Assembly: GCA_964016885.1 (NCBI GenBank)
Contig: OZ024742.1
Location: 371,132,001-371,196,000, forward strand
Origin: Eledone cirrhosa
Taxonomy: Eukaryota
DNA: 64,000 nucleotides
Reading direction: 5' to 3'
Positions within the stretch are counted from its first letter, which is position 1. Every line of letters begins with the position of its first letter. The notes under the pieces were generated by a model. The model did not search any database. It saw only the letters and a program-made list of their open reading frames with translations, and was not told the origin of the DNA. This document shows positions 1 through 64,000 of this stretch, one piece after another. The position numbers were made by a program, and so were the translations under genes.

Positions 1-41
1 TTCGTTACCATGTTTCTAGTGAAATACAGTATTTCAGTTAC

Positions 42-236
42 TGTATATGCTCAAATATGACAACCCCACTATTTTAAGAAATGGGGCAAAAATATAAACC
101 TTGTTTACATAGAATTTGAAGTTGGTGAAAGTCGTCAAAATATTGACCCCGAATATAAGTCGACCCCTTCTGCCTTCGTTTTTTTTTTTTTTTTTTTTGT
201 CACGTACATAATCCTCGGTTTATATTCGAGCATATA
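42..236. mobile_element. Small degenerate MITE (Tc/mariner-like ends) nested in a piggyBac-like MITE remnant
   Basis: Imperfect inverted ends TATATGCTCAAATAT (~46-60) and ATATTCGAGCATATA (~222-236). The flanks (1-40, 237-485) resemble the MITE body seen at 28881-29147. Confidence 0.4.
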
Positions 237-576
237 AAATGATTAATGAAACATTTGGAGAGATTTACTAAAATTATAATTTCATTAAGATTATAAGTAA
301 CTCAAATTATGTTGGAATCTTTAAATTTAGATAGGAACCCCTTAAATGGATGATTATTACATTATTTCCTCATGCTTAACAAAAGATTCTTATACAAAAT
401 TGTTAGGTTATAATTTAAATAGGAGCCTTTTAAAATGTGTGGTTTTGTTTCATAGAATCAAGGTCAGGTTGGAAACAAGGGTTCATGTTTTTTCTTGTTC
501 CTCTACTTTCTGACTTTGTTAATGAAAGATTAGTGTGACCCACAGTCTAAACTGTATATTAAAGATGGATCTAGTT

Positions 577-738
577 CAGTGGTTCCTAAAGTGGCTTCCG
601 CAGAATCCAAATGTCAGGGGGTCCCTGAAAAATGTAGAGGAGTATATTTAAATTACGACTATATAACGGTGGGTTCCTTCAAAAGTTTCTGAAGCAAAAA
701 AAGGGAGGTCTGCGTTTGCATAAGTTTAGGAAAACCGT
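577..738. mobile_element. hAT/Charlie-like MITE remnant
   Basis: Starts CAGTGGTTCCTAAA and ends TTTAGGAAAACCG, an imperfect inverted pair similar to Charlie-type termini. Confidence 0.4.
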
Positions 739-1309
739 TCATGCCAGACTCCTATAAATATAAAGCCTTGTACTCGTGTAAGAAACAAATGTTTGTGTGT
801 GTGTATGAGAGTTCCACCGATAGATATATATATATATATACACATACATATATGTACACAGGTCGCTTGACCACGTCTTGACCAAACAAAATATAATATT
901 TTCACCAAAAACTGCCTTTAAACACATGTCAGATGGATTACAATATTCATTATTACAATTACTCTGACTGTTCCCTGACAACTAGTACCAGCTTCAACAT
1001 AGAATTATTTTAACGAAGTATATTTAATTTGACTTGATTTTCGCCAACAAACCACGTGTGGACATGGACGGGGAAAAAAGAAAAAAAACAAAACAAATCA
1101 CTACATCCCTTAGGGATCGCAGTAAGTACTCCACAAAACATATAAACAACAAAATACACACAGATTTATATACAGATATATACCATATGCATATACACAC
1201 ACGTGAAAAGAGATATTTTACCAATGTACGTAAGATTGGCCGGTATAGTGTCTCACACGAAATAGTGTGGTTTCTCTGAACATTGACTTCGCTTCTAACC
1301 CACATACAC

Positions 1310-1313
<4 letters not shown>

Positions 1314-1365
<52 letters not shown>
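1314..1365. repeat. (TA)n microsatellite
   Basis: About 25 uninterrupted TA units. Confidence 0.95.
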
Positions 1366-1366
<1 letters not shown>

Positions 1367-1660
1367 TAGCAGCTGAAAGTTAATAATCTGAAAAATATTA
1401 TTGAAAGTTTATTATAAAGCAGTATCAGGAAAAAAAACGTTATTTCGCTGTTAATAAACTGTTGCCTTCTACAGTACGTTTCATTTAACTTACGCAAGCA
1501 TATTTATTTGTTTACATGCACAGACTCTTCTGTACACACACAACATTTAGGAAAACGGAAACAAAATACACAAAAAAACAAAACAAAAAACAGACATTTT
1601 ATTTCTATCGTAATCAAGTGCGCTAAACCTATATTGTTTACATTCTGTGTTTTTCTACGG

Positions 1661-4600
1661 ATGGGTAGAAATAACAAAATTACCATGGTGATATCCATCG
1701 ATGAAGTATGCAACAAAACTGGTCGATGTTCCAAAATAGAACATTGCCCAGAAAACCACATCTGCCATATCTGTGCGGAACCTGAAAACTCGTTCCGTAA
1801 TCGCTGGGTCGAATGTGGAACCTGTCACATCTCTGTCTGCCTTCAATGCACCACAGGCTTCCGGAGGATCCCAGGCCCCAAAACGAGACATCATAATGCT
1901 ATGATGGATGGAATCTGGGAGATGGTCCAGCTAAAATCCTGGTCCTTTCAGTGCCTGGCCTGTGTGCCTGCCTCCACTAATGTTATTGAAAAACAACAAC
2001 AACAAAAACCAATGACTGTATCTTCCTCTACCATTGTTACTAAACAACTGCAAAAAACTATGACACTGGCTTCTACTGCTATTCCTGTGGGAGAACATCA
2101 GAAACAACAACCCATGTCTTCTTCTCCCACTTACATCTCGACACCAACAACCTGCGACTGTGTCTTCCCCTACCATTCCCGTGGAGGAACATCAGCAACA
2201 GCAGCAACAACCAGCGACTGTGTCTTCCCCTACCATTCCCGTGGAGGAACATCATCAACAGCAACAACCAGCAACTGTGTCTTCCCCTACCATTCCCGTG
2301 GAGGAACATCAGCAACAGCAGCAACAACCTGCAACTGTGTCTTCCCCTACCATTCCCGTGGAGGAACATCATCAACAGCAACAGCAGCAACAACCAGCAA
2401 CTGTGTCTTCCCCTACCATTCCCGTGGAGGAACATCATCAGCAGCAACAACCAGCGACTGTGTCTTCCCCTACCATTCCCGTGGAGGAACATCATCAGCA
2501 GCAACAACCAGCAACTGTGTCTTCCCCTACCATTCCCGTGGAGGAACATCATCAGCAGCAACAACCAGCAACTGTCTTCCCCTACCATTCCCGTGGAGGA
2601 ACATCATCAGCAGCAACAACCAGCAACTGTGTCTTCCCCTACCATTCCCGTGGAGGAACATCATCAACAGCAACAACCAGCAACTGTGTCTTCCCCTACC
2701 ATTCCCGTGGAGGAACATCATCAGCAGCAACAACCAGCAACTGTGTCTTCCCCTACCATTCCCGTGGAGGAACATCATCAACAGCAACAACCTGCAACTG
2801 TGTCTTCCCCTACCATTCCCGTGGAGGAACATCAACAGCAGCAACAACCAGCAACTGTGTCTTCCCCTACCATTCCCGTGGAGGAACATCATCAGCAGCA
2901 ACAACCAGCAACTGTCTTCCCCTACCATTCCCGTGGAGGAACATCATCAGCAGCAACAACCAGCAACTGTCTTCCCCTACCATTCCCGTGGAGGAACATC
3001 ATCAGCAGCAACAACCAGCAACTGTCTTCCCCTACCATTCCCGTGGAGGAACATCAGCAACAGCAGCAACAACCTGCAACTGTGTCTTCCCCTACCATTC
3101 CCGTGGAGGAACATCAGCAACAGCAGCAACAACCTGCAACTGTGTCTTCCCCTACCATTCCCGTGGAGGAACATCATCAACAGCAACAACCAGCAACTGT
3201 GTCTTCCCCTACCATTCCCGTGGAGGAACATCAGCAACAGCAGCAACAACCAGCAACTGTCTTCCCCTACCATTCCCGTGGAGGAACATCATCAACAGCA
3301 GCAACAACCAGCAACTGTGTCTTCCCCTACCATTCCCGTGGAGGAACATCAGCAACAGCAGCAACAACCAGCAACTGTGTCTTCCCCTACCATTCCCGTG
3401 GAGGAACATCATCAACAGCAACAGCAGCAACAACCAGCAACTGTGTCTTCCCCTACCATTCCCGTGGAGGAACATCATCAACAGCAACAGCAGCAACAAC
3501 CAGCAACTGTGTCTTCCCCTACCATTCCCGTGGAGGAACATCATCAACAGCAGCAACAACCTGCAACTGTGTCTTCCCCTACCATTCCCGTGGAGGAACA
3601 ACAGCAACAGCAGCAACTGTGTCTTCCCCTACCATTCCCGTGGAGGAACATCATCAACAGCAACAGCAGCAACAACCAGCAACTGTGTCTTCCCCTACCA
3701 TTCCCGTGGAGGAACATCATCAACAGCAACAGCAGCAACAACCAGCAACTGTGTCTTCCCCTACCATTCCCGTGGAGGAACATCATCAGCAGCAACAACC
3801 AGCAACTGTGTCTTCCCCTACCATTCCCGTGGAGGAACATCATCAGCAGCAACAACCTGCAACTGTGTCTTCCCCTACCATTCCCGTGGAGGAACATCAT
3901 CAACAGCAACAGCAGCAACAACCAGCAACTGTGTCTTCCCCTACCATTCCCGTGGAGGAACATCATCAGCAGCAACAACCAGCAACTGTGTCTTCCCCTA
4001 CCATTCCCGTGGAGGAACATCATCAGCAGCAACAACCTGCAACTGTGTCTTCCCCTACCATTCCCGTGGAGGAACATCATCAACAGCAGCAACAACCAGC
4101 AACTGTGTCTTCCCCTACCATTCCCGTGGAGGAACATCAGCAACAGCAGCAACAACCAGCAACTGTGTCTTCCCCTACCATTCCCGTGGAGGAACATCAT
4201 CAGCAGCAACAACCTGCAACTGTGTCTTCCCCTACCATTCCCGTGGAGGAACATCATCAACAGCAACAGCAGCAACAACCAGCAACTGTGTCTTCCCCTA
4301 CCATTCCCGTGGAGGAACATCATCAGCAGCAACAACCAGCAACTGTGTCTTCCCCTACCATTCCCGTGGAGGAACATCATCAGCAGCAACAACCTGCAAC
4401 TGTGTCTTCCCCTACCATTCCCGTGGAGGAACATCATCAACAGCAGCAACAACCAGCAACTGTGTCTTCCCCTACCATTCCCGTGGAGGAACATCAACAG
4501 CAGCAACAACCAGCAACTGTGTCTTCCCCTACCATTCCCGTGGAGGAACATCATCAGCAGCAACAACCAGCAACTGTGTCTTCCCCTACCATTCCCGTGG

Positions 4601-5451
4601 AGGAACATCATCAGCAGCAACAACCTGCAACTGTGTCTTCCCCTACCATTCCCGTGGAGGAACATCAGCAACAGCAGCAACAACCTGCAACTGTCTTCCC
4701 CTACCATTCCCGTGGAGGAACATCAGCAACAGCAGCAACAACCTGCAACTGTGTCTTCCCCTACCATTCCCGTGGAGGAACATCATCACCAACAACAACA
4801 GCAGCAACAACAATCGACCAGTACAGATTTTGCAGAATTGCAACTAATGATTTCTGCTTTAAGAAGGGAAGTAACAGGAATAAAGGCAAGCATTCGGGTA
4901 GGACCCCACAATGAGGGGTCTTATCGGAATGCCTTGCTAAAGAATCTCCCTGTACCTCTTGCCGTATCTGGCCACACTGAAAAGACTGCGGAATCTGCTA
5001 CCCATGAAGTGATTGCCATTGGGGTACCAGAGGACAAGGCTGATCTTCAGGCATTTGCTGCCAGCTCAGCCAAAGACCTAGGCTGTGTTCCCCCAAAGGG
5101 TGCTCTCCGCCTTGGTCGACATGGTCCAAAACCCAGACTCATCAGGCTGTCTTTTTCGGACCCCGCTGAGGCAACCTCATACCATCTAGCCTCTGTTAAA
5201 GCTGGGCGTGAAAATCGGATTACCTTCCGAACACGCTCAGGCCTACCACCCATGTACGTCCAAAGCTCCGTGCTGCAGCTTCCTTGAATCGGAACTCAGC
5301 ACAACATGAAAGTTTTAGTCTGCGTGATGATGGGCAGATCTGGAGGTTTGTCAAGGCTGGTGAAACGTGGAAGAGAGATACCAGCTGGTCTGAGTGTGCT
5401 CTACCCACAATAACTGGCAATGTAAAAACTGCTACAACTCTGGGAAACTAA
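1661..5451 (+). pseudogene. LINE ORF1: PHD finger, tandem repeat linker, coiled-coil and C-terminal domain
   Basis: ATG at 1661 (MGRNNK). PHD pattern CHIC..WVECGTC..VCLQC..FQCLAC at ~1760-1965. Coiled-coil-like ELQLMISALRREVTGIK follows the repeat. A frameshift near 5250 continues as HVRPKLRAAASL...TATTLGN* ending at 5451, a typical ORF1 end just before ORF2. Confidence 0.75.
2145..4810 (+). repeat. Coding minisatellite in ORF1, about 45 units of 55-66 bp (PATVSSPTIPVEEHHQQQQ frame)
   Basis: Unit CCAGCAACTGTGTCTTCCCCTACCATTCCCGTGGAGGAACATCAT followed by a variable CAG/CAA run. Confidence 0.97.
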
Positions 5452-8245
5452 ACCAGAACAACCTGCCACCCTCTACACACCATCATAAACTGCGAGCAGG
5501 GTACAAATTACTGTCCTTAAATGCTCGCAGTTTATGCAACAAGATACATCTGTTCAAATCCTACGTCAGAAGCATCGACCCTGACTTCATCAGTCACAGA
5601 AACATAGGCACATTCCTTACTCTGTGATGGGATTTTCAGCATTACTGGGTACAACCTTTTCCGCAAGGACCGCATTAATCGCCGTGGTGGCGGTGTGATG
5701 GTCTACGTTCGTTCAAACTTTTCGGTAATTCCTTGCGTTGATTTGAACAAATCACAGGAAGAAGTTTTTTTCTGTGACATACGTATGACCATGTCAACAC
5801 TTCTGCTTGGTGTTGTTTATCGCTCCCCAAACTACCATCAGGACACAACTTTGCGATATCCTCAGAGTTGCTGCCAAGAAAACAGCCACTTACGTGTTTA
5901 TTGCAGGTGACTTCAATCATCCTGAGATCGATTGGGAAACCTTTCGTTGGCCACAAGGTGCAAACGATTTCCTTGAACTAGTGCTGGACTCAAACTGGTC
6001 ACAAGTAGTCATCTCTCCAACAAAAGGTGACAACACTTTGGACCTGATCTTCACCACTACTCCTGAAGTGGTTATCAGTTGTACTACTGAGGAACCTCTA
6101 GGCGACTCTGATCATGCTATGAACATTGCCAATCTGGCACTTGAGGCCAGCAACAAAAACCAGAGCCATCTCCAATCTGCTTGCTTTGATTGGAAGAGGG
6201 CGGATTGGAACTTGTACTGCACTGAGCTACAGCGCCCAAACTGGCATGAGATGTATAACTCTGGAGATGTGAACACTATACTCCAGAGCATCCTGGACTC
6301 AATATGGATAGCGTGTGCAGCATTGGTGCCACGTAAGCGGAAAAATAACCACCCCAAAAGTGCAATTTGGGAAACTTCAGCAGTCCGACTTGCCAGGAAA
6401 GAACGTCGGAACGCTGAACGGGAATATAAACTGCATAAATCAGATGCCAACAGAAAAAAGCGGAATAAATCTTCTAACCATCTCAAGCAAGTGACAAAGA
6501 AGGCAGTGCTTGAATTTGAACAGTGCATAGCAGCCAATCCTGACAGTAAGGTGTTCTGGAAATATGTTCATTCAAAGCAGAGACCTCACTCTCCAGTTGG
6601 TCCTCTTCGCAATCCCCACAAGCCAGATCACTGACGATCCCAAAGAATGTGCAGAACTCATTGCTGAGTGTTATGCAAGTATTTTTACTGTTGAAAACCA
6701 GAATGTACCATCTCTAACATCAAATTCCATAACAACTATGGAATTTACACCTGCAATGTTGCGACGTCACCTTAAGAATAAGCGCAACTACGCCTCCCCT
6801 GGTCTTGGTGTGACATACCTGCTTCTCAAACGTGGCGGGTATTTCTTTTTGCGCCAGCTTTCTTTCTTCTTTGAATACTGTCTCAACAATGGTGCTACTC
6901 CGGAGCAGTGGAAAACTGCCAGTGTCATTCCCCTGTTCAAAAAGGGCAACCGCATGTCACCTGTCAACTATCGTCCAGTCAGTCTTACTAGCTGTATGGC
7001 CAAACTGATGGAATCCTGTGTCAGAGAAACACTTTGGAGCTCTCACAGCCTCATCTGGCCCTCACAGTTTGGATTTATCCCTAACTCCAGCTGCTGTGAT
7101 CAGCTTATCGAGTTCCTTGAAGACATTACCCGGATCACTGACAGCGGCTCATGGGTGGATGTTGTTTATCTTGACTTTGCTAAGGCTTTTAATTTTGTGC
7201 CACACAAAAGACTTATGGCAAAACTCTCTGCAATGGGTGTGAGGGATGATCTTTTCGACTGGTTGAAATCCTTCATTCTCAGCCGAAAAGAAGTAGTCAC
7301 GGTTCTAGGACAGCATTCTTCACCATATGAGATGTCATCTAGTGTACCACAGGGATCTGTTCTTGGTCCCCTTTTGTTTGTGGCATATATTAATGACATA
7401 GATGCCAACTTACAGAATGCCACGGTACTGAAATATGCAGATGACATCAAGCTGTACCTTGAAATCAAAAGGACTGATCCTGAAATTTACAACTCTTTCC
7501 TACAATCAGACCTGGACACAATGCAGCAATGGATCACAGACTGGCAACTGAAGCTGGCTGTGGACAAGTGTACCACCATGCATTTTGGAAGGAAAAATCC
7601 AGCGTCCACATACTCCCTCCACAACACTGATATCAAGAAGTCCTCTTGTGAACGTGACCTGGGCATTACTGTCAGCAGCGATTTGCGTTGGACAAAGCAT
7701 GTCTCTAAGATTGTCAAGAAGGCCGAGGGTGTCTTGGCATCACTCAGCAAGACCTTTGTTAGCCGCTCTCCAGCCATCTATTTAAAACTGTATACAGCTA
7801 TGGTACGACCACACTTGGAATTCGCATCATCAGTCTGGAACCCCTATCTTGCTCGGAACATTGACCTCCTGGAAACTGTTCAGAGACGTGCAACCAAGCG
7901 CATACCCTCCATCAGACACCTACCATACTCTGAACGCCTTGCTTCCCTGGGCATGGATTCATTGAAGCTCCGACGTCTGGAAATGGACTTGGTGAATACC
8001 CACAGTTATTAACCATCTTGCCAACAACAACCCTGAGCACCTTTTTGATCTCCCTGTGTCTAACACACGTGGACATGCCTACAAAATCAGAAAACAGCAC
8101 AGCTCCCATGACTTTCGTAGACATTTTTTCACGCTCAGAGTTGCTGAAGCATGGAACAAACTGCCTGCGTCAGTTGTTAGCTGCCGAGACACTGCATCAT
8201 TTAAGACATTCATGCTTCCCGAAATATGCCAAAACTACACCTGAT
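5450..8245 (+). pseudogene. LINE ORF2 (APE endonuclease + reverse transcriptase), several frameshifts
   Basis: Split over ORFs 5394-5627, 5695-5910, 5807-6634, 6564-8012 and 8056-8244, with endonuclease and RT motifs in colinear order. Confidence 0.92.
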
Positions 8246-8410
8246 GTACCCCTTCCATACACATGCACACATCTGTGTATCATGACTCGTGCACTGTTCA
8301 TTTTACTGATGTTTGTGCATTGCCCTATGTACTGTACATGCACTTTTTGATGAGTTGTGGTGCACCTGGGCACTGTACACAATATTTATTATTATTATTA
8401 TTATTATTAT

Positions 8411-8530
8411 ATCATGACTCATACACTGTTCATTTTCCTGACATTTGTACATTATTCTATGTACTATACATGAACCTTTGATGAGTTGTAGTGCACCTGA
8501 GCACTGTACACAATAATTTTATTATTATTA
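8411..8530 (+). mobile_element. Second, diverged copy of the CR1 3' terminus in tandem
   Basis: Repeats 8278-8410 (atcatgactc...gcactgtacacaat) and has its own (TTA)n tail. Confidence 0.8.
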
Positions 8531-8554
8531 TATATATATATATATATTTAAATT

Positions 8555-9018
8555 CTGACCTTGCACACTTACACCTCACCAAGACAATGTCAGTGGACTG
8601 AGATCTTTGGTGCTACGCAGTAATACAGAAGACCCACCTTGCCTATGTACAAAGCGAAACCTACAGTCAGTAGACATCTCCTAACCAAAAATACACCCCC
8701 ATCTCACTACCCCTACCACTATCCCCATCAACACCACCCCTTTCTCTGTAAAGTTATTTTGGTACCACAACATCCAGTCCTAAATAAATGAGATTGTGTA
8801 GCTGTCACAACAAAAAAAGCAGTCCACGCTGTAATGTGGCCGTGTAGGTAACACGGTAAAAAACCTCCCAGCCCCACACTGTAAATGTGGTTGGTGTTAG
8901 GAAGGGCAGACAGTCCTATACAAGCAAGACACCCAATCTTGCCTCAAGTGGGACAATTCCCGCCGTCTAAATCCATGCTAGCGTGGAAGATAGACGTTAA
9001 ACAATGATGATGATGATT
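8555..9018 (+). mobile_element. 3' end and 3' UTR of an RTE-family element
   Basis: Similar to the reverse complement of the RTE C-terminus and 3' UTR at 11542-12000 (cacacttacacctc..caagacaatgtc). Ends in (GAT)n. Confidence 0.7.
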
Positions 9019-9021
9019 ATA

Positions 9022-9299
9022 TATCGGTGGCACCCTCTCATGTCCGAGCACTGAGATCATCATCCTCCCTCTCCTAGTAGTGAACATGGCAGTGGAGGGC
9101 CAGTCTACTCCTGAAGAGTCGTGAGCAGGAGTCACTGGGGAGTGTTGGTGGTGGACATGATTGGGCGAGTGGAGCCTCCTTTGCAGCATGTTGCAGATCT
9201 TCTTTAGTCAATGGTTGGATTCGAAAGTCTCAGTTCCCTCTTGGATGGTCCTACACCAGGAAGGCCAATTTGCAGCAAGGGTTTCCCATATCTCAGGGT

Positions 9300-9302
<3 letters not shown>
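9022..9302 (-). mobile_element. 3' fragment of an RTE/BovB-like LINE
   Basis: Minus strand reads INPEIWETLAANWPSWCRTIQEGTETFE, then a frameshifted CDSC..RLALH..H zinc-finger-like end, resembling RTE/BovB C-termini. Confidence 0.55.
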
Positions 9303-9342
<40 letters not shown>

Positions 9343-9344
<2 letters not shown>

Positions 9345-9748
9345 CGTTTAATGTCCATTTTCCATGCCAGAATGTGTAGGACGGCTGGTCCTGTTGTGAG
9401 AGATCCAGGTTGAAGGAATGTGTTATGCTCACACAGAACTGATTTTGGCTGGTTTCTACGGCTGGATGCCCTTTCTAATGCCAAATATATCATCATCATC
9501 ACCGTTTTACGTCCGTTCTTCCACGCTAGCATGGGTTAGACGGGTTGTCCTGTTGTGGGCAGTGTCTGGTCGGCTGACCATGCCTTTCTCATACAGGAAC
9601 TGATTTGGCTTGATTTCTACAGCTGGATGCCCTTCCTAACACCAACCTCATTTACAGTGAGTGCTGGGTGCTTTTTCGTGGCGCCTACACGTCCACTTTA
9701 CAGTGTGGGCTGGGTGCTTTTTTGCCGTGGCACCTTCACGACCACCTA
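9343..9748 (-). mobile_element. Two adjacent short elements sharing the RTE 3' UTR
   Basis: Both carry the ggatgcccttcctaacaccaacc core. The second starts at a (TCA)n tail near 9490. Confidence 0.6.
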
Positions 9749-9989
9749 GTATTAAAAAGATCCGAGGCTATATGCTGTTGATGTAGGTTTATTTATATCT
9801 CTGTGATACATATTTCGCCACAGACTACAGCTAGTTTTCATTCTACCAATTCTGATAGACTGACCTCATCAGATGGCATAAAAACCTAAAAATATTAAAA
9901 ACTTCAAAAACTTTCTCAAAAAATGTTTTTCCTTTCATGATACAGGGGATGGCAGAATATGGTGTTGCTTCTATGCCAACCAGCCCCTG

Positions 9990-11060
9990 ATACATAGTCT
10001 GTCAAAAATGTTTCTGGATTTATTTTTTCCTATGAGAAATGTTGACAAATATGTGCCAAATGGAGTCGCATATATTCATGCACATGCATGGTTTTTGGCA
10101 AGCTTGCTGGATGTGTCAGTCACTGTCAAGTAGCTAGTGTGTGAGATTCTGTACATACTCATCGCATTGACATCTACACACTCATCGCATTGACATCTAC
10201 ACACTCATCGCATTGACATCTACACACTCATCGCATTGACATCTACACACTCATCGCATTGACATCTACACACTCATCGCATTGACATCTACACACTCAT
10301 CGCATTGACATCTACACACTCATCGCATTGACATCTACATACTCATCGCATTGACATCTACATACTCATCGCATTGACATCTACATACTCATCACATTTT
10401 CATTTCACCAACAAGGATCCTATATTCTTGACTATAGTGATAACTGGAAATGAGACAAGGGTATATGGTATACAGGTACAACTCAAAAGCCTAAACTTAG
10501 TCATCACAGTGGAAGGCCCCCAAAAGCAAGTCAGGTACATAGTAAAATGACTGTTTTCTTCAACTACTGTAGTGTTGTACACTATGAATGTGTACCAGAA
10601 GGACAGTTACAAAGGAGTACTGGCAGGAAGTCCTCTGTCTTTGTGATGTTTGGTGCAAGGGACTCGGTTTGTAAGCCTTACAAAACTAGCAACTACATCA
10701 TGACAGCATCCCAGCTCATTCATCACAGCTGATCCAAGGTTTTTTTGCCAAATAGAGGTATTTTGCTCATTTTCCAGGCTCCTTACTCTCCAAACATCAT
10801 TCCTTCTGATTTCTGGTTGTCCCCAAAAGTGAAGATACCACTGAATGGCTCCCACTTTGAGAACCAAGAGGACATCATATGAAATGCAACAGTATAACTG
10901 AGAGCCATTTCATAAGGATTCCTGTCATGCTTCAAACAGTGCAAGGTTTGCTGGAAAAAATGTGAGGAGACACAGGGGACATACTTCAAAGGAATTTAGC
11001 AAATCAACCCCTGCCAAGAATGTAAATTTTTTTTTTTTTTCATAACTCAATGTTGGATAC
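9990..11060 (+). mobile_element. Decayed mariner transposase remnant
   Basis: FLTIVITGNETRVYG at ~10426 resembles ITGDETWVY. QAPYSPNIIPSDFWLSPKVK at ~10775 resembles YSPDLAPSDF. The end WKKCEETQGTYFKG resembles C...GDYFE. Many stops. Confidence 0.75.
10153..10397. repeat. 23-bp tandem repeat, about 11 copies
   Basis: Unit ACTCATCGCATTGACATCTACAC, inside the mariner remnant. Confidence 0.95.
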
Positions 11061-11541
11061 CAAGCCAAAACTGCATGTACAAGCAGATCATGATAACATG
11101 ACTAGTCTAGCGTCAGCACGTGACAACCTGTCTAACCTATGCGAGCATGGAAAATAGACATTTAAAGAACGATGATAATATATAAAATGTATTCCCATTT
11201 CTCACAAGAATTTTCTGTTTTTGATTTTAAACATTGATATTTGAGAATCGTATTAACAATTGAATTGTCTTGTCCTGTTTGATGCAGTATCATTTCATTT
11301 ATGTCACTAATGTTAGGGAGAAAGGCATGAACATCATATACTCCCCCTGTTCCTTCTAAATCTAAGACATTGTAGTCCATATGAGAAATATTTAAGGCTC
11401 ATAGATGGAACTTGTCTGCATGTGTGTATACACATATAGTTTATACAAATACAAAGTATATATTATTTACTCATATATATATATATATATGAAATACTGT
11501 TGGCTTCTTGCTCACATCAATTTCTATATTTTCATATATAT

Positions 11542-14010
11542 ATCATCATCATCATCATCATCATCAACGTTTAACGTCCGTGTTCCACGCTTGCATGGGT
11601 TTGGACGGGGGTAGTCCCACTTGAGGCAAGAGTGATTGTCTTGCTCGCATAGGACTGTCTGGCAGGTTTTCTACAGTTGGATGCCCTTCCTAACACCAAC
11701 CACATTTACAGTGTGGGTCTGGGAGGTTTTTACCGTGTTGCCTACACGGCCACATTACAGCGTGGACTGTGTGTTTTTTTGTCGTGACACCTACACGATC
11801 TCATTTGTTTCGGCCTGGATGGCGCGGCACCAACATATCTTTACATAGAACGGGGTGGTGTGGATGGGGTGGGGGTGGTGGCGGGACGGGGTGTATTTTG
11901 TTAGAGATGCCTACTGGCAAGGCGGGTCTTCTCTGTTACTGAGTACCGCCAAAGGTCACGGTCCAGTGACATTGTCTTGGAGAGGTGTAAGTGTGTGAGG
12001 TCGGAGTTATCAGCTCATCCCATGTTTTTCTAGGTCTGCCTATTCCGTGGCTACCGTCTATCTTTATTGCCCTGCACTTTGTAATACAGCTATCGACTTT
12101 CATGCGCATCACGTGTCCATACCAACGCAGCCTTCTCTCGAGTAAACATCTGATCCCTCTTATCTCTAATTTTTTCCTTAGTTCGTTTATGCTTTGCCGT
12201 TCACGTATATTACTGTTACACATCCAGCGGAGCATGCAAGCTTCGTTCCTCTCTAGTCTGCGTATATCCTCTGCACACAATGCCCAGGTCTCACTACCAT
12301 GCAACATTGCTGTTCGTATGCAGGCATCGTACAACCTGCCTTTCATTTTTAGGGAGAACCCTTTAGCAGCTAATAGTGGTATAAGCTCTCTGAACTTTTT
12401 CCAACCAGTTCTGACTCTAGCTACAGTACTTTCAGAGCACCCTCCCCCACTGCTGATTTTATCGCCCAGGTAACGGAAGCTGTCCACTATTTCTATAGAA
12501 CCCTCTGCGCAATTGAAAGAGCTAGTATTTTGTGGGCACTTGCTGCTACTTATTGCACCAGAACACCGGCCACATGTAAAGTCTATGTTCTTAGTTAGCT
12601 TACCTGTGATCCCACTACATCTTTTATGCACCCATACTTTGCATTTAGGACATAAGATGGAGTTTCTACCTACGCCTTTCCTACATACCGAGCACGACCA
12701 TTTCCCAGAAGGGACCGCCGCCTTGTTTTCTTTCCTACAAACTAGAACTTTGGTCTTAGCCAGGTTAATTTTAAGTCCTTTTGACTCTAGGCCGTGCTTC
12801 CATGTTTGGAATTTCTTCTCTAGCTCGGCCATTGATTCCGCTATGAGTGTCAGGTCGTCTGCGTATAGGAGTTCCCATGGGCAGCCTGTCTTGAACTCCT
12901 CTGTTATAGCCTGAAGGGCAATAATAAATAGTAGGGGGCTGAGAACAGAGCCCTGATGGACGCCAACTTTTACGCTAAACTCTTCACTATATTCGTTGTT
13001 AATTCTAACCTTGCTGACTGTTTCTTTATACATGGCTTGTATAGCCCTCACAAGCCATTCGTCAACGCCTAGTTTTCTAAGAGCCCACCAGATAATGGAG
13101 CGGGGGACTCTGTCGAAGGCTTTCTCCAGGTCGACAAAAGCTAAGTAGAGGGGTTTACCTTTAGCTAGGTACTTCTCCTGTAGTTGTCGTACTATGAAAA
13201 GAGCGTCTGTGGTGCTTTTGCCTGACACAAACCCGAACTGCATTTCATCTAGATCAATTCTCTCTCTGATTAGTTGCGCTATTACTTTTTCCGTGACCTT
13301 CATGACCTGGTCGATTAATTTAATGCCTCTATAGTTACTCCTATCTAGGGCATCTCCTTTTCCCTTATAGCAGTTAACGATGATGCTGCTACGCCATTCC
13401 TTCGGAACAACCCCATTCTGTACGACTTGGTTAACTATCCGGGTGACCATGGTGTGTCCCACCGAACCAGATGCCTTCAGCATCTCAGCAACTATTTCCG
13501 AAGGCCCAGCCGCCTTACCAGTCTTCATATCCTTGATTGCCTTACTTATTATACTCCCCTCGACTAACACTGCTGGTCCCTCTATCGGGTCGATAAGGGG
13601 GAGACTGTCTTTCTCCCATTTATTCTCCTCATTTAGTAGCCTTTCATAGTGACACTTCCAAGCTACCTTCTTATCAGTGTCGGTGATGGCAAGTATGCCA
13701 TCATCGTTAAGTACACACTTCTCCCCGACAATATCACGGTTTTCCTTGACGCATTGCCTGGCAATCCTGAACACCTCACGTTTTTGGTCATCGCGTTGTA
13801 GAACATGCTTGAACTTTCTTTCCTCAGCTTCCCTTCTTGCTAAGTACACTTCTCTCCTAGCTTCCCTCCTGGCCACTTGATAGTCTACTCTACTTCCCCC
13901 ATCCCGCCATACTTTCCAAGCCTGCTTTTTGGCCTTAATTGACCCCTCCACCCTATTGTTCCACCACCATGTTACTCTCCTCCTGCCTACAGGCCTGCTC
14001 CAGCCACAGA
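11542..14010 (-). mobile_element. 5'-truncated RTE-clade LINE (RT with embedded PHD finger)
   Basis: ORF 11936-14086 has NYRGIKL, FVDLEKAFD, HQGSVLSP, YADD and FRYLG. Similarity to the copy at 41786-45388 stops at 14010. (TGA)n tail at 11542-11565. A 1-bp deletion near 12005 shifts the C-terminus. Confidence 0.95.
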
Positions 14011-14849
14011 ATGGAGGTAGAACACTGGAAGGTAATATCCGTAGTAGAGCACTCAGTCCATGAGACGAGTTAGGTAGTAGTAACACAAGTTAGTTCACCA
14101 TACCGAGAACAATTGTTTCACCTTTTGCGGATTTTAGTGAACTAACTGTTGTTACTACTTCTATATATATTATGTTCAGACCTACACACATGCACTTCTA
14201 TATAAACACTTATATATACATATAAGTATGTTATATATCATCTATATTTATATACCATCATATTAATAACCAACTTGACATAATTATTATATAAATAGTA
14301 TATTTTTTCTAGAACTCTAGGTTAGGTTGATGTTGTTATGCATGCCAAAATAAATTCTAAGATGTGCATTCAGAGAATAATGTAAATAGACTATAACAAA
14401 AATGAGACAAAGAAGTAAAGATATGCATACTCTCTCCATTACACACTACAGCAGAGGATACTTGTGTCCCTCTAAAAACAACATTGCTGAGGAGCTGGAG
14501 CAGCCAAGCACTGTCCACAAGCATCACCTAATACTTTCATAAGACGAATTACCAACAATAACAAACTTAATTGTCAACAGGTGTTAGCGAGGCTGAGGCA
14601 CTGGAACAGCTAAGTACTTTCATGAGCAGCACCTGATACTTCAGTAAGATGTGTCACCAATGATGAGAAAAACTTTGTCAGCCATCATAAATGAGTTACA
14701 AAGGCAAGCAATAGATTTTTGGTTTAGTTTTATGGCAGCTTCCAGTAAGATGAAAGGCAGAGGAGAATGAAATGTGCTGGCCATAAGTAATCTTGTTCTG
14801 TATGAATCATCAGATGGATACACAAACAAGTGTAGAAGAAAACCTGCAG

Positions 14850-15070
14850 GAAGATACTAGAGTACTAGATACTGATGGAGAGAGCTTTGGAGGGCACATG
14901 TAAAGACAGTATAGCGACCTGGCAATTGGTATTGATAGTTATTTTGTTTGAAATTGGTCCTTATATTTCTGGGAAGAAGAGGACAAAAGCCCTAAAGACA
15001 ATAGTGGAGGCAGTCAAAGAGTTCCAGTTGAATTTGGTGAAGGAGGAACAGAATCAATTTCCATAAAACT
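14850..15070 (+). mobile_element. Possible decayed 3' end of a restriction-like-endonuclease non-LTR element
   Basis: MERALE...QYSDLA (other frame)...GKKRTKALKTIVEA weakly resembles C-termini of RLE elements of the HERO/NeSL type. Confidence 0.3.
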
Positions 15071-15202
15071 TAAGTACCCTACACATTTCTGATAACCAAA
15101 TGGTTAAAATGTATCAGTAGAAGAGCACCCAGGAATCGTGCTCGGGATGTGATCAAACTCCCTTAAAGCATAAAGGGTTAACTTTTATGATAATACATTT
15201 CT

Positions 15203-15390
15203 AATAATAATTGTTTCTACTTTTATCACAAGGCCAGCAATTATTCCAGTGTATTACTGCTACTTTATTTTATCGACCTCGTAAGGATGAAAGGCAAAGT
15301 TAACCTCGGTGGAATTTGAACTCGGATCATAAAGGGTCGTAACTCTATGCTGCAAAGCATAGCATCCGACCTACCGATACTGCCAATTCA
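15203..15390 (-). mobile_element. tRNA-derived SINE
   Basis: Reverse complement of the family at 24172-24366, with A box TGGCAGTATCGG and B box GAGTTCAAAT. Confidence 0.85.
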
Positions 15391-17270
15391 AATAATAATA
15401 ATAATGAAATTGTGACAGTGCTCAGGTGCACTACAACTCATAGGAGAGGTAGATCAACACTTAGCCAGATTCTCTGCCTTTGCCGACTTATAGAGGAGTC
15501 CCAAAACCGCAATCTAGACCTTGCACTCATCTTTGTTGATTTTTCAAAAGCCTTCGACTCAGTTGACAGGTCAGGGATGTTTGAAATTCTACAACTCTAT
15601 GGGATTCCTGATAAAATCATCGCGGCCATACGTGTAATGTATACAGATACCAAATCAACTGTCCTGACCCCAGATGGGGAAACACCACCTTTCTCAATCC
15701 TCGCTGGAATTTTACAGAGCGATACCCTTGCTCCGTATCTATTTATCATTGTTGTGGATTATGTTTTGCGCATGTCTGTGGATAGGATTCAGGATAGGGG
15801 ATACCAACTACAGCCTAGGAGAAGCTCACGCTACCCAGCAAAATACTTGACCGACACCGACTTTGCTGACGACATCACTGGAAAATGCTGAGTCTTTTGA
15901 AGTCATTAGAGCAAGCGTCCAACTGTGTTGGACTGTACCTCAACGAATCCAAGACTGAGTGTGTGAACAGATGCCCAAACTACCCCATCAGAACCCTTAA
16001 TGGTACCACCCTTAAGCAGGTGGAAGATTACAAGTATCTTGGCTCATATATCTCCTCCTCCAAAAAAGATTTTCTAACCAGGTAGGGTATGGCATGGTCA
16101 GCGTGCAATGACATGCACGCCATATGGACATCTCAACTTACCAACAAGCTAAAACTGGAAATATTCCAAGCAACCATTAAGCCCATATTACTTTATGGAT
16201 CCGAAACTTGGACACTAACATCACAACTTGAGAGGAGATTGGATGGCACATATACCCGCCTCTTAATGAGAGTGCAAAACCTATCCTGGAAACGACATCC
16301 CACCTTGTCTAAAATCTATGGCAAACTCCCTCGAGCCTCTGCCCTTCTAAAATCCCGGAGAGCTCAATTTGCTGGCCACTGTCACCGTGCCAGCAATGAA
16401 ATCATATCCGCTCTCTTGCTCTGGAACCCTGACTCCAGCCTGACTAGGAGTAGGAAGCTGTCATTCCCTGACGTTATCACTAGGGATACGGGAATCAGCA
16501 GACAGGACCTGGGGGCAGCGATGGGGGACAGGGGATTCTGGGGCATGAGAGTGAGATCCATCATCTCGACAGTAGTCGACGAGTGATGATGATGACAACT
16601 CATCAAAGGAGCATGTATAGTACATAGAATAATGTACAAAGTGAACAGTGTATGAGTCATGATATACATGTGTGCGTGTGTTTGGCGGGGGGGGGGGGGG
16701 GGGTATTAGGTGTAGTGTTGGCGAATTTCAGGAAGCATGGAGGTTTGAAAGGATGCAGTGTCTCGACAGCTAACAACTGATGCAGGTAGTTTGTTCCATG
16801 GTTCAGCAACTCTGAGCGTGAAAAAATGTTTCTAAAAGTCATGCGAGCTGTGCTGTTTTCTGACTTTGTAGGCATGCCCACGTGTGTTAGACACATGGAA
16901 ATCAAAAAGTGCTCAGGGTTGTTGTTGGCAAGATGGTTAATAATTTTGTGGGTCTTTACCAAGTCAGTTGCCAGATGTTGGCGCTTCAATGTATCCACGC
17001 CCTGGGAAACAAGATGGAGGGTATTCGCTTGGTTGCACGTCTCTGAACAGTTCCAGGTGGTCAATGTTCTGAGCAAGATAGGGGTTCCAGACTGGTGATG
17101 CAAATTCTAAGTGTGGCCACACCATAGCTATATACAACTTTAAATAGATAGCTGGAGAGCGGCTAACAAAGGTCTTGCTGAGTGATGCTAAGACACCCTT
17201 GGCCTTCTTGACAATTTTAGAGACGTGGTTTGTCCAACACAAATCACTGCTGATAGTAATGCCCAGGTCA
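15391..17270 (-). mobile_element. 3' fragment of the CR1 family, interrupted by an RTE insertion
   Basis: 16596-17270 matches the reverse complement of ~7655-8360 (WTNHVSKIVKKAKGVLASLSKTFVSRSPAIYLKLY). The 3' tail is at 15391-15441. Confidence 0.9.
15442..16594 (+). mobile_element. 5'-truncated RTE-like LINE of a second family, with 9-bp TSD
   Basis: FVDFSKAFDSV, GILQSDTLAP, DFADD, YKYLGS, LLYGSETW. (GAT)n tail. Direct repeat ACAACTCAT at 15433-15441 and 16595-16603. Confidence 0.9.
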
Positions 17271-17992
17271 TGTATGACAATAGTTATAATTTTTTAAATC
17301 TTTAAAAATGCAGGTGATTTAGTAATATAACTGGTGTTTGAAACATAAGAAAAGTTCTTAGAGAAAACTATGATGGAAGATAAACACTTGAAAAGAAACA
17401 GGTTTATACTGTAGAAATAGGGCAGCTTTAAGTGGTTTGGTATTAACAAAGGATCATTATCTTCATTTAATGTCTGTTTTCCCTGCTAGCTAGGGTTAGA
17501 CATTTTGTTTCAGACTGGTCAGTTTCTGATCTCCAGCTGGGTCAGGGACGCAATATACAATACCATGCTCTACCAGGTGCATTTTATCATGGCACCAACA
17601 CTGGAGAATTGATGACTTTGGCGTAGTTGAAGTGTCTTCAGCCTTTGATAGACTTTCTATGGTTGGATGCCTTTACTATCACCAACCACTTTACAGGATG
17701 CTCTATGGAGGTTGTCATGTCTCGGGCACAACTGAAGTGGAAGGTCTTTAGATATAAACAGTTTTGAATCGTAGAAACAATGTTTCTGTTGGTTTGGTAG
17801 CAAGAGTTAAGGGGTGAAACACTAGCATATTCTGTTGGTGTTGGCAGTGGTGGCTTCATTGAAGACCTTCTGCAGTCTCTCTCCCTAAAGGTTTTTGTTA
17901 CCCTAATATCTACTTTTTTTTCTTTTCCCAGATTCAACAGCATTAAAAGAAACATTTGGAAGGTGCCTCAGTGAGGAGACAATTTTACAAAA

Positions 17993-18215
17993 ATGACATC
18001 AAAACATATAAGTCCATTTATCACGGGCTTACGTAGTCGCAATGACGAAAGTCGGCTGGTAACGGCCTACGAACTTTATCGCTTTGTTAACACCGATGTT
18101 CCTGAGATGCCTTTAGATGATCAGAATGCATTCATTGATGAGATTAACCATAATGTCTTTGAGATGGTCTCCAGTAGTGAAGTGCATGAAAAGAAAGGAG
18201 GAATTTTGGCTATTG
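17993..18215 (+). CDS. mTOR: mTOR kinase, coding exon 1 (N-terminal HEAT region)
   Basis: FITGLRSRNDESR...FEMVSSSEVHEKKGGILAI matches the TOR N-terminus. Acceptor ttttcccag ends at 17931 (5' UTR part 17932-17992). Donor G|GTGAG, phase 1. Confidence 0.95.
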
Positions 18216-18269
18216 GTGAGTACCTTCATTCATTTTTGTTATCCCCTTTTTCTAAAAAGACCTCATTGT

Positions 18270-18745
18270 AAGGTCGTCCTAAGGCATGGCCACACTGGGC
18301 AGTTGCCTAGGAGCCCTATGCTAATCTATGTATGCTGTGGTTGTGTATGTAAGGACCTCAGTGCAATGCTTTACCTGAGAATCAAACCAAGTCTAAGGGC
18401 TTCATGCTAACCTGTTTGCTGTTGTCTTTAGAGGTTCTATTGCATTGCCTAGCTCAGGATCCCCACAAATTCTAGGGACCTCATACTAGTATACTGTTGT
18501 TTTTAGGGGGTTCTAGTGCATTGCCTTGTCAGGGACCCCACTACATCTAGGGACCTCATACTAGTATATTGTTGTCTGTGGGGGTTCTGCTGCATTTCCC
18601 ACAAGCCCCACTAAGTAGGGACCTCTTATCTATGTATGCTGTTGTATATGTAGGGGCCCCAGTGTATTGCTTTCCCTGTGTATGTCAGGACCTCAGTGCA
18701 TTGCCTTGCCCAGGGACCGGTTTAATGCTGTTAAAATGGCCCTGC
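18270..18745. mobile_element. hAT-like MITE with internal tandem subrepeats
   Basis: Starts aaggtcgtcctaaggc and ends aaaatggccctg. The blocks agtgcattgcc and atctatgtatgctg recur inside. Confidence 0.4.
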
Positions 18746-20042
18746 CACATTGATGATTATGAAGCTTATCATTGGGCTACACAGCTGACCTCTGTTTTAA
18801 TAGGGAAAATTACCTTCAAATGCTTGTGATTACTGTATAGGTGTAAGCAGTAACCACATCACTGCTACCACATGACATGGTTGACTGGGTGCTTCTTTTT
18901 TTATTACCAGCACTACTACTTTATGGTGTGGACTGGATGAATTTTATCATGGCATCAACACCACCACTTTACAGTGAGGGCTGGATGCTTTTTATTGTCA
19001 TTCTCTCATTTTATCTATTGTAATTATTCAACTTAGAAACCACTCTTAAAGTACACACCTATAGTTATGTAGTCCTAGAAGTGTAATGTTAAAATAGACG
19101 GGATGATCATAGCTGGAACATCTTTGATATTAGATCTTCTCAGTCAGGGCTGACTGGCAACTCAAAATCACCAACATGAAGAAACACCATGTTATATTTG
19201 TAGGTTTAAAAGAACTTTTAATCTATAGTTTGTATTTACAAATGCTGCTTTTAAAAAAAAATATAATTTGAATCATCATCATCATTATTGTTTAATGTCC
19301 ATTTTCCACGCCTGCATGTGTTAGACAAGTTGTCCCATTTGAGGCAAGTCAGGTCAGGTGACTGTGTCTTGCTCATACAGAACTGATTCTGGCTAAGTTT
19401 CTTCCTAACACCAACCAATTTACAGTGTGGACTGGGTGCTTTTTGTCATGTCACCTACATGACCACTTTACAGTGTAGGCTATCTATTTATTATTTGTCA
19501 TGAAATTGTATAATAGCAAAGTTCACATTTTTTTCCAAAACAAATATGCTGACAATATAGCTTAAAATTACAAACACAAATACCATAGCTGTCAAAACTC
19601 AACACATACACGTATATATCTATTACTTAATTATATAAATATTTCACATGAAATATATAGAATCAAAACAAAAAATATTAAGTCAATGCTGTGTCAATTG
19701 GTGACACACCACAATGAGCCTCCCTCTAATTCTTTTTGAGGCAAATAATCACCATTATCATTACATCCATTTTCTATGTTGACCCTATGTTTGGCAGGTT
19801 TTCTATGGTTGGATGCCCTTCCAACCATCAACCACTTTATAGAGTGTACTGGGTATATTTGTGTAAATCACCAACACTAGGGAGGTTGTCAGGTCTTTGA
19901 CACAGCTGAAGAATTCTCCCAACCCTTTGTTTAGCAAGTTTTCTACAGCTGGATGCCCTTCCTACAACCCTTTTTCTTCAGACCAATATAATATATAAAC
20001 ACATTGAGCAAAGGTAAAACTATGTATACAAAGCTCAAATGC

Positions 20043-20213
20043 ATGTAGAGGGTCGGACGCCATGCTTTCCAGCATAGTTACGTCCCTTTATGATCTGAGT
20101 TCAAATCCCGCCGAGGTTGACTTTGCCTTTCATCCTTACGGGGTCGATAAAATATAGTACCAGTAATGCACTGGGTAATTGCTGGCCTTGTGCCTAAAGT
20201 AGAAACAATTATT
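20043..20213 (+). mobile_element. tRNA-derived SINE (5' clipped)
   Basis: B box GAGTTCAAATCC and core GCCTTTCATCCTTACGGGGTCGATAAAAT. Confidence 0.85.
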
Positions 20214-20949
20214 TAAATAATTTGACTTTTTTCCAATTCCATCCCGCCCGTCCCCACAATCTATCTTATTTCTCATTCTTTCTTCTGATGAAGGACTATT
20301 GTCTGAAACGTTAAGACCCTCTTCCTGCTATTTCAAGCGTTAACCTAATATATCCCTTCCATATACTGTACCAATTGTGTTGTTATTTCTGTTTACCTTT
20401 TACATAGATATATATATATACGCACACACAGTGAGGGATATATACTCTTTATTTAAATGATTAATTAATTTGGAGTGTGTCACCTGTATCGCAATATTCA
20501 ATTAAACCATAAATAAGCAAGGTAAAGCACTCCAGTGATTGTACTATTCCATAGATGATAGGGGTCCTTAAAGATGGGTCCTTAGAAGTTGATACATAAT
20601 GGAGTATTGATATATGTAAAATTACAACGGCAGAATAATATTTCATGTTCTATATTTCAATGAATTGTATATACATACTTGTACTTGTGGTGGCTTTTAC
20701 CTGATTAAACCGACTGGAAGGAATTCATGGGGTGTAAGTTCAATGGTAGCTGCACAGGCACTTTCGGATAGTGTAATCTCAGCATTGCATCAGTTATAAC
20801 AGAAAGCTCTTGCTTTCACACCCAACACATTTGGTGACACCAGTACCGCGATGGGGACACATGGGAGGGGGTTTGGCTGGCAGAAGTGATAAACACAACC
20901 TATTGAAGCCATTTTGTAGGCCAGCTGGAGCCAGTCTACAAAATACTTA

Positions 20950-21165
20950 AATGGATGGATGGGTGGCTAGGTAGATGTTTGAGTGGCTGGCTAGCTATAT
21001 GTATGGGTGGTTGGCGAGGTAGATGTATGGATGGTTGACTAGCTATATGTCTAGGTAGATGTATGGTTGGATGGCTAGCTAGATGGATGGATGGGTGGCT
21101 AGTTAGATGGATGGGTGGCTAGCTAGATGTATGGATGGATGGCTAGATGTATGGATGGATGGCTA
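20950..21165. repeat. Degenerate (GATG/GCTA)n tetranucleotide microsatellite
   Basis: Mixed ggat, ggct and agct tetramers. Confidence 0.8.
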
Positions 21166-21280
21166 TATAGAGAGTTATGAGTAAAAGTTGGGTAGAGTAA
21201 AACTAAAATGGTGAAATTATTAAACATGCACATAACTTTGTTATAATGGATGGGCTAACTGTTAGTTCTTTTGGATTTAA

Positions 21281-21670
21281 CCCTTTTGATACCAAACTCA
21301 CCCTTGTTCTACGACACAAAGCTGTTTATTTTAAGATGTTTATCATCATCATCATTGTCGTCTTTGTTTTTCATTCACTTTTCCAAGCTTCCATGGGTTG
21401 GAAGAGACCTCAGCTTGGCATCTCTCCACATGTCACGATCCTTTGCCTCTGTGAGTTTCAGTGATTTGAGGTCAGCTCTTACAACCTCTGTCAGGTTTTT
21501 CTTGGTCTACCTCTACCTATCTAAAAACCTATTATGATTTTATGTAAGAACTTTTTATGTTCCAAACATCAGCTTAATAAAAAAACTAAAACCTTCCAAA
21601 TTCTTGATTATTTTCAAAATTATTTGTAAAATATAGGCAGCCTTTTATTAGAAGTATGGTAACAAAATGG
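21281..21670. mobile_element. piggyBac-like MITE family A with a nested RTE-related fragment
   Basis: TTAA|CCCTTTTGATACCAA on the left and ttagaagtatggtaacaaaatgg|TTAA on the right. An insert at ~21343-21520 starts with (TCA)n. Confidence 0.6.
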
Positions 21671-22212
21671 TTAAATATTTTTTTAATTCATCTCTACTAC
21701 CCAGTCACCCACTCACCCCTCCCCCAACCTTAATTTGTCAACTGTTCAACAACTAGAACAACTAAAGTACATTTTATACATGGTTCACAGCTTCTTCATA
21801 ATGATTATCATTTTTCAAGACTTATTCTGCCACTCTTCTATTTTGACTGACATTTTTCTTTTATTCCAGCAAAAAGAAAGAAAAAAATGTTTTCTTCAAA
21901 TAGAATGACATTTTATGTCAGCAGTTTTCATTTCTCAATGTATTGGATTAACAGATAATTTATTAATGTTATTGTTTGATGTTTAAATTATGAACTTATG
22001 TGTTTATAGAATATTTGACCTTTTAACCCTTTCATTACCATTATTCCAATGAATGACTCTGACTAAATTTTTTACTTTGGGGTGATTTATTGACAATGAC
22101 ATTCTCTTTGTTTTATTTAAATAATATAACTGTGTGTGTGTCTATATATATGTGTGTGACGGCCATCAACTAGTATCCTCCATCTCCAACTAACTTACCC
22201 CCTGCTTCTTAA

Positions 22213-22417
22213 CCCTTTAGCATTTAAACCGGCTATATCCGGCCACAACTTTCTCACCTCTTTCTGTTCAAACCAGCTGTAACTGACCACTCGTACTTAA
22301 GTTAAGGTATTGTTCTCAAAATAAATATCAAAAGCTCATTATGTGAGATAATTATGAGATAAAGCCTTTACTTTGAAAATACAATAGTATATATAGAGTA
22401 ATGTAAATGGTAAAGGG
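22213..22417. mobile_element. piggyBac-like MITE family B
   Basis: TTAA|CCCTTTAGCATTTA ... TAAATGGTAAAGGG|TTAA. The body matches the reverse complement of 30315-30502. Confidence 0.85.
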
Positions 22418-22421
22418 TTAA

Positions 22422-22737
22422 TGCTGGCCAACAGGATGGAGAATACATTGCTCCAGAGGACAGCAAGGGAGACATGCTTGAACAACCGCTCCACCATGTG
22501 GGGCTCTCGCTTGTGGGCAGCCAACTCTGTTCCAATGGCAGTGAGCATGGATGGGGTCCGGGGACCAAGAATGCTGGAAGTGTCCACTGCTACATGTTCT
22601 ACCACAAACCTATCTGAGAGTGGCTGATACTTGGACAGTTTGCCCTCTTCGACCTGGTGGGCAGCAGAACATGGACTGGTAGCCGAATGCACCAGGTTAC
22701 CTCTAGAGACGGTATCACAGCATGTAGCATCACAGGA
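22422..22737 (-). mobile_element. 3' fragment of a CRE-like restriction-like-endonuclease retrotransposon
   Basis: Minus strand CDATCCDTVS...AAHQVEEGKLSKY..L...VAVDTSSILG...LFKHVSLAVLWSNVFSIL resembles the WDATCVDT / AE..K..KY / AVET.G / QRISIAVQRGNAASIL pattern. Confidence 0.65.
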
Positions 22738-23845
22738 ACATAACTTAATAATGGTTCTTACATAAAATTATGATGGAAGGTTTTTACATATAGACAGTGT
22801 CCAACTCTTGCTGGTAGAGTGAATGGATGCTATTTGATGATGATAAAGTTTAAAACAAAGTCTTTTATCATAGGAGCAGTGACAGTTTCAGACAGTTTGC
22901 TATCAAAAAGGTTAAATGTTATTACTTAATGTTTGAATCATTATTTTTTGTGTTTATAGAAAATGTCATACTTTACCAACCTGGCTAAGACTGGCTCTGG
23001 TTCTCTGAAATAATTTTATATAAGAACTTTACATTAAGTTACTATCTTAGTAACAAAATAGTTAATAATTTTAATAAATCCTTCAAAAATCATCATTAAT
23101 TCATTAAAACAGAATGTATTTCATTAGAAATGTAGTCATGAAAGGGTTAACCTTTCAATTACCATATTTCTTATGAAAGACACTGCCTATCATTTCCAGT
23201 CTTGAAAAATAGAGAATTGTGTAGTGACACTTATTAGCATTGGTGCCATGATAAAATGGACCCCAGTAAACTTTGTGAATGAAACAGTTCTAGTCCTGTA
23301 GAAGCCATTTCTATTTTAAATAATGATGCTTACACTCTACTAATATATTGTTGAGTACCTTTTTTAACTGTGGTTACCCCCCAATATTACTTCTGGTTTT
23401 CATTATATATATATCATCATCATCATCATCATCATTTTACGTCCGCTTTTTCCCTGCTTGCAAGGGTGGGACGGGAACTGATTCTGGCTTGATTTCTACA
23501 GCTGGATGCCCTTCCTAACACCAACCTCATTTACAGTGAGTGCTGGGTGCTTTTTTACCATGGCACCTCCACGACCACTTTGCAGTGGAATGATAGGGAC
23601 CCCAGTCCCTATCATCTCATTTCTACAGCTGAGTAAACTGGAGCAATGTGAAATAAAGTGTCTTGCTCAAGGAAACAACACATCACCTGGTCTGAGAATT
23701 GAACTCACAACCTTTCGATTGCAAGCCCAATGCTCTAACCACTAAGCCATGTGCCTATTACTATATATATATAGTAATAGGTAGGTTAAACTATCTAAGG
23801 TATAGAGCATCTCAAGCCCATAGGGGTGAGTTTGAATATAATTAA

Positions 23846-23972
23846 GATCACTTACTACAACGGCGCCATACCAGGTACGCACATTCATTTTCATCAAAGT
23901 AGGTTGAATAAGTTGGCCTTTGGGTCTAACAAAACATCTGTACCTGGTATGGCACCTTTGTAGAAACTGGCC
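23846..23972. mobile_element. Short MITE with ~33-bp imperfect TIRs and TTAA flanks (Kolobok-like)
   Basis: ttaagatcacttactacaacggcgccataccaggtac versus the reverse-complemented right end ttaaggccagtttctacaaaggtgccataccaggtac. Confidence 0.55.
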
Positions 23973-23974
23973 TT

Positions 23975-24160
23975 AATAATTGTTTCTACGTTAGGCACAA
24001 GGCCAGCAATTACCCAGTGCATTACTGGTACTTTATTTTATCGACCCCGTAAGGATGAAAAGCAAAGTTAATCTTGGTGGGATTTGAACTGAGTGGCAAG
24101 GGCCATAACTCTATACGTCAAAGCATGGCGTCCGACCCTCTACTAATACTGCCAATGCCA
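23975..24160 (-). mobile_element. tRNA-derived SINE
   Basis: Reverse complement of the adjacent copy. Confidence 0.85.
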
Positions 24161-24171
24161 ATAATAATCAT

Positions 24172-24366
24172 TGGTGGATTGGCAGTATCGGTAGAAGGTC
24201 GGACGCCATGCTTTCTAGCATAGTTACATCCCTTTACGGTCTGAGTTCAAATCCCGCCAAGGTTGACTTTACCTTTCATCCTTATGGGGTCGATAAAATA
24301 AAGTACCAGTAATGCACTGGGTAATTGCTGGCCTTGTGCCTAAAAGTAGAAACAATTATTATTATT
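24172..24366 (+). mobile_element. Full-length tRNA-derived SINE (core resembles a Deu/Nin domain)
   Basis: A box TGGCAGTATCGG, B box GAGTTCAAATCC, core CCTTTCATCCTTATGGGGTCGATAAAAT, (TTA)n tail. The Deu/Nin assignment is from recall. Confidence 0.85.
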
Positions 24367-24419
24367 TCATTTATTGGCCACAAGGGCTGACATGTAGGGG
24401 ACAATACAAAGACAGGAAC

Positions 24420-24680
24420 AGTGGGAGTGGTTGTGTAAGTATCATAACAAAAAGCACCCAGCCCACTCTGTAAAGTGGTTGTGTAGGCGTCACAACAAAA
24501 AGCACCCAGCACACGCTGTAAATGTGGTTAGCACTAGGAACGGCATCCAGTGGTAGAAAACCAGCTAGAAACAGTCCTATATGAGAGACACGGTTACCCG
24601 ACCCAACTTGCCTCTAAATGGGACAAACCCGTCTAACCCATGCTAGCGTGGAAGATGAACATTAAACAATGATGATGATA
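24420..24680 (+). mobile_element. Short element sharing the RTE 3' UTR
   Basis: aaagcacccag..cactgtaaa subrepeats, cccatgctagcgtggaa, (GAT)n tail. Confidence 0.65.
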
Positions 24681-25228
24681 TATATATATATATGAAATGT
24701 TCTGAGAGGAGAGAGATTTATGGAATTCAGCTGTAGAACTTTTTCTAAGTGGCGCAGACACATGTCTAAAGATGGAATGTTAGACTAGAAATTGTTTGCA
24801 ATAATGTGCAAATGTTTTTTGTAGCTTCTTTGTCTCTTTTGTTTTATATTGCTACTCAGTATAATAAGGTTATAAACAAACAGTACATATGTATCTGATT
24901 AAATTGTATTTGATACACACCCTGAATATAGACATGGTATATATAGTTCCCCCCAGAAATAGCCTCAGCCATTCTAACTCACAATACATAATTGTTCTGA
25001 TGTGGTACAACATATTTATTAAAGCTGTAGAAATGATATTGTGTTTATGGCTTCTTGGTTTTTAAACTATTCTACTCTTTCATTACTGTATTTCTAATAA
25101 AAGACTGCGGTTTATGATTTTCATATTATTTTGAAAAAAATCAAGAATTTGGAGGGATTTAGTCAAATAACTTTATCATTAATTGCAATTAATTTTCATT
25201 GCAAAACAGTTCTATGACTGCATCACAT

Positions 25229-26224
25229 AAAAATTGTCTTTCATCATCATAATCACTGTTTAATATCCATTATTCCATGCTAGCATGGGTTAGACGAGTT
25301 GCCCCGTTGTGAGACAAGCCAGGTCAGAAGGCCGTGTCTTGCTCATACAGAACTGATTTTTGCTGGTTGCCCTTCCTAACACCAATCCCATTTGCAGTGT
25401 GTGCTGGGTGCTTTTGTCGTGACACCTACACGACCACTTTATAGTGTGGACTGGGTACTTTTGTTGTCACCTACACAACCACTTTATAGTGTGGATTGGG
25501 TGCATTTGTCGTGTCTCCTACACAACCACTTTACAGTGTGGACTGGGTGCTTTTGTCATGTCACCTACACAACCGTTTTATAGTGTGGGCTGGGTGTGTT
25601 TTGTTGTGACACACACACCTACACAATCACTTTACAGCGTGGGCTTTAATATTGAAAATTTCTGAAATGATCTGTCCACTGGTAACGATACTATATACAT
25701 TTGAATTTATAAACTTGTCTTTAACCATTTTCTACTAAATCCTTCAGGATGTTAAATGTTTATAAATTGTTGTTCAATATAACTTATCAAAGATTCTTAA
25801 TAACGCACCCAGTCCACACTGTAAAGTGGTTGTGTAGGTGACACAACAAAAGCACCCAGTCTACACTGTAAAGTGGTTGTATAGGTGTCACAAAAAAAAA
25901 GTACCCAACGCACACTGTAAAGTGGTTGTGTAGGAGACACGACAAATGCACCCAGTCCACACTATAAAGTGGTTGTGTAGGTGACACAACAAAAGTACCC
26001 AGTCCACACTATAAAGTGGTCGTGTAGGTGTCACGACAAAAGCACCCAACACACACTGCAAATGGGATTGGTGTTAGGAAGGGCAACCAGCAAAAATCAG
26101 TTCTGTATGAGTAAGACACGGCCTTCTGACCTGGCTTGTCTCACAACGGGGCAACTCGTCTAACCCATGCTAGCATGGAATAATGGATATTAAACAGTGA
26201 TTATGATGATGAAAGACAATTTTT
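25229..26224. repeat. Long inverted duplication of an RTE-3'UTR-related element
   Basis: 25229-25540 is the near-exact reverse complement of 25911-26224. Looser subrepeats extend inward to ~25645 and ~25806. Confidence 0.92.
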
Positions 26225-27313
26225 TTTTTTATGAAGGAAAGTGTTTAGATAATTATAAACATTTAAACTTTTCTGTTACCAGAGTTCTGATGAAAGACAC
26301 TTTAACAAAAAGTTCTTACATAGAATTTAGGTTTTTAGATAAATACATACACTTTAAAACAAACTGTTTTGTATTGTAGAACTAGGGGTGGTTTCGGGCA
26401 CAATTGTGTTAAAAGGTTTGAATGTTATATTTTTGTCAATTTTTTAGATGTGGGCTTAATATAAACTGATAATCTGGAGTCGATAAAATAAAGTACCAGT
26501 AAAATACTGAGGTTGATATATTCGACTTACCCGCCCTACAAATTGTTGGCCTTGTGCCTAAATTAGAAATCATTATTATAAACTAATATATTAGGATGTG
26601 TCCTCATCTTAGTTGTTATAATCCTAATGTTTCAACCGTTGTACCCTCTGACCATCTTCAGGTATCTCTTATCAGTTATGTTAGCAGAATTTTCAACTGA
26701 ACCCTTCATTCAAACCACAGAGGTAGATTGTTCTGATTCCATCAGTTGTGTGTTTGTGGATCATCATCATCACTTTTCCATGCTTGCATGGGTTGACCAC
26801 ATCTTGCTAATACAGATCCATTTTGGGAATGGTTTTCTGTCCCCAGATGCCATTCCTAATGCTAACCATAATACAGCATGTACTAGGGCCTTTTTTGTGA
26901 TACCACTATTATTCACTCTGTAGAGTGAACTGAATATTTTTAGTTGCAGTGAATATACAGGGTGACTGAGTGTTTTTAGTTGTTGTGGCATTAACACTAC
27001 CACTGTAGCAGGTGACAGTGCATTTTGTTGTTGTGGCACCAGCACTACCACTATACAGGCAGGAAAGGGTGCGTCTTGTAATGGCACCAATTCTGTGGAA
27101 GAGCAGGTATGGAGATTGTCTGGTTTTCGTTAGTTATCTATTACCCCATGCTCCAGACTGGCTGAGACTAGGCCAGATAGGAGACCAGATCTGGTTCTTA
27201 CATTCCATTTTTGTTTTAGCATGGACTCCCCAGCTGGATGTCCTTCCTAACCATAACAAAGCATTTCAGTGAATCCCTCAACATTTTTCATTAATTAATT
27301 GAAAATCTGAAAG

Positions 27314-27488
27314 GTGGTTGATTGGTATTTGGTAAATCACTGGACAACTTGGCAGTATTTCTTTTGGTTCTTTGAGTTCAAATCCTACCGAGGTTAATCA
27401 AATAAAGAACCAGTCAAGTACTGGAGTCGATATAATTGTTTTCCCCCTTCCCCAAATTGCTGGCCTTGTGCCTAAATTAGAAATCATT
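27314..27488 (+). mobile_element. Degenerate tRNA-derived SINE
   Basis: gagttcaaatcc B box and the ctggccttgtgcctaaattagaaa 3' end. A 3' half of the same family lies at ~26476-26578. Confidence 0.65.
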
Positions 27489-27699
27489 AATTAATTGAAA
27501 ATATAGGTGGTAAAACCTTTTGATACCAACTTGCCCAAAACCACCTATTTTAAATGGTTCCTATTTAAATTAAAATCTTCCAGAATAATTTTATATAAGA
27601 ACCATATGTTAAGTTACTATTGAAATAATTTTAGTAAATCCCTCAACATTCTTCATTGATTAATTTAAAATACAGTATATTTCATTACAAATATCGTTT

Positions 27700-28135
27700 T
27701 TGCATCTGATTTTCCACACTTGCATGTGTTGGATGGGTCCTTCTCAGCACAGCATCTCTCCACTCACTGCGTTATTTTCGTCATCTCTGTGAGTCTCATC
27801 GATTTGAAATCTGCACTCACTGCCTGCCCAGGTCTTCCTTGGTCTACTTCTGCAGTGCCTTCATGGCACTTCACCCATCGACCATCATCCATGCGCATCA
27901 CATGTCCGTACTACTGCAGTCTTCTCTTTTGCACACCACTTTGGATTGCTCTTAAACCCAACTTCTCCTTCAACTCGTCCAAGCTCTGCCTTTCTCTCAC
28001 ATTTATGTTGCACATCCAATGAAGCATGGCTGCTTCATTTCTCTCCAGTCTACATATGTCCTCTGCAGTCATTGCCCATGTTTCACTACCATGCAGCTTC
28101 GTACTTCACACACAGGCATCATACAGTCGTCCTTT
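27700..28135 (-). mobile_element. Old RTE 3' fragment
   Basis: catgcgcatcacatgtccgta and gtttcactaccatgcagc match the RTE C-terminal region at 12100-12330. Confidence 0.7.
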
Positions 28136-28449
28136 TAGTCATGAAAATGTTAATTTCATGAAACGCCTAGAAACTATTGGCAACTCACTAAAGCATCATC
28201 ATAGTCATCATTTAACATTCGTTTTCCTTGCTAACAAGACTAAGTCAGTACTCAAGTGGAGCTACCAACTTCTCAGATAGGTGGAGGATGCATTTTATTA
28301 TGGCATCAGCACTGGTGGGAATGCCATGTCTTTTACACAGCTGAAGAGTCTTCCCGACCCTTTGTTTGGCTTTATATTTGCTATCATAAATAATATTCCC
28401 GGGCCCTGGTAAAATTTTCAGCCAGGGGTTCCATGCAAGCTTAACCCAC

Positions 28450-28870
28450 CTAATGTGGTTTCATGTGGTACGTTTGCTTGCTAATGTGGTTTCATGTGGT
28501 ACAACGTTTGCTTGCTAATGTGGTTTCATGTGGTACTAGGCCTGCTTGCTAATGTGGTTTCATGTGGTACTAGGCTTGCTTGCTAATGTGGTTTCATGTG
28601 GTACTAGGCTTGCTTGCTAATGTGGTTTCATGTACTAGGCCTGCTTGCTAATATAGTTTCATGTGGTACGTTTGCTTGCTAATGTGGTTTCATGTGGTAC
28701 TAGGCTTGCTTGCTAATGTGGTTTCATGTGGTATTAGGCTTGCTTGCTAATGTGGTTTCATGTGGTATTAGGCTTGCTTGCTAATGTGGTTTCATGTGGT
28801 ACTAGGCTTGCTTGCTAATGTGGTTTCATGTGGTACTAGGCCTGCTTGCTAATGTGGTTTCATGTGGTAC
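28450..28870. repeat. ~34-bp tandem repeat, about 13 copies
   Basis: Unit CTAATGTGGTTTCATGTGGTACTAGGCTTGCTTG, with 31-bp variants. Confidence 0.95.
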
Positions 28871-28880
28871 AAGACATTAA

Positions 28881-29147
28881 CCCTTTCATGACCATATTTC
28901 TAATGAAATACAATCTATTTTTAATTAATGAAGAATTTTGAGGTATTTACTAACAATTATTTCATTACTAACATAGTAACTTAATATAAAATTATGTTGG
29001 AAGATTTTAATTTAAATTGGGAACCTTTAAAATGGGTTTTATTTCATAGAACCAGAGTTGGATTTGATCAGGTTGGTAACTAAAGGGATAAAACAGTTTT
29101 ATTTGTGAGAGCCACAGCCAGTTTTGGTCAGGTTGGTAACTAAAGGG
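28881..29147. mobile_element. piggyBac-like MITE family A (single satellite-type end, duplicated opposite end)
   Basis: TTAA|CCCTTTCATGACCATATTTCTAATGAAATAC ... GGTTGGTAACTAAAGGG|TTAA. The right end occurs twice, 60 bp apart. Confidence 0.8.
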
Positions 29148-29218
29148 TTAAGAAGGAATGTATTTATTGGCTTGTCAATTGATAATGATATCATATGAGT
29201 TTCTTTGTTTTTTTACAG

Positions 29219-29454
29219 CCACCCTGGTTGGTGTCGATATTGGAAATGCAGCTACGAAAATTAGCCGTTTTGCTAATTACTTGCGAAACCTTGTTCCATC
29301 GAGTGATGTTGGCTTGATGGAAATGACAGCTAAAGGGATGGGCATATTAGCTCTGTCTGCTGGTAACCATGCTGCCGAGTATGTCGACTTTGAAACGAAG
29401 AGATCTCTAGAGCTTTTAGCCGGGGAAAGGCATGAAGGCCAACGATATTCAGCA
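29219..29454 (+). CDS. mTOR: mTOR coding exon 2
   Basis: ttttacag acceptor. (A)TLVGVDIGNAATKISRFANYLRNLVPSSDVGLMEMTAK...AEYVDFETKRSLELL..ERHEGQRYSA. GTAAGT donor. Phase is compatible with exon 1. Confidence 0.97.
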
Positions 29455-29739
29455 GTAAGTAAACATGTTAACAATCATATTCAACCCTCAAATGTCTGTC
29501 TGTACATCTGGCAGTGTTGGATTAACCCAGTAGCATTTGCCAGGAGCCCTGTAGGTTTGGGCTTTTGCTACTAATAGTGTACTTTAGATTTTACTTTCAA
29601 TACCAGAACCTCGCAATTGATATCCCTATAATAGTCAACCTCTGAAATTTAGACTTAACTTCTGGTGTATATTACTCTATTAATCTATGTGTTCCAGCCA
29701 ACATGCTATGGTCATGCTGAGGCTCTGCCATTTGGGGAG

Positions 29740-29907
29740 AGGGGAAAGTTGATCCAATTGACCCCAGTGCATTACTGGTGCTTTATTTTACCAACCCTGT
29801 AAGGATGAAAGGCTAAGCTAACCTCGGCAGGATTTGAACTCAGAACATAAAGGGCCGTAACTCTATGCCCCGAAGCATGTTGTCCGATACTCTAACGATA
29901 CTGCCAA
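29740..29907 (-). mobile_element. tRNA-derived SINE
   Basis: aaggatgaaagg, ggatttgaactc and gatactgccaa match the family on the minus strand. Confidence 0.8.
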
Positions 29908-30279
29908 TATATATAGTAAATAAATAATACTTGCTACTGCTATACAGTGTTGGCTAAAAATATAACACTATATTCTATGGTGTGTCTTGGTTACTTTAAA
30001 CCTGGCAGAGCCCATTCCCCCTCCAGGGCTGAATACAAGCTGGTTTCTTCCAGAGAATGAGAGGAAGAGATTATGAAGAAAAATCAACTGCAGTAATGGA
30101 CTGGTACATTTCTTTTTATTAACTTCGACTGGATAAAAAACAAGGTTGACCTCGGTGGGATCACACAGAGACAGAATGTACAAAATATTCTGCCTGACTC
30201 TGCTAATTCAGTGCCTATAGAATACAGTTGTATCATCAATATCTATGGGATCCTATCTTTTCAGAGAAAATAGATTTAA

Positions 30280-30674
30280 CTCTTAACATCCTGTACTATA
30301 TGAAAATACATTAACCCTTTAGCATATACATTACTCTACTATTGTATTTTTGCGGTAAAGATTTTATCTCCCATAATATTGAATCTATGAGATTTTGATA
30401 TTATTTATTTCGAGAACAATACCGTAATGTCGGTATGAGTGGCTGGTTTCAATAGAAAGAGGGGAGTTCTGGCCATATACAGCTGGTTTAATTGCTAAAG
30501 GGTTAAGGCATTCTTGAAATCTTTTAAACAACACAGTGACCATATGACAAGAAAAATTGAAGCCGTTAGTCTAATACAGCTTTCACAACATTCTCTCATC
30601 TAGTAAACATATTATAAACATTTCAAATACATCTTCTTTTAAACATGTTCTAACTTGTTACAGGATGTTAAGAG
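30280..30674. mobile_element. TTAA-flanked MITE with 15-bp TIR, carrying a nested MITE
   Basis: TTAA|CTCTTAACATCCTGT ... ACAGGATGTTAAGAG|TTAA. Confidence 0.75.
30315..30502. mobile_element. piggyBac-like MITE family B (nested)
   Basis: TTAA|CCCTTTAGCA ... TGCTAAAGGG|TTAA. Confidence 0.85.
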
Positions 30675-30767
30675 TTAAATATTGAAATAGTAAGCAATTC
30701 TGTTTTTTTTTTTTTTTTGTTATGAATCCTTGTGAATTAAGCCTTTGTTTTCTATCTCCATTCAAAG

Positions 30768-30869
30768 GTACTTATTTTGAAAGAATTGGCCACATTTACA
30801 CCGACATTCTTTTTTCAACAAGTTCCACAGTTTTTTGAAAATATCTTTAATGCCGTCAGAGATCCCAAG
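30768..30869 (+). CDS. mTOR: mTOR coding exon 3
   Basis: AG acceptor at 30766-30767. VLILKELATFTPTFFFQQVPQFFENIFNAVRDPK. GTAAGT donor. 34 codons. Confidence 0.97.
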
Positions 30870-31113
30870 GTAAGTTTGAAGTTGTATTATTTTTTTCCAT
30901 TTTTTTTACTCTTTTACGAGTTTCAATCATTGGGCTGCAGCTCTGGCACATCTTCAGGGGTACAGTAGTCAATTAAAAAAAACAAAATGTAATATACAGC
31001 CTACACTTATATAGCTTTAGTTGGCTGTTTACAACGTTGCATTTCATGGGTTTCTTAGGTTAACCTTTTGGGCTCCATGACAAGCTTCATACCCATTATG
31101 GAGTCCTTTTTAA

Positions 31114-33019
31114 CCCTTTAGCGTTCAAAGCGACAAAAACCGACAAAATTATGTCCCCTTTCATTTATTCAAACCGACAAAAACCGACATTTCAGACCAC
31201 TCGTAGATCTCCTTCTAAAAATAAACATTGACATCATCAAAATCTCGTCAATTCGAGATTACAGCGAGATAAAGCCCTTACGCGCGAAAATTAACTCTTA
31301 GTATAGTTAAAGACCTTGCGAAACACGTGTTTTTAACTTTGAAATTGTAACATGGCTTCCGAAAGTAGCGACAACGATTTTGAAGGTTTTACATCCTACG
31401 ACATTCAAGATAAAAAAGAAACAGAAGATAATATCAATGATTTATCTTCAAATAAATCAGATATATTTATTTCTGATATATCTGATGATGATGATGATGA
31501 TAGTCACTTTGAAAGTGAAAGCGAAGAGATATCTGACACCATTGAAAAAACACCAACGTGGTTGAAAGAAACAACACCGATACATGTTTCGGATTTTAAT
31601 GAAAATTCTGGACCACAACACACATTACCACCCGATGCTAAAGCACTGGATTATTTTTTTTTATTTCTACCACAAACTTTCTTCGAAGTTATGGCAGAAG
31701 AGACAAATCGCTATGCACAACAACAAATTTCTAATCGAGGAAAACCCGATCTGTTATGGCGTCCGACAGATTCTGCCGAAATGAAAGCGTTTTTTACCAT
31801 AAACATTGTTTGGTATTAAACAATTTCCACGACTGTGGAATTATTGGAGGTTTGGTGACCCTTATATATCTAGTATTATGGCAAAAACGAGATTTATAAA
31901 ATTAAACCAGTATTTGCATCTGGTTGATACTACAAATGTCCCTGGTAGAAATGAATCGAATTACGACTCACTGTACAAAGTACGACCATTAATTGAAATG
32001 TTGACAGAAAAATTTAAAAGTATGTATATACCTGGAAAAAATCTTAGTGTTGATGAAGCTATGATTGGGTATAAGGGTAGGGTTCATTTCAGACAGTATA
32101 TGCCAGCTAAACCCACCAAATGGGGCATCAAAGTGTGGGAACTGTGTGAATCGGACACGGGATACTGTGTAAACTTTGATGTTTACACAGGAAAAAAACT
32201 TAATGGAGAGAGAAAGCACAGGTTGGGTTACAATGTTGTGTGGTCGCTGACTCAACCCTTCCACTTTCAACACAGACATATTTATTTTGACCGTTTTTTT
32301 TTCTTCGGTGCTTTTAGCAGAGGATCTTGCCCTTGTAAATACATACACCTGCGGCACAATAATGAGCAATCGGAAAGGGCTACCCCAAGAAATAAAAGTT
32401 GCGAAACTAAAAAACAGAGGAGACATTCTCCAAATGCAAAAAGAGAACATGTTAGCCACAGTGTTCAAAGACAAACGGCAAATTTTGTTCCTGAGTTCTA
32501 ACCAACAACCAGGTGTTGGGGCTGAGGGTAGACCTTTAGTTAACCTCTCCTACAATAAATATATGGGTGGGGTTGACAAATCCGACCAATATTGCGCGTA
32601 TTACCCAGTTGGACGCCCTGGAAAGAAATGGTGGAGATACATCTTGTGGTTTTTAGTGAATTTAACCATTGTGAATTCTTATATTGTATTTACTAAAAGC
32701 CACAAGGATCCGCCACCACCAAAGGACTACTGCCACATGAAATTTCGCGTGGACATTGCATCCCAGCTACGTGGGGGGGATATACTTCTCGCAAACACAA
32801 AGCTGGGAAGTCAAATTTAACAAAAAAAAAATCAGGTAAAAATATATAATTGTAAATTATAGTTCTTTAAACATCTACTGACAAAATTTCAAGTCTGCAC
32901 ATAGAAAATTAAAGTAATTACAAACAAATAAAATTGATAACCCTCTTGAGTATAATTAAGTGAAAATAATGCGAATAGATGAACATGACATTTGACAATT
33001 CAATGTGAATGCTAAAGGG
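31114..33019 (+). mobile_element. piggyBac DNA transposon, defective, with intact ends
   Basis: TTAA on both sides. 14-bp TIR CCCTTTAGCGTTCA / TGAATGCTAAAGGG (one mismatch). Subterminal CGACAAAAACCGACA repeats. Confidence 0.93.
31352..32820 (+). pseudogene. piggyBac transposase (PGBD4-like), frameshifted
   Basis: Acidic N-terminus. Catalytic motifs SVDEAM, YFDRFF and YNKYMGGVDKSDQ, plus RQYMPAKPTKWGIK. Frameshifts near 31805 and 32295. No C-terminal Cys-rich domain is visible. Confidence 0.9.
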
Positions 33020-33816
33020 TTAAGGCAATGTCATGGACGCAACAATCTCCCTAGTGCTGGTGCCATGACAAAATGTATCCAGTACACTTTGTAATATGGT
33101 TGGTGATAACCCATGCTAGCGTGGAAAATGGACGTGAAATGATGATGATAGGAAGTGTATGAGAAAGTATGTTAAAGGGTTGAGAGGATTCTTCTCTTGA
33201 GTCAGACATGACAACCTCCCAAGTGTTGGTGTCACTATGAATTAGTTGTTGATAGAAAGGACATCCAGCTGTAGAAACTATGCTAAAACAAGACTTGGCC
33301 TCTGGCTTGTCTGGAAAGACAGTAACTCCGATTAAGTACTGACTTGATCTGTGACAACCCATCCACCCATGCCAGCATGGAAAAACGTATTAAATGATGA
33401 TGCAGTGACAGTTAAAATGCTTAGGTTTGTCTCACATTATATTATAGCACCCAAAACACTGTTAATCAGTAATTTATTTAATAATAATAATGTATGTTTA
33501 TATATAATGTCTGATGTATGTATCTGGTTTAGAATAGGTACACCATATCTTTGTATGTTGTAAGAGGTGACTAAAAGGTTTGGCTGCAGGAAAGGTATCC
33601 AGCTATAAAACATTGACCTCCAAAGGACCTCATGAGTATTAAGCCTATTATGAGGCACAGAAAGGATAACCTCAGTTTTAGCAAGGAAAATGGCCTTAAC
33701 CCTTTCATTACTATATTTCTGGGGTTTAGTAACATAATTTTATTATAATAATGAAAATTGTGTACAGTGCTCAGGTGCACTACAACTCATCAAAGGTGCA
33801 TGTATAGTACATAAAA

Positions 33817-34010
33817 TAATTGTTTCTACTTTTGGCACAAGGCCAGCAATTATTCCAGTGTATTACTGGTACTTTATTTTATCGACCCCCCCCCCCCATA
33901 AGGATGAAAGGCAAAGTTAACCTCGGCGGGATTTGAACTCAGACCATAAAGGGCCGTAACTCTTTTCTGCAAAGCTTGGCGTCCAACCCTCTACCGATAC
34001 TGCCAATCCA
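33817..34010 (-). mobile_element. tRNA-derived SINE inserted in a CR1 3'-end fragment (from ~33745)
   Basis: SINE family match. The left flank tgtgtacagtgctcaggtgcactacaactcatcaaagg is the CR1 3' end on the minus strand. Confidence 0.8.
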
Positions 34011-34129
34011 CATCAAATAATGTATAAAAGTCACATTTGTGTATGGAGGGGGAATTATTAGGCTAGTGTTTGGAGCATAGCTTAACAAAATTATGATGGA
34101 AAGTTTCTAGATAAATATAAACACTTTAA

Positions 34130-34591
34130 CCCTTTTGATACCAACTTGCCTGAAATTGCTCCTAGTTCTGTATATTTTAAAGTGTGTATATTTATCTAAA
34201 AACCTTCTCTCATAATTTTATGTAAGAACCTTTGTTCCAAACATCAGTTTAATAATAAGAAAGTTATAATATCAAATCCCGCTTGATTATTTTCAAAATG
34301 ATTTAAAAATCATAGGCAGTATCTTTCATTAGAAATATGGTAATGAAAGGGTTAATGACATAGACAGTGTCTTTCATTAGAAATATGGTAATGAAAGGGT
34401 TAATGACATAGACAGTGTCTTTCATTAGAAATATGGTAATGAAAGGGTTAATGACATAGACAGGGTCTTTCGTTAGAAATATGGTAATGAAAGGGTTAAT
34501 GACATAGACAGTGTCTTTCATTAGAAATATGGTAATGAAAGGGTTAATGACATAGACAGGGTCTTTCATTAGAAATATGGTAATGAAAGGG
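34130..34591. mobile_element. piggyBac-like MITE family A with its right terminus amplified to 6 tandem 48-bp copies
   Basis: TTAA|CCCTTTTGATACCAA at 34130. First ...GGTAATGAAAGGG|TTAA at 34351, repeated at 48-bp intervals to 34591. Confidence 0.9.
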
Positions 34592-34689
34592 TTAAAACTG
34601 TTTTGTATTGTAGAATTACGAGCAGTTTAGTATCAAAGTAGCTATAAGGTTTGATGTTGCTTTTATATACTCTTTACTATTTTCTATCT

Positions 34690-35665
34690 ATCTCTTTCTC
34701 TCTCGCTCTCTCTCTCTCGTGCTCACTCCCTCTTTCTCTCTCTCGTGCTCACTCCCTCTTTCTCTCTCTCGTGCTCACTCCCTCTTTCTCTCTCTCGTGC
34801 TCACTCCCTCTTTCTCTCTCTCGTGCTCACTCCCACTTTCTCTCTCTCGTGCTCACTCCCACTTTCTCTCTCTCGTGCTCACTCCCACTTTCTCTCTCTC
34901 GTGCTCACTCCCACTTTCTCTCGTGCTCACTCCCTCTTTCTCTCTCTCGTGCTCACTCCCACTTTCTCTCTCTCGTGCTCACTCCCACTTTCTCTCTCTC
35001 TCGTGCTCACTCCCTCTTTCTCTCTCTCTCGTGCTCACTCCCTCTTTCTCTCTCTCTCGTGCTCACTCCCTCTTTCTCTCTGTCGTGCTCACTCCCTCTT
35101 TCTCTCTCTCTCGTGCTCACTCCCTCCTTCTCTCTCTCGTGCTCACTCCCTCTTTCTCTCTCTCGTGCTCACTCCCTCTTTCTCTCTCTCGTGCCCACTC
35201 CCTCTTTCTCTCTCTCGTACTCACTCCCTCTTTCTCTCTCTCGTGCTCACTCCCTCTTTCTCTCTCTCGTGCTCACTCCCACTTTCTCTCTCTCGTGCTC
35301 ACTCCCACTTTCTCTCTCTCGTGCTCACTCCCACTTTCTCTCGTGCTCACTCCCACTTTCTCTCTGTCGTGCTCTCTCCCTCTTTCTCTCTCTGTCGTGC
35401 TCTCTTTCTCTCTCTCGTGCTCACTCCCTCTTTCTCTCTCTCGTGCTCACTCCCTCTTTCTCTCTCTCGTGCTCACTCCCTCTTTCTCTCTCTCGTGCTC
35501 ACTCCCTCTTTACCTCTCTCGTGCTCACTCCCTCTTTCTCTCTCTCGTGCTCACTCCCTCTTTCTCTCTCTCGTGCTCACTCCCTCTTTCTCTCTCTCTC
35601 GTGCTCACTCCCTCTTTCTCTCTCTCTCGTGCTCACTCCCTCTTTACCTCCCTCACTCTCTCTCT
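34690..35665. repeat. Pyrimidine-rich ~26-bp minisatellite abutting an mTOR splice acceptor
   Basis: Unit CGTGCTCACTCCCTCTTT(CT)n, roughly 35 copies. Confidence 0.95.
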
Positions 35666-35687
35666 TTTTATATATTCTCTATTTCAG

Positions 35688-35786
35688 CCAGCAGTACGAG
35701 AGGCTGCAGTAGCTGCGCTCCGTGCAACCCTTGCTGTCACATCTCAACGAGAGACTAAAAGAGACCACAGTGAAGATTGGTATAAC
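35688..35786 (+). CDS. mTOR: mTOR coding exon 4
   Basis: tttcag acceptor. PAVREAAVAALRATLAVTSQRETKRDHSEDWYN. GTCAGT donor. 33 codons. Confidence 0.95.
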
Positions 35787-35912
35787 GTCAGTATAGCCAG
35801 ATTTTCTTCCGTTTTTTTTTTTTCTTTTTCATTTTTTTACCCCTTTCATCCTTTCTTTATTCTTTTATTTCATTCATTAAACTGTGACAGCCATACTGGA
35901 GCACCACTTTAA

Positions 35913-36130
35913 CCTTTTAGCATTTCCATAACTCTATATTTACTATTGTATTTTCACAGAAAAGGCTTTATCTCATGTTATCTCACATAATATCGAATCT
36001 ATGAGATTTTGATATTATTTATTTTGAGAACAATACCTTAACATCAGTGTGAGCAGTCTGTTATAGCCGGTTTGAACAGAAAGAAGTGAGAGAATTCTGG
36101 CCGGATACGGCTGATTTAAATGCTAATGGG
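35913..36130. mobile_element. piggyBac-like MITE family B
   Basis: TTAA|CCTTTTAGCATTT ... AAATGCTAATGGG|TTAA. The body matches 30315-30502. Confidence 0.8.
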
Positions 36131-36358
36131 TTAAAGTCAATCATATCAACTCCAGTACATTTTTTAATCTTTTTTTATTAAAAAAGATCCCTAGCCTCAA
36201 AATATGAAATAAAAATGTAAATTGTTTTATTTTTCTTCCTTTAGTTTTCACTCTTGTATTTCTAATGTACATTATATCAGCTCTCACTAAACAACCATAA
36301 CCACATATCACGCAATAAACTGTGCTGCTCTGATTTGAGTTTTATTGTTGTTTACCAG

Positions 36359-36493
36359 AATTGTTTGGAAGAAGCCTTGAGACCGTACAGTGATGCTCTT
36401 GCCAAAGAGAAGCGCCTCAACAAGGATGATTGGCTTCATGGATCTTTACTGATAATCAATGAACTTTTACGGTGTAGTAACATGGAAGGAGAG
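36359..36493 (+). CDS. mTOR: mTOR coding exon 5
   Basis: taccag acceptor. NCLEEALRPYSDALAKEKRLNKDDWLHGSLLIINELLRCSNMEGE. GTAGG donor. 45 codons. Confidence 0.96.
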
Positions 36494-36744
36494 GTAGGAT
36501 TTGGGTTTTTTTTTTTTTTTTTACAGGCATTTTTAAAATTCTTTTTCTGGCTTCATTCATTTAACTTGAGCAATGGTGGGTCGCTTGAAGGGTTTTGACC
36601 AGTAATATCAATTCCAGTACTTGTTATTTTTCGAGCTTAATATGTACTTTATCAATATTTTTCAGCAAACTGCTAAGTTATATAAACAGACGTGTAAGCC
36701 CCTTCCTTACACAAACACACGCTCACAACTCGGTTCTAAATTGT

Positions 36745-36925
36745 TTACTTTATAAATGACTGAAATAGTTGCAATTGATCTCCGTTCTGAACTTTCTACT
36801 TTATACATGACTGAAATAGCTACAGTTGATCCCCGTTCTGAACTTTCTACTTTATACATGACTGAAATAGCTACAGTTGATCCCCTGTTCTGGACTTTCT
36901 ACTTTATACATGACTGAAATTGCTA
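36745..36925. repeat. ~51-bp tandem repeat (about 3.5 copies), with related inverted copies at 36970-37075
   Basis: Unit TGACTGAAATAGCTACAGTTGATCCCCGTTCTGAACTTTCTACTTTATACA. Confidence 0.8.
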
Positions 36926-37209
36926 CTAATGTAAGTACAAATGTGTGTAAGGAGTTGAAATAGCTACAATTGTAACTATTTTTGTCATTTATGAAGTAGA
37001 AAATTCAGAAATTGAGAACAATTAACCTGAGCTTTGAATTTTCTACTTAATAATTGACAAAAATAGTTACAACTAAACTCAGCTGACAGCCTTCTATTAT
37101 ATATTGCTCACCTAACAATGGTTAGTTTAATTATGTTTAAAGGGTTTAAAATATTGTATATTACCTTTTTATTTTTTCATTGGTATAATTTTGATTTTAA
37201 TTTCCTCAG

Positions 37210-37272
37210 CGTCTTCGAGTTGAAATGGAAGATTTGGCCATTCAGCAGAACACATTTGAAAAGGCAGTAAAG
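37210..37272 (+). CDS. mTOR: mTOR coding exon 6 (not in ORF track)
   Basis: tttcctcag acceptor. RLRVEMEDLAIQQNTFEKAVK matches vertebrate RLREEMEEITQQQ. AAG|GTGTGT donor. 21 codons. Confidence 0.88.
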
Positions 37273-38240
37273 GTGTGTATCATGTTACTACCATTCTTGT
37301 ACTTGTTGCTGTTGTAATCAAAGGCATTTGGACTAGTGACTAAAGTGTTGGACTCACAATCCTGAGGTCATGGGTTCCATTCCTAGACCAAGCAGTGTTA
37401 TATTCTTGAGCGAGGTCCTTCATCTCATGCCGCTTTTCATGGTATCTTTCAAATACCCAAGAAACCTATGAGATGCAACCTCGTAAGGGACCCACTAAAC
37501 CTGCATGGATGTGGGCTGTAAATTTCATTATAATTGACATAAACATCACTTTCATCAGTTCTTCCTTGTTTAAATAGAATACTTTAGTAGCTATCACATT
37601 CTCTTTCATTACTTCCTCCTATTACTGTTCCCCCCATCACACTCCCTTCCTCTCTCTTAGTCATCACTCCCTTCCCTTCACTCCTTGTCATGTTTACCTT
37701 GAAAGAGAATAGACTGAAGAGTAGAGAGGACTCTAGATTTACTGGAGAAAAGATAACTCTTTTAGTGCTGGTTCTATGATACAATACATTCACTTCACCC
37801 TATGAAGTAGTTGGCATTTGAATCGAGACAACTTGATATAGAGGACATGAGTTCTTTCACACTGGTGCCATGATAAAATATACCCAGTGCAATATGTAAA
37901 GAGACTGGTGTTGAAATAGTGTTCAAAATGTATAGTAGAGAAAACTCTTCAGTTAGATTGAGGACATGAAAATCTCTATAGTGTTGGTGCCATGATAAAA
38001 TAGTGGTTGGTGTTAAGGAAGATATTCAGCTGCAGAAACCATGCCAAATATGGACCAGTCTAATTTTGGAAAATGGATGTAGAACAATGATGTGGACCTA
38101 TGGCAAGATATACATACTGCAACACACACTGAATCTAAATTGAAAAATATATTTTATAAGATTTGTTTCTATGGTCCCATTTTGATTCTTAAAAATCGAT
38201 TTCCTTTTTCTTTTCTTCATTACTAAAAAAATCATTTTAG

Positions 38241-38408
38241 GAATTCTCTCCACGCCGTAGATCCCCTGCCAATACCAGTGGCTTCCAACAACTGCATCAG
38301 AAGTCTCCTTTAATAGTCTTTGATGCAGCTCATACCTCTGCTCCTCAGAAGAGAGGTCTCTTTGAAAGTAGAGTTTGCAAAGAATTAATGACAAAAAACT
38401 ACGACAAG
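38241..38408 (+). CDS. mTOR: mTOR coding exon 7 (not in ORF track)
   Basis: ttttag acceptor. EFSPRRRSPANTSG...GLFESRVCKELMTKNYDK matches vertebrate LVESRCCRDLMEEKFDQ. AAG|GTTTGT donor. 56 codons. Confidence 0.9.
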
Positions 38409-38599
38409 GTTTGTACAATCTAAATTTACTCCCTTTCAACTTAATGGATTATTCTTCACTCACCATGAGCTAAAAAACATTTCATTATAATTCTATGTAA
38501 GAACCTTTAAGCTATACTCCATACACCAGCTTAGTTAATTATTTTACGAAATCCCTCCAAATTCTTGATTAATTTGGAAATTATTTCAAAATCATTGGT

Positions 38600-41500
38600 T
38601 ATATCTTTCTTTAGAAATATGGTAATGAAAATGTTAATGCCATAGTGTCTTTCATTAGAAATATGGTAATGAAAGGGTTAATGACATAGACAGTGTCTTT
38701 GATTAGAAATATGGTAATGAAAGAGTTAATGACATAGACAGTGTCTTTCATTAGAAATATGGTAATGAAAGGGTTAATGACATAGACAGTGTCTTTCATT
38801 AGAAGTATGGTAATGAAAGGGTTAATGACATAGACAGTGTCTTTCATTAGAAATATGGTAATGAAGGGTTAATGACATAGACAGTGTCTTTCATTAGAAA
38901 TATGGTAATGAAAGGGTTAATGACATAAACAGTGTCTTTCTTTAGAAATATGGTAATGAAAGGGTTAATGACATAGACAGTGTCTTTCTTCATTAGAATT
39001 ATGGTAATGAAAGGGTTAATGACATAGACAGTGTCTTTCATTAGAAATATGGTAATGAAAGGGTTAATGACATAGTGTCTTTCATGAGAAATATGGTAAT
39101 GAAAGGGTTAATGACATTGGTAGTGTCTTTCATTAGAAATATGGTAATGAAAGGGTTAATGACACAGTATCTTTCATTAGAAATATGGTAATGAAAGGGT
39201 TAATGACAAAAACAGTGTCTTTCATGAGAAATATGGTAATGGAAGGGTTAATGACATAGACAGTGTCTTTCATTAGAAATATGGTAATGAAAGGGTTAAT
39301 GACATAAAGTGTCTTTCATTAGAAATATGGTAATGAAAGGGTTAATGACATAGACAGTGTCTTTCGTTAGAAATATGGCAATGAAAGGGTTGATGACATA
39401 GTGTCTTTCAGTAGAAATATGGTAATGAAAGGGTTAATGACATAGACAGTGTCTTTCATTAGAAATATGGTAATGAAAGGGTTAATGACATAAACAGTGT
39501 CTTTCATTAGAAATATGGTAATGAAAGGGTTAATGACATAGACAGTGTCTTTCGTTAGAAATATGCTAATGAAAGGGTTAATGACATAAACAGTGTCTTT
39601 CATTAGAAATATGGTAATGAAAGGGTTAATGACGTAGACAGTGTCTTTCATTAGAAATAGGGTAATGAAAGGGTTAATGAGATAGTGTCTTGCATTAGAA
39701 ATATGGTAATGAAAGGGTTAATGACATAAACTGTCTTTCATTAGAAATATGGTAATGAAAGGGTTAATGACATACAGTATCTTTCATTAGAAATATGGTA
39801 ATGAAAGGGTTAATGACATAAACAGTGTCTTTCATTAGAAATATGGCAATGAAAGGGTTAATGACATAGACAGTGTCTTTCAGTAGAAATATGGTAATGA
39901 AAGGTTTAATGACATAGACTGTCTTTTGTTCGAAATATGGCAATGAAAGGGTTAATGACATAGACAGTGTCTTTCATTAGAAATATGGTAATGAAAGAGT
40001 TAATGACATAGTCAGTGTCTTTCGTTAGAAATATGGTAATGAAAGGGTTAATGACATAAATTGTCTTTCTTGAGAAATGTGTTAATGAAAGGGTTAATGA
40101 CATAAACAGTCTCTTTCATAAGAAATATGGTAATGAAGGGTTAATGACATAGACAATGTCTTTCATTAGAAATATGGTAATGAAAGGGTTAATGACAAAG
40201 ACAGTGTCTTTCATTACTCATATGGTAATGAAAGGGTTAATGACATAAACAGTGTCTTTCATTAGAAATATGGTAATGAAAGGGTTAATGACAAAGACAG
40301 TGTCTTTCATTACTAATATGGTAATGAAAGGGTTAATGACGTAGACAGTGTCTTTCATTAGAAATATGGTAATGAAGGGTTAATGACATAGACAATGTCT
40401 TTCATTAGAAATATGGTAATGAAAGGGTTAATGACATAAACTGTCTTTCATAAGAAATATGGTAATGAAAGGGTTAATGACATAAACATGGTCTTTCATT
40501 AGAGATATGGTAATGAAAGGGTTAATGACATAAACATGGTCTTTCATTAGAGATATGGTAATGAAAGGGTTAATGACATAAACAGGATCTTTCATTAGAA
40601 ATATGGTAATGAAAGGGTTAATGACAGAAACAGTGTCTTTCATTAGAAATATGGTAATGAAAGGGTTAATGATATAGTTAGTGTCTTTCATTAGAAATAT
40701 GGTAATGAAAGGGTTAATGACATAAACAGTGTCTTTCATTAGAAATATGGTAATGAAAGGGTTAATGATATAGTCAGTGTCTTTCATTAGAAATATGGTA
40801 ATGAAAGGGTTCATGACATAGACAGTGTCTTTCATTAGAAATATGGTAATGAAAGGGTTAATGACATAGACAGTGTCTTTCATTAGAAATATGGTAATGA
40901 AAGGGTTAATGACATAGACAGTGTCTTTCATTAGAAATATGGTAGTGAAGCATTAATGACATAAACAGTGTCTTTCATTAGAAATATGGTAATGAAAGGG
41001 TTAATGACAAAAACAGTGTCTTTCATTAGAAATATGGTAATGAAAGGGTTAATGACATAGACAGTGTCTTTCATTAGAAATATGGTAATGAAAGGGTTAA
41101 TGACATAAACAGTGTCTTTCTTTAGAAATATGGTAATGAAAGGGTTAATGACATAAACTGTCTTTCATTAGAAATATGGTAATGAAAGGGTTAATGACAT
41201 ACAGTATATTTCATTAGAAATATGGTAATGAAAGGGTTAATGACATAAACAGGGTCTTTCATTAGAAATATGGTAATGAAAGGGTTAATGATATAGACAG
41301 TGTCTTTCATTAGAAATATGGTAATGAAAGGGTTAATGACTTAGACAGTGTCTTTCATTAGAAATATGGTAATGAAAGGGTTGATGACATAGACAGTGTC
41401 CTTCATTAGTAATATGGTAATGAAAGGGTTAATGAAATAGACAGTGTCTTTCTTTAGAAATATGGTAATGAAAGGGTTAATGACATAAAGTGTCTTTCTT

Positions 41501-41785
41501 TAGAAATGTGTTAATGAAAGGGTTAATGACATAAACAGGGTCTTTCATTAGAAATATGATAATGAAAGGGTTAATGACAAACTGTCTTTCATTAGAAATA
41601 TGGTAATGAAAGGGTTAATGACAGTGTCTTTCATTAGAAATATGGTAATGAAAGGGTTAATGACATAAACAGTTGTCTTTCATTAGAAATATGGTAATGA
41701 AAGGGTTAATGACATAGACAGTGTCCTTCATTAGAAATATGGTAATGAAAAGGTTAATGACATAAACAGTGTCTTTCATTAGAAA
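38600..41785. repeat. 48-bp satellite, proximal block
   Basis: Monomer GACATA(G/A)ACAGTGTCTTTCATTAGAAATATGGTAATGAAAGGGTTAAT, preceded by a MITE family A body at ~38480-38600. Confidence 0.98.
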
Positions 41786-44700
41786 TCATCATCATCATCA
41801 TCAGGTTTAGCGTCCGTGTTCCACGCTTGCATGGGTTTGGACGGGGGTTTTCCCACTTGAGGCAAGAGTGGTTGTCTTGCTCGCATAGGACTGTCTGGCG
41901 GGTTTTCTACAGTTGGATGCCCTTCCTAACACCAACCACATTTACAGTGTGGGGCTGGGAGGTTTTTACCGTGTTGCCTACATGGCCACATTACAGCGTG
42001 GACTGTCTGGCGGGTTTTCTACAGCTGGATCCCCTTCCTAACACCAACCACATTTACAGTGTGGGGCTGGGAGGTTTTTACCGTGTTGCCTACACGGCCA
42101 CATTTACAGCGTGGACTGTGTGTTTTTTGTCGTGACACCTACACGATCTCATTTGTTTCGGCCTGGATGTTGTGGGACCAACATAACTTTACATTGAAAG
42201 GGGCGGTGTGGGTGGGGTGGAGGTGGTGGGACGGGGGTGTGTTTTGATAGAGATGCCTACTGACTGTAGTAGGTTTTTACTTTGTATTTAGGTAAGGCGG
42301 GTCTTCTCTATTACTGAGTACCGCCAAAGGTCTCGGTCCAGTGACATTGTCTTGGAGAGGTGTAAGCGTGTGAGGTCGGAATTTATCAGCTCGTCCCATG
42401 TTTTTCTGGGTCTGCCTACTCCGTGGCTACCGTCTATCTTTATTGCCCTGCACTTTGTTATACAGCTGTCGTCTTTCATGCGCATCACGTGACCGTACCA
42501 ACGTAGCCTTCTCTTGAGTAAACATCTGATCCCTCTTATTTCTAATTTTTTCCTTAGTTCGTTTATGCTTTGCCGTTCACGTATATTACTATTGCACATC
42601 CAGCGGAGCATGCAAGCTTCGTTCCTCTCTAGTCTGCGTATATCCTCTGCACACAATGCCCAGGTCTCACTGCCATGCAGCATTGCTGTTCGTATGCAGG
42701 CATCGTATAACCTGCCTTTCATTTTTAGGGAGAACCCTCTAGCGGCTAATAGTGGTATAAGCTCTCTGAACTTTTTCCATCCAGTTCTGACTCTAGCTAC
42801 TGTACTTTCAGAGCACCCTCCCCCACTGCTGATTTTGTCACCCAGATAACGGAAGCTGTCCACTATTTCTATAGAACCCTCTGCGCAGTTGAAGGAGCTA
42901 GTATTTTGTGGGCACTTGCTGCTACTTATTGCACCAGAGCACCGGCCACATGTAAAATCTATGTTCTTAGTTAGCTTACCTGTGATCCCACTACATCTTT
43001 TATGCACCCATACTTTGCATTTGGGACATAAAATGGAGTTTCTACCTACGCCTTTCCTACACACTGAGCATGGCCATTTCCCCGATGGGACCGCCGCCTT
43101 ATTTTCTTTCCTACAAACTAGAACTTTAGTCTTAGCCAGGTTAATTTTAAGGCCTTTTGATTCTAGGCCGTGCTTCCACGTTTGGAATTTCTTCTCTAGT
43201 TCGGTCATTGATTCAGCTATGAGCGTTAGATCATCTGCGTATAGGAGTTCCCATGGGCAGCCGGTCTTGAACTCCTCTGTTATAGCCTGAAGGGCAATAA
43301 TAAATAGTAGGGGGCTAAGTACAGAGCCCTGATGGACACCGACTTTTACGCTAAACTCTTCACTATATTCGTTGTTAATTCTAACCTTACTGACTGTTTC
43401 TTTATACATGGCTTGTATAGCTCTCACAAGCCATTCGTCAACACCTAGTTTTCTAAGAGACCACCAGATAATGGAACGGGGGACTCTGTCGAAGGCTTTC
43501 TCTAAGTCGACAAAAGCTAAGTATAGGGGTTTACTTTTAGCTAGGTACTTCTCCTGTAGTTGTCGTACAATGAAAAGAGCGTCTGTGGTACTTTTGCCTG
43601 ACACAAACCCGAACTGCATTTCATCTAGGTCAATTCTCTCTCTGATTAGTTGCGCTATTACTTTTTCCGTGACCTTCATGACCTGGTCGATTAATTTAAT
43701 GCCTCTATAGTTACTCCTATCTAGGGCATCTCCTTTTCCCTTATAGCAGTTAACGATGATGCTGCTACGCCATTCCTTCGGAACAACCCCATTCTGTACG
43801 ACTTGGTTAACTATCCGGGTGACCATGGTGTGTCCCACCGAACCAGATGCCTTCAGCATCTCAGCAACTATTTCCGAAGGCCCAGCCGCCTTACCCGTCT
43901 TCATATCTTTGATTGCCTTACTTATTATACTACCTTCAACTAACACTGCTGGTCCCTCTATTGGATCGATCTGGGGGAGACTGTATTTCTCCCATTTGTT
44001 CTCCTCATTTAGAAGCCTTTCGTAGTGACACTTCCAAGCTACCTTCTTATCAGCGTCGGTGATGGCAAGTATGCCATCATCGTTAAGTACACACTTCTCC
44101 CCGACAATATCACGGTTTTCCTTGACACATTGCCTGGCAATCCTGAACACCTCACGTTTTTGGTCCTCACGTTGTAGAACATGCTTGAACTTTCTTTCCT
44201 CTGCTTCCCTTCTTGCGAAGTACACTTGTCTCCTAGCTTCCCTCCTGGCCACTTGATAGTCTTCTCTACTTCCCCCATCCCGCCATACTTTCCAAGCCTG
44301 CTTTTTGGCCTTAATTTACCCCTCCACCTTACTGTTCCACCACCATGTTACTCTCCTCCTACCTACAGGCCTGCTCCAGCCACAGACTTCGTCTGCCGCC
44401 GTCAGCAGGTTTGCTCTCAGAAATTCCCACTGTTCCTCTATATTATACGACTCTAATTGCTCTTCCTTACTGTCGAAAGCGTCAAGTAATTTGCTTTGAA
44501 ATTTATTTCTGGCTATGGGGTCCTTTAGCTTCCATATTTTTCTCCTGAGGATAGTCCTCTTCCGCTGTCTAGTACGTCTCGTCCTGACTATGAGGTCGCT
44601 AATTATCAGTCTATGTTGGGAGGTGAATTCTTCATGGGGGTGGGATTTAGTGTTAACAACAGACACTCTGTCACGTCTTCTGGTAAGGATATAATCTACC

Positions 44701-45388
44701 TGGCTTGTGTGTTCCCCTGATCTATAGGTGATCAAGTGATTGTCTCGTTTTTTGAAGTTAGTGTTACAGATAGTTAAGTTATTTGCGTCGCAGAATTCCA
44801 GGATTCTGGAGCCTTCCTCATTTCTAGTACCGAACCCATAGCCTCCATGGATTCCGTCATAGCCGTCACAATGTTGTCCAACGTGACCATTTAGGTCGCC
44901 TGCAATAACTATATAGTCACTGTCGGTTATTTGGGAGGTAGCGAGCATCAGTGTCTCGTAGAATCTGTCTTTTATAGCGCGGGGCAGTCCGGATTGGGGT
45001 GCGTACGCAGATATTACTGTCACCGTAGTTTTATTGAGGACAAGTCTTATTTTAATTATTCTGTCGTTCACTCTATTTACGTCTATTATCTTATCTGCCC
45101 ACTTTTCTGCTACCATGATTCCTACCCCACCCAACCCATTGTCATTTCCCACCCAGAAAAGCTTATAGCATCGTTCTTTACCCACGATGAATCTAGCCGA
45201 CCCTCCCCTCCACCTGGTCTCTTGAATACAACAAACATCGACCTCCTTACGTTCAAGCATTTCTACAACCTCGTTAGAGCGACCCTTTAAGGTGCCTACA
45301 TTCATGGTACCAACTCTGAAGTTTTGGATTGCGTTTGGAGGGTGGGAGCGGGGGGGGGGGGGTTATGTTAGCCATCCTGGGCCGAAAC
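41786..45388 (-). mobile_element. Near-full-length RTE-clade LINE inserted in the satellite
   Basis: APE (MNVGTL, CCIQETRW, SAYAPQ, AGDLNGHVG, QVDYIL, SQH), RT and PHD. 3' UTR with an internal duplication. (TGA)n tail at 41786-41802. The satellite phase resumes at ~45389. Confidence 0.96.
42288..45305 (-). pseudogene. RTE APE-RT ORF with one in-frame premature stop
   Basis: ORFs 44316-45305 and 42288-44252 share a frame. TAA at 44316-44318 corresponds to TCA (Ser) in the sister copy near 13940. Confidence 0.9.
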
Positions 45389-48300
45389 AATATAGTAATA
45401 AAAGGGTTAATGATATAAAGTGTCTTTCTTTAGAAATATGGTAATGAAAGGGTTAATGACACAAACAGTGTCTTTCCTTAGAACTATGGTAATGAAAGGG
45501 CTAATGATATAGTCAGTGTCTTTCATTAAAAAATATGGTAATGAAAGGGTTAATGACATACAGGATATTTCATTAGAAATATGGTAATGAAAGGGTTAAT
45601 GATATAAACAGTTGTCTTTCATTAGAAATATGCTAATGAAAGGGTTAATGACATAAACAGTGTCTTTCTTTAGAAATATGGTAATGAAAGGGTTAATGAC
45701 ATAAACTGTCTTTCATTAGAAATATGGTAATGAAAGGGTTAATGACATACAGTATATTTCATTAGAAATATGGTAATGAAAGGGTTGATGACATAGACAG
45801 TGTCCTTCATTAGTAGTATGGTAATGAAAGGGTTAATGACATAAAGGGTCTTTCTTTAGAAATGTGTTAATGAAAGGGTTAATGACATAAACATCGTCTT
45901 TCATTAGAAATATGGTAATGAAAGGGTTAATGACATAAACAGTGTCTTTCTTTAGAAATATGGTAATGAAAGGGTTAATGACACAAACAGTGTCTTTCCT
46001 TAGAAATATGGTAATGAAAGGGATAATGACATAAACAGGGTCTTTCATTAGAAATATGGTAATGAAAGGGTTAATGACAGTGTCTTTCATTAGAAATATG
46101 GTAATGAAAGGGTTAATGACATAAACAGGGTCTTTCATTAGAAATATGGTAATGAAAGGGTTAATGATATTGACAGTGTCTTTCATTAGAAAGATTATAA
46201 TGAAAGGGTTAATGACATAAACAGTGTCTTTCATTAGAAATATGGTAATGAAAGGGTTAATGACATAGGCAGTGTCCTTCATTAGAAATATGGTAATGAA
46301 AAGGTTAATGACATAAACACTGTCTTTCATTAGAAATATGGTAATGAAAGGGTTAATGACATAGACAATGTCTTTCATTAGAAATATGGTAATGAAAGGG
46401 TTAATGAGTGTCTTTCATTAGAAATATGGTAATGAAAGGGTTAATTACATAGACAGTGTCTTTCATTAGAAATATGGTAATGAAAGGGTTAATGACATAA
46501 ACAGTGTCTTTTATTAGAAATATGGTAATGAAAGGGTTAATGACATAAACAGTGTCTTTCATTAGAAATATGGTAATGAAAGGGTTAATGATATAGTCAG
46601 TGTCTTTCATTAGAAATATGGTAATGAAAGGGTTTATGACATAGACAGTGTCTTTCATTAGAAATATGGTAATGAAAGGGTTAATGACATAAACAGCGTC
46701 TTTCATTAGAAATATGGTAATGAAAGGGTTAATGATATAGACAGTGTCTTTCATTAGAAATATGATAATGAAAGGGTTTATGACATAAACTGTCTTTCAT
46801 TAGAAATATGGTAATGAAAGGGTTAATGACAGTGTCTTTCATTAGAAATATGGTAATGAAAGGGTTAATGACATAAACAGTTGTCTGTCATTAGAAATAT
46901 GGTAATGAAAGAGTTAATGACATAGACCGTGTCTTTCATTAGAAATATGGTAATGAAAGGGTTAATGACATAAACTGTCTTTCATTAGAAATATGGTAAT
47001 GAAAGGGTTAATGACATAAACAGTCTTTCATTAGAAATATGGTAATGAAAGGGTTAATGACATAAACAGTCTTTCATTACAAATATGGTAATAAAGGGTT
47101 AATGACATAAACAGTGTCTTTCATTAGAAATATGGTAATGAAAGGGTTCATGACATAAACAGGGTCTTTCATTAGAAATATGATAATGAAAGGGTTAATG
47201 ACAGTGTCTTTCATTAGAAATATGGTAATGAAAGGGTTAATGAAATAAACAGTTGTCTTTCATTAGAAATATGGTAATGAAAGAGTTAATGACATAAACT
47301 GTCTTTCATTAGAAATATGGTAATGAAAGGGTTAATGACAGTGTCTTTCATTAGAAATATAGTAATGAAAGGGTTAATGACATAAACAGGGTCTTTCATT
47401 AGAAATATGGTAATGAAAGGGTTAATGACAGAAACGGTGTCTTTCATTAGAAATATGGTAATGAAAGGGTTAATGACAGAAACGGTGTCTTTCATTAGAA
47501 ATATGGTAATGAAAGGGTTAATGACAGAAACAGTGTCTTTCATTAGAAATATGGTAATGAAAGGGTTAATGACATAAACAGTGTCTTTCATTAGAAATAT
47601 GGTAATAAAGGGTTAATGACATAAACAGTGTCTTTCATTAGAAATATGGTAATGAAAGGGTTAATGACATAGACAGTGTCTTTCATTAGAAATATGGTAA
47701 TGAAAGGGTTAATGACATAAACAGGGTCTTTCATTAGAAATATGGTAATGAAAGGGTTAATGATATAGACAGTGTCTTTCAGAAGAAATATGGTTATGAA
47801 GGGTTAATGACATAAACAGTGTCTTTCATTAGAAATATAGTAATGAAAGGGTTAATGACATAGACAGTGTCTTTCATTAGAAATATGGTAATGAAAGGGT
47901 TAATGACATAAACTGTCTTTCATTAGAAATATGGTAATGAAAGGGTTAATGACAGTGTCTTTCATTAGAAATATGGTAATGAAAGGGTTAATGACATAAA
48001 CAGTTGTCTTTCATTAGAAATATGGTAATGAAAGAGTTAATGACATAGACAGTGTCTTTCATTAGAAATATGGTAATGAAAGGGTTAATGACATAAACTG
48101 TCTTTCATTAGAAATATGGTAATGAAAGGGTTAATGACATAAACAGGGTCTTTCATTAGAAATATGGTAATGAAAGGGTTAATGACATACAGTATCTTTC
48201 ATTAGAAATATGGTAATGAAAGCGTTAATGACATAAACAGGGTCTTTCATTAGAAATATGGTAATGAAAGGGTTAATGACATAAACAGTGTCTTTCATTA

Positions 48301-51300
48301 GAAATATGGTAATGAAAGGGTTAATGACATAAACAGGGTCTTTCATTAGAAATATGGTAATGAAAGGGTTAATGACATAGTCAGTGTCTTTCATTAGAAA
48401 TATGGTAATGAAAGGGTTCATGACATAGACAGTGTCTTTCTTTAGAAATATGGTAATGAAAGGGTTAATGACATAAACAGTGTCTTTCATTAGAGATATG
48501 GTAATGAAAGGGTTAATGACATAAACAGGGTCTTTCATTAGAAATATGGTAATGAAAGGTTTAATGACATACAGGATATTTCATTAGAAATATGGTAATG
48601 AAAGGGTTAATGACATAAACAGGGTCTTTCATTAGAAATATGGTAATGAAAGGGTTAATGATATAGACAGTGTCTTTCATTAGAAATATGGTAATGAAAA
48701 GGTTAATGACATAGACAGTGTCTTTCATTAGAAATATGGTAATGAAAGGGTTCATGACATAGACAGTGTCTTTCATTAGAAATATGGTAATGAAAGAGTT
48801 AATGACATAGACAGTGTCCTTCATTAGAAATATGGTAATGAAAAGGTTAATGACATAAACGGTGTCTTTCATTAGTAATATGGTAATGAAAGGGTTAATG
48901 ACATAGACAGTGTCTTTCGTTAGAAATATGGCAATGAAAGCGTTAATGAAATAGACAGTCTTTCTTGAGAAATATGGTAATGAAAGGGTTAATGACATAA
49001 AGTGTCTTTCTTGAGAAATATGGTAATGAAAGGGTTAATGACATAAACTGTCTTTCATTAGAAATATGGTAATGAAAGGGTTATTGACAGTGTCTTTCAT
49101 TAGAAATATGGTAATGAAAGGGTTAATGACATAAACAGGGTCTTTCATTAGAGATATGGTAATGAAAGGGTTAATGACATAGACAGGGTCTTTCATTAGA
49201 AATATGGTAATGAAAGGGTTAATGACATAAACTGTCTTTCATTAGAAATATGGTAATGAAAGGGTTAATGACATAAACAGTGTCTTTCATTAGAAATATG
49301 GTAATGAAAGGGTTCATGACATAGACAGTGTCTTTCATTAGAGATATGGTAATGAAAGGGTTAATGACATAAACAGTGTCTTTCATTAGAAATATGGTAA
49401 TGAAAGGGTTAATGACATAAACAGGGTCTTTCATTAGAAATATGGTAATGAAAGGGTTAATGATATAGACAGTGTCTTTCATAAGAAATATGGTTATGAA
49501 GGGTTAATGACATAAACAGTGTCTTTCATTAGAAATATAGTAATGAAAGGGTTCATGACATAGACAGTGTCTTTCATTAGAAATATAGTAATGAAAGGGT
49601 TCATGACATAGACAGTGTCTTTCATTAGAAATATGGTAATGAAAGGGTTAATGACATAGACAGTGTCTTTCATTAGAAATATGGTAATGAAAGGGTTAAT
49701 GACAGTGTCTTTCATTAGAAATATGGTAATGAAAGGGTTAATGACATAAACAGTTGTCTTTCATTAGAAATATGGTAATGAAAGAGTTAATGACATAGAC
49801 AGTGTCTTTCATTAGAAATATGGTAATGAAAGGGTTAATGACATAAACAGGGTCTTTCATTAGAAATATGGTAATGAAAGGGTTAATGATATAGACAGTG
49901 TCTTTCATTAGAAATATGGTAATGAAAGGGTTTATGACATAGACAGTGTCTTTCATTAGAAATATGGTAATGAAAGGGTTAATGACATAAACAGCGTCTT
50001 TCATTAGAAATATGGTAATGAAAGGGTTAATGATATAGACAGTGTCTTTCATTAGAAATATGATAATGAAAGGGTTAATGACATAAACTGTCTTTCATTA
50101 GAAATATGGTAATGAAAGGGTTAATGACATAAACAGTCTTTCATTAGAAATATGGTAATGAAAGGGTTAATGACATAAACAGTCTTTCATTACAAATATG
50201 GTAATGAAAGGGTTCATGACATAAACAGGGTCTTACATTAGAAATATGGTAATGAAAGGGTTCATGACATAGACAGTGTCTTTCATTAGAAATATGGTAA
50301 TGAAAGGGTTAATGACATAAACAGTGTCTTTCATTAGAAATATGGTAATGAAAGGGTTAATGACATAAACAGTGTCTTTCATTAGAAATATGGTAATGAA
50401 AGGGGTAATGATATGGTCAGTGTCTTTCATTAGAAATATAGTAATGAAAGGGTTAATGACATAAACAGGGTCTTTCATTAGAAATATGATAATGAAAGGG
50501 TTAATGACAGTGTCTTTCATTAGAAATATGGTAATGAAAGGGTTAATGAAATAAACAGTTGTCTTTCATTAGAAATATGGTAATGAAAGAGTTAATGACA
50601 TAGACAGTGTCTTTCATTAGAAATATGGTAATGAAAGGGTTAATGACATAAACTGTCTTTCATTAGAAATATGGTAATGAAAGGGTTAATGACAGTGTCT
50701 TTCATTAGAAATATAGTAATGAAAGGGTTAATGACATAAACAGGGTCTTTCATTAGAAATATGGTAATGAAAGGGTTAATGACGGAAACGGTGTCTTTCA
50801 TTAGAAATATGGTAATGAAAGGGTTAATGACATAAACAGTGTCTTTCATTAGAAATATGGTAATGAAAGGGTTAATGACATAAACAGTGTCTTTCATTAG
50901 AAATATGGTAATAAAGGGTTAATGACATAAACAGTGTCTTTCATTAGAAATATGGTAATGAAAGGGTTAATGACATAAACAGTGTCTTTCATTAGAAATA
51001 TGGTAATGAAAGGGTTAATGACATAAACAGTGTCTTTCATTAGAAATATGGTAATAAAGGGTTAATGACATAAACAGTGTCTTTCATTAGAAATATGGTA
51101 ATGAAAGGGTTAATGACATAAACAGGGTCTTTCATTAGAAATATGGTAATGAAAGGGTTCATGACATAGACAGTGTCTTTCATTAGAAATATGGTAATGA
51201 AAGGGTTAATGATATAGACAGTGTCTTTCATAAGAAATATGGTTATGAAGGGTTAATGACATAAACAGTGTCTTTCATTAGAAATATAGTAATGAAAGGG

Positions 51301-54300
51301 TTCATGACATAGACAGTGTCTTTCATTAGAAATATGGTAATGAAAGGGTTAATGACATAAACAGTGTCTTTCATTAGAAATATGGTAATGAAGGGTTAAT
51401 GACATAGACAGTGTCTTTCATTAGAAATATGGTAATGAAAGGGTTAATGACAGTGTCTTTCATTAGAAATATGGTAATGAAAGGGTTAATGACATAAACA
51501 GTTGTCTTTCATTAGAAATATGGTAATGAAAGAGTTAATGACATAGACAGTGTCTTTCATTAGAAATATGGTAATGAAAGGGTTAATGACATAAACAGTG
51601 TCTTTCATTAGAAATATGGTAATGAAAGGGTTAATGACATAAACAGGGTCTTTCATTAGAGATATGGTAATGAAAGGGTTAATGACATAAACAGGGTCTT
51701 TCATTAGAAATATGGTAATGAAAGGGTTAATGACATAAACTGTCTTTCATTAGAAATATGGTAATGAAAGGGTTAATGACATAAACAGTGTCTTTCATTA
51801 GAAATATGGTAATGAAAGGGTTCATGACATAGACAGTGTCTTTCATTAGAGATATGGTAATGAAAGGGTTAATGACATAAACAGTGTCTTTCATTAGAAA
51901 TATGGTAATGAAAGGGTTAATGACATAAACAGGGTCTTTCATTAGAAATATGGTAATGAAAGGGTTAATGATATAGACAGTGTCTTTCATAAGAAATATG
52001 GTTATGAAGGGTTAATGACATAAACAGTGTCTTTCATTAGAAATATAGTAATGAAAGGGTTCATGACATAGACAGTGTCTTTCATTAGAAATATGGTAAT
52101 GAAAGGGTTAATGACATAAACAGTGTCTTTCATTAGAAATATGGTAATGAAGGGTTAATGACATAGACAGTGTCTTTCATTAGAAATATGGTAATGAAAG
52201 GGTTAATGACAGTGTCTTTCATTAGAAATATGGTAATGAAAGGGTTAATGACATAAACAGGGTCTTTCATTAGAGATATGGTAATGAAAGGGTTAATGAC
52301 ATAGACAGGGTCTTTCATTAGAAATATGGTAATGAAAGGGTTAATGACATAAACTGTCTTTCATTAGAAATATGGTAATGAAAGGGTTAATGACATAAAC
52401 AGTGTCTTTCATTAGAAATATGGTAATGAAAGGGTTCATGACATAGACAGTGTCTTTCATTAGAGATATGGTAATGAAAGGGTTAATGACATAAACAGTG
52501 TCTTTCATTAGAAATATGGTAATGAAAGGGTTAATGACATAAACAGGGTCTTTCATTAGAAATATGGTAATGAAAGGGTTAATGATATAGACAGTGTCTT
52601 TCATAAGAAATATGGTTATGAAGGGTTAATGACATAAACAGTGTCTTTCATTAGAAATATAGTAATGAAAGGGTTCATGACATAGACAGTGTCTTTCATT
52701 AGAAATATAGTAATGAAAGGGTTCATGACATAGACAGTGTCTTTCATTAGAAATATGGTAATGAAAGGGTTAATGACATAGACAGTGTCTTTCATTAGAA
52801 ATATGGTAATGAAAGGGTTAATGACAGTGTCTTTCATTAGAAATATGGTAATGAAAGGGTTAATGACATAAACAGTTGTCTTTCATTAGAAATATGGTAA
52901 TGAAAGAGTTAATGACATAGACAGTGTCTTTCATTAGAAATATGGTAATGAAAGGGTTAATGACATAAACTGTCTTTCATTAGAAATATGGTAATGAAAG
53001 GGTTAATGACATAAACAGGGTCTTTCATTAGAAATATGGTAATGAAAGGGTTAATGATATAGACAGTGTCTTTCATTAGAAATATGGTAATGAAAGGGTT
53101 TATGACATAGACAGTGTCTTTCATTAGAAATATGGTAATGAAAGGGTTAATGACATAAACAGCGTCTTTCATTAGAAATATGGTAATGAAAGGGTTAATG
53201 ATATAGACAGTGTCTTTCATTAGAAATATGATAATGAAAGGGTTAATGACATAAACTGTCTTTCATTAGAAATATGGTAATGAAAGGGTTAATGACATAA
53301 ACAGTCTTTCATTAGAAATATGGTAATGAAAGGGTTAATGACATAAACAGTCTTTCATTACAAATATGGTAATGAAAGGGTTCATGACATAAACAGGGTC
53401 TTACATTAGAAATATGGTAATGAAAGGGTTCATGACATAGACAGTGTCTTTCATTAGAAATATGGTAATGAAAGGGTTAATGACATAAACAGTGTCTTTC
53501 ATTAGAAATATGGTAATGAAAGGGTTAATGACATAAACAGTGTCTTTCATTAGAAATATGGTAATGAAAGGGGTAATGATATGGTCAGTGTCTTTCATTA
53601 GAAATATAGTAATGAAAGGGTTAATGACATAAACAGGGTCTTTCATTAGAAATATGATAATGAAAGGGTTAATGACAGTGTCTTTCATTAGAAATATGGT
53701 AATGAAAGGGTTAATGAAATAAACAGTTGTCTTTCATTAGAAATATGGTAATGAAAGAGTTAATGACATAGACAGTGTCTTTCATTAGAAATATGGTAAT
53801 GAAAGGGTTAATGACATAAACTGTCTTTCATTAGAAATATGGTAATGAAAGGGTTAATGACAGTGTCTTTCATTAGAAATATAGTAATGAAAGGGTTAAT
53901 GACATAAACAGGGTCTTTCATTAGAAATATGGTAATGAAAGGGTTAATGACGGAAACGGTGTCTTTCATTAGAAATATGGTAATGAAAGGGTTAATGACA
54001 TAAACAGTGTCTTTCATTAGAAATATGGTAATGAAAGGGTTAATGACATAAACAGTGTCTTTCATTAGAAATATGGTAATAAAGGGTTAATGACATAAAC
54101 AGTGTCTTTCATTAGAAATATGGTAATGAAAGGGTTAATGACATAAACAGTGTCTTTCATTAGAAATATGGTAATGAAAGGGTTAATGACATAAACAGTG
54201 TCTTTCATTAGAAATATGGTAATAAAGGGTTAATGACATAAACAGTGTCTTTCATTAGAAATATGGTAATGAAAGGGTTAATGACATAAACAGGGTCTTT

Positions 54301-57300
54301 CATTAGAAATATGGTAATGAAAGGGTTCATGACATAGACAGTGTCTTTCATTAGAAATATGGTAATGAAAGGGTTAATGATATAGACAGTGTCTTTCATA
54401 AGAAATATGGTTATGAAGGGTTAATGACATAAACAGTGTCTTTCATTAGAAATATAGTAATGAAAGGGTTCATGACATAGACAGTGTCTTTCATTAGAAA
54501 TATGGTAATGAAAGGGTTAATGACATAAACAGTGTCTTTCATTAGAAATATGGTAATGAAGGGTTAATGACATAGACAGTGTCTTTCATTAGAAATATGG
54601 TAATGAAAGGGTTAATGACAGTGTCTTTCATTAGAAATATGGTAATGAAAGGGTTAATGACATAAACAGTTGTCTTTCATTAGAAATATGGTAATGAAAG
54701 AGTTAATGACATAGACAGTGTCTTTCATTAGAAATATGGTAATGAAAGGGTTAATGACATAAACAGTGTCTTTCATTAGAAATATGGTAATGAAAGGGTT
54801 AATGACATAAACAGGGTCTTTCATTAGAGATATGGTAATGAAAGGGTTAATGACATAAACAGGGTCTTTCATTAGAAATATGGTAATGAAAGGGTTAATG
54901 ACATAAACTGTCTTTCATTAGAAATATGGTAATGAAAGGGTTAATGACATAAACAGTGTCTTTCATTAGAAATATGGTAATGAAAGGGTTCATGACATAG
55001 ACAGTGTCTTTCATTAGAGATATGGTAATGAAAGGGTTAATGACATAAACAGTGTCTTTCATTAGAAATATGGTAATGAAAGGGTTAATGACATAAACAG
55101 GGTCTTTCATTAGAAATATGGTAATGAAAGGGTTAATGATATAGACAGTGTCTTTCATAAGAAATATGGTTATGAAGGGTTAATGACATAAACAGTGTCT
55201 TTCATTAGAAATATAGTAATGAAAGGGTTCATGACATAGACAGTGTCTTTCATTAGAAATATGGTAATGAAAGGGTTAATGACATAAACAGTGTCTTTCA
55301 TTAGAAATATGGTAATGAAGGGTTAATGACATAGACAGTGTCTTTCATTAGAAATATGGTAATGAAAGGGTTAATGACAGTGTCTTTCATTAGAAATATG
55401 GTAATGAAAGGGTTAATGACATAAACAGTTGTCTTTCATTAGAAATATGGTAATGAAAGAGTTAATGACATAGACAGTGTCTTTCATTAGAAATATGGTA
55501 ATGAAAGGGTTAATGACATAAACTGTCTTTCATTAGAAATATGGTAATGAAAGGGTTAATGACATAAACAGGGTCTTTCATTAGAAATATGGTAATGAAA
55601 GGGTTAATGACATACAGTATCTTTCATTAGAAATATGGTAATGAAAGCGTTAATGACATAAACAGGGTCTTTCATTAGAAATATGGTAATGAAAGGGTTA
55701 ATGATATAGACAGTGTCTTTCATTAGAAATATGGTAATGAAAGGGTTTATGACATAGACAGTGTCTTTCATTAGAAATATGATAATGAAAGGGTTAATGA
55801 CATAAACAGCGTCTTTCATTAGAAATATGGTAATGAAAGGGTTAATGATATAGACAGTGTCTTTCATTAGAAATATGATAATGAAAGGGTTAATGACATA
55901 AACTGTCTTTCATTAGAAATATGGTAATGAAAGGGTTAATGACAGTGTCTTTCATTAGAAATATGGTAATGAAAGAGTTAATGACATAGACAGTGTCTTT
56001 CATTAGAAATATGGTAATGAAAGGGTTAATGACATAAACTGTCTTTCATTAGAAATATGGTAATGAAAGGGTTAATGACATAAACAGTCTTTCATTAGAA
56101 ATATGGTAATGAAAGGGTTAATGACATAAACAGTCTTTCATTACAAATATGGTAATAAAGGGTTAATGACATAAACAGTGTCTTTCATTAGAAATATGGT
56201 AATGAAAGGGTTCATGACATAAACAGGGTCTTACATTAGAAATATGGTAATGAAAGGGTTCATGACATAGACAGTGTCTTTCATTAGAAATATGGTAATG
56301 AAAGGGTTAATGACAGTGTCTTTCATTAGAAATATGGTAATGAAAGGGTTAATGACATAAACAGTTGTCTTTCATTAGAAATATGGTAATGAAAGAGTTA
56401 ATGACATAGACAGTGTCTTTCATTAGAAATATGGTAATGAAAGGGTTAATGACATAAACTGTCTTTCATTAGAAATATGGTAATGAAAGGGTTAATGACA
56501 TAAACAGGGTCTTTCATTAGAAATATGGTAATGAAAGGGTTAATGACATACAGTATCTTTCATTAGAAATATGGTAATGAAAGCGTTAATGACATAAACA
56601 GGGTCTTTCATTAGAAATATGGTAATGAAAGGGTTAATGACATAAACAGTGTCTTTCATTAGAAATATGGTAATGAAAGGGTTAATGACATAAACAGGGT
56701 CTTTCATTAGAAATATGGTAATGAAAGGGTTAATGACATAGTCAGTGTCTTTCATTAGAAATATGGTAATGAAAGGGTTCATGACATAGACAGTGTCTTT
56801 CATTAGAAATATGGTAATGAAAGGGTTAATGACATAAACTGTCTTTCATTAGAAATATGGTAATGAAAGGGTAAATGACAGTGTCTTTCTTTAGAAATAT
56901 GGTAATGAAAGGGTTAATGATATAGACAGTGTCTTTCATAAGAAATATGGTTATGAAGGGTTAATGACATAAACAGTGTCTTTCATTAGAAATATAGTAA
57001 TGAAAGGGTTCATGACATAGACAGTGTCTTTCATTAGAAATATAGTAATGAAAGGGTTCATGACATAGACAGTGTCTTTCATTAGAAATATGGTAATGAA
57101 AGGGTTAATGACATAGACAGTGTCTTTCATTAGAAATATGGTAATGAAAGGGTTAATGACAGTGTCTTTCATTAGAAATATGGTAATGAAAGGGTTCATG
57201 ACATAGACAGTGTCTTTCATTAGAAATATGGTAATGAAAGAGTTAATGACATAGACAGTGTCCTTCATTAGAAATATGGTAATGAAAAGGTTAATGACAT

Positions 57301-60300
57301 AAACGGTGTCTTTCATTAGTAATATGGTAATGAAAGGGTTAATGACATAGACAGTGTCTTTCGTTAGAAATATGGCAATGAAAGCGTTAATGAAATAGAC
57401 AGTCTTTCTTGAGAAATATGGTAATGAAAGGGTTAATGACATAAAGTGTCTTTCTTGAGAAATATGGTAATGAAAGGGTTAATGACATAAACTGTCTTTC
57501 ATTAGAAATATGGTAATGAAAGGGTTATTGACAGTGTCTTTCATTAGAAATATGGTAATGAAAGGGTTAATGACATAAACAGGGTCTTTCATTAGAGATA
57601 TGGTAATGAAAGGGTTAATGACATAAACAGGGTCTTTCATTAGAAATATGGTAATGAAAGGGTTAATGACATAAACAGTGTCTTTCATTAGAAATATGGT
57701 AATGAAAGGGTTCATGACATAAACAGTGTCTTTCATTAGAAATATGGTAATGAAAGGGTTAATGACATAAACTGTCTTTCATTAGAAATATGGTAATGAA
57801 AGGGTTAATGACATAAACAGTGTCTTTCATTAGAAATATGGTAATGAAAGGGTTCATGACATAAACAGGGTCTTTCATTAGAAATATGGTAATGAAAGGG
57901 TTAATGACATAAACAGTGTCTTTCATAAGAAATATGGTTATGAAGGGTTAATGATATAGACAGTGTCTTTCATAAGAAATATGGTTATGAAGGGTTAATG
58001 ACATAAACAGTGTCTTTCATTAGAAATATAGTAATGAAAGGGTTCATGACATAGACAGTGTCTTTCATTAGAAATATAGTAATGAAAGGGTTCATGACAT
58101 AGACAGTGTCTTTCATTAGAAATATGGTAATGAAAGGGTTAATGACATAAACAGTGTCTTTCATTAGAAATATGGTAATGAAGGGTTAATGACATAGACA
58201 GTGTCTTTCATTAGAAATATGGTAATGAAAGGGTTAATGACAGTGTCTTTCATTAGAAATATGGTAATGAAAGGGTTAATGACATAAACAGTTGTCTTTC
58301 ATTAGAAATATGGTAATGAAAGAGTTAATGACATAGACAGTGTCTTTCATTAGAAATATGGTAATGAAAGGGTTAATGACATAAACTGTCTTTCATTAGA
58401 AATATGGTAATGAAAGGGTTAATGACATAAACAGGGTCTTTCATTAGAAATATGGTAATGAAAGGGTTAATGATATAGACAGTGTCTTTCATTAGAAATA
58501 TGGTAATGAAAGGGTTTATGACATAGACAGTGTCTTTCATTAGAAATATGGTAATGAAAGGGTTAATGACATAAACAGCGTCTTTCATTAGAAATATGGT
58601 AATGAAAGGGTTAATGATATAGACAGTGTCTTTCATTAGAAATATGATAATGAAAGGGTTAATGACATAAACTGTCTTTCATTAGAAATATGGTAATGAA
58701 AGGGTTAATGACAGTGTCTTTCATTAGAAATATGGTAATGAAAGAGTTAATGACATAGACAGTGTCTTTCATTAGAAATATGGTAATGAAAGGGTTAATG
58801 ACATAAACTGTCTTTCATTAGAAATATGGTAATGAAAGGGTTAATGACATAAACAGTCTTTCATTAGAAATATGGTAATGAAAGGGTTAATGACATAAAC
58901 AGTCTTTCATTACAAATATGGTAATGAAAGGGTTCATGACATAAACAGGGTCTTACATTAGAAATATGGTAATGAAAGGGTTCATGACATAGACAGTGTC
59001 TTTCATTAGAAATATGGTAATGAAAGGGTTAATGACATAAACAGTGTCTTTCATTAGAAATATGGTAATGAAAGGGTTAATGACATAAACAGTGTCTTTC
59101 ATTAGAAATATGGTAATGAAAGGGGTAATGATATGGTCAGTGTCTTTCATTAGAAATATAGTAATGAAAGGGTTAATGACATAAACAGGGTCTTTCATTA
59201 GAAATATGATAATGAAAGGGTTAATGACAGTGTCTTTCATTAGAAATATGGTAATGAAAGGGTTAATGAAATAAACAGTTGTCTTTCATTAGAAATATGG
59301 TAATGAAAGAGTTAATGACATAGACAGTGTCTTTCATTAGAAATATGGTAATGAAAGGGTTAATGACATAAACTGTCTTTCATTAGAAATATGGTAATGA
59401 AAGGGTTAATGACAGTGTCTTTCATTAGAAATATAGTAATGAAAGGGTTAATGACATAAACAGGGTCTTTCATTAGAAATATGGTAATGAAAGGGTTAAT
59501 GACGGAAACGGTGTCTTTCATTAGAAATATGGTAATGAAAGGGTTAATGACATAAACAGTGTCTTTCATTAGAAATATGGTAATGAAAGGGTTAATGACA
59601 TAAAAGTGTCTTTCATTAGAAATATGGTAATAAAGGGTTAATGACATAAACAGTGTCTTTCATTAGAAATATGGTAATGAAAGGGTTAATGACATAAACA
59701 GTGTCTTTCATTAGAAATATGGTAATGAAAGGGTTAATGACATAAACAGTGTCTTTCATTAGAAATATGGTAATAAAGGGTTAATGACATAAACAGTGTC
59801 TTTCATTAGAAATATGGTAATGAAAGGGTTAATGACATAAACAGGGTCTTTCATTAGAAATATGGTAATGAAAGGGTTCATGACATAGACAGTGTCTTTC
59901 ATTAGAAATATGGTAATGAAAGGGTTAATGACATAAACAGTGTCTTTCATTAGAAATATGGTAATGAAAGGGTTAATGACATAAACAGGGTCTTTCATTA
60001 GAGATATGGTAATGAAAGGGTTAATGACATAAACAGGGTCTTTCATTAGAAATATGGTAATGAAAGGGTTAATGACATAAACTGTCTTTCATTAGAAATA
60101 TGGTAATGAAAGGGTTAATGACATAAACAGTGTCTTTCATTAGAAATATGGTAATGAAAGGGTTCATGACATAGACAGTGTCTTTCATTAGAGATATGGT
60201 AATGAAAGGGTTAATGACATAAACAGTGTCTTTCATTAGAAATATGGTAATGAAAGGGTTAATGACATAAACAGGGTCTTTCATTAGAAATATGGTAATG

Positions 60301-63300
60301 AAAGGGTTAATGATATAGACAGTGTCTTTCATAAGAAATATGGTTATGAAGGGTTAATGACATAAACAGTGTCTTTCATTAGAAATATAGTAATGAAAGG
60401 GTTCATGACATAGACAGTGTCTTTCATTAGAAATATGGTAATGAAAGGGTTAATGACATAAACAGTGTCTTTCATTAGAAATATGGTAATGAAGGGTTAA
60501 TGACATAGACAGTGTCTTTCATTAGAAATATGGTAATGAAAGGGTTAATGACAGTGTCTTTCATTAGAAATATGGTAATGAAAGGGTTAATGACATAAAC
60601 AGTTGTCTTTCATTAGAAATATGGTAATGAAAGAGTTAATGACATAGACAGTGTCTTTCATTAGAAATATGGTAATGAAAGGGTTAATGACATAAACTGT
60701 CTTTCATTAGAAATATGGTAATGAAAGGGTTAATGACATAAACAGTCTTTCATTAGAAATATGGTAATGAAAGGGTTAATGACATAAACAGTCTTTCATT
60801 ACAAATATGGTAATAAAGGGTTAATGACATAAACAGTGTCTTTCATTAGAAATATGGTAATGAAAGGGTTCATGACATAAACAGGGTCTTACATTAGAAA
60901 TATGGTAATGAAAGGGTTCATGACATAGACAGTGTCTTTCATTAGAAATATGGTAATGAAAGGGTTAATGACAGTGTCTTTCATTAGAAATATGGTAATG
61001 AAAGGGTTAATGACATAAACAGTTGTCTTTCATTAGAAATATGGTAATGAAAGAGTTAATGACATAGACAGTGTCTTTCATTAGAAATATGGTAATGAAA
61101 GGGTTAATGACATAAACTGTCTTTCATTAGAAATATGGTAATGAAAGGGTTAATGACATAAACAGGGTCTTTCATTAGAAATATGGTAATGAAAGGGTTA
61201 ATGACATACAGTATCTTTCATTAGAAATATGGTAATGAAAGCGTTAATGACATAAACAGGGTCTTTCATTAGAAATATGGTAATGAAAGGGTTAATGACA
61301 TAAACAGTGTCTTTCATTAGAAATATGGTAATGAAAGGGTTAATGACATAAACAGGGTCTTTCATTAGAAATATGGTAATGAAAGGGTTAATGACATAGT
61401 CAGTGTCTTTCATTAGAAATATGGTAATGAAAGGGTTCATGACATAGACAGTGTCTTTCATTAGAAATATGGTAATGAAAGGGTTAATGACATAAACTGT
61501 CTTTCATTAGAAATATGGTAATGAAAGGGTAAATGACAGTGTCTTTCTTTAGAAATATGGTAATGAAAGGGTTAATGACATAAACAGTGTCTTTCATTAG
61601 AGATATGGTAATGAAAGGGTTAATGACATAAACAGGGTCTTTCATTAGAAATATGGTAATGAAAGGTTTAATGACATACAGGATATTTCATTAGAAATAT
61701 GGTAATGAAAGGGTTAATGACATAAAGAGGGTCTTTCATTAGAAATATGGTAATGAAAGGGTTAATGATATAGACAGTGTCTTTCATTAGAAATATGGTA
61801 ATGAAAAGGTTAATGACATAAACAGTGTCTTTCATTAGAAATATGGTAATGAAAGGGTTCATGACATAGACAGTGTCTTTCATTAGAAATATGGTAATGA
61901 AAGAGTTAATGACATAGACAGTGTCCTTCATTAGAAATATGGTAATGAAAAGGTTAATGACATAAACGGTGTCTTTCATTAGTAATATGGTAATGAAAGG
62001 GTTAATGACATAGACAGTGTCTTTCGTTAGAAATATGGCAATGAAAGCGTTAATGAAATAGACAGTCTTTCTTGAGAAATATGGTAATGAAAGGGTTAAT
62101 GACATAAAGTGTCTTTCTTGAGAAATATGGTAATGAAAGGGTTAATGACATAAACTGTCTTTCATTAGAAATATGGTAATGAAAGGGTTATTGACAGTGT
62201 CTTTCATTAGAAATATGGTAATGAAAGGGTTAATGACATAAACAGGGTCTTTCATTAGAGATATGGTAATGAAAGGGTTAATGACATAAACAGGGTCTTT
62301 CATTAGAAATATGGTAATGAAAGGGTTAATGACATAAACTGTCTTTCATTAGAAATATGGTAATGAAAGGGTTAATGACATAAACAGTGTCTTTCATTAG
62401 AAATATGGTAATGAAAGGGTTCATGACATAGACAGTGTCTTTCATTAGAGATATGGTAATGAAAGGGTTAATGACATAAACAGTGTCTTTCATTAGAAAT
62501 ATGGTAATGAAAGGGTTAATGACATAAACAGGGTCTTTCATTAGAAATATGGTAATGAAAGGGTTAATGATATAGACAGTGTCTTTCATAAGAAATATGG
62601 TTATGAAGGGTTAATGACATAAACAGTGTCTTTCATTAGAAATATAGTAATGAAAGGGTTCATGACATAGACAGTGTCTTTCATTAGAAATATAGTAATG
62701 AAAGGGTTCATGACATAGACAGTGTCTTTCATTAGAAATATAGTAATGAAAGGGTTAATGACATAAACAGTGTCTTTCATTAGAAATATGGTAATGAAGG
62801 GTTAATGACATAGACAGTGTCTTTCATTAGAAATATGGTAATGAAAGGGTTAATGACAGTGTCTTTCATTAGAAATATGGTAATGAAAGGGTTAATGACA
62901 TAAACAGTTGTCTTTCATTAGAAATATGGTAATGAAAGAGTTAATGACATAGACAGTGTCTTTCATTAGAAATATGGTAATGAAAGGGTTAATGACATAA
63001 ACTGTCTTTCATTAGAAATATGGTAATGAAAGGGTTAATGACATAAACAGGGTCTTTCATTAGAAATATGGTAATGAAAGGGTTAATGATATAGACAGTG
63101 TCTTTCATTAGAAATATGGTAATGAAAGGGTTTATGACATAGACAGTGTCTTTCATTAGAAATATGGTAATGAAAGGGTTAATGACATAAACAGCGTCTT
63201 TCATTAGAAATATGGTAATGAAAGGGTTAATGATATAGACAGTGTCTTTCATTAGAAATATGATAATGAAAGGGTTAATGACATAAACTGTCTTTCATTA

Positions 63301-64000
63301 GAAATATGGTAATGAAAGGGTTAATGACAGTGTCTTTCATTAGAAATATGGTAATGAAAGAGTTAATGACATAGACAGTGTCTTTCATTAGAAATATGGT
63401 AATGAAAGGGTTAATGACATAAACTGTCTTTCATTAGAAATATGGTAATGAAAGGGTTAATGACATAAACAGGGTCTTACATTAGAAATATGGTAATGAA
63501 AGGGTTCATGACAGTGTCTTTCATTAGAAATATGGTAATGAAAGGGTTAATGACATAAACAGTGTCATTCATTAGAAATATGGTAATGAAAGGGTTAATG
63601 ACATAAACAGTGTCTTTCATTAGAAATATGGTAATGAAAGGGGTAATGATATGGTCAGTGTCTTTCATTAGAAATATAGTAATGAAAGGGTTAATGACAT
63701 AAACAGGGTCTTTCATTAGAAATATGATAATGAAAGGGTTAATGACAGTGTCTTTCATTAGAAATATGGTAATGAAAGGGTTAATGAAATAAACAGTTGT
63801 CTTTCATTAGAAATATGGTAATGAAAGAGTTAATGACATACACAGTGTCTTTCATTAGAAATATGGTAATGAAAGGGTTAATGACATAAACTGTCTTTCA
63901 TTAGAAATATGGTAATGAAAGGGTTAATGACAGTGTCTTTCATTAGAAATATAGTAATGAAAGGGTTAATGACATAAACAGGGTCTTTCATTAGAAATAT
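45389..64000. repeat. 48-bp satellite, distal block with higher-order duplications (runs off the window)
   Basis: Same monomer with 42-49 bp length variants. Variant patterns recur at multi-kb offsets. Confidence 0.99.

Follow-up and report, generated by a model that had tools for sequence, protein, structure and literature searches.

A 48-bp satellite carries young, near-identical units on old MITE ends in Eledone cirrhosa and was likely spread by copying rather than by self-multiplication

Introduction

Satellites derived from transposable elements and the seeding of satellites between loci are both already known. Four described systems of this kind come close. In Drosophila simulans and Drosophila mauritiana, the Rsp-like satellite has spread into clusters of the 1.688 satellite (PMC7403614). 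In Xenopus, MITE, array, and MITE-plus-array forms of Xstir/Xmix and miDNA4 coexist (PMC12628747, PMC9659126). The TIR-220 satellite of Tetris in Drosophila virilis comes from the terminal inverted repeat of a non-autonomous DNA transposon (PMC4079207, PMC9659126), and the Cast satellites of Tribolium castaneum form long arrays dispersed in gene-rich regions (10.1101/2023.04.24.538079). The arrival of satellites at new loci is hard to trace, the recipient site usually being unknown.

Here, we describe a satellite whose recipient is defined: a 45-bp end found in many dated, dispersed copies of one transposon family (MITE-A). Empty and filled ends coexist in this genome, and the target duplication of the original insertion is retained. 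In the main texts of open-licence PMC and bioRxiv papers, no study turned up that describes this satellite or the seeding of a satellite onto the ends of its parental MITE, and we did not meet there a satellite on the relic ends of its parent transposon; a repeat library entry for it may exist.

Results

We analyzed a 64-kb stretch of Eledone cirrhosa DNA (the window, to which all positions refer; Table 1) together with related sequences from the whole genome. MITE-A is a non-coding element of ~255 bp flanked by TTAA, with a high copy number (610 strictly matched right ends; 4208 first-look candidates). Its left and right termini are identical at 11 of 14 terminal bases, forming short terminal inverted repeats. 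Such repeats begin with CCC in piggyBac-type elements, and the termini of MITE-A have the form CCC...GGG, with TTAA duplicated at both flanks. The copy at 34130 is nested in an older copy on the opposite strand, and comparison with the family sequence therefore shows the site as it was before insertion: the single internal TTAA of the host copy is restored, revealing a TTAA target-site duplication. MITE-A is an old TTAA-targeting element, ~15% decayed.

Table 1. Positions of the features discussed in the text
Feature	Position	Strand	Remark
Short right-end fragment	22023..22050	-	
Two MITE-A fragments	23010..23220	.	joined at their right ends by a single TTAA (about 23147)
Decayed, nearly full MITE-A copy	28878..29089	-	solo right end
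mTOR exon	29221..29454	+	human residues 93-168
Short right-end fragment	33696..33720	-	
Older MITE-A copy	34054..34129	-	host of the 34130 insertion in its internal TTAA; rest at about 34596-34640
Complete MITE-A copy	34130..34591	+	six right-end units; TTAA duplications 34126-34129 and 34592-34595
Reference 48-bp monomer	34356..34403	+	3-bp junction + 45-bp MITE right end
mTOR exon	36362..36493	+	human residues 238-280
Likely mTOR exon preceding the array	38242..38409	+	AG/GT borders, open frame; neighboring exons are mTOR
MITE-A body, anchor of the giant array	38473..38636	+	5'-truncated (consensus 86-255); diverged first unit
Giant array, first block	38604..41786	+	67 monomers
LINE within the array	41787..45388	-	endonuclease, reverse transcriptase, PHD finger; (ATG)n tail
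Giant array, second block	45389..64000	+	395 monomers in the window; continues to window position 109545

The same terminus was present at 7 of the 30 PF13843 loci that we fetched, in elements of 2.5-2.6 kb. The last 26 bp of these partner elements differ from the satellite monomer at one CpG alone, and their right ~150 bp can be aligned with MITE-A at roughly 75%. Their longest open frame has 448 amino acids, and the copies lie 1.3-3.3% from the column majority, an age similar to that of the satellite units. This comparison supports the descent of the monomer from a piggyBac-family end, in agreement with the preliminary description of the window. A piggyBac element in the window itself (31114-33019) was rejected as the partner, its ends being those of another family.

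The monomer had been described as one end of the MITE. This holds for 45 of its 48 bp, which match the right end; the first 3 bases (TGA) are a junction absent from the MITE at that place. The reference monomer contains a palindrome with a 9-bp stem adjoining the terminal GGG-TTAA. A test for a tandem mini-transposon was negative, the unit consisting of TGA after TTAA plus the right end alone and not of both inverted ends. Exact matches to the junction number 12,363 in the whole genome, compared with none for the reversed control, which excludes chance. The arrays are long and head-to-tail, their unit is homologous to part of a transposable element, and they are homogenized both internally and between arrays with higher-order repeats, as is typical of TE-derived satellites. 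A second unit is borne by 46 of the 610 right ends; the apparent depletion on C1 (1/56 ends versus 45/554 elsewhere) is not significant (p = 0.11). When arrays on chromosome 1 were chosen by the junction alone, 11 of 15 sat directly on a MITE body and 2 more within 330 bp of one, in support of the expected anchoring at the same end. As a point against copying onto MITE ends, 8 of 12 array pieces sampled on C2 had no body within 330 bp, several of these being split by insertions.

The host gene of the largest array in the window had been named as mTOR, and the two exons matching the human protein bear this out. The exon preceding the array gave no match when searched alone against PDB, and the exon after it has only a weak collinear match to TOR2 (E 0.86). 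An intron of 71.2 kb (38410-109597) likely lies between them, filled by ~1,420 monomers and one 3.6-kb LINE, whose reading frame is broken near 44316. As described, the MITE body at ~38480 runs straight into the array; its left end is missing. The earlier estimate of ~450 monomers compares with the 463 that we counted in the window. The reported length of more than 25 kb is correct as a span (25.4 kb in the window, of which 21.8 kb is satellite), and the array continues far beyond the window, but it is not continuous, the LINE splitting it into blocks. These data illustrate one route of large-intron growth. The array ends ~50 bp upstream of the next exon, just short of the splice acceptor.

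An exact repeat of 10,752 bp (lag 228 monomers) makes the length of this array uncertain by about 11 kb and raises the question of an assembly artefact. We regard this as extremely unlikely, given the nested higher-order blocks with their 210 distinct variants of the monomer, the inserted LINE, borders compatible with the exons, and the lack of N gaps. Moreover, a short-read contig, which may come from the source sample, spans the last junction and the following exon and shows 0 differences over 352 bp, and other arrays of at least 86 kb exist in the genome.

The other copies in the window required some correction. The complete MITE at 34130 with its end repeated six times was confirmed (tandem repeat finder, 34311-34595, x5.9, 97%). 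Among the four supposed single ends, that at 28878 belongs to a nearly full copy, that at 23147 consists of two ends, and those at 22023 and 33696 are short fragments. Nothing orders these copies into the successive stages that had been proposed; each is an old insertion in its own right, and arrays are present on two of them. For the five units added at 34356-34595, a donor search found no five-unit match, which weighs against copying in trans. The best candidates were a C2 array (4 mismatches in 240 bp) and the neighboring giant array (7 mismatches); a rare double-variant unit of this region occurs 9 times in one C2 array, whereas 171 units of the giant array have the GGG variant singly.

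We then compared the age of the bodies with that of the units that they carry. MITE bodies are equally diverged at array loci (14.1%; 25 of 30 alignable) and at solo loci (15.2%; 25 of 29; p = 0.70), whereas terminal units, at 28 pattern-free positions, are diverged at 37 of 840 sites in arrays (4.4%) versus 129 of 812 at solo ends (15.9%; p = 2e-8), the solo controls coming from C1 only and the arrays mostly from C20-C27. Later array units show 3.2% divergence, and a repetition with 41 arrays gave the same outcome. The local majority unit is the common unit in 27 of 42 arrays; in two arrays of 3-7 units (L063 and L080), the units lie at most 1% from it on bodies that are 16-19% diverged. An A:G allele is divided 35:11 among second units and 4:25 among solo ends (p = 1e-7). 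Young, near-identical units thus sit on old MITE-A copies throughout the genome, suggesting that the satellite likely spread by copying onto these ends and not by self-multiplication. Rsp-like seeding is likewise recognized by recipient loci that are old while the units on them are young and, like their junctions, shared.

The preliminary description had proposed that this terminus is amplified repeatedly and independently, perhaps with help from a transposase or a hairpin; we considered this as local duplication of each end, with a junction dictated by the sequence. Independent tandem units do occur at left ends, where 9 loci have 9 different units, each with its own period; such genuinely independent events yield different periods, and the right-end arrays behave otherwise, with a junction of 3 bp in 11 of 11 anchored arrays (2-5 bp allowed). 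Of the first-unit private bases, 26 of 45 also occur in the second unit, private variants run end to end in four arrays (L083, L123, L206, and L207), and in L083 and L206, both two-unit loci, they are identical, indicating strong local turnover. The monomer could also fold into a hairpin (-5.5 kcal/mol, z -3.0). Self-duplication nevertheless predicts units that are ~16% diverged and mostly of the G type, whereas those found are ~4% diverged and mostly of the A type. A junction dictated by sequence could not be chromosome-specific, as is the 4-bp ACAA junction (49-bp unit; 555 matches), for which C2 holds 99 of the first 100 matches and 4 of 4 body-anchored arrays. A search for other junctions of 5-30 bp gave 4 hits, each a deleted TGA-type unit. 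We conclude that local self-duplication is largely refuted for the right ends and very improbable as a general account. A fold-back making the TGA junction anew each time was rejected, as L206 keeps TGA without a template; a fold-back origin at the first event is possible.

Selection could in principle hold old units near one sequence, for instance as binding sites of a domesticated transposase. One locus (L219) has a 597-aa open PF13843 frame with no inverted ends detected, and dimers in two more distant organisms differ at just 6-7 of 99-119 bases, a weak basis of single contigs. Solo ends of the same sequence, however, decay at the neutral rate, arrays accept 42-, 46-, and 49-bp units plus many substitutions, and chromosome-specific variants require copying. 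We therefore give this explanation very little credence.

A more serious alternative, which we consider possible although distinctly less probable than copying onto pre-existing ends, is that the tandem end was born in a master MITE, carried by an old burst with the transposase cutting at the outer unit, and kept young by conversion from large arrays. The shared junction and the flush ends fit this explanation (GGGTTAA, allowing 1 mismatch, terminates 41 of 52 closed arrays), as do fully ancestral-type arrays, e.g. at C3:32.16 Mb. The two outermost units of the giant array are diverged, and a related organism shares the mutated TTTA at its terminus; contigs from relatives (four public runs) end inside the terminal unit, and no empty orthologous end was seen in them. 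Old bases are concentrated at array edges: across 37 closed arrays, divergence reaches 10.5% in the first third of unit 1 and 8.8% in the last third of the last unit, compared with 1.8% in the last third of the penultimate unit. Among last units, 8 of 37 have the ancestral or decayed CpG state, compared with 4 of 374 inner ones (p = 8e-7); among first units, 1 of 37 does. Old edges are what copying into an old end would leave, but the edges of old arrays would also be converted last, so this pattern fits co-transposition as well. The edge excess is below that of a fully old 45-bp end. In addition, piggyBac is reported to have been more active in cells when its left end was in tandem (PMC7351741).

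Several observations argue against co-transposition. Second and penultimate units are no older than inner ones; L063 and L080 combine young units with old bodies; and the ACAA arrays restricted to C2 sit on unrelated bodies (15-28% apart), with edges almost free of TGA junctions. Array-bearing bodies differ from one another by 23.1% and from solos by 23.3%, with 24 label changes on the tree versus 23.3 when shuffled, and 179 tests found no body variant diagnostic for array-bearing copies. Array-bearing bodies, equal in age to solos, form no clade on the body tree, but this tree is star-like, and an array-bearing master element still fits. A candidate subfamily among the bodies, a single clade with support 1.0, was rejected, having no diagnostic column.

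Discussion

Together, these data lead us to favor, with somewhat better than even confidence, the copying in trans of one satellite lineage onto pre-existing MITE-A ends, followed by local expansion. A single early duplication would have made the TGA junction, and the 49-bp form would have arisen once more or from the TGA form. The 45-bp identity between the monomer and a relic MITE end may then have allowed several monomers to be inserted into the relic, either through homology-directed repair or through a crossover with a circle of satellite DNA, although 45 bp is a short tract for homologous recombination. After such an insertion, old bases would remain where the first unit begins and where the last one stops. 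Each array could subsequently undergo slippage and unequal exchange, which would homogenize and enlarge it, up to the 71 kb of the mTOR intron. Possible triggers include ordinary breaks, the small hairpin, and nicking by a related transposase.

The last of these can be extended into a homing satellite, which we think unlikely but worth stating, in which relic MITE ends are nicked by a related piggyBac transposase and then repaired from arrays, so that new monomers are written in. If this were true, every array would increase the supply of both transposase ends and donor template, and dead transposon copies would become targeted array-seeding sites in introns genome-wide. Because the recipient is defined and its copies are dated, seeding, conversion, and co-transposition can be separated through orthologous insertions in close species.

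MITE-A shares with the piggyBac superfamily (PMC7351741) the duplication of a TTAA target, short asymmetric inverted ends, a palindrome close to the end, and PF13843 partner elements; it differs in being non-coding and old, its monomer being a putative transposase substrate. Like Tetris, the satellite is built from a transposon terminal inverted repeat, but Tetris is a foldback element with internal repeats in that terminus, whereas the MITE-A end is single in most copies. In Xstir/Xmix and miDNA4 too (PMC12628747, PMC9659126), the satellite originates in a MITE or is carried by one. The models for those families have the array arise or grow inside the MITE and share its movement; our unit, by contrast, comprises the extreme end with its TTAA, and the units are ~4x younger than the bodies. 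Cast satellites (10.1101/2023.04.24.538079) likewise show exchange within and between chromosomes, for which eccDNA or transposition was proposed, but their array ends follow no regular pattern, while both ends of our arrays are fixed in phase by the MITE. The closest parallel is Rsp-like (PMC7403614), in which young, near-identical units also occupy many old dispersed loci with shared junction types and spread along one chromosome, as here, by a proposed interlocus conversion or eccDNA reintegration. The Rsp-like recipient is another satellite, joined through microhomology of 4-7 bp, and the far junction varies; the recipient of the MITE-A satellite is the relic end of its own parent transposon, with 45 bp of homology and a far end that is mostly flush at the original TTAA.

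Results

The preliminary description had derived the satellite from a piggyBac-like terminus, and comparison with complete elements bore this out. The parent, MITE-A, is an element of ~255 bp with TTAA borders (30 loci were retrieved with the body of the copy at 34130). That copy is inserted in the internal TTAA of an opposite-strand copy, so that the TTAA duplication is seen directly. A PF13843 search returned 125 matches; among the 30 loci fetched from these, on which our partner-piggyBac figures rest, seven were elements of 2.5-2.6 kb in which the final 26 bp match the monomer end at every site but one CpG. Their right 150 bp aligned with MITE-A at roughly 75%. The seven lie 1.3-3.3% from their column majority, and none has an open frame longer than 448 aa; one of them (L229) lies ~100 kb downstream of the window. 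This shared terminus shows that each monomer consists of a piggyBac right end (45 bp including TTAA) to which three further bases, in most cases TGA, are joined. The monomer hairpin (9-bp stem, -5.5 kcal/mol, z -3.0) pairs throughout in the TG form and with a single mismatch in the ancestral CG form.

The piggyBac inside the window, a decayed and frameshifted PF13843 copy, was rejected as the partner of MITE-A, as its TTAA ends belong to a different family. Near-identical open copies of 561 aa occur elsewhere (L220-L225), and short elements in the window end like it. The best PF13843 match, L219 (C2:234.4 Mb), has a 597-aa open frame. Inverted ends were not detected up to 1.5 kb away, and L219 is possibly a domesticated piggyBac-derived gene.

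Tandem and related features, in window positions unless a locus is named
Feature	Position	Copies	Strand	Basis or remark
Satellite block 1	34311-34595	5.9		Tandem Repeats Finder
Satellite block 2	38604-41786	67		Tandem Repeats Finder
Satellite block 3	45389-64000	395 in window		Tandem Repeats Finder
LINE interrupting array	41787-45388		minus	endonuclease, RT and PHD matches
Decayed piggyBac	31110-33023			PF13843
Short elements ending like it	22210-22422, 30312-30503, 35908-36135			
34-bp array	28450-28870	12.6		near right end
42-bp array	120680-146106 (beyond window)	606		near right end
39-bp array	L245:3508-3664	4		near right end
Unrelated minisatellites	2145-4808, 34709-35645; beyond window 147883-151233, 173209-175477, 178668-184000			

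A single 48-bp unit makes up all three satellite blocks. The initial estimate of ~450 monomers filling >25 kb agrees with the 67 and 395 units in the window, but the array is not continuous, being split by a LINE. This near-intact element has frames of 348 and 675 aa, the PHD finger lying within the RT frame, and a target duplication of at most ~3 bp. In the neighbouring assembly the giant array extends, free of N gaps, to window position 109545, giving 1,423 units in total. Its monomers fall into 210 variants, and higher-order blocks are numerous; one block of 10,752 bp has an exact second copy, which may be a very recent event or an assembly duplication. Exons 5' of the array match human mTOR 93-168 and 238-280. 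Some 50 bp separate the array's end from the next AG and open exon, and this first exon beyond gives a weak but collinear TOR2 match (E 0.86); a search with the exon just before the array gave no match of its own. With that weak match and none before the array, the predicted 71.2-kb mTOR intron is, on genomic sequence, well supported. Many further unrelated minisatellite arrays (57, 26, 32, 30 and 42/126 bp) surround the gene, in a region with a general tendency to expand in tandem.

The exact junction pattern matched the genome 12,363 times (control, 0). Tried on two arrays, it caught only 228 of 1,424 and 489 of 1,780 units, from which a rough estimate for the whole family is that it may number ~45,000-77,000 monomers. 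One array on chromosome 2 (C2) exceeds 86 kb, and the mTOR array is thus not unique. Other large arrays of this family lie at C2:22.34-22.43 Mb, 24.83-25.12 Mb and 410.02-410.06 Mb, C3:368.78 Mb and C1:435.9 Mb, several of those seen being situated towards chromosome ends. A second unit followed 35 + 11 of 610 strictly matched right ends, 28 of these 46 being on C20-C27. The expected anchoring of arrays elsewhere to a MITE body held largely on chromosome 1, where arrays chosen by junction alone (n = 15) sat directly on a body in 11 cases, within 330 bp of one in two and without one in two. It was less general in the C2 sample, with a body at the start of 4 of 12 array pieces, several of them split by insertions.

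Had each end copied itself, as first proposed, units should have decayed as far as their bodies and junctions should differ. We compared array loci with solo loci (single right ends) chosen with identical 21 fixed positions; all solo controls were on C1, local rate being controlled by the bodies of the same loci. Body divergence was 14.1% for arrays (25/30 loci alignable) and 15.2% for solos (25/29; p = 0.70), whereas the 28 free terminal positions diverged by 4.4% in arrays versus 15.9% in solos (p = 2e-8). Later units were 3.2% diverged, and the majority unit was the common unit in 27 of 42 arrays. One site was G in 25/29 solo ends and A in 35/46 second units (p = 1e-7). Arrays have TGA or AGA as the junction; a 4-bp ACAA junction gave 555 matches, with 99 of the first 100 listed on C2, as were all four body-anchored cases, whose bodies are 15-28% apart. 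No other junction was found among lengths of 5-30 bp. Independent amplification of each end is contradicted by these young units, with their shared junction, on equally old bodies. Tandem left ends served as a control: they occur at nine loci with a different unit at each (29-55 bp), the picture expected of independent events. Six of the nine were inspected; two are clearly MITE-A sequence and the others probably related elements. Separate satellites from piggyBac-type left ends were seen at L264 (C2:414.33 Mb; 29 bp, at least 100 copies) and L269 (C18:17.76 Mb; 44 bp, at least 42 copies).

When bodies are old and far from one another, the young units that they share require interlocus copying or selection. 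Array-bearing bodies were unclustered (24 label changes vs 23.3 shuffled; 30 array, 43 solo), and 179 tests for array vs solo gave no significant body column; this is weak evidence because the body tree is a star. In 37 closed arrays, old bases were concentrated at the edges, with 10.5% in the opening third of unit 1, 1.8% in the closing third of the penultimate unit and 8.8% in that of the last unit; CG or CA was present in 1/37 first, 4/374 inner and 8/37 last units. Allowing one mismatch at most, 41 of 52 closed arrays terminate flush at GGGTTAA. Monomers inserted inside an old MITE end would leave old bases at the array edges. The edge pattern matches such insertion, and also matches old arrays that were co-transposed with the MITE and later converted, their outermost half-units having been missed. 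ACAA arrays, however, carry almost no TGA remnants at their edges. We regard co-transposition followed by conversion as rather unlikely. We lean, with limited confidence, towards seeding, the copying of the satellite in trans onto old MITE ends. Arrays do turn over locally: of 45 private bases in unit 1, 26 are found again in unit 2, and there are arrays homogenised to a private type or wholly ancestral in type.

The MITE copies in the mTOR gene are separate old insertions with differing decay states, and give no evidence of the staged series envisaged at the outset. In the six-unit copy (34130-34591), the added units are near consensus and include a rare GGG variant, found in 171 units of the neighbouring giant array versus 9 of ~1,140 units in 70 other loci; one added unit is a double variant found nine times on C2. 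A search for a donor block for these units found none. The giant array's far end has mutated terminal bases and a flank in common with contigs of a related organism (the contig stops inside the unit), so this MITE end predates the split of the two organisms.

A second tandem form (L005, L017, L084, L102) repeats the right ~190 bp of MITE-A, from internal to terminal TTAA, a junction that suits transposase self-insertion better than the 48-mer does. Unrelated tandem arrays also start only a few bases away from the right end of MITE-A or of a partner piggyBac. Two out of 40 arrays do so by HMM distance (~0.5 expected) and a third by eye, with none at left ends. This link with right ends is suggestive only.

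Discussion

The satellite phenomenon is real, its main value being that of a testable system; a putative transposase-driven version is possible. Our search of open-licence PMC and bioRxiv literature found no account of a satellite landing on its own parent's relic ends. The first third of the Octopus vulgaris repeat annotation (PMC13282606) describes recent piggyBac and MITE activity and mentions no comparable satellite. TE-derived satellites, including those of terminal-repeat and MITE origin, are reviewed in PMC12628747 and PMC9659126. PMC7403614 describes a young satellite entering old dispersed repeats via conversion or circles, and satellite spread is linked to eccDNA in 10.1101/2023.04.24.538079.
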